Origin: an uncultured Gammaproteobacteria bacterium
Lineage (GTDB): Bacteria; Patescibacteriota; Microgenomatia; PFEM01; JAPLYW01
Direction: 5' to 3'
Length of the DNA stretch: 64,000 nt
Assembly: GCA_965230945.1 (NCBI GenBank)
Contig: OZ246397.1
Location: 374,284-438,283, forward strand
Shown here: positions 1-64,000 of the stretch, in pieces
How the letters are laid out: the number at the start of each line of letters is the position of its first letter
How positions within the stretch are numbered: position 1 is the first letter of the stretch
Position numbers and translations under genes: made by a program
The notes under the pieces: model-generated
Told to the model about the DNA's origin: nothing
The model's input: only the letters and a program-made list of their open reading frames with translations
The model's database searches: none

Positions 1-461
1 AGCTCCCCATGGATGTCGCTAAGTTAATTGCTGGCAATATCACCTCCACTAGAAAGCTAGAGGGATTTTTGGTGAGATTAATCACCGAATCGGAAACTAA
101 AAAAGAACCGATTACACCAGATTTTGTCAAGGCAATCTTAGGCCAAACTAATGAAGTTACCACTCCCCAGAGAGTAGTTAAGCCTAAAGAAGCCTTAAGG
201 GCTGTTGCTTTTCATTTTAATCTTAAAGTCTCCGACCTATCAGGCCCTAAAAGAGATAAGGTCATTGTCCTCCCTCGACAAATTTCCATGTATCTCATGC
301 GGACTGATTTAAAAATACCCTTAATGGAGATTGGCCGTTTTTTAGGGGATAGAGATCATACTACAGTTATGCACGGTGTGGAAAAAATTACCAGACTCCT
401 ATCTAAGTCTGAAGATTTACGTGTTAATGTTATGGGGATAAGAAAAAAACTTTATGGATAA
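1..461 (+). CDS. dnaA: Chromosomal replication initiator DnaA, C-terminal part (gene starts upstream of window)
   Basis: Translation carries the DnaA domain IV DNA-binding helix-turn-helix (VIVLPRQISMYLMRTDLKIPLMEIGRFLGDRDHTTVMHG). It lies directly upstream of dnaN. Confidence 0.9.
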   Translation, partial: LPMDVAKLIAGNITSTRKLEGFLVRLITESETKKEPITPDFVKAILGQTNEVTTPQRVVKPKEALRAVAFHFNLKVSDLSGPKRDKVIVLPRQISMYLMRTDLKIPLMEIGRFLGDRDHTTVMHGVEKITRLLSKSEDLRVNVMGIRKKLYG

Positions 462-479
462 CTATTCTTAGTTTTACAC

Positions 480-488
480 TTATCCACA
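480..488 (+). promoter_or_regulatory. DnaA box (TTATCCACA)
   Basis: Exact match to the consensus DnaA box. Confidence 0.7.
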
Positions 489-566
489 AAAAAATCATTT
501 CTATCAACAAGGTTTTAAACAAGAATAAATCCCAAAACTTAGCTTTTAAGAAAGATGACTATACAC

Positions 567-575
567 TTATCCACA
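567..575 (+). promoter_or_regulatory. DnaA box (TTATCCACA)
   Basis: Exact consensus match; identical flanks to the first box. Confidence 0.7.
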
Positions 576-688
576 AACCTACTAATACTACTATTAATAA
601 ATAAAAAACGATCTAGTAAAAAATTAACCATTGATGACTTAAGAAATATTTTATAAAATAATAACAACTGCCTCTTAAATTTAATATT

Positions 689-1813
689 ATGGAATTTTCA
701 ATTCTTCAAGAAAATCTAAGTAAGGGATTAAATATTGTCAATCGCTTTATCACTTCTAAAGCTCAACTTCCTATTTTAAATAATATTTTAATTAAAACTG
801 ATCAAGGAAGAATAAAACTTTCAGCTACTAATTTAGAAATAGGAATTAATTTTTGGTTAGGAGCTAAAGTTTTAAAAGAAGGGGAAATTTGTGTTCCAGC
901 TCGTATTTTAACAGAATATATTACCTCTTTGCCACCACAAAAGATTAACTTAAAAGCCAATAAGAATTTACTAGATATTACCTCTAATTCTTTTCAGGCT
1001 AATTTTGTTAGTTTGCCTTCTTCAGAATTTCCTATTATTCCTACTTTAAAAAAGAAACCAGAAATTTTATTAAATTTAAAAGACTTATCTCAAGCCATTT
1101 TGCAAGTGGCTTTTGCCTCTACTCAAGATGAAGGAAGGCCAGCTTTAACCGGGGTTTTAATCCAAGCTAAAAAGGACGGTTTAATTTTAGTAGCCACTGA
1201 TGGTTATCGCTTAAGTGTTAAAAAAATAAAAGGAATTAAGGGTTTGGAGAAAATAAGTAGACAAAAAGAAATTCTCATTCCCTCAAGAGCCTTGAATGAA
1301 GTAGGGAAGATTATTAGTGAGGAAGAAGATGGTAGTGATTTAGGGATGAGTCTTTCTAAAGAAAATAATCAAGTTATTTTTTCAACCCCTAATGTAGAGG
1401 TAATTTCTCGCTTAATTGAGGGCAAGTTTCCTGATTTTGAAAGAATTATTCCAGAAAGAAGCACCACTAAAATTACGGTAGATACTGAAAGTTTATTTCA
1501 GGCAGTGAGATCAGCAGCTATCTTGGCTAGAGAATCAGCCAATATTATTAGATTTGAAATTAACAGCTCAGAGCTAGAAATTATTTCTAATAGCCCGCAG
1601 GTTGGTGAGAATAAAATTAAACTGGAGGTTAAAACAGAAGGAAAGGGAGGAGAGATTGCTTTTAACTCAAGATATCTCTTAGACTTTTTAAATAGTATTA
1701 ATTCTGATTTGGTTAGTTTTGAAATGACGACTTCTTTAAACCCTGGAGTTTTTAAACCAGCCGATGATAAATCCTATCTTCATATCATTATGCCAATTAG
1801 GGTTCAGGAGTAA
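689..1813 (+). CDS. dnaN: DNA polymerase III beta subunit (sliding clamp)
   Basis: 374 aa with typical beta-clamp N-terminus (MEFSILQENLSKGLNIVNRFITSKAQLPILNNILIK). Positioned after dnaA. Confidence 0.93.
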   Translation: MEFSILQENLSKGLNIVNRFITSKAQLPILNNILIKTDQGRIKLSATNLEIGINFWLGAKVLKEGEICVPARILTEYITSLPPQKINLKANKNLLDITSNSFQANFVSLPSSEFPIIPTLKKKPEILLNLKDLSQAILQVAFASTQDEGRPALTGVLIQAKKDGLILVATDGYRLSVKKIKGIKGLEKISRQKEILIPSRALNEVGKIISEEEDGSDLGMSLSKENNQVIFSTPNVEVISRLIEGKFPDFERIIPERSTTKITVDTESLFQAVRSAAILARESANIIRFEINSSELEIISNSPQVGENKIKLEVKTEGKGGEIAFNSRYLLDFLNSINSDLVSFEMTTSLNPGVFKPADDKSYLHIIMPIRVQE

Positions 1814-2854
1814 TTAGGGAGTTAAGAGATATTCATCTTTAATGGCCGGAAGATATAAGCCAGCTTCTACGGCTTCCCCATCTTTAAGTTGGGCCGTACC
1901 AGTAATTAGAAAAACAGGCTGAAGATAAGTTTGCAAAGGGCTGTATTTATAATAAATAAGCTCTATATTTTCAAAACTTAAACTTCTTAGATTTTCAACA
2001 GCCTCTATTAAAATTAGATACTCATCAGAATATTTATCTTGCCTTTTAAGATAGCTTATTTTTGGATTTGCTTGAAGAGAACTGATAACTTCTTCTTTAC
2101 TTTTAAGTGGATAAGCATCGCCGGTCTTTATTTCTTCAAAGATTTTATTATAGTCAAAGCGGGCAGTTTTAAAATCAGAACCGATATAGAAACTAATATA
2201 ATTTAAGCCAGGTCCTTTAATCTTTTTGCCGTTTAATTTGTAAATAAATTTAATGTAAGTCAAGGTTGTTTCTTTGTCTTCTTGTTTTGATGGCATAAAA
2301 TAACTTCCTACTACCTTAACATAGTATTTTTCTTCTACCTGAAGATTGATTTTTTTCGGAATTAAAAACCCCCTCTTATTTAGAAACTCTTCCCCTTGAA
2401 TTTCTACTTCTTTAATTAAAGGAGGAGAACCACTAATAAGTTCAGGATGAGTTAAAAGGTTTAGGCCGTAACCAACAATACCTTCCTTAAGATAAATAGA
2501 TAAATTATTAAATTCTGTAGCCCAACTGTAAATAAAATTAGTGACGTTAGGTTTTTCTGTAAAACCAAAATCTAAAGCAATTTTTATAGCCTGTTGATCT
2601 GAGATTGAAGAGATACCAACTTCATAAACATTAATTTTTTTTTCAAAAGCAGGAAAGTTTTTTTGAAAGTCTTTAATATTAGGAGAAAAAGAGATAGAAA
2701 CTGTTTCTATCTCTGGAGAGCCAAGAGAAAGAAGTTGTTCTTGGGTTTCTTCTGTTTTTTTATTAATAAAAAAGATTGTTGCAAAAATAGTAGCGATGGT
2801 AGCGAGTAGAATAAATAACCAGTATTTAAAAATAAATTTTTTAATCTTTTTCAT
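1814..2854 (-). CDS. Hypothetical membrane-anchored protein (N-terminal TM, extracytoplasmic domain); last gene of the T4SS-like operon
   Basis: 346-aa ORF with N-terminal hydrophobic helix (WLFILLATIATIFATIFFI). Nearly contiguous with the upstream M23 peptidase gene. Confidence 0.5.
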   Translation of the reverse strand: MKKIKKFIFKYWLFILLATIATIFATIFFINKKTEETQEQLLSLGSPEIETVSISFSPNIKDFQKNFPAFEKKINVYEVGISSISDQQAIKIALDFGFTEKPNVTNFIYSWATEFNNLSIYLKEGIVGYGLNLLTHPELISGSPPLIKEVEIQGEEFLNKRGFLIPKKINLQVEEKYYVKVVGSYFMPSKQEDKETTLTYIKFIYKLNGKKIKGPGLNYISFYIGSDFKTARFDYNKIFEEIKTGDAYPLKSKEEVISSLQANPKISYLKRQDKYSDEYLILIEAVENLRSLSFENIELIYYKYSPLQTYLQPVFLITGTAQLKDGEAVEAGLYLPAIKDEYLLTP

Positions 2855-2859
2855 CTTTA

Positions 2860-5559
2860 CTATATATTACCACAGTAATAATCACATCCATACGGTACTG
2901 ATTTAGGGATGTTAGGTGGTGCCATCTTGATTTTCCGGTCTACAGATTTAAATTCATAATGAAGATGAGGCCCAGTACTATTGCCTGTATTGTCTGATAG
3001 AGCAATAAGACTTCCTTTATAAATAAATTGACCTATCGTTACTAAGATTTTTTGTAAATGGGCATAGTAGGAGGAGAAGTTAATACCATTACATTTTCCT
3101 GAAATAGATACAGAGATTCCTCCTCCACCATACTTTCCTATCGATTGCACAAAACCTTCATGGGTGGCGAAGATAGCAGTGCCATTATTAATGACAATAT
3201 CAATTGCTTCTTGGCCTGTATGACTAAATTCTCCATCAGGACCCTGGCTGATTCTGGCGCCTGAAGCATTAGCTGGCCAACCAGAAGGACAATCTCCTGG
3301 TGGCTTCCCAATAATAATTATGGCATTAGCTATACCTTTATGTATTCCTGTCTCTAGCCCTTCTGTTCCTTCTACTTCAGTATTAAGGGTGACGGTGTTG
3401 ATGATGGCGCTGTCTTTGAAATAGGAGTCGAAGGTTTTAATACAGGTTAAAGTTTCGGAGGAGCTTATTTTTTCTGGTAAATTGCCAAAATCACATGGAT
3501 TTACTGGGGAGGGGATTCCTTTTTGGGCTACTGTAAATTCTTCTGTTAGTTTAGGGCGAATTAAGACAAAATTGCCTTTTGGTTTAATGGTGATGGTGTA
3601 GGTGACTATAGCCGGCAGTTGATCATTTTCAAATTTGTTACTAGAAACGCTTTTGGTAAGTTCAAAAAATTCAGATTCATAAGGAGAAATTACTTCTTGT
3701 TCAGCTACCCCAATCGTTCCTGGAAGAATAAAAGCACCACTGACAACCATGACAATAAATAAGGTTAAGGCAGCTAAACTGGCAAAGATGATGATGATAA
3801 AAGAAGCCACAGCCGCTGTTACCGGAAGGGTGGTAATACTGGTGAAAAAAGCTCCAACGCCACTACTAATGGCGGTCATGGTGGTTGGCACGGCTACAAA
3901 ACTAACTAAACCACCAATACCAATACCTAGAGGAATAATACCGACAAGGGCAAAAGGCATAGGAGCGATAACTAGTACTAGAGATCCAGCTAGGACAGCC
4001 AAAAAAGCTTTTTGAGGATCACGGAAAACTTTTTGAATAAGACTGACTGCCTTTTTACCTAATTCTATAAGAACGGTTGCGGCTACAACTACCCAACCAG
4101 GGGGTCCTGTAGCCGCCCCAGCCGCAACGACACCAATCTTAATCCCCAGCTTAATAGCCAGCTTGGTACCGATCTTTTTAAGGCCTAATTTCAGAGATTT
4201 ACCAAAGGCAGTTTTACCTAACCACCGGGCTGTTTTTTGGAAAACACCTTTCTTAATGAAACCCGTTAATGATTGATATTTGCCTTTTGTTAAAAATTTA
4301 ATTGCTCTTTGAGAAATATTGCTGATGGAACGAAATCTGTCTAAGCCTGACTTTAGGTAGTAAGAGTAGCTACGTTCTTCCGCCCATAGGGATTTTTTTT
4401 GAAGAGGAAGAATAATGTTTAATGGTGGGTAGTAAACCCCTTTTTGATTGGTAAGGTCTTCGTACTGATAATAATTTCTAATAATTTTAAAAAGAGAAGG
4501 AGAAGTTTCTTCTAATTCTTTAAATTCAAAAATCCTTGCTTGAAGATGATTAATGACGGGGTGTTTTTCAGATAACCCCATTTCCTTTAGGGTTTCAAGG
4601 GTAATTTGCAAATCTTCAGGCAAGAGGCCCTTATTAATTAATTCTCGGTATTTGGGATTTATTTCTGAAATAGCTTCTTTTAAAGCGGCCACGCGGAATG
4701 AATAAAAAGCTTTCTTAACTAAAGCGGCGCTAGCTTTGGGCTGGAATAAAACAAAAGCGGGGTTAAGATTTAATTTTTCTCTTCCTAGTTGCTCTTTGAT
4801 TTTAAGAACAATTTCTTTAGGAAGAGGAGGAAGCTCTCCAGATCTAGTTGCCTCTTTTTTAATTCTCTTTAACTTTTCTCTGATGGCGGCTGATTCTCTA
4901 GGGATAACCGCTATTTGTTGGGCTTCTTTATATGTTAAAGCAGGAATTTCTTGAACTAAACTACTTGAAATAATTTCTTCTTTTTCAGCCCCTAAATTCT
5001 TAATTACTTGCCTAATTTCTGGCTCAAAGTCTTTAATAATTTTTTGGTATTCAACTTCATGAAGAAGAGTTTTTGTGGCCGTTTGAGGAAGACGATCAAC
5101 TATTTTTAAGGTTAAATTTTGACTGGCTAATGCTAATAGGGTTGGGTTTTCTGATAAGTTTGGTTTGGCTTTGATTAGCTGTTGTTTTATTTTTTCAAGA
5201 AATTGTTTTTGGATTTTTTCAATTTGTTCGTTTAAACCAGGATATGTAAACTTTACTTCTTTTTGATAACGATTATCTAGATATTTTTGATAATCTGCTT
5301 TTAAGATTTCATAAGGAGGTAGGTTGGGGGCGGGTAACTCTGGTGGTCTTGAGAGGATTTCATAAATTTTTTCTTGAATAAGGATAAGGAATTTGGGGTT
5401 ATCAGGGCTAAGTCCTAAACCGAGGGATTGTTCTAAATTAATAACCTCACTATAAGCTTTTTCTCTACTGATTATTCTTTCAAGTGGCCATTCTTTAAGT
5501 TGAAGAGCATAAGCTAAGATTTGCAGATTTTGATATCGTTTGCGTTCTTCTGAGGTCAT
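2860..5559 (-). CDS. Large polytopic membrane protein with C-terminal M23 (LytM-type) peptidase domain; candidate T4SS-associated cell-wall hydrolase
   Basis: 899 aa with a central cluster of TM helices. The C-terminus carries M23 motifs (HTGQEAIDIV...GPHLHYEF). It overlaps the VirB4 gene by 4 nt. Confidence 0.75.
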   Translation of the reverse strand: MTSEERKRYQNLQILAYALQLKEWPLERIISREKAYSEVINLEQSLGLGLSPDNPKFLILIQEKIYEILSRPPELPAPNLPPYEILKADYQKYLDNRYQKEVKFTYPGLNEQIEKIQKQFLEKIKQQLIKAKPNLSENPTLLALASQNLTLKIVDRLPQTATKTLLHEVEYQKIIKDFEPEIRQVIKNLGAEKEEIISSSLVQEIPALTYKEAQQIAVIPRESAAIREKLKRIKKEATRSGELPPLPKEIVLKIKEQLGREKLNLNPAFVLFQPKASAALVKKAFYSFRVAALKEAISEINPKYRELINKGLLPEDLQITLETLKEMGLSEKHPVINHLQARIFEFKELEETSPSLFKIIRNYYQYEDLTNQKGVYYPPLNIILPLQKKSLWAEERSYSYYLKSGLDRFRSISNISQRAIKFLTKGKYQSLTGFIKKGVFQKTARWLGKTAFGKSLKLGLKKIGTKLAIKLGIKIGVVAAGAATGPPGWVVVAATVLIELGKKAVSLIQKVFRDPQKAFLAVLAGSLVLVIAPMPFALVGIIPLGIGIGGLVSFVAVPTTMTAISSGVGAFFTSITTLPVTAAVASFIIIIFASLAALTLFIVMVVSGAFILPGTIGVAEQEVISPYESEFFELTKSVSSNKFENDQLPAIVTYTITIKPKGNFVLIRPKLTEEFTVAQKGIPSPVNPCDFGNLPEKISSSETLTCIKTFDSYFKDSAIINTVTLNTEVEGTEGLETGIHKGIANAIIIIGKPPGDCPSGWPANASGARISQGPDGEFSHTGQEAIDIVINNGTAIFATHEGFVQSIGKYGGGGISVSISGKCNGINFSSYYAHLQKILVTIGQFIYKGSLIALSDNTGNSTGPHLHYEFKSVDRKIKMAPPNIPKSVPYGCDYYCGNI

Positions 5560-7388
5560 GGAGTCTTTTTATCTTCAAATTGTTTTCTTAGGTTTTCTTT
5601 TATAGCTTGTTGCTGAAGAAGTTCTGATGGTTTGGTGGTGATAAACTTATGCTCTTCAGGTGAGGCAACGACTCTGATGGCCACATGATTAGCGCCGGCG
5701 AAGAAAAGACCTTCGCCTATATCAGCCGAAAGCAAAAGTTGTTTTTCTCCTTCAGATAAGTAGAAAGTCTGGGCGACTTTATCAATGGCCGCTGGCGATT
5801 GTTTCATAAGTATTTGGATAGAGGAGTTGGTAATGATGGCTTTGCCAAAATCGCTTATAAAAAAGTCTTCTACATCTTGGGTGATGGTAGTTAAACCTAG
5901 ATAATATTTTCTGGCTCGTTTGGCAATGGAGTAAAGGAAGTTGGCCGAATCTGGATATTTCATTAAATACCAAGCTTCATCAACAACCAAGATTCTTTTT
6001 TTCATTTCTTTTCTAATTCTGGTCCAGATATAATCTAGAACAATAAACATGGCAATGGGGCGCAAGGCTTCCTCTAAATCTCTTAAAGAAAAGACGGTAA
6101 AGGGGTTTTTAATATTGATGTTGGAATGCTGATCAAAAATACCAACAAAAGAGCCTTTAACAAACTTTTCGATGCGATCGGCTAAAGAACGGGCTTCAGG
6201 GCTCTCCATGCCGATTAAGGCTTTGTAAAGATCTTCCATAAGGGGTGGTTCTTTTTTTTGAGTATCCGGATCATTAGTGATTCCCTTCATTTTGTAGGTT
6301 AAAACTAAGGCTCGATCAAGGGTCGCTTCTTCAGAGGAAGAAAGTTGGCCCATGATAACCTTGCAAAGAGAATGTAGGGAAAGAATCTTTCTTCCCAGCT
6401 CATTTTCTCCTTCTTCATAAACATTAACTAAATCAAAGGGGTTGATTTTAGCCTGACTTCTGAAGCCAAAAGTAATGTATTCTCCACCCACGGCTTCAGC
6501 TAAGGCTTTGTATTCTGCTTCTGGATCGATAACAATGATTTCTGTGCCAAACATAAGAGAGCGTAGGGTTTCTAATTTGACTAGGTAAGACTTTCCCGCG
6601 CCAGATTTGGCAAAAATAACGGAGTTGGCATTTTCTAAACTGAAACGGTCAAAGATAATTAAAGAATCGTTGTGCTCATTAATGCCATATAAAACGCCTT
6701 CATTGGCGGTTAGTTCAGAGGAAGTGAAGGGAAAAGTAGTTGCCAATGAAGTGGTGTCCATGTTACGGGTGATCATGAGCTTATCTACACAGGTAGGAAT
6801 GGTGGTTTTAAAACCGTCTTCCATCTGCAGGGTGGCTTGTTTGGCGACGATTAAAAGAGAGCCTAAGGTAGAGATGATTTCTTTAGTAACTTTGTTTAAT
6901 TCTTCTAAAGATTTAGCGGGAATGGTGATGTAGAGTCCAAATTGAAAAAATCGTTCCGCTCCTCTTACAAGCTGTTCTTGTAAAGACTGAGCATCTTCTA
7001 ATTTAGCCTGGGTACTGGGGTTAATAATTCTGCCTCTTTCTAAATCAGTTTGGATTTCGGCTTCCATCTCGGCGATTTTGCGTCTTAGATTATCCAAAAC
7101 ACTTTTGCCTTCCACGGGGTAGATATACATGGCAATCTGCATAGAGTGGTCAAAATTGATTAAGGGAGCCAGCCAGTTAGCGGAGACAAAGCGAGGATAA
7201 CCCGCCACAAACAAGGTTCTAAAATAGCGGTTGCCAATCTTTAAATGATTAAAGTCAACTTCAATAGCTGGCGGGGCAATGATATCTTGAACATCAACCA
7301 TGCCTTGACCCAGCTGTTTGCTTGGTCCTTGAACTTGAGGTTCTTTTGCTTCTGCTTTTTTACTCTTTTTTAGAAACGGTAGTTCCAT
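5556..7388 (-). CDS. VirB4/TraC/CagE-family type IV secretion ATPase
   Basis: 610 aa. Walker A (FAKSGAGKSYLV) and Walker B (RILVVDEAWYLM) are present. The N-terminal region matches Gram-positive-type VirB4 (RTLFVAGYPRFVSANWLAPLI). Confidence 0.9.
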   Translation of the reverse strand: MELPFLKKSKKAEAKEPQVQGPSKQLGQGMVDVQDIIAPPAIEVDFNHLKIGNRYFRTLFVAGYPRFVSANWLAPLINFDHSMQIAMYIYPVEGKSVLDNLRRKIAEMEAEIQTDLERGRIINPSTQAKLEDAQSLQEQLVRGAERFFQFGLYITIPAKSLEELNKVTKEIISTLGSLLIVAKQATLQMEDGFKTTIPTCVDKLMITRNMDTTSLATTFPFTSSELTANEGVLYGINEHNDSLIIFDRFSLENANSVIFAKSGAGKSYLVKLETLRSLMFGTEIIVIDPEAEYKALAEAVGGEYITFGFRSQAKINPFDLVNVYEEGENELGRKILSLHSLCKVIMGQLSSSEEATLDRALVLTYKMKGITNDPDTQKKEPPLMEDLYKALIGMESPEARSLADRIEKFVKGSFVGIFDQHSNINIKNPFTVFSLRDLEEALRPIAMFIVLDYIWTRIRKEMKKRILVVDEAWYLMKYPDSANFLYSIAKRARKYYLGLTTITQDVEDFFISDFGKAIITNSSIQILMKQSPAAIDKVAQTFYLSEGEKQLLLSADIGEGLFFAGANHVAIRVVASPEEHKFITTKPSELLQQQAIKENLRKQFEDKKTP

Positions 7389-8181
7389 TTTTAATTAAAT
7401 CACTAATTTGGTTTTGAATATTGTTTTCTTTATTGGTTTTTGTTTTTTCTTTTTCTTCTAGAGGCTGGTTTTGAAGAGCAGCTTTGACCATCGGTGTTTG
7501 ATATTGAGAAGCTTCGGCCATTTGCTGGCCAGCTGATTCAGGATTATAAATGTCGTAAAAAAGACGAATTAATTCATGGTTATCAAGCTGATGGGCTTGA
7601 AGACCCAACCGCGAAAGCTGTCGCAAGAGATGGTCTCTTTTGGGGTAAAGGTTTATTTTGGCCTGCTGGATAATATACCCCTTATCTAAAGCTGGAGCTT
7701 GGCCTTGTTTTTTAAAGGGTAAATTAGACAAAGCAGAAGGAAGGGTAGTTTTTATGTTTTTAGCCAGCCCCATTTCTAAAGCTTCCATGGGAATGATGAT
7801 ATGGAATTTCTTATCCAAAACGTTGTTTTTTTGGACAGTTTCTTGGATAAATTCCTTGTATTTGGTAATTTGTTGTTTAATGAGTTGTCTTTTTTCTTTG
7901 GCTTCCCTTTCCGCTAGTAAAGCTAAATAAGAAGTAACATCTTTCCTGGTAGAGCGGATAAAAATCTGGATGGGGAAGGTTAAAGAATTTAATAAAGCAG
8001 CATAAGCATAAATGGTGGCTTCTTGCTCTTTTTCTGAAAGCAAACCGAAGTTAATGGCGGTGGTGCCGATAACAAGACAAGAAGAACCGTTTTTACGAAT
8101 GATAATCCCTTCTTGAATATCTTCTATTTCAAGATGATCTTGGGTTGAGGCCCTAATAGCCATTTTTATAGGATCAGCCAT
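7360..8181 (-). CDS. Hypothetical protein of the T4SS-like operon (no TM; N-terminal segment loosely resembling conjugative ATPase N-termini)
   Basis: 273-aa ORF that overlaps the VirB4 start by 29 nt and the upstream VirB3-like stop by 8 nt. It contains DIQEGIIIRKNGSSCLVIGTTAINFGLLSEKEQEATIYAYAALLNSLTFPIQIFIRS. Confidence 0.5.
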   Translation of the reverse strand: MADPIKMAIRASTQDHLEIEDIQEGIIIRKNGSSCLVIGTTAINFGLLSEKEQEATIYAYAALLNSLTFPIQIFIRSTRKDVTSYLALLAEREAKEKRQLIKQQITKYKEFIQETVQKNNVLDKKFHIIIPMEALEMGLAKNIKTTLPSALSNLPFKKQGQAPALDKGYIIQQAKINLYPKRDHLLRQLSRLGLQAHQLDNHELIRLFYDIYNPESAGQQMAEASQYQTPMVKAALQNQPLEEKEKTKTNKENNIQNQISDLIKNGTTVSKKE

Positions 8182-9178
8182 GTGATTGATCGGCCAGACC
8201 AGGATTAACTGGTGTGGCCACCCTTTCTTTAGCTCTAATTTCTATTGGCTGTATAATTTCGCCTTTAGTTTCAATTTTAATTAAATCAAACAAATAACCT
8301 TCTTTTTCAATTTCAATTTCATATTCTCCATTTTGCAGGGGGGTGGCAATCATAAACTGGCCAACTTTATTGGTTTTTAAGGCCCTGACAGGTAGGCCCT
8401 GAGCATCTCTGATTTCTAGGATAGCTCCTTCCATGATTTTACCTTCATGGTCTAAGGCCATACCGCTGATGATATTAGGCCTGGTAGGTGCTTCAGGGAT
8501 AGGCAGCTCTTTATTGATTTTGGCTTCTACAGCTGTTTTTTTAGGTCGGCCTGGTTTTTGTGGTAGAACCACAGGCGGTGGTATTATTTTTCGAAGGTCA
8601 ATTTTAGGTTCAGGCGGCATGGGTCTTGCCGTTGGAGAAGGAGTCATTGGTGGTGGACCAAGACCTGGTTCGGCTTGGGGTTGAACAGCTGCTATCGGGG
8701 TTGATTGGAAAAGATGATCAACTTCTTTTAGGAAACTTTCTTCTTGCTGATCAAGGGGATTTTTTTCTTCGCTATAAGGTAAGCTAGCTAGATATTGATT
8801 GAGCTCTCCTTTATCGCCTTGAAGAGAAGTTGGCTGTGCTTGAGGCATACTTGGATGATAGGGTAAGGGCTTAAAGACGTTTGGTTTTTTAACCTTCTTT
8901 TTCCAAATAAACTGGGTAGGAGAAAAGACGGCTTTAAAAAAAGATAGTAGCCAAGTGCTTAAAGGTCGTTCATTAATAGGCAAAAAGGCAAAGGCAAAGC
9001 CTAAAAAGCCAAAAAGAATAACCAACGGCCACTTAAATAAAGACGGTATCGGCAAGGCATAGGTAATAATGGCCAAAACCCCACCGGTAGCTAATTGGAA
9101 AAACTGCTTAAGAGTCATATCGCCGACAAGACGGAATTCGTATGAAGCGATATGTTGTGGGACAGGATGTTGTTCCAT
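8174..9178 (-). CDS. PrgI/VirB3-like small membrane module fused to a Pro-rich linker and C-terminal beta-sandwich-like domain
   Basis: The N-terminal ~95 aa are YEFRLVGDMTLKQFFQLATGGVLAIITYAL plus a second TM, which is PrgI/VirB3-like. A Pro-rich linker (PPPMTPSPTARPMPPEP) follows, then a C-terminal globular domain. It is the first gene of the operon. Confidence 0.55.
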   Translation of the reverse strand: MEQHPVPQHIASYEFRLVGDMTLKQFFQLATGGVLAIITYALPIPSLFKWPLVILFGFLGFAFAFLPINERPLSTWLLSFFKAVFSPTQFIWKKKVKKPNVFKPLPYHPSMPQAQPTSLQGDKGELNQYLASLPYSEEKNPLDQQEESFLKEVDHLFQSTPIAAVQPQAEPGLGPPPMTPSPTARPMPPEPKIDLRKIIPPPVVLPQKPGRPKKTAVEAKINKELPIPEAPTRPNIISGMALDHEGKIMEGAILEIRDAQGLPVRALKTNKVGQFMIATPLQNGEYEIEIEKEGYLFDLIKIETKGEIIQPIEIRAKERVATPVNPGLADQSHG

Positions 9179-9326
9179 AGGCAGGCTCCTTAACCTATTT
9201 TTAATGATAACTTTGTTATAGTAGTAAGTTCAACTACATAAAACATGATCAAATTAGAGACTAAAGAGAACAAATTTAAATTAATTAGGTGAAAGATTAA
9301 AAATTTGATATAATAACTTTGAGGAA

Positions 9327-11153
9327 ATGATGGAATCTAAAGGTGATGGCGGTCACAATTTTAATAAAGAAGTCAGTAAACCTGAAGGAAAGAGGATTAT
9401 TTGGTCTGAAATGGGAAGTCTTTTGAAGGATGACTCTAAAGGAGAAAAGGTTATAAAAAATCCCTTTTTGACTAGGTTAGTAAAACTTCTTTCGACAGCT
9501 GATGAAAAACGTCTTGCCGGTAAAAATTTAAGAGCCTGGCTTGATGAGGGAGATAAAAGGTGGGTTTTGGGTGATGTTTCTAAAGAAGAATGGGAAATTG
9601 TGGCTGGTGTGATAGCCGAGAGACTTGATAAGCTTGCAGGCGAGGGTGATGAAGATGCAGATTTGTCTAAGACTCTGGGGGAAAGTTTAGAAAAATCAGG
9701 AGAAAAGACAGTAAGAGCGATTAGGGATCTTAAAAATTCTCAGGAGAAAAGACAACAAATTCTTGCTGGAGAAAGAGAAGAAGAAGTCCCAGATGATGAA
9801 GAAAAACAGAGAATAAAGCTCATTATGATGGTAGAGAAGATTGAGAATAATAATCTGCCGTTGACTGACTATCGTAATACAGATATTGCCGGAAGGATAG
9901 GGACGATGATAGAAGATGAAAAGGTAAATGAGGATTTAAGAAAAGAGTGCATGGCAAGATTGAGGCTTCGTCATTGTTCAGCTATTGCTGATGCCATTCC
10001 TCCAGGTTCCAAATTAGCAAAAGAGTTTCTTATTGAATCACTTACTAATCCAGAGTCTAGATATTATGTACTTCAGGGTGATGATTTCGATTTACTTTTA
10101 AGGAAAGGCTTACCCGGCCTAAAGGTGGCTGAAGCTTTTAAACTTTTAGAGAAAGCTTCTACTTTAGGTAGAGAGATAATAGATGAAAAAGGTAAGAAGG
10201 TAAGAAAGACCTTAATGGATGAAAGTTTGTCTTTGTCGCAAAGGGAAACAATCCTGAGATCTATTATTGAAAATTTAGGTGGTGGGAAAGAAGCTAAAAA
10301 ATCTTTACAGCTAGCCCAGAGGATAGCGAAAGCTACTTTGGAGACTTCAGTTTGGAATGTAAATATACTAGGTAACGATCCCTTGTCTGAGATAATCTAT
10401 TTTAAAAATTACAGATTTGGTCGAGCTAAGACAGCTAGGGATAAAGGTCCGCTATTAACCATCAGTAGAATTGAGGGTTTTGGTAGCTCTTTTTTTAGAA
10501 GTGCGAAGAATTTTGATCAAAAGATGCTTTTCATGCCCAATGAAGATTTAAAGAAGATTAATAAAGAGAGTGATGATAGTGAGAGGATAAATAGGCTTTT
10601 ACTAAGAAACAGAGGTAGAGACGATGGCGGGAAGTTGAATAAAAATGTGGGGAGATTTGAGCGCTTTCTTGATATTGATGAAATGGAATTTACTGGAATT
10701 GCTCCAGATTCTTACTTAGTATGGCTTGGTCTTAACTTACCCAGATTATTTTTTGTTAAGGATTTGCTTCTTAAAACTCATTGGGAGCCCCAAGATTTTA
10801 ATTCAGATGCCATTGAAAGTTGGGCGAAGCCAATCTCTGTGGTCGATCCTGAAGAAATTTTAGGATTGAGAGTTGAATTTGTAGCTGGTGCTTTCTGGTC
10901 AATTTTTTCAAGACCATCTGAAGCAATGAATAGTGGTTGGGATGGTTTTAGCCTTCAGGCAGTTATAAAAAATTTGACTCGCAGTTTTGAAATTAAAGAT
11001 GAGGAAGGAAGAGAAAAGGAGATTTCTTTTTTAGATCAAGATCGCCGGAATTTTGTTATTAAATATCTTAAAAATTTTGGTATTAATATATATCATGAAG
11101 CGGCTAAAATTGGTACAAAAATTCGTTATACGAAGAGATTTATTGGTAGGTAG
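9327..11153 (+). CDS. Hypothetical protein (608 aa, charged, no recognisable domain)
   Basis: Long ORF transcribed divergently from the T4SS-like operon. Confidence 0.5.
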   Translation: MMESKGDGGHNFNKEVSKPEGKRIIWSEMGSLLKDDSKGEKVIKNPFLTRLVKLLSTADEKRLAGKNLRAWLDEGDKRWVLGDVSKEEWEIVAGVIAERLDKLAGEGDEDADLSKTLGESLEKSGEKTVRAIRDLKNSQEKRQQILAGEREEEVPDDEEKQRIKLIMMVEKIENNNLPLTDYRNTDIAGRIGTMIEDEKVNEDLRKECMARLRLRHCSAIADAIPPGSKLAKEFLIESLTNPESRYYVLQGDDFDLLLRKGLPGLKVAEAFKLLEKASTLGREIIDEKGKKVRKTLMDESLSLSQRETILRSIIENLGGGKEAKKSLQLAQRIAKATLETSVWNVNILGNDPLSEIIYFKNYRFGRAKTARDKGPLLTISRIEGFGSSFFRSAKNFDQKMLFMPNEDLKKINKESDDSERINRLLLRNRGRDDGGKLNKNVGRFERFLDIDEMEFTGIAPDSYLVWLGLNLPRLFFVKDLLLKTHWEPQDFNSDAIESWAKPISVVDPEEILGLRVEFVAGAFWSIFSRPSEAMNSGWDGFSLQAVIKNLTRSFEIKDEEGREKEISFLDQDRRNFVIKYLKNFGINIYHEAAKIGTKIRYTKRFIGR

Positions 11154-11165
11154 TTTTTAGCAATA

Positions 11166-12650
11166 TTATGTATGATAGTGTTTTTGTTTTTTTGCCTGTT
11201 CTAAGTCCACTTCTTTTTCTTTTCCAGCGGAGATTGATGGGAAAACACGTTGTTTTATATAAGTGCCACCAAGATCTTTTGCTTGTTCCCACCCCCATCT
11301 AACAGGTGCAGTGACTGGGGCTAAGGTTTGGCCAAGAGCTGTTCCATATTCAAATGGTTTTTTGGTAATAGCAGATTGGATTATGTCAGCTGCTTTGGGG
11401 ATAAGCAGGATAATAAAAATTCCAACGAAAGGGAAGATGAGGGTGGTGAGTATCCAGAATGGACCGTATGTTGCGCTAGTCTTCAAAATACTCCCTAGGC
11501 CGATGAAGTTAAACTCTGCTATAGCTGTTAAAGCCTTACCATAGTCACCTGTAAGTTTTCCAATTGCTTCTAAAACGCCTGTGATCATAAGGTAAAAGCC
11601 AAGAAGAAGCATAGTAAGCATTGTGGGTAAAACAGCAATGTTGGCTAGGAGGTTTTTAAACCAGGCTCCCATAGCGTTGCTTCCAGGCAAAACTCCTATT
11701 AGGATTTGGAATGGAGCAAAGATAAGATTGATAACTATCATCGCAAAGGCTTTAAGTAAGGTCCAGAGGGCACGAAAGAATGCAATTAATAAAAGAAGCC
11801 CAATAATTAAGTTTAAAATTAATCCAAGGGGAAAGAGAAAGATGAAAAACATAAAAATATAGGGAGCGGCAAGGAGCATAACGAAATAGTTAGTAAGTAG
11901 GCCTAAGGCAAGACCGCCTAGCCCCATATCAGCACCAAAAAAGTCTAAGGCGCTATTTTTTAAGGTTCCTCCAAGCCCCTCAAATAATTCAACAGTAAGA
12001 CCCCAAAAGATATTACCGATAACCCCATTTATAAAAAAGGCGACATCAATTAACAAGCCTACGATTGCGTAAGAGAGGGTAATCAAAATTAAAGCAAAAA
12101 CAACTCGTGGTAGAGCAGATTGAATAGTAATTACGGCTTGGGGGGAGATTTTTACTCGGAACATAATAGCAAAGCCCATTCCTACCAAAATAAGAGCAAA
12201 GAGAATATAGGAGATATTACGAAAAGCTTTCCAAATGTTTTGGGTTATCGCCATAATTTTATACCCAGAAACGATTTTTTCTTGAGCGTAAACAGGCTTT
12301 GTAATTCCTAACTGCCTCCCGATATCAGCGAAATACTGAACCCCAGAAGCCGGTGGAGAACTATAAATACCGGCAATTAAAATCGTTGTCGCTCCAAGTA
12401 AACCTGGATTTTTTTCTCTAGCTTCAGGATCCCAAAAATTGCCAATAATAAAATGTTGAATTGAACCAGCAATAGCTTTCATTGTTTCATTAACAAAGCT
12501 TTGGAGGTTCATTTCTTCCGCCTTGATGGCTTCTTCAAATTGGAATTGGCTACCTTTGGTTTCAAAGGCTAAAGCGGGGCGAAGAAACAAAGGAAGAATC
12601 AGAAGAAAGATAAGAATTCCTAAAACGACTTTTCTTTTTTTGGCAGGCAT
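11166..12650 (-). CDS. VirB6/TrbL-like polytopic membrane protein
   Basis: 494 aa with signal peptide (LGILIFLLILPLFLRPALAFE) and an ~110-aa extracytoplasmic region. Six or more TM helices follow. It sits beside the pilin genes and the VirB4 locus. Confidence 0.6.
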   Translation of the reverse strand: MPAKKRKVVLGILIFLLILPLFLRPALAFETKGSQFQFEEAIKAEEMNLQSFVNETMKAIAGSIQHFIIGNFWDPEAREKNPGLLGATTILIAGIYSSPPASGVQYFADIGRQLGITKPVYAQEKIVSGYKIMAITQNIWKAFRNISYILFALILVGMGFAIMFRVKISPQAVITIQSALPRVVFALILITLSYAIVGLLIDVAFFINGVIGNIFWGLTVELFEGLGGTLKNSALDFFGADMGLGGLALGLLTNYFVMLLAAPYIFMFFIFLFPLGLILNLIIGLLLLIAFFRALWTLLKAFAMIVINLIFAPFQILIGVLPGSNAMGAWFKNLLANIAVLPTMLTMLLLGFYLMITGVLEAIGKLTGDYGKALTAIAEFNFIGLGSILKTSATYGPFWILTTLIFPFVGIFIILLIPKAADIIQSAITKKPFEYGTALGQTLAPVTAPVRWGWEQAKDLGGTYIKQRVFPSISAGKEKEVDLEQAKKQKHYHT

Positions 12651-12704
12651 ATTAGTTAATTAAACGATAACATCAATTAGTACGAAATTCAACAACTACT
12701 CTTC

Positions 12705-14453
12705 CTATTTTTTGGGTCGTAAAGCTTCATTAACAACATATTCTTTCGCTTTTTGAACCCCGCCAAGGTGGGGGAAATAAAATAAACCTTTTTGGGGAGA
12801 AACATCTGGGTCATAGCTGTAAGAAACTGTGTCTGCTGCGGCTATATCGTCAAAAACTGGGTAGCTATGAGGGCGAAAGATATTAAAGAAACCGCCATTA
12901 GCATTGGCAGTATAACTCCAGATTTCGTCTAGATAAGGATGATAAAGATTGACACCAAAACCGCGGGAAACATCCTTTTCAGCTGGATCATTGCAAGATG
13001 CTGAAGGAGAGGCACTTAAAATACATTCGTCATAAAAAGGATTATCAAATTCTTCCTGAGCAACTAATTTTCCTGTGATTTCTTGACAACAAAGTTCGTC
13101 ACCATCCTCGTTGGCTAAAAGATAATTTTCTTTAAAGCAGGCGTAGGGTGGGGTGGTTTTGGAGATTTCGGGAGTTTTAACCATTTCAATTTCTTTGCCT
13201 TTTGGAGTAAGGATTTGGCTGATGATTTGGCTTCCCTCATAAAGCCGAGCCAAATGAGGTACAGCCTCAATTTTAGCTTCTTCAACTTCAAAAGTATCTT
13301 CTGGATGTTCATAAGCCAAATAGGGATCAATTTTACCTTGAATATCTTCCCGACTTAACATTGGTGTTGCCTGCCAAAGCCGATACCATTCCCCCTCATC
13401 TCTATTTTTCCATTCTAAAAAATCCTCTTTATATTTTAAAAAATCTTCTTGGTATTTTTCTTCATTTGGGTTAGGGGGAGGGATAATTTCAGAAAGATTT
13501 TCCTCTTCTGTTTTGCCTGTATAGATATGAACTATTCCTGGTATTTTCTGAGAGAGTTCAGTCAAACCCTTATAAATGTCTCCAATAATAGGTGCTTTTT
13601 CAATGAAATCGCTTGTTTTGGCAACAAACCAACCAGGGGTTCCTTCTTGAAGACTAGCATAAAGACAGTAGTGGCCAATATCTGGAATATCTAGTTTAAT
13701 TTCTGGGGGGTTTTCATAATTCAAAATGTGGCTAAAAAAGGCGATAATCTTGTTGACTGTCTCACGGTTGACAAAATCAACGATTTCTTCACCAACAAAC
13801 TTAGTTGCATCTAGCCAAAAAGGAAAGTCCCAACAAAAGCGGCCAATATATTTAATCTTGTAATCATGAATCTCTTTTTCTTGAGCTCTTGTTATCAATT
13901 GTTTTTTAAGTTGATTTTGATATTCAAAGGGTGTGAGTTTTCTTAATATTCCTTGATAATTAGTGAGAGTGGTTTTATTGCCATGATTGCGATAATATTC
14001 ATCAGTTCCCTCTAGATAATCAGCTAGATATTTTTCTTCGCTGGCATTAGAAATTTCCCAAAACTGGAACAATGTTTCTTCTTCCATATTTCTTTTACCG
14101 ACAAAAGGAATTTTGATTTCGGTGGGGTCGATAGTTACATTACCAGTCCAGTCTTCTTTAATAATTTCACCTTCGTTTTTGCGATATTCAATTTCATCAA
14201 ATACTTCAAAAGAGGTAGCACAAAAGGGAGTAAGGGGAGCTTCCTTATCGCATAAATTGCATTTTGCCGGTCGAGGATCTCTTTCTAATGAAGTTTCGCC
14301 AGGATCACATTCAACTTCAGCAGGCCCTAGGGATTTAGCGAAAATTGATTGAACACCAAATTTGGAAAAGGAGAAAATAATAAAAAAAATAAGCAAAAAA
14401 AATAAGGCGGCCTTTTTCATTAAAGAAAATCTAAGGATTGAGCAGGGTTTCAT
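12705..14453 (-). CDS. Secreted Cys-rich protein (candidate pilus-associated adhesin/tip protein)
   Basis: 582 aa with N-terminal signal/TM and many Cys pairs (CDPGETS, CNLCDKEAPLTPFC, CCQEITG). It lies between the VirB6-like gene and the pilin array. The true start is probably the internal MKKAAL (about 14420). Confidence 0.5.
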   Translation of the reverse strand: MKPCSILRFSLMKKAALFFLLIFFIIFSFSKFGVQSIFAKSLGPAEVECDPGETSLERDPRPAKCNLCDKEAPLTPFCATSFEVFDEIEYRKNEGEIIKEDWTGNVTIDPTEIKIPFVGKRNMEEETLFQFWEISNASEEKYLADYLEGTDEYYRNHGNKTTLTNYQGILRKLTPFEYQNQLKKQLITRAQEKEIHDYKIKYIGRFCWDFPFWLDATKFVGEEIVDFVNRETVNKIIAFFSHILNYENPPEIKLDIPDIGHYCLYASLQEGTPGWFVAKTSDFIEKAPIIGDIYKGLTELSQKIPGIVHIYTGKTEEENLSEIIPPPNPNEEKYQEDFLKYKEDFLEWKNRDEGEWYRLWQATPMLSREDIQGKIDPYLAYEHPEDTFEVEEAKIEAVPHLARLYEGSQIISQILTPKGKEIEMVKTPEISKTTPPYACFKENYLLANEDGDELCCQEITGKLVAQEEFDNPFYDECILSASPSASCNDPAEKDVSRGFGVNLYHPYLDEIWSYTANANGGFFNIFRPHSYPVFDDIAAADTVSYSYDPDVSPQKGLFYFPHLGGVQKAKEYVVNEALRPKK

Positions 14454-14455
14454 TT

Positions 14456-14824
14456 TTAATCTAGCGTTTTATAAGGAATTGTTATGTTTGTAGTAAGGTT
14501 GATGCCGGTGAATTTTTCTAAAAAGAGCATTATAAACCAGGCGGCGATGACCGTTACTAGGCCGAAGATAGCATAGGTGATGGTTTGACTTGCAGCTTGG
14601 GTTCTTTTAGGATCACCACCAGCAGTAAGATATTGGAAACCACCGACAATAAGCATAATGAAAGCAGCGATTCCAGCTAATCGAACAACGATATTAAGAA
14701 TTCTTGAGATAATGGAACCTAGGTCTTCAATTTTTGCCGGTTGATCAGGATCGGCTTCGTTTGACCATCCTTGAGCCAAAACAAGCGCCGGCAACATGGC
14801 TAGATAAGAGGTAATTTTCTTCAC
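14456..14824 (-). CDS. VirB2/TrbC-like pilin paralog 1
   Basis: 122 aa with a signal-peptide-like N-terminus. Two hydrophobic helices are separated by the loop TAGGDPKRTQAASQ. Confidence 0.65.
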   Translation of the reverse strand: MKKITSYLAMLPALVLAQGWSNEADPDQPAKIEDLGSIISRILNIVVRLAGIAAFIMLIVGGFQYLTAGGDPKRTQAASQTITYAIFGLVTVIAAWFIMLFLEKFTGINLTTNITIPYKTLD

Positions 14825-14894
14825 GCTTTAAATTTACACTAAAAAAATATACCCGTCAAGAAAAGTAGTTTAAATAATTAAACCCTTTTGTTGC

Positions 14895-15149
14895 CTAGAC
14901 GGTTGGGATGCTTAAGGTTAAGATTTGGATACCAAAGAAGGTTTCAATTAACCTTATAATAGCCCAAGCAGCAAAAACAATGACTAAGCCAACTAAGGCA
15001 GCCGTCAAGGTTTGTTGAGCATTAGCTGTTTTTTCTTTATCGCCACCTGAGGTAACCCATTTAATACCACCGATGATTAGGAAGATAAAGGCGATTAAGG
15101 CAGCAATGACTAAAATTAAGCGGATGGCGCCAGAAACAATTCTAGGCAC
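14895..15149 (-). CDS. VirB2/TrbC-like pilin paralog 2 (annotated from GTG; an N-terminal leader is likely encoded upstream from a non-AUG start up to about 15260)
   Basis: Two-helix core with the loop TSGGDKEKTANAQQ. The in-frame upstream extension has no ATG but sits 7 nt after a strong SD (GGAGGTG). Confidence 0.55.
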   Translation of the reverse strand: MPRIVSGAIRLILVIAALIAFIFLIIGGIKWVTSGGDKEKTANAQQTLTAALVGLVIVFAAWAIIRLIETFFGIQILTLSIPTV

Positions 15150-15312
15150 TGTTAATTCAGCTAGATTGGCAAATTGGCCTCCTGGAGCAAGATCAATTTC
15201 TTCAGCTGCAAAAACAACAGCAGGGAGTATATTTTTGATTTTACTAATTAGTTTTTTAATATTTTTTCACCTCCTTTCACTTTAATAATATTATTATGCT
15301 TCTTACTTACTG

Positions 15313-15684
15313 TCAAATTGTACCGGCTGTTGGTAAAGGAATTTTCAGATCTTTAAGCCAGCCTAGTCCAAAGATACTGCCAATAAAATTAGCAATGGCA
15401 AAAACACAGATGAGAATGATAAAGCCAACAATGGCATTGCTAAGTCTTCTTTGGGCGCCCTGAAGTCTTTCTTTATCAGAGCCGCTGGTGGCCCAGGCAA
15501 TACCACTCCAGACAATCATGATTAGAAGTATGATTGCGCCGGCAATAATCATCATATTGATAATATTAGCGAGTAGTTGTCCAATAATAACTGGTCCGGC
15601 ATCGGTGCCGCCCCTACCAAATTTAGGCACTAGAGGGTTATAAATAGTGCCTTCTTGAGCGAAAACAGTCTTTATTATTTTCAT
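15313..15684 (-). CDS. VirB2/TrbC-like pilin paralog 3
   Basis: 123 aa two-helix protein with the loop ATSGSDKERLQGAQ. Confidence 0.65.
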   Translation of the reverse strand: MKIIKTVFAQEGTIYNPLVPKFGRGGTDAGPVIIGQLLANIINMMIIAGAIILLIMIVWSGIAWATSGSDKERLQGAQRRLSNAIVGFIILICVFAIANFIGSIFGLGWLKDLKIPLPTAGTI

Positions 15685-16052
15685 TGGCCTCCAATGTTTA
15701 TAATATTGGTAATAGCTTCATTAATTTCTAAAAACCTTACCCCAAAAATTTTCCCTACCAGAGCTATTAATGCATAGGCTCCAACAACAATGGCCAGACC
15801 AATAATAGAGTTAGTTAATTTACGGCCAGCATTAACGAGTCTTTCTCTATCTCCACCAGCGCTTAAGTAGTTGTAGCCAGCAACAATAACCTGGAATAGA
15901 AACCAAATACCAGCACCAATAGTCATTGCTCCTATGGCTATACTAATGATGTCAGCAAGAATAACTCCTGGCTGTTCTGGGCTAACCCAAGGTCCTAAAC
16001 CTTCTCCTCCAATGGTGCCTAATTCTTTGTCTGCTAGTAATATTCTTGTCAT
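15681..16052 (-). CDS. VirB2/TrbC-like pilin paralog 4
   Basis: 123 aa with the loop SAGGDRERLVNAGR. Confidence 0.65.
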   Translation of the reverse strand: MTRILLADKELGTIGGEGLGPWVSPEQPGVILADIISIAIGAMTIGAGIWFLFQVIVAGYNYLSAGGDRERLVNAGRKLTNSIIGLAIVVGAYALIALVGKIFGVRFLEINEAITNIINIGGQ

Positions 16053-16053
16053 T

Positions 16054-16461
16054 TTATTCCCCTGGTCCGTAAATAACTGGTTTTAAAATAGCGGTGGCAT
16101 TACCAAATAAAAGTAAACCTAATAATCCAGCTAAGGCAAAGGAGCCAATGATAATTAATAGCCCTACCATTGATTGCCAGATCTTAGCCCAGGCAAGTTC
16201 GACTTTTTTAGGATCACCAGCGGCGCTCATAAATTGGTATCCAGCTAAAATGAAATTGAACAAAGCCCAAATTCCGGCACCAACAACAAGAAGTTTAAGA
16301 ATGTTATTAAAGAGAACGATCATTCCTTCTGGTCCTCCCCCAGGATATAACTTTTCAAGCGCCTCTGGGGGCTTTATTTTACCGAAAATACCTCCTGTCT
16401 TTATTGAGCTGCCTTTCCCTGCGTCTATATCTTGATATAGAGATGCTAGTCTATTTATCAT
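16054..16461 (-). CDS. VirB2/TrbC-like pilin paralog 5
   Basis: 135 aa with the loop SAAGDPKKVELAWA. Confidence 0.6.
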   Translation of the reverse strand: MINRLASLYQDIDAGKGSSIKTGGIFGKIKPPEALEKLYPGGGPEGMIVLFNNILKLLVVGAGIWALFNFILAGYQFMSAAGDPKKVELAWAKIWQSMVGLLIIIGSFALAGLLGLLLFGNATAILKPVIYGPGE

Positions 16462-16802
16462 AAGCCTGAGTTAAAAATATTGATTCCTGTTACAATTTCG
16501 ATAATTCTTATAATCCAAAAGGAACAAAAGATGATAACAAAGCCAATTAAAGCAGCCGTAATTGCTTGTTTGCCTTTTTTGGCTTGTTCTGGATTCTCTT
16601 GTCCTGCTCCCATCATAAACATAAATCCACCGACAATCAAGAGTATGAAAAGAATTATTCCAGCAAGGATATAAATGTTGTTTAAAAGATTGGAAATTAT
16701 TTCTCCAATTGAACCAAACCCAGGAGCATCTTTAATACCGGTATTTTGTTTAACCCAAAAATCTTCACCGATATTTATCTTAAAAGCAAGTAATTTTTTC
16801 AC
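16458..16802 (-). CDS. VirB2/TrbC-like pilin paralog 6
   Basis: 114 aa with the loop GAGQENPEQAKKGKQ. Confidence 0.6.
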   Translation of the reverse strand: MKKLLAFKINIGEDFWVKQNTGIKDAPGFGSIGEIISNLLNNIYILAGIILFILLIVGGFMFMMGAGQENPEQAKKGKQAITAALIGFVIIFCSFWIIRIIEIVTGINIFNSGL

Positions 16803-16856
16803 CGCCTTAGTTTAGCAAGATTTAGTTAAAAGTGTCAACAAAAAGTTAGACTTTAA

Positions 16857-17597
16857 ATGTTTAAAGTGCTAGAATCAGTACTTACCGTGGCCAAGTTAGA
16901 ACTAGATATGGACAATATTCCTCAGCATATTGGTATTATTATGGATGGTAATCGAAGATGGGCAGAAAAGAAAGGTCTAGGCGTTGATGAAGGCCATGAG
17001 GAAGGTTTAAGAGCTTTAGAAAAAATTGTTGATCATTGTTTAGAATTAGGAGTAAGGAATTTGACCGTTTATGCTCTTTCTACTGAAAATTGGCGAAAAA
17101 GAACGAAAAGTGAGGTAAAAGGCATTTTCAGTCTTTTACTTAGGGTTTGTAAAGAAAAGAAAGAGAAATACCAAAAAAGAGGCATTAAATTTGTGGTTTT
17201 GGGTGAGTTTCAAGCTTTTCCCCGCAAGGTGGCTCGAGCCATTAAAGAAGTGCTTGACATTATTAAGAAAAATGAACGCTTAAGAGTTAATGTTGCTTTA
17301 AATTATGGAGGTCGAGATGAAATTCTTCGAGCTGTTAAAGAAGTTATATCTCATAAAATTCCCGCCAAAAAAATTAATGAAAAAATCTTTGGCAAATTCC
17401 TTTATACCAGTGGTGAACCTGATCCTGATTTAATTATTCGCACTGGAGGAGAAGTTAGACTTTCTAATTTTCTTTTATGGCAGATCTCTTATGCTGAACT
17501 TTACTTTACTAATGTTTTATGGCCTGATTTTACCCCAAAAGAGTTAGACAAAGCGATTATTGAATACCAGAGGAGAAAAAGAAACTTCGGGAAGTAG
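16857..17597 (+). CDS. uppS: Undecaprenyl diphosphate synthase (isoprenyl transferase)
   Basis: UppS motifs DGNRRWA, STENWRR and RTGGEVRLSNFLLWQISYAELYF. Confidence 0.93.
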   Translation: MFKVLESVLTVAKLELDMDNIPQHIGIIMDGNRRWAEKKGLGVDEGHEEGLRALEKIVDHCLELGVRNLTVYALSTENWRKRTKSEVKGIFSLLLRVCKEKKEKYQKRGIKFVVLGEFQAFPRKVARAIKEVLDIIKKNERLRVNVALNYGGRDEILRAVKEVISHKIPAKKINEKIFGKFLYTSGEPDPDLIIRTGGEVRLSNFLLWQISYAELYFTNVLWPDFTPKELDKAIIEYQRRKRNFGK

Positions 17598-17915
17598 TTA
17601 TCTTAAAATACTTATTCCAAAAACAATTTCTAGAATTCTCATTAGCCAATAGCTGATAAAAATAATAACAAAGCCAATAATTGCCGAGGTGATTCTTCCC
17701 TGAGCGGTTTTAACCTTGTCTGGATTACCGCCAGAAGTTAAAAGGCCAAATCCACCCATAATTAGCATAATAAATAAAACTAAGCCAGCAATGGTAAAAA
17801 TATAAGGAATTAATGCAGAGATAATATCACTGATACTGGCATCTTTAAATTTAAAACCAATAGGTTCGGTAATTTCTTTTTCTACTCCTGGTAAAGTTAA
17901 AGCTAATTTTTTCAT
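17598..17915 (-). CDS. VirB2/TrbC-like pilin paralog 7 (start taken at the internal MKKLALTL)
   Basis: Loop TSGGNPDKVKTAQG. The stop of the upstream paralog lies 1 nt before this ATG. Confidence 0.6.
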   Translation of the reverse strand: MKKLALTLPGVEKEITEPIGFKFKDASISDIISALIPYIFTIAGLVLFIMLIMGGFGLLTSGGNPDKVKTAQGRITSAIIGFVIIFISYWLMRILEIVFGISILR

Positions 17916-17916
17916 T

Positions 17917-18186
17917 TTATTTGAACCCCGGAATCTCAAGAATATCATGGCCAAGAAGTCTCAGTATAAAAACAGAAAAGATGATTAAAAGTAGGCCAGC
18001 AATGGCCGAGGTAATCATTTCCTTACCAGCTTTGACTCTATCTGGGTTACCTGCTGATAGAATAATTTGAAAACCGCCAAAAACAATAAGTAAAAAAGCA
18101 ATTACTCCACCTAGACCCATGGCGATTGGGAGTATGTTGTTGATTTTTTCAGCGAGGTCTTCCATATGTTGCTTAAATTCTATCAC
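17917..18186 (-). CDS. VirB2/TrbC-like pilin paralog 8
   Basis: 89 aa with the loop SAGNPDRVKAGKE. Confidence 0.6.
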   Translation of the reverse strand: MIEFKQHMEDLAEKINNILPIAMGLGGVIAFLLIVFGGFQIILSAGNPDRVKAGKEMITSAIAGLLLIIFSVFILRLLGHDILEIPGFK

Positions 18187-18200
18187 TTTCCCTTAATAAG

Positions 18201-20006
18201 GTGCAAGATAGATGCTATACTTATTTAAAGATGTTAAGGCTTTTTCGTTGCTCTCCATTTAAATGGTTTAGTTTATTTTTAATTGTCTTATTTGTATTTT
18301 TGTTGTTTTATCCCTTTAATTTTGTCGATGCTGTTTGTGAAGTTCCCGACAGTAATGATATTAATATTCTTCAACAAGCTAAAGAAGAATGCCAGAAAGA
18401 AATTGATGCACGGATGGGTGCTCACGAAAAGAATAAACAAACTTTGGCTGATCTAGAGGAGAATCTGGATAAAACAAAAAAGTTGATTAAAAAGATAAGT
18501 ATCCAAATTTTAACTTTAGATGAAAAAATTTCTAAACAAGAGACAGATTTAGATTATCAGGAAGAACTATTAGCAGTAAGAGTGCGTAGTTATTACAAGA
18601 AAAGCCGCCTTTATTCTCCTTTCCTAATTCTTTTAGCTTCTTCTTCCGCCAATGATTTATTTAGAGAACTTTCTTATCGTAAATCAGCTACTGATAGGGA
18701 TAAAGAAATAATTATTAAAATATCACAAGCATTGAAAGAATTAAATGAAGACAAAGAGAAATTAAAAGAAAGTAAAAAATGGATTGCGATGGCAGAGGTA
18801 AAATTGGAGAGAGATACTCTTTCTTTACGTGGAGAAGTTGAGGAGGTAGAATCCTATTTTACTCAAATTTCCGGTAAAATTGCTGAACTAAGTGCCAAGC
18901 AGCAGGCTTTGTTGTCAGAAAAGGCAGGTACTTTTCAAACTACTGTTGGCGATGTGCCTTTGGCCGATGATCCGGCTTCTCGACCTGATTATAATCCTGG
19001 TTTTTCTCCGGCTTTTGCCGCTTTTTCTTTTGGAGCCCCTCACCGAAAAGGAATGAGCCAGTATGGCGCTTTGGGTCGGGCTCAAGCAGGTCAAAATGCG
19101 GAAACAATTCTAAAGGCTTATTATGGAGATGTTCGTATTGAACATCGTGGTTTACCTGAGACGATTGCCACCACCATTGGCACTTTGAATTTTGAGGATA
19201 ATTATTTGAGGGGGATAGCGGAAATGCCCTCTTCTTGGGCTGATAAAGGTGGTTATGAAGCTTTAAAAGCTCAAGCTATTGCCGCTCGTAGTTATGCGAT
19301 CAGGGCCGGTAAGCCCATTTGCGTGACAGAGTCTTGTCAGGTTTACCTTTCTAGTAAGGTTACTAATCCAGCTGCCGCTAAATGGCATCAAGCAGTTTCT
19401 GATACTCGGGGGATAGTAGTTGTTTCTAACCAAAGCAACGATGTTGTTTCTACTTGGTATGCTTCAACTGCCGGCGGTTATCTTTATTCTTATAGCAGTG
19501 TCGGTCACACGACCCCAGGAATTTGGGATACCGCTTGTGGTAATCAGGGCTGCTGGACATCTGAAGCCTGGGGGAAAAAGGCTGACTCGCCTTGGTTTTA
19601 CAAAGGTTGGTATAAATCAAGAAGTGGGGCTACTTGTGGCCGTTCTCATCCCTGGTTAAATCAACAAGAGATGGCTGATATTCTCAATGCCGTTTTGGTT
19701 TATCGTTCCGGACAGGGAACAGAGCATATTTTGCCGGTAGATTATGTTTCTTGTTTTGGTTCAAGTGGTGATCCTTGGTCAATAGATCAAATGAAAAATG
19801 AAGCTAATAGTCGTGGTGGAGCCTTTAGTTCTATAAATGGGGTGAGTGTTAGTTATGGTACTGATGGAAAAACAGCCAAAATTAACTTTAGTACTGATCG
19901 AGGTTCTTTTGAAGTAGGTGGTGAAGAATTTAAAACGGTTTTTAATTTAAGAGCTCCGGCGAGGATTGCTTTGAAGTCAAAACTGTTTAATATTGAACAG
20001 AAATGA
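18201..20006 (+). CDS. SpoIID/LytB-domain protein with N-terminal TM and coiled-coil region
   Basis: SpoIID motifs (SQYGALGRAQAGQNAETILKAYYGDV; EMPSSWADKGGYEALKAQAIAARSYA). A coiled coil spans about residues 60-240. The start is probably the internal MLRLF at 18231. Confidence 0.8.
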   Translation: MQDRCYTYLKMLRLFRCSPFKWFSLFLIVLFVFLLFYPFNFVDAVCEVPDSNDINILQQAKEECQKEIDARMGAHEKNKQTLADLEENLDKTKKLIKKISIQILTLDEKISKQETDLDYQEELLAVRVRSYYKKSRLYSPFLILLASSSANDLFRELSYRKSATDRDKEIIIKISQALKELNEDKEKLKESKKWIAMAEVKLERDTLSLRGEVEEVESYFTQISGKIAELSAKQQALLSEKAGTFQTTVGDVPLADDPASRPDYNPGFSPAFAAFSFGAPHRKGMSQYGALGRAQAGQNAETILKAYYGDVRIEHRGLPETIATTIGTLNFEDNYLRGIAEMPSSWADKGGYEALKAQAIAARSYAIRAGKPICVTESCQVYLSSKVTNPAAAKWHQAVSDTRGIVVVSNQSNDVVSTWYASTAGGYLYSYSSVGHTTPGIWDTACGNQGCWTSEAWGKKADSPWFYKGWYKSRSGATCGRSHPWLNQQEMADILNAVLVYRSGQGTEHILPVDYVSCFGSSGDPWSIDQMKNEANSRGGAFSSINGVSVSYGTDGKTAKINFSTDRGSFEVGGEEFKTVFNLRAPARIALKSKLFNIEQK

Positions 20007-20685
20007 TAAAATATTAGAGGAAAAGATGCCAGATCTATTTGTTGCTCAGAATCATAAAGGAGCCAAGAGAGAGGAAAAGGAACTTATCAAGCCTGAAAAT
20101 AGAGAGGTCATAGAAGGCAAGGGGCCTAAAAGTGCCTTGGCGGCTTTTGCCATTCATCCCAAAAACATTCGCGCCGAAGTTCAGGATAGGGATGAAGAGA
20201 CAATCCTTTTTTTACGTCGTCATCTTATTACCAATGTCGGTTGGATGGTCTTGATCCTTGGTTTAATTATTGTTCCCATTATTGCCTTTAGTTTCTTTCC
20301 CCTTTCTTTTATTCCTCTTAATTTCCGGGTGATGGGGGTTATTGGTTGGTATTTACTTACTTTTGCTTTTGCCTTCGAGCGCTTTTTAAGCTGGCTTTTT
20401 AATGTTTATATTGTTACCGATGAGCGTATTATTGATATGAGTTTTGTTAATATTTTACATAAGGATGTCAGCGAAACCAAAATCGACCGTATTCAAGACA
20501 TTTCTTCTAAAACCAGTGGTTTTGTGAGATCCTTTTTTAGATTTGGTGATGTCCATATTCAAACAGCCGGATCCCTGCCTGAGATTTGTTTTGAAGCCGT
20601 GCCCTACCCAGCTAGTGTAACAGCAGTTTTAAATGATTTGATGATTCAAGAAGAGAAAGAAAAGTTGGAGGGAAGAGTCAAATGA
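19993..20685 (+). CDS. Membrane protein with bacterial PH (YdbS/YdbT-like, bPH_2) domain
   Basis: Two TM helices followed by YIVTDERIIDMSFVNIL...DISSKTSGFVRSFFRFGDVHIQTAG. Confidence 0.55.
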   Translation: MNRNDKILEEKMPDLFVAQNHKGAKREEKELIKPENREVIEGKGPKSALAAFAIHPKNIRAEVQDRDEETILFLRRHLITNVGWMVLILGLIIVPIIAFSFFPLSFIPLNFRVMGVIGWYLLTFAFAFERFLSWLFNVYIVTDERIIDMSFVNILHKDVSETKIDRIQDISSKTSGFVRSFFRFGDVHIQTAGSLPEICFEAVPYPASVTAVLNDLMIQEEKEKLEGRVK

Positions 20686-20927
20686 TACCCTTTGAAGAAT
20701 TTGTGCAAAATCTAGCTGCCTCAGGTCTTAATTTTTGGTTTTTAATTAAAACTCTTTTTATTATTGCTTTAAGTTTGTATTTGGCCTTTGCCGTTATTAT
20801 TGTCCGCCAGGTAAAGATAATGTTTGAGACCTTAAAAGGGATGTTGGATTGGCCGATAAAACTGGTAGCCTGGATTCATTTGGGGGTGGCCGTTTTTGTT
20901 TTTGTTTTGTCAATCGTCATTTTGTAA
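20682..20927 (+). CDS. Small membrane protein (2 TM)
   Basis: 81 aa hydrophobic protein; its start overlaps the upstream stop as ATGA. Confidence 0.45.
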   Translation: MIPFEEFVQNLAASGLNFWFLIKTLFIIALSLYLAFAVIIVRQVKIMFETLKGMLDWPIKLVAWIHLGVAVFVFVLSIVIL

Positions 20928-20930
20928 AGC

Positions 20931-22799
20931 ATGGATGATTTTCTGCTCCACTCAGCCAAGATTGTTAGCACGCCTACTAAAGAAAGCGGTTCCTGGATCC
21001 ATATCTTTTCTCCTCAGCAATTAGATCAAAAAGAGAAATTAGCCAAACGTGGCCAGCTTTTGGCGGTTATTAGTTTGAATAATTTTAAGACTGAAGGAGA
21101 GATTGCCGTTGTCGGTAAGGAGATTATTTCCCGACTCCAGGAAGAATATTACGGGGATTTATCGGAGTCGGCCTTTAAGCATTTACAAGCGTCGGTTAAT
21201 AAAATAGTTGCTGAAACGAAGGAGGAAAATTTTCTTTTAAGTATTGGTGCGGTGGTAATTTTAGGTGGGGTTTTGTATGCCGTTATTAACGATGGGGGAA
21301 AACTGGTTATCCATCGTCAAGGAGAGATCCATTCTATTTTAAGTGAGAAAGATGTTCTTAGTGGTTACCTTCAGCCGGGAGATAGCTTTTTATTAGGAAG
21401 CAGTGATTTTTTTAGATTAGTTGATGAAGAGAATCTGAAAAACGCCTTAAGAAATTCTCCTCAAGAAGGAGTCGAAATTTTAGCTCCCTTAGTTCATGAA
21501 CAACAAACGGGTGGAGCAGCGGCAGTTATCTTTAGAGTTTTTCAAAAACCCAAGGAGGAAGAAAAAGAACTTTCTTCCTCTGAGGTGGTAAGTGTTAGTA
21601 AAAAAACGAGTTCTTTTTCAGTCCTCTTCTCTAATATAAAAGATAAAATCTTTTCTTGTTTGGAATTGGGCATACGCCAGGTTAAAAAACGAGCTATTTA
21701 TTTAAAAACCAATAAGGAAAAATCTTTTCGTTCTCAAAAGAATTTAATGAGCGTGGCTTTGATTTTACTGGCTCTTTTGGCTGTCAGTGTCTTTTTTGGC
21801 ATGAGGCAAAGAGAAAAACTGGGGTTAAATAAGGAAGCCCAGGTTTTGTTTAAGCAAGCCCAGATGAAGAAAGAGGAGGGTGAAGCTCTCCTTAGTCTTA
21901 ATCCAGCCAAATCGAGACAGCTTTTATTGGAATCCAAAGATTTAATAGATCAGATGAATAAAGATCTTAAAAACCAACAATTTTTGCAGTTTAAGGAAGA
22001 GTTAGAAAAAGTTCTTTCAGAAATTTTGCAGGAACATGAAGTAACAGGAAAGCTGCTTTTTGATTTAGAAATAATTAAGGCAGAGGCTTTCGGAAATCGC
22101 TTATCGTTTCTCTCAGATAGACTGATTATCTTAGATAAGAAACAAAGTTCAGTTTATAGTTTAGGTATGCAGGGTGAAGGGTCGGTTATCCTGGCTGGGG
22201 GCGAGAAACTTAAAGAGGCGAATTTGCTGGCAGTGGCTGGAGAAAAGGCTTATGTTTTAGGTAAGGAAGGTATTTTAAAAGCTGGCAAAACCTCAGAACT
22301 TTTGTTGGAAAAAGATTCTCAGTGGTCAACGATTTTAGATATGAAAGGTTTTGCTAATAATCTTTATTTACTTGATGCTCAAGGTGAAATTTGGAAGTAT
22401 CCCTTTTTGGAAACAGAATTTGGCAGCAAGCAAAGGTGGTTAAAGGAAGCGGTTGATCTTAATAAAGCTTTGTCCATGACCATTGATGGATCGGTTTGGG
22501 TACTTTTAAGCGACGGGAATATCTTAAGATTTACCCAAGGCAGCTTGAATTATTTTAAAATTACCGGTTTGGAAAAAGATTTTTTCAATGCCAGCCTTAT
22601 TTACACTGATTTTGATGCCAAAAATCTTTATATCTTAGATAAGGGTAATTCAAGAGTCGTCGTTATTGATAAATCAGGAGAATACAAGGCTGAGTATCAT
22701 TGGTCAGAGATATCTCAGACCAATGACTTGCTTGTTTTAGAAGATGAAGGTAAAATCTTTCTTTTAATGGGAAGTAAGGTTTTTACCCTTAACTTATAA
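20931..22799 (+). CDS. Hypothetical membrane-anchored protein (622 aa, one central TM)
   Basis: Long ORF. Confidence 0.5.
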   Translation: MDDFLLHSAKIVSTPTKESGSWIHIFSPQQLDQKEKLAKRGQLLAVISLNNFKTEGEIAVVGKEIISRLQEEYYGDLSESAFKHLQASVNKIVAETKEENFLLSIGAVVILGGVLYAVINDGGKLVIHRQGEIHSILSEKDVLSGYLQPGDSFLLGSSDFFRLVDEENLKNALRNSPQEGVEILAPLVHEQQTGGAAAVIFRVFQKPKEEEKELSSSEVVSVSKKTSSFSVLFSNIKDKIFSCLELGIRQVKKRAIYLKTNKEKSFRSQKNLMSVALILLALLAVSVFFGMRQREKLGLNKEAQVLFKQAQMKKEEGEALLSLNPAKSRQLLLESKDLIDQMNKDLKNQQFLQFKEELEKVLSEILQEHEVTGKLLFDLEIIKAEAFGNRLSFLSDRLIILDKKQSSVYSLGMQGEGSVILAGGEKLKEANLLAVAGEKAYVLGKEGILKAGKTSELLLEKDSQWSTILDMKGFANNLYLLDAQGEIWKYPFLETEFGSKQRWLKEAVDLNKALSMTIDGSVWVLLSDGNILRFTQGSLNYFKITGLEKDFFNASLIYTDFDAKNLYILDKGNSRVVVIDKSGEYKAEYHWSEISQTNDLLVLEDEGKIFLLMGSKVFTLNL

Positions 22800-23233
22800 T
22801 GAAGATTGTTAACCGCAGAGCTCGCTTTCAGTATCAGATCATAGAGAAGTTTGAAGCCGGTCTTATTCTAACAGGAGCGGAAGTGAAATCTGTCAAAAGC
22901 GGACATTTTAAACTAGAAGAAGCCTTCGTGCGCATTAAAGATAATGAAGCCTGGCTTTACAATGCTCATATTCATCCTTATGCTTTTTCGGATAATAAAA
23001 AATATGACCCGAGAAGAGCAAGGAAGCTACTTTTGCATAAAAATCAGCTTTTAAAATTGGAGCAAAAATTAAACCGAAAAAACTTGACTGTGGTGCCTGT
23101 TTCGTGTTACACTAAGCACAATAAAATCAAGTTAGAGATAGCTTTGGCGAGAGGAAAAAAACAGTACGAAAAAAGAGAAGCCATCAAGAAAAAAGATTTA
23201 CAAAGAGAAATAAAGATAAAAATTAAATTATAA
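22799..23233 (+). CDS. smpB: SsrA-binding protein SmpB
   Basis: MKIVNRRARFQYQIIEKFEAGLILTGAEVKSVK...KLLLHKNQLLKL is a full-length SmpB signature. Confidence 0.93.
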   Translation: MKIVNRRARFQYQIIEKFEAGLILTGAEVKSVKSGHFKLEEAFVRIKDNEAWLYNAHIHPYAFSDNKKYDPRRARKLLLHKNQLLKLEQKLNRKNLTVVPVSCYTKHNKIKLEIALARGKKQYEKREAIKKKDLQREIKIKIKL

Positions 23234-23238
23234 TTTTT

Positions 23239-23583
23239 GGGGATGTAAGAATCGACGGAAAAGTTCTTTAAAAGACTGCAGGCCGAGAATGATACTGCTC
23301 GTTAAAGTGTATCGAAAACAATTGGCGTAAATAAAAACGCTCCTGTTTACGCATACGCTTAAACAGTGCCCATTTTCTTCTTTCTTGGTGGGATGAATGG
23401 GTATCAACAAAGCCAAGATGCGATCTTAATGTTTGATTCACATTAAGGTTTAAGCCTGAGAATCTTTACCTTAACTTTCCGGTCAACAGGATCAGGTTAA
23501 GGCGAGAATTAAAAGTTGACTAAGCTTGTAGAAGTTTTTTAATAATTTTTTCGGACCCCGTTTCATCGCGGGCATCTCCACCA
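23239..23583 (+). ncRNA. ssrA: tmRNA (SsrA)
   Basis: The 5' end GGGGATGTAAGAATCGACGG matches tmRNA 5' ends. The 3' end GACTAAGCTTGTAGAAG...TTTCGGACCCCGTTTCATCGCGGGCATCTCCACCA matches the tmRNA tRNA-like domain and encodes CCA. The acceptor pairs GGGGATG with CATCTCC. It lies immediately 3' of smpB. Confidence 0.8.
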
Positions 23584-23615
23584 AGAAACTGTCGGATTTA
23601 CCGGCAGTTTTTTTA

Positions 23616-24296
23616 TTGATTATGTTTTTACTTAATCTTTTGTTTCCTAAAATTTGCTTGGGTTGTGGCAAATGGGGCAACTATCTTTGCTCTGATTGTC
23701 AAAAAAAGATAAAACCAGTTGTTAATCAAATTTGTCCTCTTTGTCGTTTACCTAGTTTTAAAGGCAAAACCCATCCTGTTTGTCAGAAAAAAGAATCTTT
23801 AGATGGATTAATCTCTCTTTTTTATTACAGGGGTTTGATAAGAAAAGTAATTTCCAGATTAAAATATAGATTTGTTAAGGATTTAAAAGGGGAGTTGAGT
23901 AATCTTTTAATTAAAAATATATTTTTACAAAAACCTTCTTTTTTAAAAGATTCTTCTTTGATTTTAATTCCCGTGCCACTTCATAAAAAAAGGCAAAACT
24001 TTCGTGGTTTTAATCAAACAGAGATCTTAGGTCAGGATTTAGCTTTGTTTTTTAATTGGCAGTTTAAGCCTCGTTTATTAGAAAGAACAAGAAATATCTT
24101 ACCCCAGGTTTCTTTAAACAAAGAACAGAGAATAAGAAACATTAAAGGAGCTTTTGAAATTAATGGTTCGGTTAAAGGTTTAAATTTTTTAATTTTTGAT
24201 GATGTTTGGACGACTGGTTCCACTCTAAAAGAGATGGCTTTAGTTTTAAAGAAAAACAAGGCTAAAAAGGTCTGGGGGTTAACGATTTGCCGCTAA
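23616..24296 (+). CDS. comFC: ComF-family protein (ComFC-like phosphoribosyltransferase with N-terminal zinc ribbon)
   Basis: N-terminal CxxC...CxxC pairs and a PRTase motif FLIFDDVWTTGSTLKEMA. Confidence 0.8.
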   Translation: MIMFLLNLLFPKICLGCGKWGNYLCSDCQKKIKPVVNQICPLCRLPSFKGKTHPVCQKKESLDGLISLFYYRGLIRKVISRLKYRFVKDLKGELSNLLIKNIFLQKPSFLKDSSLILIPVPLHKKRQNFRGFNQTEILGQDLALFFNWQFKPRLLERTRNILPQVSLNKEQRIRNIKGAFEINGSVKGLNFLIFDDVWTTGSTLKEMALVLKKNKAKKVWGLTICR

Positions 24297-24317
24297 AAAT
24301 GTTATAATCAAGTTCAA

Positions 24318-24404
24318 GGAGGAGTCGCATAGTCGGTCCATTGCGGGAGTTTGCTAAATTCCTGAGCCGCAAGGCTCACGTGGGTTCGAATCCCACCTCC
24401 TCCG
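24318..24404 (+). tRNA. tRNA-Ser (anticodon GCU)
   Basis: Acceptor GGAGGAG/CTCCTCC. Anticodon stem-loop GGAGT-TTGCTAA-ATTCC. Long variable arm, T-loop TTCGAAT, no encoded CCA. Confidence 0.8.
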
Positions 24405-24416
24405 CTTAAAATTTGA

Positions 24417-24503
24417 GGTGGGATGCCGGAGCGGTTTAACGGCCCGGTCTTGAAAACCGAGGAGGGTGTAAATCCTACGTGAGTTCGAATCTCACTCCCA
24501 CCG
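24417..24503 (+). tRNA. tRNA-Ser (anticodon UGA)
   Basis: Acceptor GGTGGGA/TCCCACC. Anticodon loop CTTGAAA, long variable arm, T-loop TTCGAAT. Confidence 0.75.
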
Positions 24504-24530
24504 CTTCCATGTTATAATTAATTTGGAAAG

Positions 24531-25061
24531 ATGCCTGCTCAAAATAAAACCAGATCAAGTACATTAACAACAAAGGTAGAGCCATTGAAGGTATTACTTG
24601 AATGGCAGGCCTCATCTAGAGTTTTTAAAGAGAAAAGTAGAGAGGCAATTACTACCATTGGAGCCATTTTAATTTTGGTTGGTATCATCCTCATTTTTCT
24701 AAAGGAATGGTTTTTGATTGCCGTCATTATTGCCCTGGCTTTCTTTTTTTATATCTTAAGTACTGTTAAACCAGAAAAAATTACTCATCAAATTAGCAAT
24801 AAAGGAATAGTCACTGGCGGTAAGAATTATCCTTGGGAACAGCTTTTAAGGTTTTGGTTTGAAGATCAAGGAGGGCAAGTCATTCTTTATGTTGATGGTT
24901 TTGAGAGATTTGCTTTTCGCTTAATGCTCCTTTTGGATGACAAAAAACCTCAAGATTTAAAAAAGATTCTTGCCGATTATCTTCCGGAAGAAAAGCCACC
25001 GCAGAATTGGGCTGATAAAGCTGGCAGTTGGATTTCTGATCAGATTCCTTTAGGTAAATAA
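24531..25061 (+). CDS. Hypothetical membrane protein (176 aa)
   Basis: ORF with a two-TM hairpin. Confidence 0.45.
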   Translation: MPAQNKTRSSTLTTKVEPLKVLLEWQASSRVFKEKSREAITTIGAILILVGIILIFLKEWFLIAVIIALAFFFYILSTVKPEKITHQISNKGIVTGGKNYPWEQLLRFWFEDQGGQVILYVDGFERFAFRLMLLLDDKKPQDLKKILADYLPEEKPPQNWADKAGSWISDQIPLGK

Positions 25062-25064
25062 TTT

Positions 25065-25138
25065 GTACCCGTAGCTCAACGGATTAGAGCGCGGCCCTGC
25101 GGAGGCCGAGGTTAGAGGTTCGAGTCCTCTCGGGTACG
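25065..25138 (+). tRNA. tRNA-Arg (anticodon read as GCG)
   Basis: Canonical cloverleaf GTACCCG-TA-GCTC-AACGGATTA-GAGC-G-CGGCC-CTGCGGA-GGCCG-AGGTT-AGAGG-TTCGAGT-CCTCT-CGGGTAC-G. Confidence 0.7.
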
Positions 25139-25157
25139 CACGTTTCTGCCATTTTAA

Positions 25158-25243
25158 GGAGGAGTGGCAGAGTGGTAATGCGATCGCCTCGAAAGCGATG
25201 GGGTTTTTAACCCTTGCAGGTTCGAATCCTGTCTCCTCCGCCA
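25158..25243 (+). tRNA. tRNA-Ser (anticodon CGA), CCA encoded
   Basis: Acceptor GGAGGAG. Anticodon stem-loop ATCGC-CTCGAAA-GCGAT. Long variable arm; the 3' end is ...CTCCTCC-G-CCA. Confidence 0.78.
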
Positions 25244-25244
25244 A

Positions 25245-25317
25245 GCCCTTGTAGCTTAAAGGATAAAGCAGTGGCTTCCGGAGCCAAAGATTAGAGGTTC
25301 GAGTCCTCTCAGGGGTA
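25245..25317 (+). tRNA. tRNA-Arg (anticodon CCG)
   Basis: Acceptor GCCCTTG/CAGGGGT with two G-U pairs. D-arm GCTT-AAAGGATA-AAGC. Anticodon loop TTCCGGA. T-arm identical to the 25065 tRNA. Confidence 0.65.
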
Positions 25318-25325
25318 CTTAGAAG

Positions 25326-25775
25326 ATGGAAAAAACTAAAAAAGAACTTTTAGCTGGTGAAGTGGTTTTTAAAAGGATAGGGAAAGAGATTCTTTGGTTA
25401 CTAATTAAGTCTAAAGAAAATGATCAATGGTCTCTTTCTAAAGATTACCTTAAGGGAGTGGAAAGTTCAGTGGCCGCTGCCAAAAGAGGGGTTAAAGAAG
25501 AAGTAGGGATAGAGACAGAGATTTTAGAAAAAATAGGTAACGAAAACTATTTCTTTTATGAAAACAAGCAAAGGACTTTTAAAACCGTCATTTTTTATTT
25601 AATGAGGCATCTTGAGGATATCAAAGATGACTTTCACCGGGAGACAAAAAAGATTGGCTGGTTCCCTTATTTCAAGGCTAAAAAAAGATTGGCCCTTGAA
25701 AAAGAAAAAGAGATTTTAAAAAAGGCTAAAGAGATTTTAAGACAAAAGGAAAGGCAGTTAAGATTAACAAAATAG
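25326..25775 (+). CDS. NUDIX-family hydrolase (divergent Nudix box)
   Basis: GVESSVAAAKRGVKEEVGIE resembles the Nudix box GX5EX7REUXEEXGU. Confidence 0.5.
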   Translation: MEKTKKELLAGEVVFKRIGKEILWLLIKSKENDQWSLSKDYLKGVESSVAAAKRGVKEEVGIETEILEKIGNENYFFYENKQRTFKTVIFYLMRHLEDIKDDFHRETKKIGWFPYFKAKKRLALEKEKEILKKAKEILRQKERQLRLTK

Positions 25776-25862
25776 GGAGGAGTCGCATAGCGGCCTAGTG
25801 CCCGTGCTTGGAAAGCGCTGGGGGATGAAAGTCCCACGTGGGTTCAAATCCCACCTCCTCCG
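25776..25862 (+). tRNA. tRNA-Ser (anticodon GGA)
   Basis: Acceptor GGAGGAG/CTCCTCC. Anticodon loop TTGGAAA, long variable arm, T-loop TTCAAAT. Confidence 0.7.
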
Positions 25863-25869
25863 CTCATAG

Positions 25870-26502
25870 ATGAATAAAGTTATTCGTTTACTGCTATTAG
25901 GTGATGTTGTCATTTTTACCGGCTTTGGTTTATCGGCGCCGGTTTTGGCTATTTTTATTGCCGATCGGTTGCCGGAAGGGAATATTTTTATGGTTGGTAT
26001 TGCCACCGCCTTGTACTTTATTATCAAGGCCTTTATTCAGGTTCCTTTTTCCCGCTATATAGATGCCCATGATGATATTAAAGCTTTGCGGTGGCTTTTA
26101 GCAGGTACTTTTTTAATGGTTATTGTTCCTTTTATTTATATGATTGCCAATCATGTTTATTGGATTTTTCTTGCTCAGATTATCTATGGAATTGGCCATG
26201 GTCTTTATTCTCCTTCCTGGCTAGGCTTATGGAGTGTTCATCTAGATGAAGGTCATGAGAGTTTCGAATGGAGTAGTGAGTCTGGTTTGGTTGGTTTAGG
26301 AGCGGCCATAACAGCTTTAATTGGGGCCGCTGTTGCCCAATATATTGGTTTTAGAATAACCTTTCTTTTGGCCGGTATTGTTTGTTTTATTGGCGGTTCA
26401 ATTTTAATTACCCTAAGTCACCAAAAAGTGAGAAGGGGCAAGCTAGTTAGTAAGCAATGGCTTTATTATTTTAAAAAAAAGTTGCTTCAGGGTAGAAATT
26501 AA
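25870..26502 (+). CDS. Hypothetical polytopic membrane protein (6 TM; half-transporter-like)
   Basis: 210-aa hydrophobic ORF. Confidence 0.45.
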   Translation: MNKVIRLLLLGDVVIFTGFGLSAPVLAIFIADRLPEGNIFMVGIATALYFIIKAFIQVPFSRYIDAHDDIKALRWLLAGTFLMVIVPFIYMIANHVYWIFLAQIIYGIGHGLYSPSWLGLWSVHLDEGHESFEWSSESGLVGLGAAITALIGAAVAQYIGFRITFLLAGIVCFIGGSILITLSHQKVRRGKLVSKQWLYYFKKKLLQGRN

Positions 26503-26550
26503 TGCGTTTATTTTGCGGTAGATATGCGGTAAATATTTACAAGGAGTGTC

Positions 26551-28347
26551 ATGGACCAGCTAGAAGAGATTAAAAAAAGAATTGACATAGTTAACTTTAT
26601 CGGTCAATATTTAGATTTAAAAAAGGCGGGTAGGAATTTTAAAGCCATTTGCCCTTTCCATCAAGAAAAAACACCTTCTTTTATTGTTTCTCCTGAGCGT
26701 CAAATTTGGCATTGTTTTGGCCAATGTGGCGAAGGGGGAGATATTTTTGGTTTTTTAATGAAAATGGAGAATTTGGATTTTGCCGAAGCGGTTAAAGAAT
26801 TGGCCAAAAAAGCCGGTGTTAAATTAACTCAGTATCGACCTGCAGGCGGAGAAAGAAAAAAACAACTTTGGTACGAGATTAATCATTTGACAGCAGAATT
26901 TTATCATTATCTTTTAGTAAATCATCCAGTCGGTAAAAAAGCTTTGCATTATATTTTAGGTCGGGGAGTTAGTAAAGAGTCGATTAAACTTTTTAAAATT
27001 GGCTTTAGCCCAGATACTTGGCGGAATTTACAGGCTTTTTTAATTAGAAAGAAGCATTATTCGCCAGAAGACTTAGAAAAGACTGGTTTAATTATTAAAA
27101 GCGAATCAGGTAAATATTATGATCGTTTCCGGGGCCGATTAATTTTTCCCTTAAAAGATCATCGGGGTAATATTTGTGGTTTTTCAGGAAGAATTCTTAC
27201 TCAGGAAGCCAAAGAAGCCAAATATGTTAATACTCCCGAAACGCCTCTTTATCATAAATCTGATCTTTTGTATGGTCTTTTTGAAGCAAAAGAAGCCATT
27301 AAGGAAAAGGATCAAATTATTTTAGTAGAGGGCGAGCTTGATGTTATATCTTCTTATCAGGTGGGGGTTAAGAACGTGGTTGCCATCAAGGGTTCGGCTT
27401 TAACAGAAAGTCAGGTAAAATTATTGGAGAGGCTTACCAAAAACATTGTTTTTGCTTTAGATCAAGATGCCGCTGGTGATCAGGCTTCAAGAAGGGGGAT
27501 TGAGATTGCCGATAAAGCCGAGATGGATATCAATGTCGTTGAGCTTAAAAAAGGTAAAGATCCTGATGAACTGGCTCAGAAAAATCCTCATCTTTGGAAA
27601 AAACTTGTCAAAGAATCAGTGCCTGTTTATGACTACTTTATTAATTCAGCCCTCAATCGTTTCAAGCCAGAAACAATTGCTGGTAAAAGAAAAATCAGTC
27701 AAGAGTTAATACCCCTTTTAAGCAAAATTAATAATGAAATTATTCGTGCTCATTACGCTCGTTTATTAGCTGATAAATTAAAAGTTTCTCAAGAGTCAAT
27801 TTTAGAAGAAATGGCGAGATTAGAGAGCAGCCAGCGGCCAGAATACGAATCATCATCAGAAGAGCAAGATAAAGGAAGTAAAAAAAGCAGACGGGAAGTT
27901 CTGGAAGAATATCTTTTATCTTTGGCTTTTCATTCGGGTAATTGGCAGTTTTTGAAGAAGAGAAAAGTTGCTAGTTTGATTAAAACCTACCGTTTACAAA
28001 GAATTTTAGAAACTTTAAAGCGTTATTTTAAAAAGTACAAGACGATAGAGAGCGGTAGATTGGCGAAAATGCTTGACCCGGAGCTTTTAGACACCTTTGA
28101 TGCTTTTTATTTGGCTGACTTAGGAAATCTAACAGAAAGTGAAGAGAAATTAAACACTGAATTTGAAAAAACCTTAAAGAGACTGAAAAAGACGGATTTA
28201 TTAGAGAAATTAAAGTTAATTAGTGATAAAATAAAGATTCTAGAGAAGCAAGTTAAGCCTTCTTCCAAAGGACAGAAGAATTTAGATAAACTTTATATTG
28301 AATTTCGTGATTTTTCAGCTGAGTTAGCTGAGTTTGAGAAAGAATAA
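26551..28347 (+). CDS. dnaG: DNA primase
   Basis: CHC2 zinc finger ([34 protein letters not shown]) and a Toprim region ([11 protein letters not shown]). Confidence 0.92.
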
Positions 28348-28349
28348 CG

Positions 28350-29477
28350 ATGCCAGTGAAAAAAACAGTCAAACCAAAGAAAAACAAAAAGGAAATTAAA
28401 AGAGAGCAACAGATTAAGGATCTTATTGCCAAAGGCAGAAGAAAAGGTTTTGTTACTCAAGAGGAAATTTTAAAGATCTTTTCTGATGCCGAGTTGCATA
28501 TTGAAGAACTAGATGATCTTTATGTCAAGCTTTTAGATAGCAAGATTGATGTTTTTGAAACCGTTACCGAAGAAGAAATTGCCGAGGATGAGAAAGCAAC
28601 AACGGAACTTTCCAAAGAATTAGAGGTCTTATCTACTTTAGAGGATAGATCCTTAACTGATCCAGTCAGAATGTATCTTAAAGAAATTGGCAGAATTTCC
28701 TTATTGACAGCCGAGGAAGAAGTTGACTTAGCTCAAAGGGTAGAGAAGAGCGAGAAAAAAGCTAGATCTAAATTAATCCAATCCAATTTGAGATTGGTGG
28801 TTTCTATTGCCAAGAGGTATTTAGGCAGAAGAATGAGTTTCTTAGATTTAATTCAGGAAGGCAACCAGGGACTTATGCGAGCGGTGGAAAAATTTGACTG
28901 GAGAAGGGGTTATAAGTTCTCCACCTATGCTACTTGGTGGATCAGACAGGCAATAACCAGAGCCATTGCTGACCAGGCCAGAACCATTAGAATTCCTGTT
29001 CATATGGTGGAGACCATTAATAAGCTAAGCCAGACGGCCAGACGGATGACTCAAGAATTAGGTCGGGAGGTAACCAATGAAGAGCTAGCCAAAAAAATGG
29101 AGTTAACTCCACAAAGAGTTCAAGAGATTTTTAAGATTGCCCAAGAAACAACTTCTTTAGAGAAACCAGTAGGCAATGAAGAAGATTCTTTTTTAGGGGA
29201 TTTCATTCAAGATACTTCTCAGCCATCACCATATGATAGCGCTTCTAAACAGTTCTTAAAGGAAAACATTGAAGAAGTTTTCCAAACCCTATCTGAAAGA
29301 GAAGCCAAAGTTTTAAAGATGAGGTTTGGTTTAGCCGGGTATCGATCGATGACTTTGGAAGAAGTCGGTAGGGAGTTTGGAGTTACCAGGGAAAGAATAA
29401 GGCAGATTGAAGCTAAAGCTCTACGCAGACTTAAACATCCTTCAAGAAGAAAGAAACTTCAAGATTATTTGGAATAA
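28350..29477 (+). CDS. rpoD: RNA polymerase sigma-70 factor
   Basis: Region 1.2/2 ([29 protein letters not shown]), region 2.4 ([27 protein letters not shown]) and region 4 ([27 protein letters not shown]). Confidence 0.93.
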
Positions 29478-29507
29478 AAGCCAAAGTTTGCTAAAATAAA
29501 GATATAT

Positions 29508-29769
29508 TCCGGCGTAGCTCAACGGTAGAGCGGATCCCTGTCAAAAGGCAGCCTTTTCCAGTAATGGGAAAGTGAAAATCGGGCTAATTCGGGGAACCCC
29601 TTTAACATTAAAGGGCAATCCCGAGCTAAATCATAATTTAAAATTATGTAAATGTGTAGAGACTATATACCCGGCTTCCTAAATTAGGAAGAAGAGATAG
29701 TCCAGACCTTTTGGTAACAAGAGGATTTCTGTAAGGATAAGGTTGTAGGTTCGAATCCTACCGCCGGAG
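29508..29769 (+). tRNA. tRNA-Asn (anticodon GUU) interrupted by a group I intron in the anticodon loop
   Basis: 5' exon 29508-29541 is TCCGGCG-TA-GCTC-AACGGTA-GAGC-G-GATCC-CTGT. 3' exon 29732-29769 is TAA-GGATA-AGGTT-GTAGG-TTCGAAT-CCTAC-CGCCGGA-G. Joined, the loop is CUGUUAA, the same as E. coli tRNA-Asn. Confidence 0.75.
29542..29731 (+). ncRNA. Group I self-splicing intron (ORF-less, ~190 nt) within tRNA-Asn
   Basis: P1 pairs exon CUGU with intron GCAG, giving a U.G pair at the 5' splice site. The P7 strands are AGACTA and TAGTC. A perfect P8 hairpin CTTCCTAAATTAGGAAG lies between them. The intron ends in G before the 3' exon. The element order P7-P3'-P8-P7'-P9 is as expected. Confidence 0.75.
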
Positions 29770-29784
29770 CTAGCTTCAGAAAAT

Positions 29785-29805
29785 CGCCAAAAAGGCGGTT
29801 TTTTG
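29785..29805 (+). terminator. Rho-independent terminator after tRNA-Asn
   Basis: Hairpin CGCC-aaaaa-GGCG followed by TTTTTT. Confidence 0.6.
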
Positions 29806-29819
29806 TTAGAATAAAACAT

Positions 29820-30143
29820 ATGGTTACTTTTGATGATTTTAAAAAACTTGATATAAGAATTGGTGAGGTTATTTCGGTTGAAAAAATTCCTAACACCGAT
29901 AAACTATTAAAATTTATTTTTGATATTGGTGATGAAAAGAGACAAATAATAGCAGGAATGGCTGATTTTTTCTCTGATATTTCTTCTTTAATTGGCAAGG
30001 AAATGCCTTTATTAGTTAACATTGAGCCTATGGAATTTAAGGGTCATAAAAGTGAGGGAATGATTATTGCAGCAGATGTTGATGGTAAACCTATTTTACT
30101 TCATCCTGAGAAAGAAATTCCTGCAGGTAGCATGGTTAAATAA
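29820..30143 (+). CDS. tRNA-binding domain protein (CsaA/Trbp111-like OB fold)
   Basis: FDDFKKLDIRIGEVISVEKIPNTDKLLKFIFDIGDEKRQIIAGMADFF...KSEGMIIAAD matches the CsaA/EMAP-type tRNA-binding domain. Confidence 0.75.
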   Translation: MVTFDDFKKLDIRIGEVISVEKIPNTDKLLKFIFDIGDEKRQIIAGMADFFSDISSLIGKEMPLLVNIEPMEFKGHKSEGMIIAADVDGKPILLHPEKEIPAGSMVK

Positions 30144-30149
30144 TAGCTA

Positions 30150-30185
30150 AACTAGTCCGAACATTGTCCACGAGGGGGAGCTAGC
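30150..30185 (+). repeat. Island repeat copy B (aactagtccgaacattgtccacgagggggagctagc)
   Basis: Member of a repeat family with 10 or more copies. It begins 7 nt after the stop codon of the preceding gene. Confidence 0.85.
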
Positions 30186-30331
30186 ATCCTATAAGATTGA
30201 CTTTTAGCTTCGTTAGTAGTATATTCTCTTCACTAGTAAACTCTGGTTTTCTTTAGCGAAAATTCAAGTAATTTACTTTTAACATAAATTTTTTAGCACA
30301 TTGGTATCAAAATATTTAAGAGAGGGAAGAA

Positions 30332-30592
30332 ATGGAACCACTTGAAAAACATTATTCACGATTATGTGTCAAGCTTTGTTTGTCAGTTGGGATTGTAATG
30401 ATACTTATCTCACTTGTGTTGATGGCAATATCTGTTGTCGATTTAGGTTTTTACGATTTAGGTTTCCCCCCCTTTCCCATTGACTTTTTAGTTGTTTCCT
30501 ACCTTAAGCTTTTCTTTTTAGTTGTAATTTTAGTTTTAGGGGCAACACTTTGTATTATTGGGGGATATGCTAAAGCAATAAGAGAAGATTAG
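30332..30592 (+). CDS. Small membrane protein (86 aa)
   Basis: Two hydrophobic helices. Confidence 0.4.
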   Translation: MEPLEKHYSRLCVKLCLSVGIVMILISLVLMAISVVDLGFYDLGFPPFPIDFLVVSYLKLFFLVVILVLGATLCIIGGYAKAIRED

Positions 30593-30729
30593 TATCAAGT
30601 TGCTTAGATTAAAGCAAACTAAATGATTAGATAAATCTTTAGAAATAGGATGTCTTGTGAGACTTAATTTTAGATTGTGGTAATAAAATACTACTTTTTA
30701 AATTTAAGCCTCCGGGACATCCTATTATT

Positions 30730-30793
30730 TTGCCTAAATTTATGCCCAACTAGTCCGAGCATCATCCACGATGGGGAGCTAGTTTCAGAAAGC
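30730..30793 (+). repeat. Island repeat copy C (extended form: ttgcctaaatttatgccc + core + tagtttcagaaagcc, followed by a weak hairpin)
   Basis: Core aactagtccgagcatcatccacgatggggagc at 30748-30779. It shares the 5' extension with copies E and I and the 3' module with copies A, D and G. Confidence 0.85.
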
Positions 30794-30834
30794 CTATAAA
30801 ATAGGGATCTTTTAGACTGTGTTAAAATAGATTT

Positions 30835-31239
30835 ATGAATACATACAATTGGTATTCACAATTAATTAAACCGAGTTGGGCACCGGCAAGTTGGCTTTTC
30901 GGGCCGGTATGGACGGTACTTTATGTGATTATTACTATCACTTATGGCACAGTTTTTTATAAAGCGTTTACAAAACAGATTCCTTGGATTATGACTTTGC
31001 CTTTTTTACTCAATCTATTCTTTAATTTTATTTTCACTCCAATTCAATTCGGGCTCAAAAACAATCTACTTGCGTCTCTTGATATTCTTCTCGTTATTGG
31101 TACTCTTATTTGGGCATTTTACGTTATTTGGAATAACGTGCCCGAATTACGCTGGGTCGTCTATGCTAATATTCCTTATCTCTTGTGGGGAGCATTTGCC
31201 ACTTGTCTTCAAATTACAATCACATATTTGAATAAATAA
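30835..31239 (+). CDS. TspO/MBR-family protein, N-terminally truncated relative to the paralog at 37515
   Basis: KPSWAPASWLFGPVWTVLY and the following TM helices match TspO. The first TM helix is missing. Confidence 0.65.
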   Translation: MNTYNWYSQLIKPSWAPASWLFGPVWTVLYVIITITYGTVFYKAFTKQIPWIMTLPFLLNLFFNFIFTPIQFGLKNNLLASLDILLVIGTLIWAFYVIWNNVPELRWVVYANIPYLLWGAFATCLQITITYLNK

Positions 31240-31242
31240 TTT

Positions 31243-31698
31243 ATGCGATTATGGAGTCTGCACCCCAAGTATCTTGACGCACTAGGCTTAGTAGCCGTTT
31301 GGCGAGAAGGTTTGTTAGCAAAAAAGGCTTTACAAAGTAGAACAAAAGGCTACACTAAACACCCACAACTTATCCGATTCAAAAATCATCATTCTCCCTT
31401 AAAAGCTATTGATTGTTATCTATCTCATATATTCTTTGAGTCTGAAAAAAGAGGCTATAAATTTGATAAAAGAAATATTAGTAAAGTATCTAAAAATATC
31501 AAGAAGATAGAAGTAACTTTAGGCCAAGTAGATTATGAATTTAATCATTTAAAAAACAAGCTGAGAAAAAGAAAATATAGTTTATACAAGAAAATAACTA
31601 AGAATGAAGAGATTAAAGTCCATCCATTATTTGTAACCGTTATTGGTGGCATTGAATCCTGGGAGAAGCAAAAATATACTATTTTTGCTAGTAAATAA
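31243..31698 (+). CDS. Hypothetical protein; N-terminus resembles pyrimidine-dimer DNA glycosylase-like (Pyr_excise-type) family proteins
   Basis: MRLWSLHPKYLDALGLVAVWREGLLAKKALQ...HPQLIRF. The assignment is from memory of the family motif. Confidence 0.4.
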   Translation: MRLWSLHPKYLDALGLVAVWREGLLAKKALQSRTKGYTKHPQLIRFKNHHSPLKAIDCYLSHIFFESEKRGYKFDKRNISKVSKNIKKIEVTLGQVDYEFNHLKNKLRKRKYSLYKKITKNEEIKVHPLFVTVIGGIESWEKQKYTIFASK

Positions 31699-31718
31699 GG
31701 TACTAATTATTTTCTAAA

Positions 31719-31910
31719 TTATTTTCTGCTCCAAGTTGTAAAAGCTAGATAAATAGCTGACAAACCAACTAAAACATAAACGATTCTAGATAAAAAAGAC
31801 ATTACCCCAAAAATAGCTGCCACCAGATCAAAATTGAAAAAACCAACCAATCCCCAGTTTAGTCCACCGACAATAACTAAAATCATAGCAATAGTAGATA
31901 TTACTTTCAT
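31719..31910 (-). CDS. DUF378-family small membrane protein
   Basis: VIVGGLNWGLVGFFNFDLVAAIFG...SRIVYVLVGLSAIY is the characteristic DUF378 pattern. Confidence 0.6.
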   Translation of the reverse strand: MKVISTIAMILVIVGGLNWGLVGFFNFDLVAAIFGVMSFLSRIVYVLVGLSAIYLAFTTWSRK

Positions 31911-31985
31911 TTTTTCTCACCCCCTTTCTCTAAAATTACCTCTGATTTAATCTTATCACAAAGTAGCTAATTTTAAATTTTTTCT

Positions 31986-32022
31986 AACATTGTCCGATAG
32001 GGGAGCTAGCTTCAGAAAGCCC
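31986..32022 (+). repeat. Island repeat copy D (5'-truncated core + tagcttcagaaagcc module)
   Basis: aacattgtccgataggggagctagcttcagaaagcc. Confidence 0.8.
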
Positions 32023-32040
32023 ATAAAATTGGGCTTTTTT
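32018..32040 (+). terminator. Rho-independent terminator (AGCCCA-taaaat-TGGGCT + T6) belonging to repeat copy D
   Basis: Perfect 6-bp stem plus a T-run. Confidence 0.6.
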
Positions 32041-32059
32041 ATTGTGATAGAATAATAAC

Positions 32060-32620
32060 ATGTTAAAAGTAGGAATAATTGGACCAACAAACATGCCGAA
32101 ATTGAGTAAGTTGATGAAAAAGCCAATTGACTTTCTTTTAAATAAGGCACAACTTGTAGGAAAAACTTTAGCTGAAACAAACTATGAATGTTGGATTAAC
32201 AGCGATAAGGGTATGTTAGTTGCTATTGGAAAGGCATATAAGAAATTTGGTGGTAAAAAACTTGTTATTTTATACCCCGGGAAAGGTGAACCTTGGCCAA
32301 AAGAACACACCAAACCTTATATTAAGTATGCCGATGAACTGAGGAAGGAAAGAAATTGGTTTTGGTCTAACTACAATGTAACCGCCCTGCCTGATGTATG
32401 TATTTGCGTGGGTCTTGGGGCTGGTGTTTTAAGTGAATTAGCTTATATTAAATGGAATTACACACTAAAATGCGGCAACCTTAAGAAGCTAATTGTGGTT
32501 AAGGAATTATTGAGTGGTGGCAAGTTTCCATTAGAAATAGAGGCTGATATAAAAAATATTATTCAATATGTTGAAAAAGTAGAAGATTTGAAGAAAGTTT
32601 TAGAAGAATTTAAAAACTAA
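32060..32620 (+). CDS. Hypothetical protein, possibly a remote LOG/SLOG-like Rossmann-fold protein
   Basis: N-terminal VGIIGPTN...CWINSDKGMLVAIGKAYKKFGGK resembles the nucleotide-binding LOG/DprA-like fold. The match is weak. Confidence 0.35.
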   Translation: MLKVGIIGPTNMPKLSKLMKKPIDFLLNKAQLVGKTLAETNYECWINSDKGMLVAIGKAYKKFGGKKLVILYPGKGEPWPKEHTKPYIKYADELRKERNWFWSNYNVTALPDVCICVGLGAGVLSELAYIKWNYTLKCGNLKKLIVVKELLSGGKFPLEIEADIKNIIQYVEKVEDLKKVLEEFKN

Positions 32621-32629
32621 TTTGTGCCC

Positions 32630-32661
32630 AACTAGTCCGAACATCGTCCACGATGGGGAGC
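32630..32661 (+). repeat. Island repeat copy E (consensus core aactagtccgaacatcgtccacgatggggagc)
   Basis: Begins 9 nt after the stop of the preceding gene and carries the tttgtgccc 5' extension. Confidence 0.85.
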
Positions 32662-32697
32662 TAGTTCCAGAAAACCTCTTTTTGTTATAATTACTCC

Positions 32698-33240
32698 ATG
32701 ATAACTATTATTTTTGAATCTCATGGAACAACTTATGATAGCGAAAAGAGCGTATCTTCAGGCCATGCCGATGCGAAATTATCCTCATTAGGGAAGAAAC
32801 AAGCGAAGGAACTAGGAAAAAGATATGAAGATAAAAATTTAGACGCTGTGTTTTGTTCAGATTTATCACGCTCCTATAAAACAGGCAAAATTGCTTTTAG
32901 AGAAAGGAATGTTCCCATAGTTAAGGATAAAAGACTCCGTGAATGTGATTATGGGGACTTAACTCAACACTCATCAAAAGAAGTAGAGCCTTTTAAAATA
33001 AAACACATAAAGACTCCTTTTCCAAATGGAGAAAGTTATGAACAAGCCGCTGAGAGGATGAGGAGTTTCTTGCAAGATTTACTTAAGGATTATGATGGTA
33101 AGACGGTCATGATTATTGGCCATCGGGCTACACAATATGGATTGGAACATTGGATAAAAGGCTTACCACTTAAAGATATTATTGTGATTCCTTTTAAGTG
33201 GCAACCTGGCTGGACTTACTGTCTAGAAAAGCTAAACTAG
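32698..33240 (+). CDS. Histidine phosphatase (phosphoglycerate-mutase-like) family protein with atypical SHG instead of RHG
   Basis: IIFESHGTTYDS...SSLGKKQAKELGKRY...DAVFCSDLSRSYKT; C-terminal IIGHRATQ. Confidence 0.55.
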   Translation: MITIIFESHGTTYDSEKSVSSGHADAKLSSLGKKQAKELGKRYEDKNLDAVFCSDLSRSYKTGKIAFRERNVPIVKDKRLRECDYGDLTQHSSKEVEPFKIKHIKTPFPNGESYEQAAERMRSFLQDLLKDYDGKTVMIIGHRATQYGLEHWIKGLPLKDIIVIPFKWQPGWTYCLEKLN

Positions 33241-33263
33241 TCCGAACATCGTCCACGAAGGGT
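33235..33263 (+). repeat. Island repeat copy F (3'-divergent); the stop codon TAG of the upstream gene lies inside the repeat
   Basis: aactagtccgaacatcgtccacgaaggg followed by a GC-rich unique segment. Confidence 0.8.
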
Positions 33264-33368
33264 ACCCCATCGAGGCCCTGCGTTACCAATAGACGAGGCG
33301 ACATCGGCTTCAGGACGCCAAAATGAGATGTTTAAGAATAAAGACAATTATGATAGAAGACGAGAAAA

Positions 33369-33983
33369 ATGGATAGACACATATTTCTAAAATGGCTTAA
33401 AATCAACGGTTTATGTTTTATAGGTGCCTTTATTGTAGTATTCCTTTTGGTCCAATTATTTCCCAATGTCATGCTCGGATTGTTAGGAAGATGGGCTTCT
33501 TTAATCGAGCTGGCAGGAGCTAAGAAGATGGCAGAACTTCCTTCCGATTTCGATGTATTCATTCACATACTCTCCAGAAATAGCGTCTCGATCTTCATTG
33601 TTTTTGTCATGGGACTACTCTTGCAGGCACCCATTTTGATGGTAGTGTTTGGTTCGTTCTATTCTCTTATAGCTTTTCTTGCCCCGCTAACGATAGGCAA
33701 AACCTTTGCCCTTGTCGATTGGATTCTAATTGCAACCGAAGCACTCTTCCTTACTATAACTGTAACTTTTTCATCAACTCTTGCTACGGAAATATTTGGA
33801 GCAAAACCGGAGAGAAAACAGTTATTAGAGTATTGGAAGAAGAATTGGAAGAAGTTACTCCCCAAGCAGAAAAGAAATTGGAGGATTGCATTCAAAGAAT
33901 GCAAAAAAGAATTCATTTTGTTTATCATAATAGTTTTAGCACTGCTATTGTTTGGAGCGTGGTTTGAAGTTTGGGGTTATTAA
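33369..33983 (+). CDS. Hypothetical polytopic membrane protein (204 aa)
   Basis: Five or more hydrophobic helices. Confidence 0.45.
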   Translation: MDRHIFLKWLKINGLCFIGAFIVVFLLVQLFPNVMLGLLGRWASLIELAGAKKMAELPSDFDVFIHILSRNSVSIFIVFVMGLLLQAPILMVVFGSFYSLIAFLAPLTIGKTFALVDWILIATEALFLTITVTFSSTLATEIFGAKPERKQLLEYWKKNWKKLLPKQKRNWRIAFKECKKEFILFIIIVLALLLFGAWFEVWGY

Positions 33984-34207
33984 AGTGAAAGGGTATCCCC
34001 TCGCCGACTCTCCGCTAGCGCTCGCTCCGCCCAAACCACCCTTCGGGTTGGCTTCCCCTGCATCAGCAATAAGAAATTTAACCTTGAGCTAAGGCTAAGC
34101 CAACCTGCAACCTCTTAATTTCCTCCCACCTAACTTTTATTAACTCCATTTGAACTGCATCCTCAAAAGCCCTTAAAATCTTGTTAATAGCGGTTATAAT
34201 AATCTTA

Positions 34208-34235
34208 GGACTAGGGAGTTAGCTTCAGAAAGCCC
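34208..34235 (+). repeat. Island repeat copy G (degenerate 5' part + tagcttcagaaagccc module)
   Basis: ggactagggagttagcttcagaaagccc. Confidence 0.75.
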
Positions 34236-34253
34236 ATTAAATTGGGCTTTTTT
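34231..34253 (+). terminator. Rho-independent terminator (AGCCCA-ttaaat-TGGGCT + T6) belonging to repeat copy G
   Basis: Near-identical to the terminator at 32018. Confidence 0.6.
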
Positions 34254-34272
34254 AATCTGGTAAAATAAAGAT

Positions 34273-34800
34273 ATGAAGATTGCTATTGGTTCTCAAAATC
34301 CAACTAAGATTAAGACTGTTGAGAAAGCTTTTGTTTGCTTTTGGCCTAAGAAGAAATTTAAGTTTATAGCTATTAAGACCAATTCTGGGGTAAAAGACCA
34401 ACCGATGTCTGATGAAGAATGTATTAAAGGGGCTGAAAATCGGGCTAAAGGTGCTCAAAGCCAAACCGATGCTGATTTTGGCGTTGGGCTGGAGGGGGGC
34501 ATAGTTGAAGTTAATAGAAAATATTTTACTAGAGCATGGATGGTTGTAATTGATAAGAAGGGAAAGATAGGCATTGGTTCTAGTATAAGTGCTCCTTTAC
34601 CGGATAAGTTTATGAAACTAATTCACAGTGGTTTAGAGCTGGGTGAGGTTGACGATATTATTACAGGAAGGAAGGATACTAAAAAGAAAAATGGTTATTT
34701 TGGTTTAGTTAGCGATAATTTGATTACTAGAGAAAAAGGATATTTTGATGGAATGATAATGGCTTTAGCTAAGTTCAAAAAAATTAAGCTTTTTCTCTAA
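34273..34800 (+). CDS. Non-canonical purine NTP phosphatase, YjjX/DUF84 family (inosine/xanthosine triphosphatase-like)
   Basis: IAIGSQNPTKIKTVEKAF, SGVKDQP...EE...GAENRA, GLEGGI and GYFGLVSDNLITREKGYFDGMIMALAKF align with the YjjX family. Confidence 0.75.
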   Translation: MKIAIGSQNPTKIKTVEKAFVCFWPKKKFKFIAIKTNSGVKDQPMSDEECIKGAENRAKGAQSQTDADFGVGLEGGIVEVNRKYFTRAWMVVIDKKGKIGIGSSISAPLPDKFMKLIHSGLELGEVDDIITGRKDTKKKNGYFGLVSDNLITREKGYFDGMIMALAKFKKIKLFL

Positions 34801-34832
34801 GACTAGTCCGAACATCGTCCACGATGGGGAGC
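34801..34832 (+). repeat. Island repeat copy H (consensus core); starts immediately after the stop codon
   Basis: gactagtccgaacatcgtccacgatggggagc. Confidence 0.85.
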
Positions 34833-34837
34833 AAATT

Positions 34838-34856
34838 CCCAGACGTCTGGATTTTT
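34838..34856 (+). terminator. Terminator-like palindrome CCAGAC-GTCTGG + ATTTTT following repeat H
   Basis: Perfect 6-bp palindrome plus a T-run. Confidence 0.5.
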
Positions 34857-34913
34857 AACTTCAAAATATTATTCCAGGGAAGGAGAATAGGATCTTAATC
34901 GCAATTGTAGAAT

Positions 34914-35408
34914 TTATTTTCGTTTTACCTGAGCGGGTTTAATAAATTTTATATATCCTAAGAAAAAGGAAACGACTAATCCTATGGAAACGACAATAAA
35001 TCTGAAGATATTATCATCACTTCCAAAACCCCTGATAATACTATAGATTAAAGTTAAAACACCTCCCAAAAGTAAACCATCCGCGATAATTAAAATCTTT
35101 TTGAATAAAGTTAAGCTGATAGCCAAGATTAAAATGGCTGCTATTAGAGACACAATAGAAATCTCTCTATTATACTTTTTAACTTGTGTTTGATAGACCT
35201 TTAGGTTTTTATCAAATTCTTCTTGCTCTTGTCGAATTTGACGCAAAGTTGCTTCGTCTGTTATTCTTTCGCAAATAGATTCTTCATGTTCAATTGAAAA
35301 AGGAACTTCTGGCCTCTCAGGGCCAGGATGAAAAGCAGCAATACCAACGCCAACAAAAGCAGCTAAAAGGACACCTGTGAACATAATATAGACAAATCTA
35401 AGAGCCAT
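34914..35408 (-). CDS. Hypothetical membrane protein (164 aa, 3 TM)
   Basis: ORF with hydrophobic helices and a charged loop. Confidence 0.45.
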   Translation of the reverse strand: MALRFVYIMFTGVLLAAFVGVGIAAFHPGPERPEVPFSIEHEESICERITDEATLRQIRQEQEEFDKNLKVYQTQVKKYNREISIVSLIAAILILAISLTLFKKILIIADGLLLGGVLTLIYSIIRGFGSDDNIFRFIVVSIGLVVSFFLGYIKFIKPAQVKRK

Positions 35409-35498
35409 CTTAAGAAAACTTTAGCAAAATTTTATTCTAAACGCAAATTAACTATGTCCAAGACGAACTAGGGTTTTTTGTTGCCTAAATTTGTGCCC

Positions 35499-35530
35499 AA
35501 CTAGTCCGAACATCGTCCACGATGGGGAGC
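35499..35530 (+). repeat. Island repeat copy I (consensus core with ttgcctaaatttgtgccc 5' extension from 35481)
   Basis: aactagtccgaacatcgtccacgatggggagc. Confidence 0.85.
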
Positions 35531-35651
35531 CAGACTGGATTGGCAGGTCGCAAATCGGGCGATTTTGCCAATATATCGGCATATTTGACAGGTTCGAGCG
35601 AGTCAGAATATTGTTCTTCAACAATAAATTATTTTGTGATAACATTAAAAT

Positions 35652-35978
35652 ATGGATATTTCAATTTTCTTTGCAAGACTTTGGGGTAGCTACTCAGTTA
35701 TTTTTGGATTGTTGTTCATAATAACTGGACAATTGGGTAAAACTATAGAGATGACCGATGATAAATCGTTTGTTATTTCTACTGGCTATATTACTTTGAT
35801 AATGGGTCTGGTTACGGCAATTTTACACAACGTTTGGGTCGCCGACTGGAGAGTTGCCATTACTATTTTAGGATGGTCTACTGTAATCAAGGGAATAATG
35901 AAAATTGGATTCCCTGAACAGATACACAAGCAGGCACAAAGATTCAAAAAAAACAAATGCTTAGCGCCGCTTTCATGA
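35652..35978 (+). CDS. Small membrane protein (108 aa)
   Basis: Three hydrophobic helices. Confidence 0.4.
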   Translation: MDISIFFARLWGSYSVIFGLLFIITGQLGKTIEMTDDKSFVISTGYITLIMGLVTAILHNVWVADWRVAITILGWSTVIKGIMKIGFPEQIHKQAQRFKKNKCLAPLS

Positions 35979-36149
35979 TTCTTCTAGGTACATGGCTTTT
36001 TTGGGTGAGTTTTTAGCTAACAATAATTCTGGATGCAAATATATTTACTTTGTTCCTGAATGGCGGTTCGAACATTTTCCATTACCCTGAGCTGAACCTA
36101 GAAAGTTCTGTTTTAAGGGCTTTTTTAGTCTGTGATAGAATGAAGTTAG

Positions 36150-36548
36150 ATGGGCAAAAAGGCAGTTGCAGCTATAGTTTACGATAAAAATTCTGGCCGA
36201 GTTTTAGTAGGCAGAAAAACATCTGATTCTAATGGTTCTCTTACTGGCCAATATCATTTACCTGGAGAAACAATAGAACCTGGTGAGTCGGATGAGGAAG
36301 CCCTAATAAGAGGCATGAAAGAGGAAGCAGGTATTGAGGTGAAGGTCTTGCGTTATTTAGCTTCGCACATAACTCCTAAGAAGACAAAAGTAAGATGGTA
36401 TGAATGCGAGCCGTTAAGTGATGATATATCTTTTGGCAGCGACTTAACCGAAGTTTTATGGGTTCCGAAAGAAAAAGTAATTCATATCTGTTCTTCCAAA
36501 TCTATCCTTCTATGGCCAAAAGAAATAAAAGAATACTTCTCTAAATAA
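36150..36548 (+). CDS. NUDIX hydrolase
   Basis: Canonical Nudix box GETIEPGESDEEALIRGMKEEAGIE. Confidence 0.8.
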   Translation: MGKKAVAAIVYDKNSGRVLVGRKTSDSNGSLTGQYHLPGETIEPGESDEEALIRGMKEEAGIEVKVLRYLASHITPKKTKVRWYECEPLSDDISFGSDLTEVLWVPKEKVIHICSSKSILLWPKEIKEYFSK

Positions 36549-36574
36549 TTCTAGAAATTATAGATTTAAAACAA

Positions 36575-36606
36575 AACTAGTCCGAACATCGTCCACGAGG
36601 GGGAGC
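36575..36606 (+). repeat. Island repeat copy J
   Basis: aactagtccgaacatcgtccacgagggggagc. The following gagccagttggaacttaatatacc is echoed at 38082-38107. Confidence 0.85.
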
Positions 36607-36689
36607 CAGTTGGAACTTAATATACCCAAGTTAGTCTTGAGACTTCTGATACATTTTTTATTCTAAACACTGAGGATTATAAATTTCTT

Positions 36690-37010
36690 TTGCTTGAGGT
36701 AAAATATAAGAAATCCACAAAAAAGGAGGTGAGTTTTTTGAGCGGAAAAAAACATTTTACGGCTGATGAAGCCAAAAAAATCGGCGAAGAGCTGGGTATT
36801 AAATGGGATAAGTTTGATGTTGAGCAGTTTAGACAAGGGATGGATGTGGAGTTAGAGCATGGCTTGGTTGACCCGCATACTAATGTCAGCAACGACGACC
36901 CTTTGGTCACCGGAAAAATTGCCCTGGCTCACCTTATTGAGTTTCCCGATTACTACACTAGGCTTGAAAAGATGGAAAGAGAAGCGGAAAATTATTGGAG
37001 TAAAAATTGA
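36690..37010 (+). CDS. Conserved hypothetical protein (106 aa; DVELEHG motif)
   Basis: Soluble ORF. Confidence 0.45.
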   Translation: MLEVKYKKSTKKEVSFLSGKKHFTADEAKKIGEELGIKWDKFDVEQFRQGMDVELEHGLVDPHTNVSNDDPLVTGKIALAHLIEFPDYYTRLEKMEREAENYWSKN

Positions 37011-37020
37011 ACTTTCGTCG

Positions 37021-37070
37021 TTTCCTCTCTCAATTCCTGCACAAATCTAAAATCTTCAAAAACCTTGATA
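37021..37070 (+). repeat. 50-nt direct repeat R2 copy 1 (tttcctctctcaattcctgcacaaatctaaaatcttcaaaaaccttgata)
   Basis: 48/50 identical to the copy at 37991-38040. It starts 11 nt after a stop codon. Confidence 0.85.
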
Positions 37071-37135
37071 TAGGTAAAGCCCTTGATTTAGTAAATGGAC
37101 TTTATAAATCAGACTAACTTGAGTAGAATAAACAC

Positions 37136-37513
37136 ATGGTTAAAAACTTTCTTGCAGCATTAATTATTTTTCTTGGGATTGATTTTTTGTGGTTAGGGGT
37201 AATTGCCAAAAACTTCTATAATAAACATCTTGGAGCCTTTGAAAGAACTATTAGTTGGCCAGCCATTGTTTTGGTCTATCTACTTATTTCTCTAGGGATT
37301 GTGCTTTTTGTTTTGCCAAAGGTTGGTGGGAATGTAAAGCTGGCTCTTTTTTGGGGAGCGGTTTATGGTCTGATAGTCTATGGAGTGTATGACCTGACAA
37401 ACTTAGCCACTCTTAAAAATTGGTCATTAACAATGGTTATAACTGATATGCTTTGGGGAATGTTTATTTGTGGATTTACAAGTTTTGTTGTTACTTATTT
37501 TCTGAATAAATAA
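37136..37513 (+). CDS. DUF2177-family membrane protein
   Basis: FLAALIIFLGIDFLWLGVIAKNFYNKHLG pattern with four TM helices. Confidence 0.5.
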   Translation: MVKNFLAALIIFLGIDFLWLGVIAKNFYNKHLGAFERTISWPAIVLVYLLISLGIVLFVLPKVGGNVKLALFWGAVYGLIVYGVYDLTNLATLKNWSLTMVITDMLWGMFICGFTSFVVTYFLNK

Positions 37514-37514
37514 A

Positions 37515-37973
37515 ATGATTAAACTTATTGCCTCAATCATTGTCTGCCAACTAACTGGCATTATTGGAGCTATTTTTACTACTCCTTCTATTTCTGGTTG
37601 GTATGCCGGCCTTAACAAGCCTTTTTTTAATCCACCCAATTGGCTGTTTGGTCCAGTTTGGACACTGCTTTATTTATTAATGGGAATTTCCTTATATTTG
37701 GTTTGGAAACAAAAAGGTGGAGCAGAAATAAGAACAGCCTTAATCTTTTTTACGATTCAATTGGGGCTTAACACTCTTTGGTCAATAATCTTTTTTGGCA
37801 TGCGCTTACCTTCAGTTGCTTTTATTGAAATTCTTATTCTTTTGGTTTTTATAGTTTTAACTATCATCAAGTTTTTTCCGTTATCAAAAGTTTCAGCTTA
37901 TCTATTAATCCCTTATCTTTTATGGGTAAGTTTTGCGAGCCTTCTAAACTTTTACATTGTTAAGCTCAACTAG
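37515..37973 (+). CDS. TspO/MBR-family tryptophan-rich sensory protein (full length)
   Basis: 152 aa with 5 TM helices. Motifs NKPFFNPPNWLFGPVWTLLY and LNTLWSIIFF. Confidence 0.8.
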   Translation: MIKLIASIIVCQLTGIIGAIFTTPSISGWYAGLNKPFFNPPNWLFGPVWTLLYLLMGISLYLVWKQKGGAEIRTALIFFTIQLGLNTLWSIIFFGMRLPSVAFIEILILLVFIVLTIIKFFPLSKVSAYLLIPYLLWVSFASLLNFYIVKLN

Positions 37974-37990
37974 GGAACTTATTTTTGCTA

Positions 37991-38040
37991 TTTCCTCTCT
38001 CAATTCCTGCACAAACCTGAAATCTTCAAAAACCTTGATA
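37991..38040 (+). repeat. 50-nt direct repeat R2 copy 2
   Basis: tttcctctctcaattcctgcacaaacctgaaatcttcaaaaaccttgata. Confidence 0.85.
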
Positions 38041-38305
38041 ATATGGGAAAAACTCTTGGTTATATTAAGGTTACGCTCTTCGAGCTAGTTAGAACTTAAT
38101 ATACCTAAAAATTGAAAATTTATGCAAATACCTGATTTAACCAAAGTAACCTGGCACCAGAGGGGCCACGTTCAGGAAGGATAGTTCTTCTTTTTGGCTT
38201 GGCCAAACACGGTTGGTTGGAATTCCATACTTGGTTTTAAAGCTATCATCAATCTTTATATTTTTGTAAGAGTGGATTTGATAGATTTAATGCTGGAGAA
38301 CTTTT

Positions 38306-38575
38306 ATGTTTAAGAATATTATCGCCCCCGTTCAGGCGTGGTTGCTTTCTCAAGGACGATGTGATGGTTGTGGTATGTACCTAAGAGAAGAAAAGATGAG
38401 AAGACAAAAAAATGGAATAAAGAGAATATCTTGCAGGTGTGGGCGAGTGTTTGTCTATAACCAAAAAACAAAAAAATATCATCGAATTTCCCCAAGAACA
38501 GGCTTTTATAAAAAGAGAAGAAAGTTTAGAGAACCCAGTGTTAGAAGCAAGCCATTAGTTGTCATGGGTGAATGA
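38306..38575 (+). CDS. Small basic zinc-ribbon-like protein (89 aa)
   Basis: CDGCG...CRCGRVF cysteine pairs in a K/R-rich protein. Confidence 0.4.
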   Translation: MFKNIIAPVQAWLLSQGRCDGCGMYLREEKMRRQKNGIKRISCRCGRVFVYNQKTKKYHRISPRTGFYKKRRKFREPSVRSKPLVVMGE

Positions 38576-38660
38576 GGTATAAGTTAGGGCAAAGAAACGA
38601 TTAGGAGATGGACTCTTATGTTAAAATAATATTTTAGCGTTAGAGAGGATTAGATAAATC

Positions 38661-39335
38661 ATGAGAGTCTTATTAATAGAAGACAATATAGAATTAGCGG
38701 ATATTACTGCACTGAATTTAAAAAAACACGGTTTTGCTGTAGATGTAGCCTATTCGGGAGATGAGGCGCTTCGCCTGTTTGAAGGTAATGGGGAATATGA
38801 TGTTGTAATTTTGGATTTAATTCTGCCTGATATTGAGGGGACAAAACTATTGCAAGATTTAAAATCGATGGTACAGAGTATTCCAGTGCTAGCTTTAACT
38901 GCCAGAGATGGCGAGGAAGATAGGGTTAACGGCATCCAAATGGGCTTTGATGATTATATGACCAAGCCGTTCTCTCATTATGAGTTAGCGGCAAGACTGA
39001 GGTTATTGATTCGTTCGCGACCTCATCAAGCTGGCGAAATAATAAAAATAGGTCCTCTCCAAATAAATTATAAAGAACAAACCACACTCATGAATGGACT
39101 TTCGGTAAAACTTACCCTCAACGAATTTCGCTTACTCCATTTTTTAGTAGAACATAAAGGCCAAGTAGTACCGATTGAGAAACTTATAAAATCAGTGTGG
39201 GACAGGAATGGAACTAATGAAAACGGAAAAGTTATTACCACTGTTTCAAGAGTGCGGGCAAAGATTGGTGACCACCGGAAAAAGATCATTAGAACTTATA
39301 AGAATGGCTATATTTTAGGAGAAACCAATGGTTAA
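38661..39335 (+). CDS. OmpR-family two-component response regulator
   Basis: Receiver domain (LLIEDN...DVVILDLILPD...LTAR) plus a winged-helix C-terminal domain. Confidence 0.88.
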   Translation: MRVLLIEDNIELADITALNLKKHGFAVDVAYSGDEALRLFEGNGEYDVVILDLILPDIEGTKLLQDLKSMVQSIPVLALTARDGEEDRVNGIQMGFDDYMTKPFSHYELAARLRLLIRSRPHQAGEIIKIGPLQINYKEQTTLMNGLSVKLTLNEFRLLHFLVEHKGQVVPIEKLIKSVWDRNGTNENGKVITTVSRVRAKIGDHRKKIIRTYKNGYILGETNG

Positions 39336-40038
39336 AAAACTTTTATTCATTGAAGATGAAGAGGAGTTCGCCAAGGTAGTTGCTTCATATTTAAGGAAGA
39401 AGGGGTTTAGTATTGTTCATGCTTTTTCAGGGCAGCAAGGATTACGTGAGCTGCAAAAGAACTCATACGACCTGGTGATTTTAGATTTGGGCTTACCTGA
39501 TGAAGATGGACTTAAGATGTGCGAAAAAATTAGAGAGAAAGAAACAACCCCAATTCTTATTCTTACCGCTAGGGATGGGTTTGAGGACAAAGTAGCCGGG
39601 CTTAACTTGGGTGCTGATGATTACCTAGTGAAGCCTGTTTCTCTAAGAGAGCTTGTGGTTAGGATCGAGCGAGTGCTTGATAGGGATTTGAAGACTAAAT
39701 TTCGTTCTTCAGTTTTTCAATTTGGGGGGCTAAAGTTCGACACAGTCACAGGTAAATTAACCTTAGAAGGTAAATCTGTGATGCTGACAAGAAAAGAAAA
39801 AACGGTTTTGGAGTATCTATTTCTGAAGAAAGGACAAGTCTTAACCAGAATGGAAATTATGGACCATGTTTGGGGTGACGATATTGATTTGTTGTCAAAC
39901 ATGCCCAATATGGTAATAAGTTCTCTGAGAAGGAAGTTGGAACGGCTGTCTAGGAGGAATTTTATCCAATCGGTACATGGGCTAGGATATAAGTTTGAGA
40001 TTGAAGGTTTGAGCAGTAGGGAGAAAAAACATGACTGA
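39328..40038 (+). CDS. OmpR-family two-component response regulator (second, tandem)
   Basis: Receiver domain (LLFIEDEEE...DLVILDLGLPDEDG...LTARD) plus a winged helix. Confidence 0.88.
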   Translation: MVKKLLFIEDEEEFAKVVASYLRKKGFSIVHAFSGQQGLRELQKNSYDLVILDLGLPDEDGLKMCEKIREKETTPILILTARDGFEDKVAGLNLGADDYLVKPVSLRELVVRIERVLDRDLKTKFRSSVFQFGGLKFDTVTGKLTLEGKSVMLTRKEKTVLEYLFLKKGQVLTRMEIMDHVWGDDIDLLSNMPNMVISSLRRKLERLSRRNFIQSVHGLGYKFEIEGLSSREKKHD

Positions 40039-41872
40039 TAAAGAACGAGTGCGCGATCTGATTGAAATAATCCACTTTACAGAGAATGTTTCTACGAAGA
40101 TATGTAACGTATTGGACGAAATGGAGATTTATAGAACCGTGATAGAGGAATTTAAAAAATCAAAACGGTACTCCACCAGCATTGCGTTGTTAACAGATGA
40201 CAAGTCAAAGCTAAGGATCGTGGGGATATCATTAACTTCTGAGAAGCTGAAGAGAAGGGAAAGGGCGGTCGGGCTCCAGTTGAAAAAGTACCAAATCGAC
40301 TTAGGTAAATCAAGTATCTACCGTCAGGTCGTAAGGGAAGGAAAAACTATCCAAGCCAAGGATAGCGATATAATAGACGAGTTGCTTCCACAACCACTAG
40401 CCTATCTAATATCAAAAACAATGGGCTATGAGAAGAAGAGAAGTATCTTGACGCCCTTGAGACGGAATAGAGAAATTATAGGTGTCTTCGCTATGTCTTC
40501 CACAGAACTGTCAGATTGTTTGATTCCCTCTGTGAAGAATTTCACCCGACACATTTCGGCTGCTCTGGAGTTAGCTGATGAATGTGCCCAGCGCAAGCGA
40601 ATAGAAGAAGCCCTGCGAAAAGCTCATAGTGAGTTAGAAAGGAAGGTTGAGGAGCGAACTACGGAACTTTTAAAATCCAATTTGCTTCTGAAACAGGAGA
40701 TTGCCGAACGTAAACGGGCAGAAAAAGCCTTAGGAGAGAGTGAAAAGCGTTACCGCATACTTGCCGAGTCAGCAGAGGATTTTATTTTTATAGTCAGTAG
40801 TAAGGGGCATATCCAGTATCTTAACTCTTCAGCTGCGAGGATATTAAAATCTTCGGTGAAAAAGATTACCTGTAAGTCTATAGAAGAAATTTTTCCCTTA
40901 AAGGAATTCAAAAAATTTAAAAACAATCTGAAATTGGTTTTTAAATTGGGCAAACCTATTTTAACCATTGGTAAGATAACTATAAATAACAAAAAACTCT
41001 GGCTGGAGACTCGGTTAGCACCCTTCATAAATAATGGAAAGATAGAAGCAGTGATGGGTATCTCACGGGACATAACGGAACACAAACAGGCAGAGAGGGC
41101 GTTAAAAAAGAGCAAAGAACAGCTTAAGGCGTACTCCGAGGTTTTGGAAAAAACAGTTGAAGAAAGAACAGAGAGATTAAGCCTCATCGTTGAGTCTCAA
41201 AAGGAATTTATCGCTGGAGTCGGCCATGAAATAAGAACTCCTCTCTCAGTTATAAAAGCAGTCATCGAGGCGGGGTTGGATGGTAACGGTGTCCTCTTTA
41301 CAACTGAACAATTAACCCTTGTGGATAAGAAGGTAGATCAAATTACAAAGATTCTAAAAAACTTACTATTAATGTCTAGGCTGGATCTCGGTCAAGAACA
41401 AGTTCAAAAAACAACATTTAAGATGGAGTACTTAATGAAAGAAGTTTTAAGTGATGTAGTTAGTGAAGTTGAAAGAAACGGTATAAATCCAGATGTAAAG
41501 ATTAGTTGCCGCAAAGATATTAAGCTAGTTGGTGATAGGGAGAAATTATATATAGTGATGAGAAATTTACTAAATAATGCAGTATCCCATTCGGATTATA
41601 AACCCCGTATTTCTTTGAAAGTAGAAAGATATGAGGATAGCATTCAAATAACTATTAAGGATAATAATCAGCCATTACTAAAGGAAGAGCTACCAAAACT
41701 TTTTGAGAAGTTTTATAGAATCAAAAAAACGAAAAATAGAAGCTCTAGTTTAGGACTGGGATTATATATTTCTAAAAAACTGGTTGAGCTTATGGGGGGT
41801 AAAATCTGTGCGGAAAGTAAAAACGATGGTAATAGTTTCGTTGTCCAGCTCCCGATTCCCCAAGTCTCCTGA
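40031..41872 (+). CDS. Sensor histidine kinase (cytoplasmic; sensory + PAS + HisKA + HATPase_c)
   Basis: H-box FIAGVGHEIRTPLSVI, N-box LLNNAVSH and G-box GLGLYISKKLVELMGGKI. There are no TM helices. Confidence 0.85.
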   Translation: MTDKERVRDLIEIIHFTENVSTKICNVLDEMEIYRTVIEEFKKSKRYSTSIALLTDDKSKLRIVGISLTSEKLKRRERAVGLQLKKYQIDLGKSSIYRQVVREGKTIQAKDSDIIDELLPQPLAYLISKTMGYEKKRSILTPLRRNREIIGVFAMSSTELSDCLIPSVKNFTRHISAALELADECAQRKRIEEALRKAHSELERKVEERTTELLKSNLLLKQEIAERKRAEKALGESEKRYRILAESAEDFIFIVSSKGHIQYLNSSAARILKSSVKKITCKSIEEIFPLKEFKKFKNNLKLVFKLGKPILTIGKITINNKKLWLETRLAPFINNGKIEAVMGISRDITEHKQAERALKKSKEQLKAYSEVLEKTVEERTERLSLIVESQKEFIAGVGHEIRTPLSVIKAVIEAGLDGNGVLFTTEQLTLVDKKVDQITKILKNLLLMSRLDLGQEQVQKTTFKMEYLMKEVLSDVVSEVERNGINPDVKISCRKDIKLVGDREKLYIVMRNLLNNAVSHSDYKPRISLKVERYEDSIQITIKDNNQPLLKEELPKLFEKFYRIKKTKNRSSSLGLGLYISKKLVELMGGKICAESKNDGNSFVVQLPIPQVS

Positions 41873-42245
41873 GAGAGGAAACCAATCAATATAGTCTCCT
41901 TTATACTTTTGTAAGGACTGTTTTGGGATACTTCGTAGTATGAGTAGAAGAACAATGGCCACAGCAACTCCTAGAAGCTTTAATATCCCAATAGACAAGT
42001 TAACTAAGAAAACTGGAGTCACTTCTTTGATTGAGACAAAGATTTCCAAAAATATCCCTCGCAGGGTGAAAGAAAGTCTTTTTGCCCAAATTATAATGTT
42101 TCTTTTTCATGAACCCTTATGAGTTGCCGTCTTAAAATCTGATTCAAAATTGCGGGTCCCAGGTTGGAATACAACCCACCCCAGGTTTTGGGGAGACATT
42201 AAAAACAAGACTTCCTACTTGGGACCCGGTTGATTGTTGTGAGAA

Positions 42246-42277
42246 GACTAGTTCGAACATCGTCCACGATAGGGAAG
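42246..42277 (+). repeat. Island repeat copy K (most degenerate; candidate distal island boundary)
   Basis: gactagttcgaacatcgtccacgatagggaag. Confidence 0.7.
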
Positions 42278-42436
42278 TATAAAATAAAACCAGGCTTAGA
42301 TGATTTTTGGCTTTAAAATAGTTGCTTATTTCTTTTTTTTAGTTTTTTTGATACAATTTGTCGTTGTAAATATTTTTGAGTAGTTTTCTTTCGGCTTCTA
42401 TAGTTTCCAGAGAAGCCTTCTCAATTAGGAAAGGAG

Positions 42437-42700
42437 GTGAATAAATTGAATAGTAAACTCTATGTTGGCAATCTTGATTATGCTCTTACTGGTGATCAGT
42501 TAGGAGAATTATTCGCTCAGGCAGGTAAAGTTGTAAGTGCTGTCGTCATTAGTGATAAATACTCAGGTCGATCAAAAGGTTTCGGCTTCGTTGAAATGAG
42601 TAGCGAAGAAGAAGCAAAAAAAGCAATCGAAATGTTTAATGAAAAAGAATTTCAAGGACGAAATATGGTGGTAAATGAAGCTCGACCACAAAAGGTTTAA
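42437..42700 (+). CDS. RNA-binding protein (single RRM domain)
   Basis: RNP motifs LYVGNL (RNP2) and KGFGFVEM (RNP1). Confidence 0.88.
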   Translation: MNKLNSKLYVGNLDYALTGDQLGELFAQAGKVVSAVVISDKYSGRSKGFGFVEMSSEEEAKKAIEMFNEKEFQGRNMVVNEARPQKV

Positions 42701-42896
42701 ATCAATTAGCTCCACGTTCAAATATTCCTTAACTTAGACTCAAGACTTGTTTCCATCTTCCTTTATGATAGGAAGTGGTTAGGTGCTGGCATTAACATTG
42801 CTTAAGTTTTATAAAATTGCCTGTTGAGGTAAAATAAAAGCTGATAGAAAACGAAAACCCTTTTTATAAAATAGAAATTTTAGTATACTAAGTTAA

Positions 42897-43181
42897 ATGG
42901 TCAAAAGAAGTTGGGAATTTAAATTAATTATTATTTTAATCTTATTAGTGATTGCTGGTGGAACTTGTCTTTATTTTTGGTACGGCGGTACTAGTAAACT
43001 ACGTCAGGAAGCTAGGGAAGTGATTAAAGAGGCAAAAAGCTATATTGCTCTAAAGGAATATCTTGGTCAGGAATACGATCGTTGTCAGGAATTTATTGCT
43101 CAAAAAGAAGGTGACTTTGGTAGCTTTCAATATTGTCAGGGCTTTATTGAATGGGCAAATGAAGCTCCTCTGCTTGATTAA
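42897..43181 (+). CDS. Small membrane-anchored protein (94 aa)
   Basis: N-terminal TM helix followed by a soluble domain with a Cys pair. Confidence 0.4.
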   Translation: MVKRSWEFKLIIILILLVIAGGTCLYFWYGGTSKLRQEAREVIKEAKSYIALKEYLGQEYDRCQEFIAQKEGDFGSFQYCQGFIEWANEAPLLD

Positions 43182-43702
43182 ATTCTTCCGTAGTCATCTT
43201 GGATTCTTATTTCGTCTTCTTCATTAGAGGGGTTTTGAGGATCAAGATGTTCCCATATTTCCGCTACCAAGCCATAATTATCATTTAAGCCAACTAAACG
43301 ATGCCTTTTTCTATCTGGAATTTTAATCACTTCTCCTTCTTTTTTAATTTCCATTTGTTCTTGAGGCGGGATTTCATCGGTGTCGTTTAGAAGAACTCCT
43401 ACGGGAGATAATATCTTCCAGATTTCTGATCTTCTTTTATGCCATTGCCACGAAAGACGTTGTTTTGGGGCGATAAGTAATATTTTAGGACTTAAATTTA
43501 ATGTTTGTTTTTCTATTTTAGGGAAGAATAGAGATAAAAAGAGATCTAATTTTTCGACTTTGATATTCCAGAAGGCCCCCCAGGGACGCTGAAGGTCTTT
43601 TTTAGTAAAGTCCAGACCGATTTCTTTAAGCCAGGTTTCTATTTTTTTAATAGCTTCTTGTTTGGGGATCTTTGCAAATTGAGGGATATTTACTTTTTCC
43701 AT
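43178..43702 (-). CDS. Hypothetical protein (174 aa)
   Basis: ORF convergent with 42897. Confidence 0.45.
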   Translation of the reverse strand: MEKVNIPQFAKIPKQEAIKKIETWLKEIGLDFTKKDLQRPWGAFWNIKVEKLDLFLSLFFPKIEKQTLNLSPKILLIAPKQRLSWQWHKRRSEIWKILSPVGVLLNDTDEIPPQEQMEIKKEGEVIKIPDRKRHRLVGLNDNYGLVAEIWEHLDPQNPSNEEDEIRIQDDYGRI

Positions 43703-43768
43703 GCTTTTTATTATAGCATGGGTATTGCAGAATAGTAGGTAATCACTGTACCATATAGAGAAATTAGT

Positions 43769-44344
43769 ATGAAAAGAAAAGTAAGTTTAATCTTAGTTAG
43801 ACACGGCGAAACTAAAGGCAATGTCAATGATATTTTAATAGGTCATGGTGATAGTCCGTTTACCGAATTAGGCAAGAAACAAAATAGGGCAGTGGCTAGA
43901 CAGTTGAAAAAAGAAAAGATTAATGCTCTTTATTCTTCTCCTTTAGGTAGGGCTGAAAAAACAGCCGAAATAATTGTAGAGGAACTAGACGGTTTAAAAA
44001 TTAAGATAGAGCCTCTTCTGATAGAGAGAGATTTTGGTGCTTTGACCGGTAAACATAAAAACGAAATGTCTAAATATAGTTCTAAAATTCTTAAAAGAGA
44101 CAAAGTTGATTATTTTTTAGAGGCTAAAAATTCAGAGACGTTCCCTCAACTGTTAAAAAGAGCATATAAAGTAGTAGAAAAGATGGAGAAAAACTACCCT
44201 CGTCAAACAGTTTTACTAGTTACCCATGGGGATATCGGTAAAATGATTCAAGCTGCTTATTATGGCTGGGATTGGCAAAAAGGAATAGAGGCTCCTTACT
44301 TTGGTCACGATGATATTTTGAAGCTAATTCCCAAGAATGAGTAA
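43769..44344 (+). CDS. Histidine phosphatase family protein (phosphoglycerate mutase-like)
   Basis: Canonical LILVRHGETKGN and SSPLGRAEKTAEI motifs; HGD near the C-terminus. Confidence 0.8.
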   Translation: MKRKVSLILVRHGETKGNVNDILIGHGDSPFTELGKKQNRAVARQLKKEKINALYSSPLGRAEKTAEIIVEELDGLKIKIEPLLIERDFGALTGKHKNEMSKYSSKILKRDKVDYFLEAKNSETFPQLLKRAYKVVEKMEKNYPRQTVLLVTHGDIGKMIQAAYYGWDWQKGIEAPYFGHDDILKLIPKNE

Positions 44345-44963
44345 AACTTTTTTGATTTTTGATTTTGATGGTACTCTTGCTCAGACTCTAGATATGGTTG
44401 TTGAGATTTTAAGGCCGATGGCCAAAGAATTTGGTTTAAAGGAGGTTAGTGATAAAGATATCAAGGCGTTTAGGGAAAAAGGGATAAAGCAGATTATTAA
44501 AGAATTTAAGATTCCTTTAATTAAAGTTCCTATCATTATCAAGAGAGTAAAAGATAAACTAAACAAAGAGACTGAGAACCTGAGTACTTTTGATGGTATA
44601 AAAGAAACCTTAAATGAGCTTAAAAAAAAGAATTATGGTTTGGGGATACTTACTTCTAATTCTGAAGACAATGTAAAAATGTTTCTTAAGAAAAATGATC
44701 TTGACCTTTTTGACTTTATTTATTCTGATAGCAGTCTTTTTGGTAAAGACAAGGTTTTAAAAAAACTTTTTAAAAATCGTAACTTAAAAACAAATCAGGT
44801 GGTTTATTTTGGTGATGAGGTTAGAGATATTCAGGCAGCTTTTAAGTTAAAAATAAAAATGGTTGCCGTTAGTTGGGGCTTTAATACTAAGCGTCTTTTA
44901 ACCAGCTATAAACCTACTTATTTAGTTGAGAATCCTTCTCAAATTCTCCGTCTTTTTAGTTAG
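44337..44963 (+). CDS. HAD-superfamily hydrolase
   Basis: Motif I FLIFDFDGTLAQT and downstream ILTSN and GDEVRD motifs. Confidence 0.8.
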   Translation: MSKTFLIFDFDGTLAQTLDMVVEILRPMAKEFGLKEVSDKDIKAFREKGIKQIIKEFKIPLIKVPIIIKRVKDKLNKETENLSTFDGIKETLNELKKKNYGLGILTSNSEDNVKMFLKKNDLDLFDFIYSDSSLFGKDKVLKKLFKNRNLKTNQVVYFGDEVRDIQAAFKLKIKMVAVSWGFNTKRLLTSYKPTYLVENPSQILRLFS

Positions 44964-45006
44964 GTTTAAATTTGTTATCATTTATTATTAAGTTTTAAGA
45001 AGAGAA

Positions 45007-45480
45007 ATGATTTTTTCTAAAGAATTAATGACTTTTTTAGGTTCGATGGTTCCCATTGGGGAATTAAGAACTTCAATTCCCCTAGCTTTAAAGGCGGGAT
45101 TGTCTCCGCTACAAGCTTTCTCCTGGTCGGTTTTGGGCAATGTCGTTATTGGTTTTATACTTTTAATGATCCTTAATCCTTTATCAAGATTTTTAGAGAG
45201 ACATTTTTATTTACTTAATCGTTTTTTTAGTTGGCTTTTTGAACGCACCAGGAAAAGACATAGTCAAAAGATTGAAAATTGGGGAGCAGTAGCTTTGGTT
45301 GGTTTTGTCGGTATTCCATTGCCGATGACGGGTGTTTGGACGGGTTCTTTGGCAGCCTTTGTCTTTGGTATCCCCTTTAAAAAAGCCTTTCCTGCCATTA
45401 TTTTAGGAGCTTTAATTGCAGGAATAATCGTTGTCTTAGTTAGCTTGGGGGCGGTTAGTCTCAAACAAGCCTTATTTTAA
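45007..45480 (+). CDS. Small polytopic membrane protein (COG2426-like putative small multidrug export family)
   Basis: MVPIGELRTSIPLALKAGLSP pattern. Confidence 0.4.
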   Translation: MIFSKELMTFLGSMVPIGELRTSIPLALKAGLSPLQAFSWSVLGNVVIGFILLMILNPLSRFLERHFYLLNRFFSWLFERTRKRHSQKIENWGAVALVGFVGIPLPMTGVWTGSLAAFVFGIPFKKAFPAIILGALIAGIIVVLVSLGAVSLKQALF

Positions 45481-45484
45481 AACC

Positions 45485-46330
45485 ATGAAAGCGAAGAAGA
45501 TAAGAATAAAAGCTGGTTTAAGTTTAAATGTTTTTGATTCTTCCTGGGGAAAAGATTATGAAAAAGAAACGACAATTATCTTTATCCATGGAGGAACAGG
45601 TTCCCTTTTAAATTGGAAATATCAACTTGCTTATTTTGCCAGAAAATATCGAACCATTGCTTATGATTGGCGTGGTTGTGGGAGTTCTGACAACGCGGCC
45701 AGTTATACTTTTGATGATCATTACCATGATTTTTTAGAACTGATAAAGATTCTTAAGGTTTCTCCTAAACCTATTTTAATAGCTCACTCTTATGGCTGTT
45801 TAATAGCCAGAAAATATATTAATGAGTGTGAAATTGAAAAGTTTGTCAATGTCAGTTTAGGGGTACATAGTGGTATAGGATTGTTTCTAAGACTTCTTTT
45901 AAGCTTGCCGAGGTTTATTAAAAGACCATTTTATCGTTATTTTCTTACTCCTAAAAATCCGGTTTTTGCCAAGTATTTTATTGCTTCTAAAAAAACCCCC
46001 CTGCATAAAGTGAAAGAGTCTTTAGCAGATAATAGGCTACCTTCACTGGAATTTTTTATTGGTCTTAAAACCTTTAGAAAGAAAGAATCATTAGAATGGA
46101 TGAAAAACTGTCAAGATAGACTTTTAGTTATCGGCGGTAGGGAAGACAAAAGAGTCAAACCTCGGCGGGTAAGAAAAATTAAACATTTTTTTCCTGAGGC
46201 AAAGATAGAAATTATCCAAGATGCCGGTCATATACTTCCTTTTGAGGTTCCTAAAGACTTTAACAATTTGGTAGAGAATTTTATTGAATTGGACCAAGAG
46301 GTGCTAAATAAAATAAATGAGAATAGTTAG
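45485..46330 (+). CDS. Alpha/beta-fold hydrolase
   Basis: HGG-like oxyanion region (IIFIHGGTGS), nucleophile elbow AHSYG and C-terminal DAGH. Confidence 0.75.
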   Translation: MKAKKIRIKAGLSLNVFDSSWGKDYEKETTIIFIHGGTGSLLNWKYQLAYFARKYRTIAYDWRGCGSSDNAASYTFDDHYHDFLELIKILKVSPKPILIAHSYGCLIARKYINECEIEKFVNVSLGVHSGIGLFLRLLLSLPRFIKRPFYRYFLTPKNPVFAKYFIASKKTPLHKVKESLADNRLPSLEFFIGLKTFRKKESLEWMKNCQDRLLVIGGREDKRVKPRRVRKIKHFFPEAKIEIIQDAGHILPFEVPKDFNNLVENFIELDQEVLNKINENS

Positions 46331-46693
46331 ATGAAAAAACTTTGGTTTTGGTTGCCAAGAATTCTAGCAATCCTGTTTATAATTTTTATTAGTCTTTTTG
46401 CTCTAGATGTTTTTACTGAAGGCTATTCTTTTTGGCAAACGATTGGCGCTTTTCTTATTCATTTAATGCCTAGTTTTATTTTGATTATATTAACTTTAAT
46501 TTCCTGGCGACGTCCAATAACAGGAGGTTTGTTGTTTCTTATTCTTGCCATTGTTTGTCTTTCTATGATAATAAGAAAATCTTTAGGTTATTTAATTTTA
46601 TCAGGCCCTTCATTCTTGATTGCTATCCTTTTCTTACTACAAAATAAATTAAGTAAAAATAAAGAAAAAAAGGTTAATTTTAGTACTCAATAG
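46331..46693 (+). CDS. Hypothetical membrane protein (120 aa)
   Basis: Four hydrophobic helices. Confidence 0.4.
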   Translation: MKKLWFWLPRILAILFIIFISLFALDVFTEGYSFWQTIGAFLIHLMPSFILIILTLISWRRPITGGLLFLILAIVCLSMIIRKSLGYLILSGPSFLIAILFLLQNKLSKNKEKKVNFSTQ

Positions 46694-46707
46694 TTTAATT
46701 TATTTCC

Positions 46708-47415
46708 TTAGTGACGCCTTAAGCTTCTTTTCCAAAGTAGACCCCTAAAGATTAGTCTAAAAAATTTTACCGTATCAGTAAAAGGATTGATTTGACTCTG
46801 ATTTTGTTGATGATAGATGGTTTTGATAGGAATATTTTTGATTTTATAATTTGAGAGACCTGCTTTCAGGACCATTTCCGGCTCGGTATCGAAGTGATTG
46901 GTTCCCAGCTTGATGTTTTCCATTGCCTTTTTGCTTAAATAGCGAAAGCCAGACTGAACATCTTCAACCCTTTTGCCTATAATTTTGGAAATTACCCAAG
47001 AAGTAGAAAGGTTGGTGGCTAATCTTGTCCAGGGCATGTCTTTGCTGTTTTGAAAACGACTCCCAATGACAAGATCAAAATCATCTTTTTCAATTTCTTT
47101 TAGAAAGTAATTTATTTCTTTAACTTCGTGTTGGTCATCACCATCAAGAGTGATGATGCCTTGGTAGTTGTGCTTTAAGGCATAGTTAAAGCCGTTTTGT
47201 AATGATTTACCCTTACCTTGATTTCTTTTATGGGAAAGAAGAATGATTTTATTTTGTTTGCCTTTAATGGATTTGATTTTTTCAAGGGTTTTGTCGGTTG
47301 AGCCGTCATTAACAATGATGATGTCTAATTTAAAAGGAAGGCATTTTTTAATGACTTTAGCGATATGCTTTTCCTCGTTGTAAGCGGGGATGAGAATGGC
47401 AATTTTTTTTCTCAT
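46708..47415 (-). CDS. Family 2 glycosyltransferase (DPM1/undecaprenyl-phosphate glycosyltransferase-like)
   Basis: IAILIPAYNEEKHIAKVI...IIVNDGSTDKT and DGDDQH (DxD-like) motifs. Confidence 0.8.
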   Translation of the reverse strand: MRKKIAILIPAYNEEKHIAKVIKKCLPFKLDIIIVNDGSTDKTLEKIKSIKGKQNKIILLSHKRNQGKGKSLQNGFNYALKHNYQGIITLDGDDQHEVKEINYFLKEIEKDDFDLVIGSRFQNSKDMPWTRLATNLSTSWVISKIIGKRVEDVQSGFRYLSKKAMENIKLGTNHFDTEPEMVLKAGLSNYKIKNIPIKTIYHQQNQSQINPFTDTVKFFRLIFRGLLWKRSLRRH

Positions 47416-47565
47416 TCTTTGTTTCTCATAGAATAATAGATTTTAGTAAGTTTATCAAACCCCGTTTTCTAGAACTTCCAAAATTTATTCGCGGGAAGTG
47501 CCAACAACTTGACAAAAGAAAGAGCAAATAATATACTACTACCTAAAAGGTGATAGTTTATTAAA

Positions 47566-47952
47566 ATGCTTGGTTTAACTAAAAATGTTGATTATGGTTT
47601 AGAATTGATGATTAGTCTGGCTAAAAACTTTAAGAAAGGACCAGTTTCTCTACGGCAAGTAGCTAAAGAGAAAAAAATCCCTTATAAGTTTTTAGGTCAA
47701 CTAGCCTCAACTTTGAAACAGGCTGGTTTGGTTGAAGCCAAAGAAGGTAAGGGCGGCGGCTATTTTTTAATTGACCCACCTAAGAAAATCGCTATTGCCG
47801 AAATCGTTGAGGTTTTAGGAGGACCGGTTGAAGTTGGTTTTTGTGGCAATTGCCCTCGTTCAAGTGTCTGTGGACAAAAAGATATTTGGGCCGAAGTTGG
47901 CGATAAGGTGAGAGATACCATCGAAGAAAAAACTCTAGAGGATTTGCTATGA
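47566..47952 (+). CDS. Rrf2-family transcriptional regulator (IscR-like, Cys-containing)
   Basis: N-terminal wHTH (TKNVDYGLELMISLA...VSLRQVA) and a Cys cluster CGNCPRSSVC. It lies upstream of cysteine desulfurase. Confidence 0.8.
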   Translation: MLGLTKNVDYGLELMISLAKNFKKGPVSLRQVAKEKKIPYKFLGQLASTLKQAGLVEAKEGKGGGYFLIDPPKKIAIAEIVEVLGGPVEVGFCGNCPRSSVCGQKDIWAEVGDKVRDTIEEKTLEDLL

Positions 47953-49142
47953 AGAAAATCTATTTTGATTATGCGGCTACTACCCCTGTTGATAAAGAAG
48001 TTTTAAAGGCAATGTTGCCTTTTTTTAGCAAAACCTATGGTAATCCTTCAGAGGTTCATTTTTTAGGACAAGAAGCCAAAAGAAATATTGATCAGTCAAG
48101 AAAAATTATTGCTGACTTTTTAAAAGCTGAACCTGAAGAGGTGATTTTTACTTCAGGGGCAACAGAATCAATCAATCTTGCTCATAAAGGGTTGGTTGAG
48201 GCTTTATCTTGCCAGGGAAAACCTCACCTTATTGTTTCTGCCGTGGAGCATAAGGCCGTTCTGGCTACCTGTCAGCATTTGGAAAAACTGGGGTTGGCGA
48301 CAATAACTTACTTGCCAGTTGATAAGTTTGGCATGATAGATCTAAGGGAACTGGAAAAAGAAATAAGATCAGAGACGGTTTTGGTAAGTGTGATGTATGT
48401 CAATAATGAAGTGGGTACGATCCAGCCCATTAAAGAAATTGGCAGACTTTTAAAAAGAATTAATCAAAAAAGAAAGAAGAAAGTTTTCTTTCATACTGAT
48501 GCTACTCAAGCAATTTCTTATTTAGATTGCCAAGTTGATCAACTAGGAGTTGATTTACTTTCTTTTACTGGTCATAAGATTTATGCACCTAAGGGGGTTG
48601 GGGTTTTATATGTAAGAAAGGGAACTAGACTAGCCAGGCAGCAGGATGGGGGAGGACAGGAGTTTAATCTACGATCTGGCACAGAAAATGTTCCTTATAT
48701 TGTTGCCTTGGGCAAGGCCGTGGCATTATTGTCTACACAAAAGTTTAAGCTAAAAACTCAAAAGTTGAAAAAATTAACACAAAAGTTAATTGTCGGAGTT
48801 TTACAAATTCCAGGGATAAAACTTACTGGCCATCCCACTTTAAGAGTTCCTCATATTGCCTCTTTTGTTATTAAAAACAGCGAGAGTGAATCAATGCTTC
48901 TTCTGTTGTCTGATAAAGGTATTGCCGCTGCAGCCGTTTCAGCCTGTAATTCAGCTTCCTTACAGCCCTCTCATGTTTTAAAAGCAATGAGAATTCCGGA
49001 AGATCTTTTGAATAATTCCTTGAGATTTTCTTTAGGTAAAGATAGTCAAGAAGAAGAAGTTGATGAGGTTTTAAAATCCTTAAAAGAAGTTATTAATTAT
49101 TTAAGAGAACTGGCCCCCAAGCTAGATGAAAAAGATAATTAG
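47949..49142 (+). CDS. Cysteine desulfurase (NifS/IscS/SufS class V aminotransferase)
   Basis: PLP-lysine region SFTGHKIYAPKGVGVLYV, a C-terminal active-site Cys loop and an N-terminal IYFDYAATTP. Confidence 0.88.
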   Translation: MKKIYFDYAATTPVDKEVLKAMLPFFSKTYGNPSEVHFLGQEAKRNIDQSRKIIADFLKAEPEEVIFTSGATESINLAHKGLVEALSCQGKPHLIVSAVEHKAVLATCQHLEKLGLATITYLPVDKFGMIDLRELEKEIRSETVLVSVMYVNNEVGTIQPIKEIGRLLKRINQKRKKKVFFHTDATQAISYLDCQVDQLGVDLLSFTGHKIYAPKGVGVLYVRKGTRLARQQDGGGQEFNLRSGTENVPYIVALGKAVALLSTQKFKLKTQKLKKLTQKLIVGVLQIPGIKLTGHPTLRVPHIASFVIKNSESESMLLLLSDKGIAAAAVSACNSASLQPSHVLKAMRIPEDLLNNSLRFSLGKDSQEEEVDEVLKSLKEVINYLRELAPKLDEKDN

Positions 49143-49532
49143 ATGGATAGTCTTTATTCAAAAAAAGTAATTGATCATTTTCGTCATCCTCGTAATATGG
49201 GTGAAATGAAGAATGCCGACGGAATAGGCACCTCAGGCAGTCCTGTTTGCGGTGATGTTTTGCGTTTGTTTATTAAAATAGAGAAGAAAAATAATCAAGA
49301 ATATATTAAAGAAGCCAAGTTTCAAACTCTTGGTTGTGGAGCCGCCATTGCTACTTCAAGCATGCTGACGACAATGATTAATGGTAAAAAATTAACTGAG
49401 ATTAAAAAAGTTAGCAACAAAACTATTACCGAAGCTTTGGGTGGTTTGCCTCCAAATAAGCTCCATTGTGCTGTTTTGGCCTTTCAAGCTTTAGAAAAGG
49501 CGATTGAGAATTATCAGCAAAAAAAGAATTGA
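49143..49532 (+). CDS. Fe-S cluster assembly scaffold (NifU/IscU/SufU-like)
   Basis: HPRNMGEM...GSPVCGDVLRLFIKI...LGCGAAIATSS...LHCAVLAFQAL shows the conserved Cys triad. Confidence 0.85.
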   Translation: MDSLYSKKVIDHFRHPRNMGEMKNADGIGTSGSPVCGDVLRLFIKIEKKNNQEYIKEAKFQTLGCGAAIATSSMLTTMINGKKLTEIKKVSNKTITEALGGLPPNKLHCAVLAFQALEKAIENYQQKKN

Positions 49533-49579
49533 TCTTCTTGTTTGTCTTCTTGAATATTTGTTAATATAGATGGAGAAGG

Positions 49580-49774
49580 GTGGTGAATCTTATGAAGATC
49601 AAAAAGGAAAGATGGCAAAAAATTTCTCAGTTTTTAATGAGCCTGTCCTTTTTGGCTGTTTTTGCGGCAGCTTGGGGTTTTCTCTTTTCTGATATTTGGC
49701 TGGCCTCGACCCAGTGGCTTTTAATGGCTGCTGTTTTAGCCGCTTTCAGTTTATATATTAAGATGGAAGGTTAG
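49580..49774 (+). CDS. Small membrane protein (64 aa)
   Basis: Two hydrophobic helices. Confidence 0.35.
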   Translation: MVNLMKIKKERWQKISQFLMSLSFLAVFAAAWGFLFSDIWLASTQWLLMAAVLAAFSLYIKMEG

Positions 49775-49775
49775 G

Positions 49776-50426
49776 ATGATTTTTGTTAACTTTAAAACCT
49801 ACCAGCAGGGAACTGGTAAGGCCGCTTTAACTTTGGTTCAAAAATGTGCTCAAGTAGAGAAAGAAACAGGTATTAAGATAGTTCCCATCGTTCAAACAGC
49901 AGATTTGCGCTTAGTTAGTAAGTTTGCGGTTTTTACACAACATCTAGATGATGTTGGTTTTGGGCCTTATACCGGTAAAATCCTTCCTCAAGGAGTTATT
50001 GAAGCTGGGGCTAAAGGTACTTTGCTAAACCATTCAGAAAACAAGATTCCAGTAGAAGTTATCGGTTCAACCATCCAGGAGTTGAGAAGCATTAAAAAGG
50101 ACTTTAAGATTTTGGTTTGTTCAGAGAGCTTAGAAGAAGCTCAAGAAATTATTCAGTTTAAGCCAGATTTTATTGCCTATGAACCACCCGAATTAATTGG
50201 TGGGGAAGTTTCCGTATCTAGTGCGCAGCCTGAGATAATCAGTGGCTTTACTAAAGTTATTAAGGAAATTCCTGTTTTAGTAGGAGCTGGTGTTAGAAAC
50301 AAAGAAGATGTTAAAAAAGCCCTCCAGTTTAAAGCAGCCGGTGTTTTGGTTTCCTCAGGAGTAGTTTTGGCTGAGGATGCCAAAGGGCAATTACTGAAGT
50401 TAGCTTTAGGTTTTAAAAATGAATAA
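49776..50426 (+). CDS. tpiA: Triosephosphate isomerase, short archaeal-type
   Basis: 216 aa with IFVNFKTYQQGTGKAAL at the N-terminus, typical of archaeal TIM. It is clustered with pgk and gap. Confidence 0.7.
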   Translation: MIFVNFKTYQQGTGKAALTLVQKCAQVEKETGIKIVPIVQTADLRLVSKFAVFTQHLDDVGFGPYTGKILPQGVIEAGAKGTLLNHSENKIPVEVIGSTIQELRSIKKDFKILVCSESLEEAQEIIQFKPDFIAYEPPELIGGEVSVSSAQPEIISGFTKVIKEIPVLVGAGVRNKEDVKKALQFKAAGVLVSSGVVLAEDAKGQLLKLALGFKNE

Positions 50427-50982
50427 GAAAAAAGCAAGATATAAAATTTGTATTTCTGGCGGATCTGAGGGTAAAAATGCGGAGAAAGCTTTTCCTTTGG
50501 CTAGAAAGCTGGCCGGGGAGATTGCCAAAAGGGGTCATGTTTTAATTACCGGGGCCACTAATGGTGTTCCCTTTGAAGCGGCTAAAGCGACTAGAAAAGA
50601 AGGCGGTTCTAATATCGGTTTTTCTCCAGCTGGTAGCGAAGTGGAACATCAAAGAAAGTTTCATTTACCACTTGATCCTAAAATTTTTGATCATATCATT
50701 TATACAGAATCTGGTTATACCGGCAGAAATCTTTTAATGGTTCGCAGTTCTGATGCCACCATTATTATCGATGGTCGTATAGGCACGCTAAATGAGTTTA
50801 CGGTAGCCTTTGAGGAAAATGAAATTATTGGTGTTTTAGAGGGATCAGGTGGTATTGCTGATGAGATAAAACATCTTTTAAATGTGGCTAAAAAAGGTTA
50901 TGGCAAGGTTATTTTTTCATCTGATCCGCAAGATTTGGTAGTAAAGGTTATAGAAAAAATCAAAGAAGTAAAAAAGAAGTAG
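50419..50982 (+). CDS. LOG-family / TIGR00725-like Rossmann-fold nucleotide-binding protein
   Basis: ICISGGSEGKN...LARKLAGEIAKRGHVLITGATNGVPFEAAKATRKEGGSNIGFSP. Confidence 0.7.
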   Translation: MNKKKARYKICISGGSEGKNAEKAFPLARKLAGEIAKRGHVLITGATNGVPFEAAKATRKEGGSNIGFSPAGSEVEHQRKFHLPLDPKIFDHIIYTESGYTGRNLLMVRSSDATIIIDGRIGTLNEFTVAFEENEIIGVLEGSGGIADEIKHLLNVAKKGYGKVIFSSDPQDLVVKVIEKIKEVKKK

Positions 50983-50988
50983 AAAAAA

Positions 50989-52017
50989 ATGAAACTGCCC
51001 CAAATACAAGATCTTAAGGTTGAAGGTAAAAAAGTTCTTTTAAGAACCAATTATGATGTTCCTTTAAAAGAGAAGGGAACAAAAATAACTACTACTACCA
51101 GAATTGATGAGTCGCTACCGACCATAGAATACCTCTTAAAACGACAAGCAGAAATTATTATTATTTCCCATTTAGGCCGACCTAAGGGAAAGGTTGTTCC
51201 TCGTTTAAGCTTAAAACCGGTCAGTGAGTATTTAGGGGAACTTCTCGAACAAGAAATTCCTTTGGTTAAGGAAATTGATAAGCTTTCTGAACAAAACGAA
51301 TCAGTCGTCATTTTAGAGAATCTTCGTTTTTGGCCTGAAGAAATAGAAAATAATCGCCAATTTGCCCTTAAGTTAGCCGATGAGGCAAGCTTTTTTATTA
51401 ATGATGCTTTTGCCTGCGCTCATCGTTTTCATGCTTCAGTGGTTAGCTTGCCAGAGATTCTTCCTAGCGCCCTTGGTCTTGATTTTTTAAAGGAGATAGA
51501 GGTTTTATCTCAAGTAAAAACCAAACCTCAGCGTCCTTTGGTGGTAATTTTAGGCGGCAGTAAAGGAGGTAAATTAGAGAGAATAGAAAGATTAGCTAAC
51601 TGGGCGGATTATGTTTTAGTAGGTGGCAAGTTGGTGGGGTTTTTACCAGATGTTTTGCCAAAAAAGGTGATAAGGGCTACCTTGAATGAGGAAAGCAAAG
51701 ACATTACACTAGAGTCAATAAAGAAGTTTAAAGAAATTATTGGGGAGAGTAAGACTGTTGTTTGGACTGGGCCTATGGGGGTTTTTGAGGAAAAAGGGTT
51801 TGCCATGGGAACAGAAATGATAGCTAAGGCAGTAGTTGAAAGCAAAGCTTTTAGTGTTGTTGGCGGTGGTGATACGGAGGCTGCTTTGAATAAGATTGGT
51901 TTAGAAAAAAGCATTAATTTTGTCTCTTCCGGTGGGGGGGCAATGCTTGAATTTTTATCAACCGATAGTCTACCGGGGATTGAGGCAATAAAGAAAGATG
52001 CTGAAAATTGGCATTAA
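50989..52017 (+). CDS. pgk: Phosphoglycerate kinase (short form)
   Basis: KKVLLRTNYDVP, NLRFWPEE, DAFACAHRFHAS, GGGDT and SSGGGAMLEFL motifs. Confidence 0.88.
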   Translation: MKLPQIQDLKVEGKKVLLRTNYDVPLKEKGTKITTTTRIDESLPTIEYLLKRQAEIIIISHLGRPKGKVVPRLSLKPVSEYLGELLEQEIPLVKEIDKLSEQNESVVILENLRFWPEEIENNRQFALKLADEASFFINDAFACAHRFHASVVSLPEILPSALGLDFLKEIEVLSQVKTKPQRPLVVILGGSKGGKLERIERLANWADYVLVGGKLVGFLPDVLPKKVIRATLNEESKDITLESIKKFKEIIGESKTVVWTGPMGVFEEKGFAMGTEMIAKAVVESKAFSVVGGGDTEAALNKIGLEKSINFVSSGGGAMLEFLSTDSLPGIEAIKKDAENWH

Positions 52018-53017
52018 TGGTTTTGGCCGTATTGGCAGGATTATTTTAAGGACAGTCTTAACTAAGTATCTTAGTAAAGTTAAAGTAGCTGCTATTAATA
52101 CCTCTGGCTCAATGGATATTGAAGGCTGGGCTCATCTCTTTAGCTTTGACAGTGTTTATGGGAGATTTAAAGGCAAGGTGGAAATAGAGAAAGGGAAAGG
52201 TGAAGAAATTGGGGTTTTGGCGGTTAATAATCAGAAGATTCCAGTTTTAGCTCAGAGAGATCCAGCTTTAATTCCTTGGCATGATTATGGAGTGGAATTG
52301 GTACTAGAAGCGACTGGTGTTTTTCGTGATCGGAAATCAGCGGCAGCTCATTTTAAAGGAGGAGCCAAGAAGATTATCGTTACTGCTCCGGCTGAAAATA
52401 CTAAAACTTTTATAATGGGGGTTAATGAAAGGGATTACAAAGGAGATTTAATTATTAACAATGCTTCTTGTACCACTAATTGCGTAGCCCCTATTGTCAA
52501 AATTATTATGGAAAATTTCGGCATTCAAAAGGGAGTAATGACGGCTGTTCATGCCTATACGGCCAATCAAAATATTGTTGATGGTTCTCATGAAGATTTG
52601 CGCCGAGCCAGAGCTGCGGCGGTAAATATTATACCTACTTCTACTGGAGCAGCTATTGCCACTACTGAGGTTTTGCTTTCTCTAAGGGGTCTTTTTGATG
52701 CCACAGCTTTCAGAGTACCAGTAGTTTGTGGCTCAATTAGTGATTTTACCTTTTTAACCAGCAAACGAACTTCCGTAAAGGAAGTAAAAGATATTTTTAT
52801 TAAAGCAGCCAGTGGTAAGTATAAAGGTATTGTTGAAGTTTCTGACAAGCCCTTGGTTTCCACAGACATTATTGGCAGTTGCGCTTCGGCTATTGTTGAT
52901 CTTTCTTTAGTTCAAGTTCTTGATGGTGATTTGGTTAAAATTATAGCTTGGTATGATAATGAATGGGGTTATTCTTGCCGGTTAATAGAGGAGGCCATAT
53001 GGATAAATCAACACTAG
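51998..53017 (+). CDS. gap: Glyceraldehyde-3-phosphate dehydrogenase
   Basis: KIGINGFGRIGR at the N-terminus; catalytic ASCTTNCVAP. Confidence 0.92.
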   Translation: MLKIGINGFGRIGRIILRTVLTKYLSKVKVAAINTSGSMDIEGWAHLFSFDSVYGRFKGKVEIEKGKGEEIGVLAVNNQKIPVLAQRDPALIPWHDYGVELVLEATGVFRDRKSAAAHFKGGAKKIIVTAPAENTKTFIMGVNERDYKGDLIINNASCTTNCVAPIVKIIMENFGIQKGVMTAVHAYTANQNIVDGSHEDLRRARAAAVNIIPTSTGAAIATTEVLLSLRGLFDATAFRVPVVCGSISDFTFLTSKRTSVKEVKDIFIKAASGKYKGIVEVSDKPLVSTDIIGSCASAIVDLSLVQVLDGDLVKIIAWYDNEWGYSCRLIEEAIWINQH

Positions 53018-53664
53018 CAAAATATTTAGATCTTGCCAATCATCATCAAGATGCCACCTTAAGGCAGATAAAAGAACTTTGTACTTTGGTTAAGAAGCAC
53101 GGTTTTCATTCAGCCTTTGTTAACCCCTGCTATTTAAGGGAGGCCAAAGGATGGTTGCCGGATAGCGCCAGCTTGGGAACAGTTATTGCCTTTCCTTTGG
53201 GTCAAGAAACTAAAGATATTAAACTCCTTGAGGTCATAGAGGCTGTGAATAAAGGAGCCGACGAGTTAGATGTTTCTATGAACGTAGGTTATTTTAAGTC
53301 TAAAAGATACCAAGAATGCCTAGAAGAGATGAGGGTTATTGTCGAGATGGCCAAAAGTAGGAAAAGCAAAATTTTGGTTAAATTTATTATTGAAACAGGC
53401 TTTTTAACTGATAAAGAAATTAAAAGGGCATCGGCGTTAGTCTTGGAATCAGGAGCGGATTTCATTAAAACTTGTTCGGGCCTGGGTCCACGGGGAGCGA
53501 GTTTAAAAGATGTTGATTTAATCAGAGAGGCAGTTAAAGATAGAATTAAAATTAAGGTGGCTGGTGGTGTCGATACCTACCAGGAAGCAATAGGCTTTAT
53601 TGAAAGAGGAGCTGATCGCATTGGTACGTCGCAAGCGGTCAAAATTGTTAATGATTGTCGCTGA
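52999..53664 (+). CDS. deoC: Deoxyribose-phosphate aldolase (start reassigned to the internal ATG MDKS, preceded by AGAGGAGG)
   Basis: GADFIKTCSGLGPRGASLKDVDLIREAV...IKIKVAGGVDTYQEAIGFIERGADRIGTS matches DeoC. Confidence 0.75.
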   Translation: MDKSTLAKYLDLANHHQDATLRQIKELCTLVKKHGFHSAFVNPCYLREAKGWLPDSASLGTVIAFPLGQETKDIKLLEVIEAVNKGADELDVSMNVGYFKSKRYQECLEEMRVIVEMAKSRKSKILVKFIIETGFLTDKEIKRASALVLESGADFIKTCSGLGPRGASLKDVDLIREAVKDRIKIKVAGGVDTYQEAIGFIERGADRIGTSQAVKIVNDCR

Positions 53665-54544
53665 AGTTTTGCAAAAAGCTAAAAATGAAGGTTGGGCTTT
53701 AGGGGCCTTTAATGCTGGTAATTTGGAGATTGCCAGAGCCATTATGCAGGGAGGACAAAATCAGCAAGCGCCGTTGATTATAGAAACTTCAGTAGGTGAG
53801 ATAGATCATTTTGGCGCTGATAATTTTTTAGATGTCGTTAAAAACTTCCATCAACAAAGCCAACTGCCTTTTTTTACCAACCTTGACCATGGTCCAGGCT
53901 TGCAGGAATGCCAAAAAGCTATTGGTTTAGGTTATAATCTTATTCATTTTGACGGTTCTAATTTACCCATAGAAGAAAATATTAAAATTACTAAGGTTTT
54001 AGTTGAAGAAGCCCATGCAAAAGGAATTTTGGTAGAGGCAGAAATCGATAAAATTTTAGGCGAGTCTCAAAAACATAGTGAAATGTCAGAGTCGGTCCAA
54101 GCGAGAGGTAGTTATACTGATCCGGACAGGGCTCTTGATTTTGTTAATCAGACTGGTTGTGATCTTTTGGCTGTTTTTGTAGGCAACCTTCATGGTCTTT
54201 ATCAAGATGCTCCTAAATTAGATTTAGAACGACTAAAGTTAATTGCCCAAAAATTGCCCTGTTTTTTATCTTTACATGGTGGTTCTGGTATTTCAAAAGA
54301 GGATATCCAAAGAGCCATTAAGGTAGGGAGAATAGTGAAGGTAAATGTTAATACCGAGCTAAGATTAGCTTACAAAGAAACTTTGGAGAATGTTTTGCGC
54401 GGTTCTGATGAGATTAGTATTTACAAAATTATGCCGCCGGTGATAGCGGCTGTGCAAAAAATTGTCGAAGAGAAAATTCAACTTTTTGGCAGTGATAACA
54501 AAGCCGAAAAGGACGAATTTAGAAAATTAAGCGGTCAAATATGA
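53651..54544 (+). CDS. fba: Class II fructose-bisphosphate aldolase (start reassigned to the internal MIVAEVL)
   Basis: ALGAFNAGNLEIARAIMQ and LSLHGGSGI motifs. The ORF track start at 53600 would overlap deoC by 65 nt. Confidence 0.75.
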   Translation: MIVAEVLQKAKNEGWALGAFNAGNLEIARAIMQGGQNQQAPLIIETSVGEIDHFGADNFLDVVKNFHQQSQLPFFTNLDHGPGLQECQKAIGLGYNLIHFDGSNLPIEENIKITKVLVEEAHAKGILVEAEIDKILGESQKHSEMSESVQARGSYTDPDRALDFVNQTGCDLLAVFVGNLHGLYQDAPKLDLERLKLIAQKLPCFLSLHGGSGISKEDIQRAIKVGRIVKVNVNTELRLAYKETLENVLRGSDEISIYKIMPPVIAAVQKIVEEKIQLFGSDNKAEKDEFRKLSGQI

Positions 54545-55506
54545 AGTATGATGTTATTTCTTTTGGTTCAGCGGTTTTGGATGTTTTTTTAAAAGCACCT
54601 GATTTAAGAATTATTGAATCAAAGGAGGTTTTTACTGACAGAGCCCTAATTCTCCCTTATGGCATTAAATCTGAGGTTGATGAACTCCATATTTGTTCTG
54701 GCGGGGGAGGCACTAACACAGCCGTAGGTTTTGCTCGTCTAGGGCTTAAAACAGCCATAGTAGCTCGTTGTGGTTGGGACTTTGCCGGTAAGCTTATTCG
54801 TCAAGAGATTAAAAAGGAAAAGGTTTTTGATGAGTTGCTAGTTCAGTTGGAAGGAGAAAGGACAGATTATTCTACCATTTTGATTGGTCCTGATGGCAAC
54901 CGAACGATTCTAGTTTACAGAGGAGGAACTGGTTTAGAAAAATCAGTGGTTGATTTTCAAAAATTAAACAGTTTTTGGTTTTATATCACCTCTTTAGAGG
55001 GTAATTTAGATCTGCTTAAGACCTTGGTTGGCTTGGCTAAAAAGAATCATATCAAGGTGGCTTTGAATCCCGGTCGTCGTGAGATCAAGCAAAAAAAGGA
55101 ACTTTTGGAAATTGTCAAAGAGATAGAATTTTTTATTGTCAATGAAAAAGAAGCAGCTTTATTAACTGATTTGTCTTCGCGAATGGAGGTTTTAAAAAAT
55201 TTGATAGCACATTTACCTAGAACTAATTTGGTCGTTACTAGAGGAACTAATGGTGTTTATCTTCATCAGTCAGGGGGTAAAAAAATAGAAAAACCTGCCT
55301 TAAAGGTTAAGATGGTTGATCAAACAGGAGCTGGTGATGCTTTTGGTTCAGGCTTTATCGGCGGATTAGCGAGTGGTTTTTCAATAGAGAGGGCTTTAGA
55401 TTTGGGTATCGCCAACGGAGCTTCGGTGGTTGGTGAAATAGGCGCCAAGGAGGGTTTAATTAAGAAGTCAGAAATAGACTTTTACTTAGATAAGGGGGGT
55501 AAGTAA
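54541..55506 (+). CDS. PfkB-family carbohydrate/nucleoside kinase (ribokinase-like)
   Basis: GGGGTNTAVGFARLG and the C-terminal TGAGDAFGSGFI anion-hole motif. Confidence 0.82.
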   Translation: MKYDVISFGSAVLDVFLKAPDLRIIESKEVFTDRALILPYGIKSEVDELHICSGGGGTNTAVGFARLGLKTAIVARCGWDFAGKLIRQEIKKEKVFDELLVQLEGERTDYSTILIGPDGNRTILVYRGGTGLEKSVVDFQKLNSFWFYITSLEGNLDLLKTLVGLAKKNHIKVALNPGRREIKQKKELLEIVKEIEFFIVNEKEAALLTDLSSRMEVLKNLIAHLPRTNLVVTRGTNGVYLHQSGGKKIEKPALKVKMVDQTGAGDAFGSGFIGGLASGFSIERALDLGIANGASVVGEIGAKEGLIKKSEIDFYLDKGGK

Positions 55507-55513
55507 TATAATT

Positions 55514-55930
55514 ATGATAAAAGAAAGTAAAACCTTTATAAATTTAGGTATTATTTTTGACGAAAAAGGAAATGTTTTGCTTATTAGAAGGAAGCGTCTT
55601 GAGAAAAGCAGAAAGGGGGCTGTGCTTAAATGGGCTTTTCCTGGTGGAAAACAAAGATATGATGAGTCAAGGAAAGAATGTGTTGAACGAGAAGTATTAG
55701 ATGAAACAGGATTTAAAACAGAGCAGATTAAAGAGATATCTTTAAGAGTTCACCCTGAATTTCCGGTAACAGTTGTTTATCATCTCTGTAAAGTGATTAG
55801 ACCAAGAAAGTTTGCCGAGACAAAAGAGCCTTGGGAGATTGAAGAAATTCGTTGGGTTAAACCGAAAGAAATCAGAAAATTAATCACTTCTGACTTAGAT
55901 GAAAAGGTTGCTTTGGAGCTTAAAATTTAA
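55514..55930 (+). CDS. NUDIX hydrolase
   Basis: Nudix box GGKQRYDESRKECVEREVLDETGF. Confidence 0.75.
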   Translation: MIKESKTFINLGIIFDEKGNVLLIRRKRLEKSRKGAVLKWAFPGGKQRYDESRKECVEREVLDETGFKTEQIKEISLRVHPEFPVTVVYHLCKVIRPRKFAETKEPWEIEEIRWVKPKEIRKLITSDLDEKVALELKI

Positions 55931-56008
55931 GTTGTTTTGCGTAATTTTTTTACTCTGAAATTTTTTATTTTTTAGTTGATAGATTATAATATTGTAAAAT
56001 GATTTAAT

Positions 56009-57001
56009 ATGAATTTTAAAATTGAACAAAAAAAAATTCCTGGAACAGAAGAATTAACAGATCAAGAAAAGCCAAAAAGGAGAAGAAAGAAACGAGCAGT
56101 TCCTAAAGGCGGACGCTGGACAGTAGCAGTTGGCTTTCTTTTTACCCTACTAGTTATTGCTGGTTTCTATCTTCAGGCAGAATTGCCAATCTTTTGGCAA
56201 AAGATAACCTCTCCTTTGGTAATTAGCAATCTTTCTAAAGAGGAAAGATTTGATCCTAGTTTAGTTTTGTCAGAGATTGAAAATTTAACTAAAGATCTTC
56301 GCGGCAGCTATGGAGTCTATGTTTTTCGTTTAACTGATAAAAAAGATTATGGTTTTAATGAAGATAAAGTCTTTCCTGCCGCCTCTTTAATGAAACTGCC
56401 GGTGATGTTGGCTTTATATCAAGAAGCTGAAAAAGGCAAGATTGATTTAGAAACAAAATATACTTTAATGGAGAAAGATAAAAGAAGAGGAGCAGGTATT
56501 TTACAGAATAAAGAGGCTGCTTCTTCCTATACTTATAGAGAATTAGCTAAACTCATGGGGCAGTATTCCGATAACACGGCTTTTGCCATCATAAGAGGAG
56601 TTTTGAGTGATGAAGAGATTGAAAAAATGATAGCTGATTTGGGAATGAAAAATACCTCTTTGAAGGATTTTGAAACAACACCTGAAGATATAGGGATCTT
56701 TTTCCAAAGACTCTATCAGGGGAATATTTTAAAAGATAGAAATCGTGATGAGATTTTATCTTTTTTGACAGAGACGGCTTTTGAAAATTGGATTCCTCAA
56801 GGAGTCCCGGATGAGATTAAGGTTTCTCATAAAATAGGTCAAGAGTTAGGAACCTTTTCTGATGCCGGTATCATTTTTACCTCGCGCCCTTTTATTTTGG
56901 TAATAATGTCTAAAAACGCTAGACAAAAAGAAGCCGATGAGGTTTTGGTGGAGATTACAAAGAAGGTGTGGGCGTTTGAGACGGAAAAAGGATCTCTTTG
57001 A
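56009..57001 (+). CDS. Class A beta-lactamase-like serine hydrolase / low-MW PBP-like protein
   Basis: SxxK (ASLMK), SDN (YSDNTA) and an N-terminal TM anchor. Confidence 0.65.
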   Translation: MNFKIEQKKIPGTEELTDQEKPKRRRKKRAVPKGGRWTVAVGFLFTLLVIAGFYLQAELPIFWQKITSPLVISNLSKEERFDPSLVLSEIENLTKDLRGSYGVYVFRLTDKKDYGFNEDKVFPAASLMKLPVMLALYQEAEKGKIDLETKYTLMEKDKRRGAGILQNKEAASSYTYRELAKLMGQYSDNTAFAIIRGVLSDEEIEKMIADLGMKNTSLKDFETTPEDIGIFFQRLYQGNILKDRNRDEILSFLTETAFENWIPQGVPDEIKVSHKIGQELGTFSDAGIIFTSRPFILVIMSKNARQKEADEVLVEITKKVWAFETEKGSL

Positions 57002-59261
57002 TTTTTTCCGGCTGACAGTGAATTTTAGGTTCTGTGCCGGGTAAAAACCATTCCCATTTAGTAGGACAACCTTCACAGGGGAGAGTGTTGGTTAAAGAAC
57101 AAATTCCAACTCTTTTTAAATCTTCAGGCTGAGTAAATTCTTTATCAGGAATCTCTTGCAAAAGGAAGCTCATGATTTTGTTCCAAATGGGGGTAGCACC
57201 GGTTACTCCCGAGGCGACATAACTCATGGGGCTGTTGTCATTATTGCCTACCCAACTGGCTACTAAAAAATCGGGGGTATAACCAATCGTCCAGTTGTCA
57301 CGAAGATTTTGGGTAGTGCCGGTTTTAACGGCGACATGAGGATGGTTAGAAATATTTAGAAGGGAACGAAGGCCGAAGGCTGGAGTTCGAGCTCGGTTGT
57401 CAGAGAGAATATCAGTTAGAATGTAAGCTACATTAGTTGGCAAAACTTTTTTGGGCTTTAAATTTTGCTTTTGGGTTTCAATGATTTCTCCTTTGTAGTT
57501 TTTTATTTCTAAGATGGGGCTAAGGTTTACCCTGTAACCTAAATTAGCTAAGGTGCCATAAGCGACTGCCAAGTCAATCATTCTGATTTCGCCACCACCC
57601 AAGGTTAAAGATAGACCGAAACGACTTTTATCATCCCAGGTGGTGATGCCCATCTTTTGCCCCATCTCGATCATGCGCTCAACTCCTAAGGCAGAAAGAA
57701 CTTTTACGGCAGGGACATTATAAGAAGAAGCCAAAGCAGTGCGGAGGCTAATATTGCCATGGAAGCGGTTATCGTAATTTTTAGGACTATAAGGAGGCTG
57801 TCCGGGAAGGAGATAGGTAATGGGGGTATCAGGAATGATAGTCGCTGGAGTAAAACCATGTTGTAAAGCGACAGCATAGTTAACCGGTTTAATGGCTGAA
57901 CCTGGTTGTCTTAAACTTAAGGTAACATTAACATTACCATCATTTTTTAGATCAAAATAATCTTTAGAACCGACCATGGCTAAAATTTCACCGCTTTTAG
58001 GATTGGTAACCAAGATGGCTCCGTTGCCGATTCTTAAATTTCTTAATTTGCTGATTTCTTGGCTTACAATTTTTTCAGTCTTTTGTTGAATTTCTAAATC
58101 TAGGCTGGTAATCACCTCTAGACCTCCTTCTTCTACCATTCTTTGGCCATATTTCTGGGTTAAGAATTCTTTAACGTACATGACAAAGTGGGGAGCTTTG
58201 ATATTGGTTTTTTGAGGGGCAAATTTAACTTCTTCTTTGGCTGTTTTTTCTTCTTGTTGAGGAGTAATAAAGCCTTCTTGACGCATGCGTCTTAAAACCA
58301 ATTCTTGTCTTCCTTTAGCTAACTTAGGAAAGGCTCCAAAGGGGGAATAGGTGGTTGGGGCTACAGGTAGACCAGCTAAAAGGGCTGCTTCAGCCAAGGT
58401 TAAATCCTTAGTGCTTTTATTAAAGTAGGTTTGGGAAGCTTCTTCTATACCATAAGTAGCACCGCCATAGCCAACTTCATTAAAATACATTTGTAGAATC
58501 TCGTCTTTGGAAAATTTAATTTCTACCATAACAGCCAAAATAATTTCCTTAATTTTTCTTCTTAAAGTTCTTTCAGGGGTAAGCAGGGCATTCTTAACTA
58601 GCTGTTGGGTGATGGTTGAACCTCCATATAATTTATCGCCTTTTAAGTTTCTTAAAAAAGCCCGGAAAATATCTTTAGGGGAAAAGCCATGATGTTTATA
58701 AAACTTAGCATCTTCAACGGCAATAGTAGCCTGGATTAAATGAAGGGGGATATCGTTGAGATTAATGAGGGTACGATTTTGATTACGATAGATTTTGTAA
58801 AGGAGATGACCTTCGCGATCATAGATTTTAGTGGAAACGATTTGTTCTCTGGTGATGAGTTTGTTGGGGTTAGGTAAATCCTTAAGGATAAAAAAATAAG
58901 CTAAGAAAGTAAAAGTTATGAAGAAAAGGCTAATCATTAAAATGATAAGTTTCTTTTTAGAAGGCTTAAAAGGAAGAGTAAGTTTTAAAAGAAATTGCTT
59001 AGTCCTGACTGGCCAGCGGGGAAAAATAACAATCCCTTTTTTGGCCTTTTTAATTCGCTTTTTAAACTTAAACTTAGGCAGTTTAATTAAAGGTTTTTTT
59101 ATCTTTTTTAAAAAACGGGGAATGATTTTAAGGAGATTTAAAAAATAAACAAAAGAAATTATTAAAGCGAAAGATAGCCAATAGAGAGGCTTGCCGATTT
59201 TTTCCAGAACAAAAAGCGGATATTTAAGAAGCCTAACGGTTCCTGTCCCTTTAACCGCCAT
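56955..59261 (-). CDS. Class A penicillin-binding protein (PBP1A-type; glycosyltransferase + transpeptidase)
   Basis: GT51 motifs (IAVEDAKFYKHHGF; GGSTITQQLVKN) and a transpeptidase region. Its 3' end overlaps the convergent gene at 56009-57001 by 47 nt. Confidence 0.88.
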   Translation of the reverse strand: MAVKGTGTVRLLKYPLFVLEKIGKPLYWLSFALIISFVYFLNLLKIIPRFLKKIKKPLIKLPKFKFKKRIKKAKKGIVIFPRWPVRTKQFLLKLTLPFKPSKKKLIILMISLFFITFTFLAYFFILKDLPNPNKLITREQIVSTKIYDREGHLLYKIYRNQNRTLINLNDIPLHLIQATIAVEDAKFYKHHGFSPKDIFRAFLRNLKGDKLYGGSTITQQLVKNALLTPERTLRRKIKEIILAVMVEIKFSKDEILQMYFNEVGYGGATYGIEEASQTYFNKSTKDLTLAEAALLAGLPVAPTTYSPFGAFPKLAKGRQELVLRRMRQEGFITPQQEEKTAKEEVKFAPQKTNIKAPHFVMYVKEFLTQKYGQRMVEEGGLEVITSLDLEIQQKTEKIVSQEISKLRNLRIGNGAILVTNPKSGEILAMVGSKDYFDLKNDGNVNVTLSLRQPGSAIKPVNYAVALQHGFTPATIIPDTPITYLLPGQPPYSPKNYDNRFHGNISLRTALASSYNVPAVKVLSALGVERMIEMGQKMGITTWDDKSRFGLSLTLGGGEIRMIDLAVAYGTLANLGYRVNLSPILEIKNYKGEIIETQKQNLKPKKVLPTNVAYILTDILSDNRARTPAFGLRSLLNISNHPHVAVKTGTTQNLRDNWTIGYTPDFLVASWVGNNDNSPMSYVASGVTGATPIWNKIMSFLLQEIPDKEFTQPEDLKRVGICSLTNTLPCEGCPTKWEWFLPGTEPKIHCQPEKIKEILFPSQTPTPSL

Positions 59262-59278
59262 AGACCTTATTATAGTCT

Positions 59279-61516
59279 TTATTGAGCCTGATTTGAAGAA
59301 GTAATTGATTCGATTTGTGGTAAGCTGTTGATTCTGATGGTCATATGTTCACTAGGGAAGGTGCAATCCAGGCAAAAAGGGGTTTGGAGCGGATCATAGA
59401 GGACCTGATGTTCTTGCATTTCTTTGTTTTCTGGCGGCGTTTTATCAGTAGCTAACTGCCCGGTGCTTTTATCTATTTCTATGGAGGTTTTAAGATTTTC
59501 TGTGTCTGAAGAGGCGGTTCCTTTAATAAAGTATTCAAATCTGGTTTCGCAAGGATTTTCGGCATTAGGCATTTTTCCTGATAAATTACAGACGGAAATG
59601 CCAATAATTCCTTCAGGTTTAAGTGGCCAAGTTTCTTGCTGATCTTTTAAAGCATAAGTCATGATTTTGTTCCAAATAGGGGAAGCGCCGGTTAATCCCG
59701 AGGCGACATAACTCATAGGGCTGTTGTCATTATTACCTACCCAGACAACTGCTAAGCGGTCAGCATTATAGCCAATGGTCCAATTATCCCGACGATCGTT
59801 GGTAGTTCCTGTTTTAACAGAAACTTCAGAGTGGTTTTTAACATTAAGATAAGAAGAAGAACCAAAGGCAGCTGATCTGGCGTTGTTGTCTAAAAGGATA
59901 TGGGAGATAAGATAAGCTGTTTCCATAGATAGAACTCGAGGTCCTTCGCTTTCTTTTTTTTCATAAATAACCTTACTTTTAGAATCCTTGACTTCTTTAA
60001 TGGCCCAAATATCTTGGCGGATACCTAGATTGGCAAAAGCAGAGAAAGCAGTGGCCATATCGATTATTTTCACCTCACCGCCGCCTAAGGTTAAGGATAA
60101 ACCGTACTTTTGCGGATCTTTAAAGGTCGTAATCCCCATTTCTTGAGCTTTTTGGATAAAATTTTCAACGGTGTTTAAGGTCAAAACTTTAACGGCTGGG
60201 ATATTATAGGAATTGCCTAAAGCAAAGCGTACTTGAGTTGGTCCATGGAAACTGCCATCATAGTTAACGGGACAGTAAAGCTTTTGCCCGGGGACGGAAA
60301 AACAAGTAGGAACATCATTAATCGGGGTCGCCAAGGTAATAATTTTCTTTTCTAGAGCCAAGGCGTAATTAAGAGGTTTAATGGAGGATCCGGGTTGACG
60401 GGACATTAAAGTTACATTGACGTTACCGTCAATTTCCTCATCAAAATAATCTTTAGAACCGACCATGGCCAAAATTTCACCGCTTTTGGGGTTGGTAACC
60501 AAGGCTGCTCCGTTGCTGATTTTAAGCCTTTTTACTTTGGCTACCTCTGAGGCAATTATTTCTTGGGCAGAATCTTGCAGATCCAAGTCTAGGGTGGTTG
60601 TTACTCTTAGGCCTCCTTCTTCGACCAATCGCTCTCCATATTTATTAACTAAAAGTTCTTTAATGTATAAAACAAAGTGGGGAGCTTTAATGCCAACGGT
60701 AGCTTTGGCGAATTTAAGTTCTTCCTCTTGTCTTTTTTGGGCTTCATCTTCATCGATATAGCCATTTTCAACCATTCGTTTTAAGACCCGTTCTTGTCTT
60801 TCTTTAGCTAACTCTGGATGAGCTCCAAAGGGAGAAAAACGGGTTGGGGAGGCAGGTAAACCGGCTAATAGAGCTGCTTCAGCTAAACTTAGTTCTTTGG
60901 TAGTTTTATCAAAGTAGGTTTGCGAAGCGGTTTCAATTCCCCAGGCAGTGCCTCCGTAAGGAATTTGATTAAGGTACATTTCTAAGATGCGGTCTTTAGA
61001 ATAAATAATCTCCACGAAATAGGTCAAGACGAACTCCCTAATTTTTCTTCTAAGAGTCCTTTCAGGAGTAAGTAAGGCATTTTTAACCAGTTGTTGGGTG
61101 ATGGTTGAACCTCCTTGAAGAGTTTGGCGGAAGATGATGTTGTAAGAGGCTCTCATAATGCCTCCGAAATCAAAGCCATGATGCTGATAGAAATTCCTGT
61201 CTTCCGAGGCGATGGTAGCCCATTTGACGTAGTCAGGAACATTCTCAAGTTTGACAGGCGTTCGGTTTTTTTCAGCGTAAACTTCATAAAGAAGATGACC
61301 ATTCCTATCATAAATTAAGGTTGAGGCGGGGAAGGGGAAAGACCCTAATTTAGTGGGAGAAGGGAGATCTTTAAAAATATAAATAAATAAAAAAAGACCT
61401 AATAAAAACAGGCTAACGAGGATTTTGTGTTTTTTTAAAAAGCTTAAAGCTTTAGCCTTTTTATCTTTCGATTTATTTTTTATTTTTCTTTTCATTCTCT
61501 TGATTACAAGTTGCAA
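59279..61516 (-). CDS. Class A penicillin-binding protein (second PBP1A-type paralog)
   Basis: IASEDRNFYQHHGFDFGGIMRA and QGGSTITQQLVKN. Its architecture parallels the downstream paralog. Confidence 0.88.
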   Translation of the reverse strand: MQLVIKRMKRKIKNKSKDKKAKALSFLKKHKILVSLFLLGLFLFIYIFKDLPSPTKLGSFPFPASTLIYDRNGHLLYEVYAEKNRTPVKLENVPDYVKWATIASEDRNFYQHHGFDFGGIMRASYNIIFRQTLQGGSTITQQLVKNALLTPERTLRRKIREFVLTYFVEIIYSKDRILEMYLNQIPYGGTAWGIETASQTYFDKTTKELSLAEAALLAGLPASPTRFSPFGAHPELAKERQERVLKRMVENGYIDEDEAQKRQEEELKFAKATVGIKAPHFVLYIKELLVNKYGERLVEEGGLRVTTTLDLDLQDSAQEIIASEVAKVKRLKISNGAALVTNPKSGEILAMVGSKDYFDEEIDGNVNVTLMSRQPGSSIKPLNYALALEKKIITLATPINDVPTCFSVPGQKLYCPVNYDGSFHGPTQVRFALGNSYNIPAVKVLTLNTVENFIQKAQEMGITTFKDPQKYGLSLTLGGGEVKIIDMATAFSAFANLGIRQDIWAIKEVKDSKSKVIYEKKESEGPRVLSMETAYLISHILLDNNARSAAFGSSSYLNVKNHSEVSVKTGTTNDRRDNWTIGYNADRLAVVWVGNNDNSPMSYVASGLTGASPIWNKIMTYALKDQQETWPLKPEGIIGISVCNLSGKMPNAENPCETRFEYFIKGTASSDTENLKTSIEIDKSTGQLATDKTPPENKEMQEHQVLYDPLQTPFCLDCTFPSEHMTIRINSLPQIESITSSNQAQ

Positions 61517-61547
61517 TTATAACATGATTAATTTATTATACTAATAA

Positions 61548-62225
61548 ATGGAGCTTTTTGGTAAGATTTTCCATAAGCAGAAGCTTTCTTTAAAACATAT
61601 CTTCGCTCTTTTCTCTTTTATTTTTATTCTTTGGTCTTTCTATCGTTATTTACCCCAGGTTTTACCTTTATGGGCAGAAGAATTAATCTTGAAGCCAGTT
61701 ATTTGGTTATTGCCTACTTTTTGGCTGCTTAAAAAAGTTGAAAAGGGAGGATTTAGTTCTTTGGGTTTTAATAAGCAAAATCTTTTTCCTTCTATCTATT
61801 GGGGAGTAGGCTTGGGTTTGGTTTTTGCTTTTGAAGGATTGATAACTAATATTTTTAAGTATAAAGGTCTTCATTTAGTGGCCTTAGATTATTCGCCTTG
61901 GTTTTTTGTAGGTTTGTTGTCTTTATCTTTGGTAACTGCCTTTTCTGAGGAGTTAGTTTTTCGCGGTTACATTTTTAATCGTCTTTGGCAGGTTTGGGAT
62001 AAAGAATGGTTGGCCAATATAGTTTCTTCACTTTTATTTGTTGGTATTCATTTGCCCATTGGTGTTTTTGTTCTCGGTTATACGCCTATGGTCATGGTGG
62101 CTTATTTGTTTTTTGTTTTTATCTTTGGTTTTGGTTCTGCCTTTGTCTTTGCCAGAACTCGTAATCTTATTTCCAGTATTTTGTTGCATATTTTTTGGGC
62201 CTGGCCTATTATTTTGTTTAGATAA
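61548..62225 (+). CDS. CPBP-family intramembrane metalloprotease (CAAX protease-like)
   Basis: EELVFRGY motif and a FxxxH motif (FVGIHLPIG). Confidence 0.78.
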   Translation: MELFGKIFHKQKLSLKHIFALFSFIFILWSFYRYLPQVLPLWAEELILKPVIWLLPTFWLLKKVEKGGFSSLGFNKQNLFPSIYWGVGLGLVFAFEGLITNIFKYKGLHLVALDYSPWFFVGLLSLSLVTAFSEELVFRGYIFNRLWQVWDKEWLANIVSSLLFVGIHLPIGVFVLGYTPMVMVAYLFFVFIFGFGSAFVFARTRNLISSILLHIFWAWPIILFR

Positions 62226-62227
62226 TT

Positions 62228-62431
62228 ATGGAGTTAACTAAAAATTTAGATTGTCCCTGTTCTTATCCTGGCTGTTCTAGAAAAACTAATTGTGCTGCCT
62301 GTTTAAAATATCATCTTGACCAAAAGGAATTACCAGCTTGCTGTTTTCCGCCTGAGGTAGAAAAAACTTATGACCGTAGTTTTACTAATTTCATAAAGTG
62401 TTATACTAAAGATGGAGGAGGTGAGAAGTAA
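62228..62431 (+). CDS. Small Cys-rich protein (67 aa)
   Basis: CPCSYPGCSRKTNCAACLKYH...ACC contains eight Cys residues. Confidence 0.4.
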   Translation: MELTKNLDCPCSYPGCSRKTNCAACLKYHLDQKELPACCFPPEVEKTYDRSFTNFIKCYTKDGGGEK

Positions 62432-62434
62432 AAT

Positions 62435-63058
62435 ATGTATTGTCAATGTAAGCTGGGAAATGTTTTTACTATTTTTTTGGCTTTAATTTTTGCCTTGGGA
62501 ATTTTGGTTACTTCAGTTGTTAAAACTTCGGCTCAAAGCAGTAGCCAAAATTATCAGATTGCGCCGGTAATAGAAGAGGAGCAAACCGTTGATGAGGATA
62601 AACTGGCTGTTGAAAAGAAAGAAGTTGACTATTTTTTAGCTTATCCAGGTATTTTACCAGATCATTTCCTTTATCCAGTTAAGATGATTCGTGATCGCAT
62701 TTGGCTTTGGTTAACGACAGATTCTTTAAAGAAAGCTGAGAAGTTGCTTCTTTTTGCTGATAAAAGATTAGGAGCAGGTAAGGCTTTGATTGAAGGCAAT
62801 AAAGTTGATTTGGGGATAACCACTTTAACTAAAGGGGAAAAGTATTTACAGCGAGCCATTAATCAAGAGAGAGTGGCTAAAGATAAAGGTAGGGATACAA
62901 AAGACTTTTTAGAAAAAGTACATCAGGCATCATTAAAGCATGAAGAAGTCTTGCTTGAGCTTCAGCAAAAGGTTATTAGTGAATCAAGACCAACTTTTGA
63001 TGAGACTTTAAAGACTAACATCCAAGCTCAAGAACAATTACAACCGCTTTTAGAGTAA
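62435..63058 (+). CDS. Hypothetical secreted/membrane-anchored protein (207 aa)
   Basis: N-terminal signal-like helix followed by a charged helical domain. Confidence 0.45.
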   Translation: MYCQCKLGNVFTIFLALIFALGILVTSVVKTSAQSSSQNYQIAPVIEEEQTVDEDKLAVEKKEVDYFLAYPGILPDHFLYPVKMIRDRIWLWLTTDSLKKAEKLLLFADKRLGAGKALIEGNKVDLGITTLTKGEKYLQRAINQERVAKDKGRDTKDFLEKVHQASLKHEEVLLELQQKVISESRPTFDETLKTNIQAQEQLQPLLE

Positions 63059-63187
63059 GCCTGCCCTTTTTCTGATATCTTTTGATGTCTTTATTACTAG
63101 TTGACAGCCTCAACTGAGGAATTGTTAAATAGTGATTGCTTCTTGAGCAAATCTCCGCCGGGGCAGGCGAAGATCATTATTAAAATT

Positions 63188-64000
63188 ATGGCTATTTTTA
63201 TGGCTAAAAAGGACAAACCAAAAAATTATCCAAAATTCGATTGGAGTGAGCAAGCTTTAGTAGTTTTGAAAGAAAGGTATTTGTCTAAGGATTCTCAAGG
63301 GAGGGTTATTGAAACTCCAGAAGGAATGTGCTTTCGAGTAGCCAAAAGGATTGCTTCCGCTGAAAAGTATTTTAAAACCCCTGGAAAAGAAATAAATCAA
63401 CTCACCAAAGCTTTTTACGAATTGATGGGCAACAAGTGGTTTTTGCCAAATTCACCTACTTTGATGAATGCTGGACGTGATGACAATTTGCAGTATTCAG
63501 CCTGTTTTGTTTTGCCAATTCCTGATTCGATTACCGGTATTTTCGAGGCGATTAAAAGAGCAGCTTTAATTCATAAATCAGGAGGGGGAACAGGTTTTGA
63601 TTTTTCTGACTTGCGGCCTAAAGGCAGTATCGTTCGCTCTACTAAAGGGGTGGCTTCAGGTCCAATTTCTTTTATGCGTATTTTTGATGCCTCTACGTCT
63701 GAGATTAAACAAGGAGGAATGAGACGGGGAGCTAATATGGGAATTTTACGTGTTGATCATCCAGACATTTTAGACTTTATCGAATGTAAGGCTAAAGGAG
63801 GAATTACTAATTTTAATATTTCTGCTTCTGTTACCAATAAGTTCTTAAGAGCAGTTTTAAGAAAAGGGTCTTATTGGCTTTATGATCCAGTCACTGGCAA
63901 GAAAGTTAAGAAATTAAAGGCTAAGGGAATTTTTGACAAAATTATTCAAATGGCTTGGCAGACAGGTGATCCGGGTTTAGTTTTTTTAGATACCGTTAAT
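63188..64000 (+). CDS. Ribonucleotide reductase catalytic subunit, N-terminal part (likely class II/B12-dependent; continues past window end)
   Basis: ORF not in the track because it runs off the window. ATG at 63188; motifs LPNSPTLMNAGR and SACFVLPIPDS...SGGGTGFDFSDLRPKGS. Confidence 0.8.
   Translation, partial: MAIFMAKKDKPKNYPKFDWSEQALVVLKERYLSKDSQGRVIETPEGMCFRVAKRIASAEKYFKTPGKEINQLTKAFYELMGNKWFLPNSPTLMNAGRDDNLQYSACFVLPIPDSITGIFEAIKRAALIHKSGGGTGFDFSDLRPKGSIVRSTKGVASGPISFMRIFDASTSEIKQGGMRRGANMGILRVDHPDILDFIECKAKGGITNFNISASVTNKFLRAVLRKGSYWLYDPVTGKKVKKLKAKGIFDKIIQMAWQTGDPGLVFLDTVN

Follow-up and report, generated by a model that had tools for sequence, protein, structure and literature searches.

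A relaxase-free chromosomal T4SS and pilin gene cluster lies beside the replication origin in the window (the whole stretch of DNA analysed, 64,000 nucleotides), as it does in most Microgenomatia, which are ultra-small CPR bacteria. Directly behind dnaA-dnaN, positions 1814-18186 encode eight PF18895 pilins and, besides a VirB4 ATPase, one protein each of the TrsD-like and PrgI/VirB3-like kinds, an M23 hydrolase of the membrane, a Cys-rich protein predicted to be exported and a protein whose fold is VirB6-like. Taken as a whole, the cluster is very probably derived from monoderm MPF_FATA conjugation machinery that has lost its DNA-processing module (relaxase and coupling protein). The genes are as follows.

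9-461, plus strand: dnaA C-terminus (translation; Bac_DnaA Pfam match)
689-1813, plus: dnaN (translation; DNA_pol3_beta Pfam match)
1814-2854, minus: 346-aa bitopic membrane protein, last gene of the PrgI-to-orf346 operon
2860-5559, minus: M23 protein, 899-aa membrane-embedded cell-wall hydrolase
5556-7388, minus: virB4, encoding a monoderm-type (MPF_FATA / CD1110) VirB4 ATPase without the N-terminal domain
7360-8181, minus: TrsD-like, separate protein homologous to the N-terminal domain of VirB4, its gene overlapping virB4 by 29 nt
8174-9178, minus: PrgI/VirB3-like, followed by a Pro-rich linker and, at the C-terminus, a beta-sandwich resembling CarboxypepD_reg
9327-11153, plus: 608-aa ORFan, soluble and highly charged, in the slot after the VirB6-like gene
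11166-12650, minus: proposed VirB6-like protein, 494-aa polytopic membrane protein
12705-14453, minus: Cys-rich protein, 582 aa, predicted to be exported
14456-14824, minus: pilin (PF18895 2e-12)
14895-15149, minus: pilin (PF18895 9e-11)
15313-15684, minus: pilin (PF18895 1.5e-7)
15681-16052, minus: pilin (PF18895 2.1e-3, subthreshold)
16054-16461, minus: pilin (PF18895 3.2e-4, subthreshold)
16458-16802, minus: pilin (PF18895 5.3e-11)
16857-17597, plus: uppS, undecaprenyl diphosphate synthase (Prenyltransf 1.4e-79)
17598-17954, minus: pilin (PF18895 3.5e-10)
17917-18186, minus: pilin (PF18895 5.9e-11)

All the parts named in the earlier note were found where it had placed them, but it had missed the TrsD-like gene and the 346-aa bitopic gene, and the single co-oriented minus-strand block that it described is broken by the plus-strand genes at 9327-11153 and 16857-17597.

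Chromosomal position and inheritance

Left of the window the origin region goes on as rnpA-yidD-yidC-jag / dnaA, the canonical rnpA / dnaA arrangement, and both dnaA and dnaN were recovered in 63 of 80 related loci. A synteny comparison, which the earlier note had called for, showed that the order pilins, Cys-rich protein, VirB6-like protein, PrgI, TrsD, VirB4, hydrolase and then convergent dnaN-dnaA is kept across Microgenomatia. In the downstream-complete Microgenomatia loci dnaN is always present (56/56), at a median distance of 2.8 kb from virB4, and in 55 of them it lies downstream of virB4 in convergent orientation; the relatives with the cluster at this site and in this orientation come from several candidate orders. 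VirB4 identity among relatives tracks taxonomy and the G+C content is uniform along the window (0.33-0.40). The conserved order, the dnaN position, the VirB4 identities and the uniform G+C support vertical inheritance at a fixed chromosomal site.

These observations bear on the possibility that the cluster is an integrated conjugative element, or the decayed remnant of one, that sits near the origin by chance and has its relaxase and coupling protein beyond the window. Its VirB4 does belong to a conjugative family (CD1110), related Actinomycetota clusters that share its core order carry a T4CP and a Replic_Relax relaxase and are conjugative, and the search for the genes in question covered 64 kb plus 5 kb. 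Such an element is nevertheless very unlikely because the order is conserved and dnaN is convergent downstream of virB4 in nearly all loci, in genomes of several candidate orders and with VirB4 identities that follow taxonomy. Decay is also at odds with a tight operon, in which stop and start codons overlap and the core genes are all intact and translationally coupled. None of the window's ORFs that were tested gave a T4CP, relaxase or integrase domain, six-frame tblastn with the T4CPs and relaxases of related plasmid clusters found none (best E 0.015), and the adjoining 5 kb on the left hold no coupling protein, relaxase or integrase, in agreement with the earlier statement that VirD4, relaxase and integrase are missing from the 64 kb. 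Neither att-like or flanking repeats, nor a flanking tRNA, nor a G+C shift was detected at the locus. The absence of a coupling protein holds for the 64 kb and the 5 kb to the left, and a distant virD4 homologue elsewhere in the genome is possible; in a published survey, VirD4 homologues occur in most Patescibacteria genomes, far from virB4, and relaxases in only 103 of 3,035 (PMC12102498), a rarity that also speaks against an integrated element. That explanation is largely refuted and we leave it only the slimmest of chances. The proposals that this is no conventional conjugative element, and that an ultra-small episymbiont here carries on its chromosome a T4SS-like pilus apparatus that does not serve conjugation, are thus supported by the synteny with convergent dnaN, by the absence of mobility signatures from the window and by the match to a published class.

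Components of the apparatus

VirB4 matched the NCBIfam model NF045971 (VirB4-like CD1110 family) at 3.9e-118, with 395.8 bits (cutoff 325) and an alignment spanning model positions 179-733 of 752; Pfam matches were P-loop_TraG (5.5e-28) and CagE_TrbE_VirB (1.2e-4), and the translation shows Walker A (KSGAGKS) and Walker B (LVVDEAW) motifs. We confirmed 445 relatives, the best 80 of which all come from CPR/Microgenomatia genomes and are 67-88% identical, whereas plasmid VirB4s reach at most 39% identity, the nearest being those of Streptomyces, Pontibacillus, Embleya and Clostridium (32-39%), all monoderms. Taken as a sequence proxy, these identities would place this VirB4 in the Patescibacteria clade, and CD1110 as the best NCBIfam model together with the monoderm origin of the nearest plasmid homologues points to an MPF_FATA ancestry. 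The TrsD-like protein matched NCBIfam TrsD (2.8e-4) and positions 103-315 of the VirB4_plasma model (8.8e-7), has a precomputed PF26593 TraC-like match and is encoded in 73 of 80 related loci. For the PrgI-like protein the PrgI match (6.1e-5, 23.9 bits) lies under the Pfam cutoff of 27 and CarboxypepD_reg was matched at 5.3e-4; its orthologues match PrgI in 41 of 41 cases (best 2.3e-10) and CarboxypepD_reg in 38 of 41. Both genes adjoin virB4 and overlap, as expected of a Patescibacteria-clade T4SS.

The M23 protein consists of an N-terminal region of ~480 aa, a block of four TM helices (residues 490-620) and a C-terminal M23 metallopeptidase (Peptidase_M23 2.9e-19, residues 783-876) with conserved HLH and YAHL motifs. 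It is found in 38 of the 56 downstream-complete loci, relatives replace its head with an SLT-like domain, and by analogy it would be the functional counterpart of VirB1. The 346-aa protein is predicted to have a single N-terminal TM helix (residues 6-33) and an extracytoplasmic domain; it gave no matches in Pfam, NCBIfam, PHROG or PDB, and homologues occupy the same position in 27 of the 56 loci.

The 494-aa protein is encoded within the T4SS core and has a polytopic helical fold resembling TrwI/VirB6. On the basis of fold and position we propose that it is VirB6-like and acts as the channel and pilus-assembly platform. The assignment to VirB6/TrbL in the earlier note is accordingly supported by structure but not by the sequence HMMs: none of 51 family members matches any TrbL model and Pfam finds nothing in the 51, the PDB profile search was empty, the Foldseek E-values were not significant, and hhalign against the TrbL-like proteins of plasmid relatives gave a probability of 2%. 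The slot after this gene is conserved in position and hypervariable in content, with a large opposite-strand ORF in 24 of 25 loci that falls into 20-22 unrelated clusters with no detectable mutual homology. Among 5.8 billion proteins just 4 are homologues of its present occupant, the 608-aa ORFan, which matches neither a family nor a PDB entry and in which neither an export signal nor a known effector domain was detected.

The Cys-rich protein, whose true start is probably Met12, has an N-terminal signal/anchor and 12 Cys, about 11 of them conserved, and a search of solved folds gave no match. Some relatives carry glycosidase or Ig-like add-ons. It is a candidate pilus-associated surface module because five relatives in the same genomic slot are fused to pilin domains.

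Next to it lie the eight VirB2-like PF18895 paralogs, six before uppS (14456-16802) and two beyond (17598-18186). The count of eight VirB2/TrbC-like pilins given earlier holds: six pass the PF18895 cutoff, and the two that fall below it align over the common two-helix hairpin with its G(G/A)G-(D/N)P loop. All are small, with two hydrophobic helices and a short basic connecting loop, which with the PF18895 matches are traits of VirB2/TrbC-type pilins, and the paralogs are 27-42% identical to the first of the array (14456-14824). The uppS gene, which just one of 80 related loci has at this place, is a housekeeping gene that interrupts the array and is outside the apparatus. Residual DNA repeats, D1 and D2, were observed in the six-pilin stretch. 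Homologous pilins also occur in T4SS clusters of Actinomycetota and Bacillota.

Proposed mechanism and direction of transport

In the mechanism that we propose, the VirB4 ATPase, its detached TrsD-like N-domain homologue and the PrgI/VirB3-like adaptor would dock on the VirB6-like platform, and this complex would pull pilins out of the membrane so that a filament or conduit polymerises, for which the membrane-anchored M23 peptidase may open the peptidoglycan. The Cys-rich exported protein would be a surface module associated with the pilus, and the eight divergent pilins could provide alternative or mixed filament surfaces. The apparatus would serve exchange with a host cell that depends on contact, and would not serve conjugation. 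Host attachment and DNA uptake are hypotheses for every member of the class (PMC11665869).

By analogy, our tentative preference is for the uptake of host macromolecules over effector export or adhesion only, because the known import systems ComB and Ced are likewise built from VirB4, VirB6 and pilins and have no coupling protein encoded at the locus. The ComB system of H. pylori and the crenarchaeal Ced system are chromosomal DNA-import relatives of T4SSs that have no relaxase or coupling protein; at a minimum they comprise an ATPase like VirB4, a membrane protein like VirB6 and small proteins resembling pilins. Alternatively, proteins may be injected into the host cell, among them perhaps the hypervariable, highly charged opposite-strand protein. 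This delivery hypothesis is favoured by Saccharibacteria groups, a large fast-evolving soluble protein gene in a conserved slot is what a host-specific substrate would look like, and some T4SSs (Ptl, Brucella VirB) export proteins without a T4CP; yet the locus has no coupling protein to recruit cytoplasmic substrates, neither an export signal nor a known effector domain was detected in the ORFan, and a common role of the mutually unrelated slot proteins would be hypothetical, so that we regard export as rather unlikely. An attachment pilus without transport function would suit the eight pilin paralogs and the add-ons of the Cys-rich relatives, and conjugative pili are chiefly attachment organelles. 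However, these genomes already have type IV pili for adhesion and motility, and the retained VirB6-like channel and peptidoglycan hydrolase fit an envelope-spanning conduit, which makes adhesion alone improbable.

Relation to known systems

The class is already known and was published in 2023-2025 (Wang 2023, PMC10633639; Quinonero-Coronel 2025, PMC12102498). The latter survey reports that such loci lie near the origin, have TrsD, PrgI, a peptidase and 2-11 pilin genes per array, and lack a relaxase. Its Microgenomatia arrangement is like the present one in the MPF_FATA VirB4 with TrsD-like and PrgI genes directly upstream, the PF18895 arrays (about 25% identity), the M23-type hydrolase, the adjacent dnaA/dnaN and the absence of relaxase and T4CP nearby, and no essential difference is apparent. 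The combination of pilin expansion and a giant M23 protein, which had seemed unusual, is therefore the published norm of the clade, with its multi-gene arrays and large peptidase by virB4. That source calls VirB6 homologues 'scarce' in Microgenomatia, whereas here a VirB6-like fold was recovered by structure, and in the sections consulted it mentions neither the variable slot on the opposite strand nor the Cys-rich family nor the C-terminal domain of PrgI. What the present locus adds is structural support for VirB6 where HMMs fail, a Cys-rich protein without a solved-fold match whose relatives carry pilin or glycosidase fusions, the hypervariable slot behind the VirB6-like gene, and the link to homologous pilins of Actinomycetota and Bacillota T4SS clusters.

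The T4SS of Southlakia epibionticum ML1 (SEML1_0006-0019), the one system for which a requirement in epibiotic growth has been shown, is essential by Tn-seq and has the same order of hydrolases, VirB4 (612 aa), TrsD-like (293 aa), long PrgI (300 aa), large protein, VirB6-like protein and then a six-pilin array (PMC10633639). By its locus tags it also lies right after the origin, without a recognisable coupling protein or relaxase. It differs in belonging to the class Saccharimonadia, in a VirB6-like protein of 1088 aa against 494 aa here, in an NTF2-like (VirB8-like) gene, for which no equivalent was found in the present locus, in pilins on the strand opposite the core and in a slot protein (SEML1_0011) co-oriented with it, and in its gene table we recognised no counterpart of the 582-aa Cys-rich protein.

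The present locus resembles ComB and Ced, judged from genes alone, in its chromosomal site, its missing relaxase and coupling protein and its minimal set, but the sequence affinity to DNA-import models is weak (CedB 2.3e-13, CedD 1.1e-6), far below that to the conjugative CD1110 model, and in Southlakia comEC-dependent competence is separate and dispensable. Also close are the monoderm MPF_FATA systems of the CD1110 type (for example C. botulinum pCDC3875, and Embleya and Streptomyces plasmids), whose VirB4s show the 32-39% identity given above. They share the core order of VirB6/TrbL-like protein, PrgI, (TrsD-like), VirB4 and cell-wall hydrolase, and the Actinomycetota and Bacillota examples also have upstream PF18895 pilin genes, but they are plasmid-borne, with genes for a relaxase and a coupling protein of the VirD4 type beside virB4, and have one or two pilins instead of eight and an SLT or NlpC/P60 hydrolase head instead of M23.

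Layout of the locus and its chromosomal setting

The ORF map resolves the locus (1814-18186) into 16 apparatus genes and one unrelated gene, arranged in three transcription units within which most genes overlap or sit a few bases apart.

Genes and transcription units of the locus and its left flank
9-461, plus strand: dnaA C-terminus, from translation
689-1813, plus strand: dnaN, from translation
9178 to 1814, minus strand: unit 1, PrgI-like, TrsD-like, VirB4, M23 protein and 346-aa bitopic protein
9327-11153, plus strand: 608-aa ORFan, interrupting the minus-strand block
16802 to 11166, minus strand: unit 2, six pilins, Cys-rich protein and 494-aa polytopic protein
16857-17597, plus strand: uppS, interrupting the minus-strand block inside the pilin array
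18186 to 17598, minus strand: unit 3, two pilins

The earlier note had described a single co-oriented block, which does not hold since the two plus-strand genes break up the minus-strand locus. In the matching JGI contig, rnpA-yidD-yidC-jag lie directly left of dnaA and divergent from it, and the region left of the window is a canonical origin region. Given the positive GC skew of the plus strand in the window composition, the cluster is transcribed head-on to replication. A promoter and terminator scan returned sites no more numerous than in shuffled sequence; the two perfect TTGACA boxes, at 16838 and 15316, both lie upstream of pilin genes and are only suggestive. Isoprenoid carrier-lipid genes adjoin pilin arrays, with uppS here and a polyprenyl synthase gene divergent from the pilin array in two distant relatives (L090:5376-6497 and L091:3476-4591), an arrangement that may be due to chance.

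The absence of a coupling protein and relaxase from the 64 kb, as previously claimed, was borne out by ORF scans (at least 174 aa) and by tblastn of the window with the coupling proteins and relaxases of related plasmid clusters, neither of which found any. The scanned ORFs in the rest of the window are housekeeping genes, save four without a family match outside the locus. An integrated conjugative element was considered and rejected: G+C is flat across the window, no att-like repeats were found flanking the block, whose repeats are all decayed duplications of pilins, and dnaN is present in all 56 loci that extend far enough downstream, runs convergent to the cluster in 55 of them and lies a median of 2.8 kb from virB4. 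We confirmed 445 relatives of the VirB4 in a species-level genome collection, the best 80 of which all come from CPR/Microgenomatia genomes at 67-88% identity and span Shapiro-, Gottesman-, Beckwith-, Chisholm- and Woykebacteria. Gene order is conserved across relatives by synteny comparison, and the chromosomal rather than conjugative reading of the earlier note is upheld. On the basis of the conserved order, the position of dnaN, the CPR-only best relatives and the absent signs of mobility, the cluster is an old, fixed chromosomal feature.

Many public records that are clearly from Microgenomatia, sharing 70-88% VirB4 identity and the synteny with the window, bear the title 'uncultured Gammaproteobacteria' or 'Pseudomonadales' (L001, L002, L004, L005 and many others); Bathyarchaeia and Nanoarchaeia each serve as the title of one. 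Organism titles in these records are unreliable.

Elsewhere in the window, the first gene after rpoD to stand out is a tRNA gene (29508-29770, plus strand), located just downstream of it, whose anticodon loop is interrupted by a group I intron (29548-29724; Rfam RF00028, 81.5 bits). In its intron-search mode ARAGORN reports tRNA-Asp(gtc), an identity that is doubtful because of the 85-nt mature length and long variable arm. A tmRNA gene at 23239-23583 (plus strand; Rfam 121 bits), absent from the ARAGORN output, sits just upstream of a comFC-like gene whose ORF starts at 23616, 33 nt past the tmRNA end. Six tRNA genes (four Ser and two Arg isoacceptors) cluster at 24318-25863 (plus strand) with two small ORFs interleaved. 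Genes for two class A penicillin-binding proteins, of 768 and 745 aa, lie in tandem at 56955-61516 (minus strand) and adjoin a beta-lactamase-family gene (56009-57001).

Core apparatus proteins

The VirB4 ATPase named in the earlier note matches the NCBIfam VirB4-like family CD1110 at 3.9e-118, exceeding the model cutoff, as well as Pfam P-loop_TraG and CagE_TrbE_VirB, with intact Walker A and B motifs, and by homology its identity is unambiguous. The match begins at CD1110 model position 179, and the 273-aa gene upstream of virB4, recorded as PF26593 TraC-like, aligns with TrsD and with a VirB4 model over its positions 103-315; judging from these alignments, the N-terminal domain absent from VirB4 is supplied by this TrsD-like gene.

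The PrgI/VirB3-like assignment of the 334-aa protein (8174-9178, minus strand) fared less simply, as the window copy falls below the Pfam cutoff, yet all 41 orthologues tested match PrgI, 38 of them also carrying a C-terminal CarboxypepD_reg-like domain. The protein is three times the usual length, the C-terminal end being a CarboxypepD_reg-like beta-sandwich. Two predicted TM helices, with a KKKVKK stretch after the second, would place this beta-sandwich in the cytoplasm, an odd location for such a fold.

The membrane M23 hydrolase and the eight pilin paralogs were likewise recovered. In the 899-aa protein, four TM segments precede a C-terminal M23 domain whose HxH and catalytic His motifs are conserved. 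All eight small proteins match the pilin family PF18895 (6/8 above cutoff) and share a two-helix hairpin. In two related loci (L012 and L025) the M23-protein orthologues downstream of virB4 keep the N-terminal and TM parts and carry an SLT-like head (motif MGPMQFEEKTW) in place of M23, so that the hydrolase module appears to have been swapped between relatives. The VirB6/TrbL-like assignment of the 494-aa polytopic protein stands at the level of predicted fold. VirB6, reported as scarce in Microgenomatia, thus seems recoverable by fold, which goes beyond the published descriptions consulted. The 346-aa protein gave no significant match in profile and PDB searches; it was considered as VirB10-like and rejected, its 0.14 match to the VirB10 TM/Pro-rich region being compositional.

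The Cys-rich protein and the opposite-strand slot

The Cys-rich protein (12705-14453, minus strand) matches no solved fold and belongs to a small family, with 370 representative clusters among 1.84 billion. Variable add-ons usually lie N-terminal to the conserved module, among them GH5 cellulase, Glyco_hydro_cc, beta-sandwich (CarboxypepD_reg) and Big_1 (Ig-like) domains. In five members a VirB2-like pilin hairpin lies in the same polypeptide, and two of these fusions (L090:10001-14089 and L091:8323-11967) sit exactly between the pilin array and the VirB6-like gene. Fusion and position together argue for display of the module on the pilus or together with it, and the protein may be a host-binding module carried by the pilus.

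Next after the VirB6-like gene, 24 of 25 loci (the window, L006-L078, L090 and L091) have a large ORF on the opposite strand. These ORFs are 26-37% charged and TM-less, and the 33 ORFs of this kind fall into 20-22 unrelated sequence clusters; the core proteins PrgI, TrsD and VirB4 of the same loci have median identities of 44-70% to those of the window. The position of the slot is conserved and its content is hypervariable. The 608-aa protein of the window has four homologues in 5.8 billion proteins and no match in family-profile and PDB searches, and it may act as a substrate particular to the lineage or as a factor in host specificity.

Gram-positive relatives and comparison with known systems

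Of the five plasmid-borne VirB4 matches that come closest (32-39% VirB4 identity as a group), four have PF18895 pilins encoded at the same relative position, namely those of Streptomyces, Pontibacillus, Priestia and one Embleya plasmid. The remaining match is a second Embleya record outside the Pfam scan. In these four clusters (L087, L084, L088 and L085, respectively) the pilin genes lie upstream of TrbL-like, PrgI, TrsD and VirB4 genes. A T4CP and a relaxase are present as well in the two actinomycetotal clusters (Streptomyces and Embleya). The Pontibacillus cluster is without both, is flanked by flagellar genes and, like the window, encodes an M23 protein; the Priestia pilins are in a relaxase-free cluster. 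This does not fit published statements that Gram-positive T4SS classes are without VirB2 pilins, and implies that some Gram-positive conjugation systems may build VirB2-type pili. Such clusters also favour, from sequence comparison, descent of the pilus from a monoderm ancestor that already had pilins. A tblastn search of plasmids with pilin queries is too insensitive to gauge the frequency of pilin-bearing monoderm clusters.

The locus finding is correct yet already known, because the system has been described by Quinonero-Coronel et al. (2025; PMC12102498), in detail, and by Wang et al. (2023; PMC10633639). The former place the Patescibacteria VirB4 clade within MPF_FATA and in 2,417 of 3,035 genomes. 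They describe TrsD and PrgI adjoining virB4, hydrolases of the M23 and LysM types, relaxases as almost absent, and arrays of 2-11 VirB2-like genes, above all in Microgenomatia and Saccharimonadia; in Microgenomatia and Paceibacteria the genes most often found alongside are dnaA and dnaN (PMC12102498). The combination of pilin expansion and M23 protein, called unusual in the earlier note, is by this account the norm for the clade (PMC12102498). The Saccharibacterial version, SEML1_0006-0019, has the same gene order as the window locus and is essential for epibiotic growth (PMC10633639). Reviews call the role of the Patescibacteria T4SS 'completely unknown'. The transported cargo bears on how ultra-small epibionts live off their hosts. 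To our knowledge, this is the only T4SS essential for the growth of its bearer.

The window is only one more well-preserved example. Its by-products go beyond the published descriptions consulted and may be of use to others studying the system: a structural way in to the 'missing' Microgenomatia VirB6, a conserved Cys-rich family that gene fusions tie physically to pilins, a hypervariable slot in which substrates could be encoded, and evidence for homologous pilins in Gram-positive T4SS clusters. The joint reading, with unrecognised accessory T4SS parts in the locus (Cys-rich module and slot gene) and a monoderm-inherited pilus, is put forward tentatively and is rather unlikely to hold in full.

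The gene content of the locus, the coupling within its operons and its fixed position are shown directly. As for the mechanism, what is established for other T4SSs suggests that VirB4, together with TrsD and PrgI, would work from a VirB6-like platform to pull pilins from the membrane and polymerise them, and that the M23 enzyme would open a passage through peptidoglycan. The import systems ComB and Ced consist of VirB4, VirB6 and pilins alone, and because the locus encodes no coupling protein, we weakly prefer uptake from the host over effector export.

Follow-up and report, generated by a model that had tools for sequence, protein, structure and literature searches.

An array of eight probable VirB2-like pilin-family genes, divided by uppS, in an origin-proximal type IV secretion locus of a Microgenomatia bacterium

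Introduction

Why one type IV secretion system (T4SS) locus should hold eight different pilin-like genes is the question raised by the stretch of DNA analysed here, 64 kb in length and termed the window below. A preliminary description had put forward antigenic variation, host-range variation or heteropolymeric pili to account for them; of these three options the evidence favours the last. Our reading, to which we give a probability of about 0.6, is that the genes form an array of VirB2-like, PF18895 pilin-family subunits that co-assemble in an origin-proximal chromosomal T4SS of the kind typical of the ultra-small Patescibacteria (CPR), here in a Microgenomatia (Shapirobacteria-like) bacterium. 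The array is a real but already described kind of feature, which the preliminary description had not recognised; what is added here is the conservation of its layout, dN/dS ratios below 1, the lack of recombination repeats and the existence of natural multi-pilin fusions.

Results

Layout of the array

All eight small ORFs are present where they had been placed, on the minus strand, and an HMM made from the eight pilin cores retrieves exactly these eight from the 64 kb, with no ninth pilin-like ORF.

17917-18186, minus: p8, leaderless pilin-like protein with two transmembrane (TM) segments, starting at GTG 18186 (89 aa) or ATG 18165 (82 aa) (PF18895 E 5.9e-11)
17598-17915, minus: p7, pilin-like, probably 105 aa from ATG 17915, 1 nt after the p8 stop (PF18895 E 3.5e-10)
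16857-17597, plus: uppS (undecaprenyl diphosphate synthase), between p7 and p6 (PF01255 E 1.4e-79)
16809-16838, minus: promoter-like site TTGACA-18-TAAACT upstream of p6 (consensus scan)
16458-16802, minus: p6, pilin-like, 114 aa, GTG start within AAGGCGGTG (PF18895 E 5.3e-11)
16054-16461, minus: p5, pilin-like, 135 aa, ATGA overlap with p6, two TM (PF18895 21.2 bits, below cut-off)
15681-16052, minus: p4, pilin-like, 123 aa, 1 nt after the p5 stop, two TM (PF18895 18.6 bits, below cut-off)
15313-15684, minus: p3, pilin-like, 123 aa, ATGA overlap with p4 (PF18895 E 1.5e-7)
15288-15316, minus: similar promoter-like site upstream of p2 (consensus scan)
15267-15277, minus: Shine-Dalgarno AAAGGAGGTGA for the p2 ATT start, read directly from the sequence
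14895-15260, minus: p2, pilin-like, 121 aa from the probable ATT start at 15260
14831-14859, minus: similar promoter-like site upstream of p1 (consensus scan)
14456-14824, minus: p1, pilin-like, 122 aa (PF18895 E 2e-12; hydropathy)

The genes are not the single tandem run first reported: uppS, overlooked then, lies on the opposite strand and divides them 2+6, p8-p7 and p6 to p1. It occupies the same place in the relatives L086, L088, L089 and L090, all of which keep the complete 2+uppS+6 layout. The coupling proposed earlier is borne out at the junctions—a shared ATGA (4-nt overlap) at p6/p5 and p4/p3, a spacing of 1 nt at p5/p4 and p8/p7—and implies that the pilin genes are expressed jointly. 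Promoter-like sites are in total no more numerous than expected by chance in the consensus scan, so only the placement of the three listed, each in an intergenic gap, is suggestive. The copies are intact, none being a silent or truncated cassette, and no long DNA repeats usable for cassette exchange or recombination were found among them.

Two of the ORFs described earlier need other starts. The 84-aa form of p2 (14895-15149, from GTG 15149), called in both the public annotation and the preliminary description, is truncated: 37 codons upstream are open, and the extended form aligns over 100% of its length with homologues of 118-134 aa. Initiation most likely occurs at ATT 15260, preceded 9 nt upstream by a perfect Shine-Dalgarno, AAGGAGGTGA, and yields 121 aa; the equivalent start codon is ATT in L088, TTG in L086 and L081, and ATG in L087, and the added N-terminal residues show purifying selection (dN 0.17, dS 1.0). 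For p7 the most likely start is ATG 17915 rather than the TTG of the 118-aa ORF (17598-17954), giving the 105 aa found in its orthologs and in the JGI gene call on an identical contig (L094).

Family and fold

PF18895 (T4SS_pilin) matches all eight proteins, six of them at 31.8-47.5 bits; p4 and p5 fall below the curated cut-off of 26.6. It ranks first in every case, and where there is a rival match the margin is 3 to 9 orders of magnitude. The family is very large, with 88,242 representatives at 50% identity (E up to 1e-3). NF045849, a model for a Mycoplasma ICE pilin-like protein, matches seven of the eight (E 1.7e-7 to 1.6e-4). Homology to canonical VirB2 is not detectable by hhalign (probability 0.27%, E 0.23); the TrbC model PF04956 touches p6 alone among the copies, weakly (E 0.011); and no significant structural or sequence match was found in the PDB. 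Hairpins of ATP synthase subunit c appear in the non-significant part of the Foldseek list.

The two-helix layout noticed at the outset was recovered by hydropathy as exactly two predicted TM segments in each protein, joined by a short basic loop of GG(D/N)P type; all eight loops listed earlier (AGGDPKR, SGGDKEK, SGSDKER, AGGDRER, AAGDPKK, AGQENPE, SGGNPDK and AGNPDR) are there. In the AF2 model of p2 residues 38-109 form a hairpin (H38-70/H75-109), mostly at pLDDT > 90, whose helices run to 33-35 residues, more than a bilayer span. Helices that exceed the bilayer in this way are seen in the conjugative pilins VirB2 and TraA.

N-terminal segments

The regions preceding the helices cannot be aligned between copies, as the preliminary description implied, but its uniform leader of 30-45 aa fits only p1-p6 (28-43 aa), being shorter in p7 (24 aa) and essentially absent from p8 (0-7 aa). 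Nor is the leader one unit: in p1-p3 a short signal-like peptide with an AxA|Q-type end is followed by a G/P-rich segment which would remain on the mature protein. The p1 N-terminus is of Sec-type signal-like character, MKKITSYLAMLPALVLA|QG, and that of p3 reads MKIIKTVFA|QEG; the A-Q at these putative cleavage sites recalls the cleavage of the VirB2 leader before Gln. Signal-peptidase-like sites are proposed for p1-p3, but the hydrophobic stretches in the short N-terminal peptides of p3-p6 fall below the length of classical Sec signals, so cleavage is putative. Among free-standing pilins, 15 of 49 carry [AVST]xA[QADE] within the first 30 aa, compared with 4.1 in shuffled sequences. Large N-terminal changes between relatives are confined to p1, whose orthologs have either a signal-peptide N-terminus or a short Cys-containing one, and p8, whose orthologs in L086 and L088 (188-193 aa) have a signal/TM segment and a Cys-rich N-terminal domain, both absent from p8 itself.

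Conservation and natural fusions

Proteins at the same position in different genomes are 57-85% identical, compared with 21-58% between different copies and 21-47% between copies within the window. Across the same genomes, the identity of VirB4 is itself no more than about 70-88%. The p6 ortholog in L088 is 82% identical; values for p5 are 74% and 63%, for p4 77% and 57%, for p3 72% and 63%. Evolution is about 2.3 times faster in the N-terminal regions than in the cores, yet pooled dN/dS stays below 1 in both (~0.31 and ~0.09 respectively, values that are rough because dS is near saturation). The copies look like old, individually conserved, specialised subunits rather than a fast-changing variation cassette.

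In other genomes, natural proteins combine 2-17 pilin domains; p8->p7(->p6-like) fusions recur, and one six-domain fusion lies within an array. Of the consecutive domain pairs that could be confidently typed, only 5 of 19 follow the gene order of the window. Some linkers are signal-peptidase-like, (A/V)(Y/H)A|Q, echoing the N-termini of p1-p3: of 361 fusion linkers, 35 contain [AVST][YH]A[QAD], compared with 1.2 in shuffles. Pilins of relatives also carry Cys-rich or large extracellular domains fused to either terminus, which suggests surface display.

The T4SS locus

Downstream of the pilins lie the following genes.

12705-14453, minus: 582 aa, N-terminal signal anchor, start codon 2 nt past the p1 stop; gene at the same place in relatives (546-994 aa)
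11166-12650, minus: 494-aa protein, 8 predicted TM (hydropathy), no family match, position conserved
9327-11153, plus: 608-aa soluble protein lacking a Walker A motif; gene at the same place in relatives
8174-9178, minus: PrgI/VirB3-like membrane protein, 334 aa (PF12666 23.9 bits, cut-off 27)
7360-8181, minus: TrsD/TraC-like protein, 273 aa (NF045975 positions 103-315, E 8.8e-7; NF041427 TrsD, E 2.8e-4)
5556-7388, minus: VirB4-family ATPase, 610 aa, Walker A at residue 260 (NF045971, CD1110 family, 395.8 bits, cut-off 325; PF19044, PF03135)
2860-5559, minus: 899-aa membrane protein with three TM and a C-terminal M23 peptidase domain (PF01551 E 2.9e-19)

The VirB4, TrsD-like, PrgI/VirB3-like, 8-TM and M23 genes share the strand of the pilins. 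VirB4 passes the NCBIfam equivalog cut-off and has its closest relatives in Shapirobacteria/Microgenomates MAGs. The PrgI/VirB3-like ortholog in L089 gives an unmarked PrgI match; the TrsD/TraC-like protein resembles long VirB4 proteins over their N-terminal part, and PF26593 (TraC-like) matches it in L092/L093. By position and topology alone the 8-TM protein is a candidate VirB6/PrgH-like channel; the M23 protein is a candidate cell-wall hydrolase of the T4SS. Neither relaxase nor coupling protein was found. The locus adjoins dnaN and dnaA, the remainder of the window being housekeeping. Every relative examined shows linkage to T4SS genes apart from L091, whose 11-kb contig contains none. The T4SS-type identity first proposed for the pilin-like proteins thus stands, on PF18895 and the VirB4, TrsD-like and PrgI-like neighbours.

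Discussion

Each pilin would insert so that its two ends lie outside and its basic loop inside; a signal-like peptide of short length may be shed from p1-p3, and perhaps from p4-p6, at an AxA|Q-type site; and the VirB4 machine would build the eight non-redundant subunits into one envelope-spanning tube or pilus contacting the host cell, with the paralog-specific N-terminal segments on its surface. Co-assembly we infer solely from conservation, coupling and fusions. Several results count against this reading: only 5 of the 19 typed domain pairs in fusions keep the gene order of the window, p4 and p5 score below the PF18895 cut-off, the searches returned neither VirB2 homology nor a significant PDB match, and no Patescibacterial pilus or tube has been observed.

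The same genes could instead supply alternative pilins, each forming its own homopolymer or used on particular hosts, with N-termini under diversifying selection. The unalignable, faster-evolving N-termini, the switching of N-terminal type in p1 orthologs and gain or loss of the Cys-rich domain in p8 orthologs, and the promoter-like sites before p6, p2 and p1 would suit such variation, and a published paper on these arrays proposes adaptation to different host strains. Yet the positional orthologs keep 57-85% identity across genomes whose VirB4 proteins share only about 70-88%, N-terminal dN/dS is near 0.3 and not above 1, the junctions imply joint expression, neither silent or truncated cassettes nor recombination repeats are present, different pilin types are joined in one polypeptide elsewhere, and the whole pilin series is reported to be essential in S. 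epibionticum (Wang 2023, PMC10633639). The fusions, conserved layout, dN/dS below 1 and lack of repeats together favour non-redundant, co-assembling subunits over antigenic variation; antigenic or host-range variation is not supported as the main explanation, and we consider it quite unlikely.

It is unlikely, too, that no pilus is made and that the hairpins never leave the membrane, where they would form a multi-subunit ring or line the channel of a monoderm-type translocon, comparable to ATP synthase c-rings, "pilin" then being a misnomer. Monoderm T4SSs are generally without pili, and no Patescibacterial T4SS has yet been seen to make a pilus or tube (PMC12857230); the undetectable VirB2 homology, the subunit c hairpins in the Foldseek list and fusions of 6-17 hairpins (12-34 TM helices) without cleavage-like linkers, hard to extract as monomers, all sit well with a ring. 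Against it, the AF2 helices exceed the bilayer span, the extra domains at either terminus suggest display at the surface, and a family so large and diversified would, by inference, better fit an exposed structure. That these are unrelated small membrane proteins—holins, bacteriocin-immunity proteins or type IV pilus prepilins—mimicking pilins through hydrophobic composition is very improbable. Two-TM proteins are prone to compositional matches, and weak sub-threshold Pfam matches to many membrane families do occur (Peptidase_A24, E 0.005, for p7), but the ranking of PF18895, the T4SS linkage and the absence of the prepilin motif G-[FM]-x-x-x-E from all eight effectively refute these identities, and no phage or bacteriocin genes lie nearby. 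The preliminary description had named placement in an unrelated family lacking T4SS association as what would overturn it; the searches returned PF18895 and a T4SS locus.

Comparison with known systems

The array has its nearest parallels in other Patescibacteria, for which we took S. epibionticum ML1 (SEML1_0006-0019), N. lyticus TM7x and the 441 published arrays as the comparison set; the latter, from 383 assemblies, hold 2-11 pilins near dnaA and are abundant in Microgenomatia (Quinonero-Coronel 2025, PMC12102498). The likenesses are PF18895, low identity between copies (published mean 25%, maximum 54%; here 21-47%) and a neighbourhood of VirB4, TrsD and PrgI close to dnaA/dnaN, in which neither a relaxase nor a coupling protein was found. 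ML1 differs in having six copies to the eight here, and the interrupting gene here is uppS. A Microgenomatia layout with fixed positional orthologs is not described in the Patescibacterial array accounts consulted for comparison.

The canonical conjugative pilins VirB2 (Agrobacterium), TrbC (RP4) and TraA (F), with PF04956 covering VirB2/TrbC, are likewise small, with a leader-like N-terminus, two long hydrophobic helices and a short basic loop, and are encoded with VirB4; they differ in the lack of detectable sequence homology (only p6 touching PF04956) and in being one major pilin rather than eight paralogs in a monoderm host. The tandem VirB2 paralogs of Bartonella and Anaplasma are also several divergent pilin genes in the T4SS locus of a host-dependent bacterium, but are PF04956-type, diderm, eukaryote-associated and read as antigenic variation; the copies here are positional orthologs under purifying selection. 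The pilin-like conjugal transfer protein of Mycoplasma ICEs (Mbov_0395/MMCAP2_0565, NF045849) is encoded on a mobile element rather than by chromosomal genes as here, and all scores are below its equivalog cut-off of 40 bits, yet seven of the eight have it as their best NCBIfam match, over nearly the full length. The Mycoplasma ICE VirB4 model is also matched by the TrsD-like protein and VirB4 here, and these matches fit the published MPF-FATA ancestry.

Composition of the pilin array

Eight small minus-strand genes, termed p8 to p1 in the order of their transcription, occupy 14456-18186, exactly where a preliminary description made from the sequence by eye had placed them; every loop string it quoted was found, and its account of the gene junctions, with their overlaps and 1-nt gaps, was correct. 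It had read the eight as one tandem run, which they are not: uppS, on the other strand, breaks the array into p8-p7 and p6-p1.

17917-18186, minus strand: p8
17598-17915, minus strand: p7
16857-17597, plus strand: uppS (PF01255, E 1e-79)
16458-16802, minus strand: p6
16054-16461, minus strand: p5
15681-16052, minus strand: p4
15313-15684, minus strand: p3
14895-15260, minus strand: p2
14456-14824, minus strand: p1

Run against every stop-to-stop frame of the 64-kb window, an HMM of the eight aligned cores matched these eight ORFs only. By hydropathy all eight proteins have two predicted transmembrane (TM) segments, and their loop regions bear 2-4 Lys/Arg apiece. For p2 an AF2 model based on 50 orthologs shows a helical hairpin (helices 38-70 and 75-109, mostly pLDDT >90) and a low-confidence N-terminal part. 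An amphipathic, IISxLL-like segment is preceded by 28-43 aa in p1-p6, by 24 aa in p7 and by 0-7 aa in p8, which has no N-terminal extension; the leader of 30-45 aa that had been attributed to all copies is, with revised starts, a property of p1-p6 and not of p7 or p8.

PF18895 (T4SS_pilin) is the best Pfam match of all eight proteins. Six reach its gathering threshold of 26.6 bits (31.8-47.5 bits); p4 (18.6 bits) and p5 (21.2 bits) fall below it, match no other Pfam family, and have conserved positions within the array and the common two-TM layout. A second profile, NF045849 (Mycoplasma ICE pilin-like conjugal transfer protein, Mbov_0395), matches seven copies at E 1.7e-7 to 1.6e-4, p4 giving no match, and none reaches its equivalog cut-off (40 bits; best score 30.8 bits); judged by these profile scores p1-p8 are relatives of the NF045849 family, not members of it. 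The class III prepilin motif G-[FMILVA]-[ST]-x-x-E is absent from the first 40 residues of all eight copies, and type IV pilus (T4P) prepilins were ruled out on that ground. The PF18895 family assignment and the linkage of p1-p8 to a T4SS are solid.

Start codons of p2 and p7

The shortest ORF, p2, had been taken as complete at 84 aa. This is a truncated call, with 37 open codons upstream of it. Extended p2 is covered over 100% of its length by homologues of 118-134 aa, at up to 84% identity, and its N-terminal stretch shows dN 0.17 and dS 1.0 against the ortholog in L088, a relative with the array. No in-frame ATG, GTG or TTG exists upstream of 15149 in p2, a perfect AAGGAGGTGA lies 9 nt upstream of ATT 15260, the equivalent start codon in relatives is ATT (L088), TTG (L086/L081) or ATG (L087), and a 1-nt indel in the p2 spacer between window and L088 means that the frames upstream of p2 are not conserved; on these four observations we take ATT 15260 as the most likely start, for a protein of 121 aa. 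A frameshift or assembly error in the A6 run at the p2 start was rejected, since the ATT is common to L088 and the spacer indel leaves the upstream frames unconserved. Within the region 14895-15277 (minus strand) the conserved 37 N-terminal codons begin at the ATT that follows the perfect Shine-Dalgarno.

Because of the ATT start, public gene calls shorten p2: it appears as the truncated 84-aa form in the Logan and JGI calls on two window-identical contigs, L085 and L094, and an 84-aa protein record 99% identical to truncated p2 is present in NCBI and Logan. At the DNA level L085 and L094 are 100% identical to the window, p2 sequence included, so they are not independent strains and provide no independent evidence. 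A 615-kb NCBI contig, linked to the window genes by exact-protein look-ups only, likewise adds no independent evidence. The start of p7 is most likely ATG 17915, 1 nt past the p8 stop.

The T4SS locus around the array

The locus is chromosomal, close to dnaA/dnaN, and comprises, besides the pilins:

directly downstream of the array, same strand: 582-aa protein, signal-anchored
downstream of the array, same strand: 494-aa protein with eight predicted TM segments
downstream of the array, same strand: 899-aa M23 peptidase protein
opposite strand, interrupting the T4SS gene run: 608-aa protein, with a gene at the equivalent position in relatives
same strand: PrgI/VirB3-like protein (PF12666, 23.9 bits against a cut-off of 27)
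7360-8181, minus strand: 273-aa TrsD/TraC-like protein (TrsD model E 2.8e-4, far below its cut-off)
5556-7388, minus strand: VirB4 ATPase, 610 aa (NF045971, CD1110 family, 395.8 bits against an equivalog cut-off of 325; PF19044, PF03135)
689-1813: dnaN
9-461: dnaA C-terminus

Orthologs or identical copies of the PrgI-like and TrsD-like proteins have precomputed PrgI and TraC-like matches. On the Mycoplasma ICE VirB4 model, which is 894 residues long, the 273-aa protein covers positions 103-315 and the 610-aa ATPase 292-892; from these alignments VirB4 appears to be split in two genes, which overlap by 29 nt. The 608-aa protein was considered as a coupling ATPase and rejected: it lacks a Walker A motif, and neither family nor PDB searches gave a match. 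A family scan of all window ORFs of at least 334 aa found neither a relaxase nor a coupling protein (T4CP). The promoter/terminator scan returned 22 sites against 17.3±4.2 by chance, overall not above chance.

The host is probably a member of the Patescibacteria: the nearest informatively titled VirB4 loci, 74-84% identical, come from MAGs of Candidatus Shapirobacteria and Microgenomates. Among the closest loci many (L001, L002, L004, L005 and others) are MAG records titled 'uncultured Gammaproteobacteria' or 'Pseudomonadales', from binchicken co-assemblies, and a few are titled 'Bathyarchaeia' or 'Nanoarchaeia'; their VirB4 proteins are 66-88% identical to the Shapirobacteria-like VirB4 of the window, and so these titles look placeholder or wrong.

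The remainder of the window is housekeeping (smpB, tmRNA, dnaG, rpoD, pgk, gap, penicillin-binding proteins), and includes these features:

23239-25863, plus strand: tmRNA directly 3' of smpB, one protein gene (23616-24296), then a cluster of six tRNA genes (four tRNA-Ser, two tRNA-Arg) with small protein genes in between
29508-29770, plus strand: tRNA-Asp(GTC) with a 178-nt group I intron after the anticodon (Rfam RF00028, 81.5 bits, 29548-29724)
38661-41872, plus strand: two adjacent OmpR-type response regulators beside a PAS histidine kinase
56955-61516, minus strand: two adjacent class A penicillin-binding proteins

The tRNA-Asp gene, located between rpoD and a tRNA-binding-domain gene, was found by ARAGORN solely with the intron option on. 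The OmpR-type and class A pairs are paralog pairs in a small genome.

Relation to VirB2

Of the eight proteins only p6 matches PF04956 (VirB2/TrbC), and its score of 16.4 bits (E 0.011) is below the cut-off of 27.9. Comparison by hhalign of 24 CPR pilins with 24 VirB2 proteins gave a probability of 0.27% and E 0.23, the VirB2 alignment being a narrow one of rhizobial type, collected by a database search with an A. tumefaciens VirB2 query (top match 98% identical to the query). A Foldseek search of PDB with the p2 model yielded no match with E <0.9, and a profile of 50 p2 orthologs found nothing significant among PDB sequences; the two-helix hairpin is too generic for the model to be placed by its fold. 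For p1-p8 we could not show homology to VirB2; the 'VirB2-like' label comes from their architecture, their context and the name of the Pfam family. The copies consistently match the Mycoplasma ICE pilin-like family below threshold, and VirB4 and TrsD have Mycoplasma-type matches of their own; both findings hint at a hairpin protein possibly native to a monoderm lineage. The alternative considered is a pilin borrowed from diderm systems (Quinonero-Coronel et al. 2025, PMC12102498).

Poly-pilin fusions and their linkers

At E up to 1e-3 a profile of the eight copies matched 88,242 representatives of clusters formed at 50% identity. Its top-scoring matches each join 2 to 17 pilin domains in one polypeptide (P0241-P0390, from other genomes); P0242, for example, has 17 domains in 1775 aa. 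One six-domain protein is encoded within a pilin array (1777-3435 of L091, an 11-kb contig). In several fusions an extracellular domain precedes domains of the p8-like, p7-like and p6/p7-like types, in that order. Large Cys-rich or other extracellular domains are seen at either end of some poly-pilins. Strict typing of 19 consecutive domain pairs gave p8 to p7 four times, p5 to p4 once, the same type nine times and non-neighbouring types five times; the proposal that fusions always follow the window gene order is weakly borne out, by 5 of these 19 confident pairs. Fusion of different pilin types in one protein is real, and collinearity with the window is partial.

A subset of the linkers between fused domains has a motif in common. 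In an unbiased k-mer test of 361 fusion linkers YAQ, HAQ, AYA and VYA rank top, and [AVST][YH]A[QAD] occurs in 35 of them against 1.2±1.1 in shuffles. Of 49 free-standing pilins, 15 have the looser [AVST]xA[QADE] in their first 30 residues (4.1±1.9 in shuffles), among them the window copies p1 (VLA/QG), p2 (VFA/AE) and p3 (VFA/QE), where the slash marks the putative cut. Signal-peptidase I sites have small residues at -3 and -1. The AxA/Q-type motifs resemble such sites, and by that resemblance are putative maturation sites. We found no mention of fused poly-pilins or of the linker motif in the papers on such arrays that were consulted.

Orthology and selection among relatives

The order of genes in the locus is a divergent SpoIID-domain gene, p8 p7, uppS on the opposite strand, p6-p1, a large secreted protein, a membrane protein of ~500 aa, an opposite-strand gene, PrgI, TraC-like and VirB4. 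This full layout recurs in L086 and L088, and is kept in two more distant relatives, L089 with 8 pilins and L090 with 9, where further genes, isoprenoid or other, stand next to uppS; partial arrays are seen at the edges of other VirB4 loci and in L081-L084 and L087. The uppS gene (16857-17597 in the window) is always between two pilin sub-arrays and on the opposite strand; its neighbours include a polyprenyl synthase in L089 (4578-6484), and in L090 (2992-5842) also a sigma factor and small genes.

The best match of each window copy is the gene at the same position, at 72-85% identity in L088 and 57-78% in L086, as against 21-58% between different copies (21-47% for pairs inside the window). 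When the eight pairs with L088 are pooled, dN is 0.29 and dS 0.95 for the N-terminal parts, and 0.13 and 1.46 for the cores; both dN/dS ratios, rough because synonymous sites are near saturation, are far below 1, with N-terminal change ~2.3 times faster. Among relatives the terminal genes p1 and p8 change most: p1 orthologs have an N-terminus that is either signal-peptide-like or short and Cys-containing, and the p8 orthologs at L086:3712-4278 and L088:1192-1773 have an extra N-terminal part of ~100 aa (a signal/TM segment and a Cys-rich domain) that window p8 lacks. Window p8 itself is only ~15-65 nt from the divergent SpoIID-domain gene, and a pilin of L087 carries its Cys-rich domain C-terminally instead of N-terminally.

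What the array does

The best-supported mechanism, to which we assign a probability of about 0.6, is that eight old, non-redundant subunits would be co-produced and that the VirB4 machine would build them into a single envelope-spanning structure. That the pilin types, their order and the embedded uppS are all conserved argues for copies with separate places in one machine and against spare variants. Variation for host range or antigenicity is unlikely, and would concern mainly p1 and p8, whose N-termini differ most among relatives. The faster change of N-terminal parts sits with ratios far below 1. Cassettes of the pilE/pilS type do not fit the array, in which all eight copies are complete ORFs with starts, none silent and truncated, and which has no gene-conversion repeats: no long DNA repeats were found within it, the longest common stretches being 41-90 nt at 60-73% identity, in TM-coding parts. 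A metagenome scan with the adjacent 582-aa protein returned four short loci only, informative for orthology, not for strain-level copy number.

A ring that lies wholly in the membrane is a serious competitor of the envelope-spanning structure, though we think it unlikely. Within the reading as co-assembled subunits, a more specific and tentative proposal, which we lean against, is that the paralogs are obligate partners of one hetero-oligomeric assembly, encoded either as an array or as a 'poly-pilin' precursor from which (A/V)-(Y/H)-A/Q sites would release the subunits. The motifs in fusion linkers and at the N-termini of free-standing copies, window p1-p3 among them, would then be maturation sites of signal-peptidase type. 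If this were so, array and polyprotein would be two solutions to the problem of a fixed-stoichiometry multi-subunit T4SS tube in monoderm epibionts. Should the copies indeed be separate parts of one machine, the whole set is what structural and genetic work ought to address, and natural poly-pilins offer ready-made constructs.

Comparison with known systems

A predicted pilin series forms part of a T4SS cluster that is essential in S. epibionticum and lacks coupling and relaxase proteins (Wang et al. 2023, PMC10633639), and a survey with PF18895 counted 1135 assemblies that have VirB2-like pilins near virB4 (Quinonero-Coronel et al. 2025, PMC12102498). Given these published arrays, the window array is an instance of a known pattern and adds no new kind of system. 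The pattern matters in that the T4SS with its pilin series is the only type IV system reported essential for its own carrier (S. epibionticum) and a leading candidate for the means by which ultra-small epibionts draw on their hosts. The window provides a clean Microgenomatia example, with eight pilin types, their order and the embedded uppS all conserved, and its additions to the known systems are modest: orthology conserved by position, the probable ATT start of p2, and fused poly-pilins, some with peptidase-like linkers.

Follow-up and report, generated by a model that had tools for sequence, protein, structure and literature searches.

The locus raises the question of whether two halves of a tRNA-Asn, held apart by an insertion in the anticodon, represent a gene interrupted by a self-splicing intron and, if so, how such an intron relates to those already described. 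The stretch of DNA that was analysed, referred to here as the window, is 64,000 nt long. Its positions 29508-29769 on the plus strand very probably constitute a tRNA-Asn(GUU) gene whose anticodon is split at U35/U36 by a compact self-splicing group I intron belonging to a class known from Patescibacteria. The novelty implied for this split tRNA-Asn by the original prediction does not hold, as the class has been published together with in vitro splicing (PMC13011429).

The published account comes from Nakagawa, Amikura, Omae and Suzuki (mSystems 2026, PMC13011429; preprint 10.1101/2025.07.03.662931), who found the same intron class in Patescibacteria and who, in their citation, credit the first listing to Williams 2020 (bioRxiv 10.1101/2020.01.27.920355), where the class is called 'Asn.4Ug'. 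Within 95 complete Patescibacteria genomes, 15 tRNA-Asn(GUU) and three tRNA-Asp(GUC) genes were reported with group I introns at 35/36; the introns are classed as IA, have lengths of 184-894 nt and mostly have no endonuclease gene, four of the tRNA-Asn introns carrying HNH genes (PMC13011429). Sequencing showed that homologues from GCA_016700035.1 (tRNA-Asn) and GCA_001029755.1 (tRNA-Asp) splice themselves precisely in vitro, an activity that is abolished when the terminal G is mutated to C (PMC13011429). The Patescibacteria genomes surveyed usually have a single tRNA gene per anticodon, and only rarely does one genome combine a copy with an intron and a copy without one for the same anticodon (PMC13011429). 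Judged from its sequence, the window intron is a typical and apparently intact further example of this class.

The split gene and its splice junction

The gene is made up of the following parts:

29508-29541, plus strand: exon 1, tRNA positions 1-35 (acceptor UCCGGCG, D arm, 5' strand of the anticodon stem, then C32 U33 G34 U35)
29542-29731, plus strand: group I intron, 190 nt, ORF-less (RF00028 match, fold statistics, covariation in homologues)
29732-29769, plus strand: exon 2, tRNA positions 36-73 (U36 A37 A38, 3' strand of the anticodon stem, variable loop, T arm, 3' strand of the acceptor, G73)

Exon 1 reads UCCGGCG-UA-GCUC-AACGGUA-GAGC-G-GAUCC-CUGU and exon 2 UAA-GGAUA-AGGUU-GUAGG-UUCGAAU-CCUAC-CGCCGGA-G. 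Joined together, they give a 72-nt cloverleaf with U1-A72 as its first pair, G73 as discriminator, the anticodon loop CUGUUAA and the anticodon GUU; the exon 2 sequence does not encode the CCA end. In its default mode ARAGORN makes no call at 29508-29769 and calls six other tRNAs in the window, and once the junction 29541/29732 is spliced in silico it calls tRNA-Asn(gtt). The original prediction had the halves rejoin into a tRNA with the loop CUGUUAA and placed the insertion between anticodon positions 35 and 36. Both claims are borne out, with exon 1 ending in G34 U35 and exon 2 opening with U36 A37 A38.

Species-representative genomes were scanned with the exon-1 pattern GTAGCTCAACGGTAGAGC-N6-CTGT, which gave at least 120 matches. 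Intronless tRNA-Asn genes with an exon 1-type 5' half account for 93 of the 120 matches listed and include those of MAGs named Roizman-, Nomura-, Davies-, Woese- and Curtissbacteria, Parcubacteria and Saccharibacteria. Related lineages thus hold the intronless tRNA-Asn alleles for which the original prediction had proposed a search. Among the matches listed, the closest to the spliced tRNA is the intronless tRNA-Asn of a Curtissbacteria MAG (L065) at 89% identity, with the nine next-closest intronless tRNA-Asn genes at 82-88%; identity is at most 71% to tRNA-Asp genes and at most 67% to tRNA-His genes with the same D arm. The anticodon stem contains a G27.A43 mismatch. A 27:43 mismatch, as G.A or A.G, recurs in Patescibacteria and Dormibacterota tRNA-Asn genes that lack an intron, and this purine-purine opposition is therefore apparently a lineage trait rather than damage.

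The position of the junction was tested by combining 13 candidate 5' ends with 20 candidate 3' ends and running each of the 260 in-silico splices through ARAGORN. The program is very permissive and accepted many anticodons across the 260 junctions. As ARAGORN alone cannot fix the junction, the rule of U at -1 and a terminal G, the register of P1 and the similarity to intronless tRNAs were used instead. Only at 29541/29732 does a tRNA of normal length go together with a U at -1 and an intron that ends in G.

It is highly improbable that the gene is a tRNA-Thr(UGU) with its intron at 33/34, the boundary lying two bases upstream, even though ARAGORN accepts the junction 29539/29730 as tRNA-Thr(tgt) and both ARAGORN and tFind often choose the 33/34 boundary for tRNA-Asn 35/36 introns. 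Moreover, in 37 of 45 related introns, whose 3' end reads ...G-U-G/UAA, the rule of U(-1) and terminal G is satisfied by both boundaries. In the window, however, the Thr(UGU) junction would leave the intron ending in C29729 (...UUUC) and not in G, and the P1 pairing of CUGU with GCAG, with its U35.G pair, sets the splice site after U35 in 43 of 43 homologues. The tRNA body, with U1-A72 and G73, has 82-89% identity to the ten closest intronless tRNA-Asn genes among the matches listed, and the homologues spliced in vitro gave the 35/36 junction (PMC13011429). The 3' end of the window intron, ...UUUCUG/UAA, is unambiguous, whereas most relatives end in ...GUG/UAA and are open to the Thr(UGU) mis-call.

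A tRNA-Asp(GUC) spliced at 29542/29733, one base further downstream, is scarcely credible at all. ARAGORN does accept this junction as tRNA-Asp(gtc), with a length equal to that of the Asn call, and tRNA-Asp genes also host the same intron family. Nevertheless, it would leave C at -1 and an intron ending in U, which breaks both splice-site rules and the P1 register, and the real interrupted tRNA-Asp genes of the family have a different body (a GCGGCU acceptor and an exon 2 starting with CAC), to which the 71% ceiling on identity given above applies. No other exon junction of the kind that could have undone the original prediction survives, the Thr(UGU) and Asp(GUC) junctions both breaking the splice-site rule, and the gene is taken below as tRNA-Asn(GUU) with its intron at 35/36.

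Architecture, covariation and predicted splicing

The Rfam model Intron_gpI (RF00028) matches 29548-29724 over its full length (model positions 1-253) with 81.5 bits against a gathering threshold of 50 and an E-value of 3.6e-19, so that the intron passes the scoring put forward with the original prediction. The MFE z-score of the intron is -4.06, none of 200 shuffles giving an equally good fold, and the MFE fold of the intron alone contains P2, P3, P4, P5, P6a, P8 and P9. A complete P1-P9 fold was also specified, in which every pair is standard in the window copy. Its elements, with pairing values taken over alignment cells, are:

29538-29551, plus strand: P1, exon C32-U35 and intron nucleotide 1 (29538-29542) with the guide GGCAG (29547-29551)
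29553-29572, plus strand: P2 hairpin, 8 bp, GNRA tetraloop GUAA at 29561-29564; double changes in 8 of 8 pairs
29579-29583, plus strand: 5' strand of P3, UCGGG, pairing with 29670-29674; 96.7% of cells paired, 3 of 5 pairs compensatory
29589-29624, plus strand: P4 (29589-29594/29619-29624) enclosing P5 (29598-29603/29610-29615), also in the RNAalifold and MFE folds
29625-29655, plus strand: P6 (29625-29626/29654-29655) and P6a (29632-29638/29642-29648); 7 of 7 P6a pairs covary
29661-29665, plus strand: 5' strand of P7, GACUA, pairing with 29698-29702; invariant in 43 of 43, aligned to P7 of RF00028
29670-29674, plus strand: 3' strand of P3, CCCGG, in a pseudoknot with P7
29675-29691, plus strand: P8 hairpin, 7 perfect pairs and a 3-nt loop; 85.8% of cells paired, 6 of 7 pairs covary
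29698-29702, plus strand: 3' strand of P7, UAGUC, preceded by J8/7 GAAGAGA
29707-29724, plus strand: P9 hairpin, 7 bp, GNRA tetraloop GUAA at 29714-29717; 96.8% of cells paired, 6 of 7 pairs covary
29731, plus strand: terminal guanosine (omega-G), ...AUUUCUG/UAAGG; G in 43 of 43 homologues

Most of the hallmarks named in the original prediction recur in this fold. The P1 proposed there, exon CUGU with intron GCAG and a U.G pair at the 5' splice site, is found and is one pair longer, C29538-U29541 plus C29542 pairing with G29547-G29551 and the wobble U29541.G29548 marking the splice site within CUGUC/GGCAG. The perfect P8 hairpin is present, with its 7 bp placed between the 3' strands of P3 and P7, and the terminal G before the 3' exon is G29731, at the end of the tail AUUUCUG that follows P9. 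For P7, given as AGACUA and UAGUC, the five pairs of GACUA with UAGUC stand and the extra 5' A is unpaired. The expected length of about 190 nt without a homing-endonuclease ORF is likewise confirmed, with the largest ORF wholly within 29542-29731 coding for 36 aa. J7/3 consists of the four nucleotides UAUA, which leaves the window intron without P7.1/P7.2 insertions; its structure also has no P5abc and, as judged by eye, no convincing P10 pairing.

Support for the fold comes from homologues. The window intron can be aligned over its whole length with 42 other tRNA-Asn introns, and an alignment of all 43 (A2), including 6 nt of each exon, contains 49 invariant columns, every one of which is kept in the window copy. 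The nearest intron among the matches listed, L230, is 82% identical to that of the window. RNAalifold on A2 recovers P1, P2, P4, P5, P6, P7 and P9, compensatory changes being present in 23 of the 37 pairs; P3 and P8 are missing because P3/P7 is a pseudoknot and because two subfamilies are one column off register at P3. The P1 pairing of CUGU with GCAG, including the U.G pair, is invariant in 43 of 43 homologues, and the pair that extends it, between intron nucleotide 1 and the base 5' of GCAG, covaries (CG 22, GC 14, AU 6, UG 1). Covariation over the 43 homologues is also seen in the anticodon-stem pairs flanking the intron, two in the RNAalifold structure (CG 22, GC 12, UA 6, AU 3). The loops L2 and L9 are GNRA in all 43.

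A second alignment (A3) covers the window's own subfamily of 18 sequences and was assessed against the hand-specified P1-P9 structure including the P3/P7 pseudoknot. Standard pairs are formed by 91.1% of the cells, against 31-45% with the partners slid by 1-3 columns, a comparison that somewhat favours the specified structure as it was written from the window sequence. The counts of compensatory pairs are independent of that choice, and double changes are seen in 37 of the 60 pairs. The covariation score is 0.467 as observed and 0.156 when shuffled, and 0 of 500 shuffles reach any of the observed measures. P7 is uninformative for covariation because it is invariant, an invariance that has to be read in the light of the metagenome scan pattern, which itself demanded the P7 core sequence. 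Overall, every helix that varies shows covariation, which supports a conserved P3-P9 core with the P3/P7 pseudoknot.

The way in which the intron would leave the precursor follows established group I chemistry. The anticodon-loop bases C32-U35 and the first intron base would pair with the guide GGCAG to form P1, placing the U35.G pair at the 5' splice site, whilst the P3-P8 and P4-P6 domains with their P3/P7 pseudoknot would form the core, steadied by the GNRA loops on P2 and P9. The core would then bind free guanosine, with P7 as the presumed guanosine-binding helix, and this guanosine would attack after U35. Subsequently, the terminal G29731 would take the place of the guanosine and the free 3'-OH of U35 would attack before U36, ligating the exons into a normal tRNA with the loop CUGUUAA and releasing the intron. 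Catalysis by the window copy would be expected by homology, introns of the same class being precise in vitro.

Against this expectation, the intron could be thought of as a decayed, non-splicing relic, the tRNA-Asn copy being a pseudogene and another copy elsewhere doing the work. The number of tRNA-Asn copies is known for the 64,000-nt window alone and the window copy is known from DNA alone, and RF00028 scores are low for some members of the family, with no match for L031 and L080. Yet the RF00028 score of the window is the second-highest of the copies scored, all P1-P9 pairs are standard, the 49 positions that are invariant in 43 sequences are all kept, and the exons are intact and canonical; in addition, a genome that paired this gene with an intronless tRNA-Asn would be one of the rare mixed cases of the published survey. 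A relic is thus very unlikely, and the intact, splicing intron is much the better reading.

Group I splicing needs a free guanosine nucleotide and Mg2+. This opens the idea that the intron is kept as a regulatory device that ties the supply of mature tRNA-Asn to guanosine-nucleotide status, which is unlikely, if less so than the relic. Were it true, and were this the sole genomic copy, translation could follow guanosine-nucleotide status in an organism that has few regulatory proteins. The context for such a reading is that the tRNA-Asn gene lies directly behind dnaG-rpoD. Control at the RNA level was raised by Nakagawa et al. as speculation only (PMC13011429).

Relatives of the intron and other tRNA introns

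Relatives were collected from the genome scan described above and from metagenomes, which were scanned with a P7-to-P7' core pattern and gave at least 121 regions. Among the 120 genome matches listed, at least six other tRNA-Asn genes are interrupted at CUGU/...G/UAA (L008, L031, L038, L080, L110 and L044), as are at least six tRNA-Asp genes. L080 belongs to Wildermuthbacteria and L110, with an intron of 527 nt, to the Patescibacteria group; the L044 intron has 517 nt. The class also occurs outside Patescibacteria, for example in the Acidobacteriota (L038). Of 84 hosts resolved automatically among the metagenome matches listed, 45 are tRNA-Asn(GUU) at 35/36, 11 Asp and 4 Tyr, with the remainder mostly Leu(UAA), counts that are approximate since the automatic boundaries mis-resolved several true tRNA-Asn genes as 'Leu(taa)' or 'Asp'; L133, L186, L202, L215, L231 and L239 were re-read by hand as tRNA-Asn hosts.

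The tRNA-Asn introns among the metagenome matches listed are 177-555 nt long, seven of them exceeding 300 nt, and the 190 nt of the window intron is typical of the ORF-less majority. Long relatives of 472-555 nt occur. Two long introns contain ORFs with a Cys...Cys-His stretch that is HNH-like by eye (L241:~5070-5300(-), ...CANCHREIE...; L201:~3340-3570(-), ...CSNCHRELH...), inserted in the P1 loop just 5' of the GCAGC guide, which fits the HNH-bearing variants in the published survey. The window intron has no endonuclease gene and for this reason is probably immobile and vertically inherited.

Scores with RF00028 are uneven within the one family. The highest of the copies scored is L038 at 87.1 bits, followed by the window at 81.5, with L205 at 69 and L186 at 56; L031:2095-2283 and L080:5294-5473 align end to end with the family and have no RF00028 match at E<=0.01. 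Such uneven sensitivity means that surveys relying on Rfam only would under-count the class.

With the Patescibacterial tRNA-Asn 35/36 class the window intron shares the host tRNA, the insertion site, U(-1), the terminal G, the length range and the lack of an endonuclease gene that is usual for the class, and introns from Patescibacteria-named MAGs align with it throughout. Default tRNA finders miss or mis-call members of the class, the window copy included, and the published members were missed or mis-called Thr(UGU)/Ala(UGC) by ARAGORN and tFind (PMC13011429). Nothing substantive differs, the window intron ending in ...CUG/UAA where most relatives have ...GUG/UAA. In each defining class feature tested, namely host tRNA, 35/36 site and homology, the element agrees, at the level of sequence, with the published class.

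The 35/36 introns of tRNA-Asp(GUC) and tRNA-Tyr(GUA) have a core in common with that of the window, comprising the GCAGC guide, GUAGAGACUA, AUAGUCC and GNRA-capped P2 and P9, together with the same 5' exon end CUGU forming P1. CUGU, the 5' exon half of P1, is common to all tRNAs with GUN anticodons, in keeping with the presence of the family at the same site of Asn, Asp and Tyr hosts. The differences lie in the tRNA body and in the first base of exon 2, which is C or A compared with U in the window; the sampled tRNA-Asp introns, moreover, belong to the 'GGGAUAACGGUG' subfamily and the window intron to the 'GGGCUAAUUCGGGG' subfamily.

The classical group I introns of bacterial tRNAs are those of cyanobacterial and plastid tRNA-Leu(UAA) at 34/35, tRNA-fMet at 33/34, Azoarcus tRNA-Ile and Agrobacterium tRNA-Arg. 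Like the window intron, they are compact and ORF-less members of a self-splicing class, lie in the anticodon loop, draw P1 from anticodon-loop bases, carry peripheral GNRA loops and match RF00028. They differ in their insertion sites and host tRNAs, and are classed as IC3, in contrast to the Patescibacterial 35/36 introns, which Nakagawa et al. place in IA.

Several further loci deserve a brief description. A groundwater metagenome contig (L161) carries two intron-bearing tRNA-Asn(GUU) genes about 3 kb apart, at 7465-7643(+) and 10429-10622(-), with differing introns of 179 and 194 nt. In five MAGs of Acidobacteria gp2 (L027, L036, L068, L076 and L096) a tRNA-Asn 5' half runs through CTGTTAA into unrelated sequence, with no matching 3' half in the following 2.5 kb, or less where the locus ends sooner, and no RF00028 match; these could be large or divergent insertions at or beyond position 38, or leftover attachment-site fragments. 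Finally, the tRNA-Asp genes of some CPR-named MAGs have the T arm GGGGUCAGCACCC (L024, L046, L111 and exon 2 of L004, L006, L019, L077 and L098), with a T loop that lacks the near-universal UUCGAAU consensus.

Genomic setting, host and annotation

The main value of the locus lies in annotation, and it holds no new biology beyond the published class. Default tRNA finders skip the gene, so that a genome bin containing it would seem to be without tRNA-Asn and its completeness estimate would be lowered. The window copy is a clean reference example because its ...CUG/UAA 3' end excludes the Thr(UGU) mis-call. An almost certainly spurious antisense ORF of 112 aa at 29684-30022 (-) lies across the 3' part of the intron, exon 2 and the tRNA_bind gene, and gene-calling software could report it where the tRNA has been missed.

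Upstream of the tRNA-Asn gene are an MFS transporter gene, dnaG (26551-28347) and rpoD (28350-29477). The order dnaG-rpoD-tRNA-Asn is kept in many of the loci scanned, with or without an intron and across phyla. Two features follow the gene:

29783-29804, plus strand: possible intrinsic terminator, AUCGCC-AAAAA-GGCGGU and then a T run; weak, seen by eye and not flagged by the terminator scan
29820-30143: tRNA_bind gene (Pfam), downstream of tRNA-Asn

Further downstream, Pfam identifies TspO, Pyr_excise, DUF378, His_Phos_1, NTPase_I-T, NUDIX, DUF2177 and a second TspO, and then two response regulators, a histidine kinase, a second His_Phos_1, HAD and an alpha/beta hydrolase; several downstream ORFs have no Pfam match. 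The original prediction had a cassette island begin directly 3' of the gene, for which the surroundings give no support. The tRNA 3' end occurs only once in the window, the larger ORFs scanned over 16 kb downstream include no integrase or transposase by Pfam, and the GC content is 0.33-0.40 on either side of the gene with no shift in composition. A genomic or cassette island bounded by tRNA-Asn was rejected on these grounds. Within 14 kb downstream of the tRNA lie two pairs of paralogues, of TspO/MBR (30835-31239 and 37515-37973) and of His_Phos_1 (32698-33240 and 43769-44344).

With regard to the host, the RpoD of the window is also encoded, with identical neighbouring genes, on the unbinned JGI metagenome contig Ga0111034_1264064. 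DnaG is 40-46% identical to that of CPR-named MAG loci (Daviesbacteria, Saccharibacteria and Wildermuthbacteria) as against 31-38% for other named phyla, and these identities favour a CPR/Patescibacteria origin of the window. Six third-party MAG assemblies labelled 'uncultured Gammaproteobacteria' (L008, L031, L070, L105, L115 and L119) have tRNA-Asn genes that resemble those of CPR MAGs, and the DnaG proteins of L070 and L119 are 41-45% identical to that of the window, within the range of the CPR-named MAGs. The 'uncultured Gammaproteobacteria' labels of these assemblies look doubtful.

Elsewhere in the window, a tmRNA gene (121 bits) at 23239-23583 is followed by six tRNA genes at 24318-25863, four for Ser (GCU, UGA, CGA and GGA) and two for Arg (GCG and CCG).
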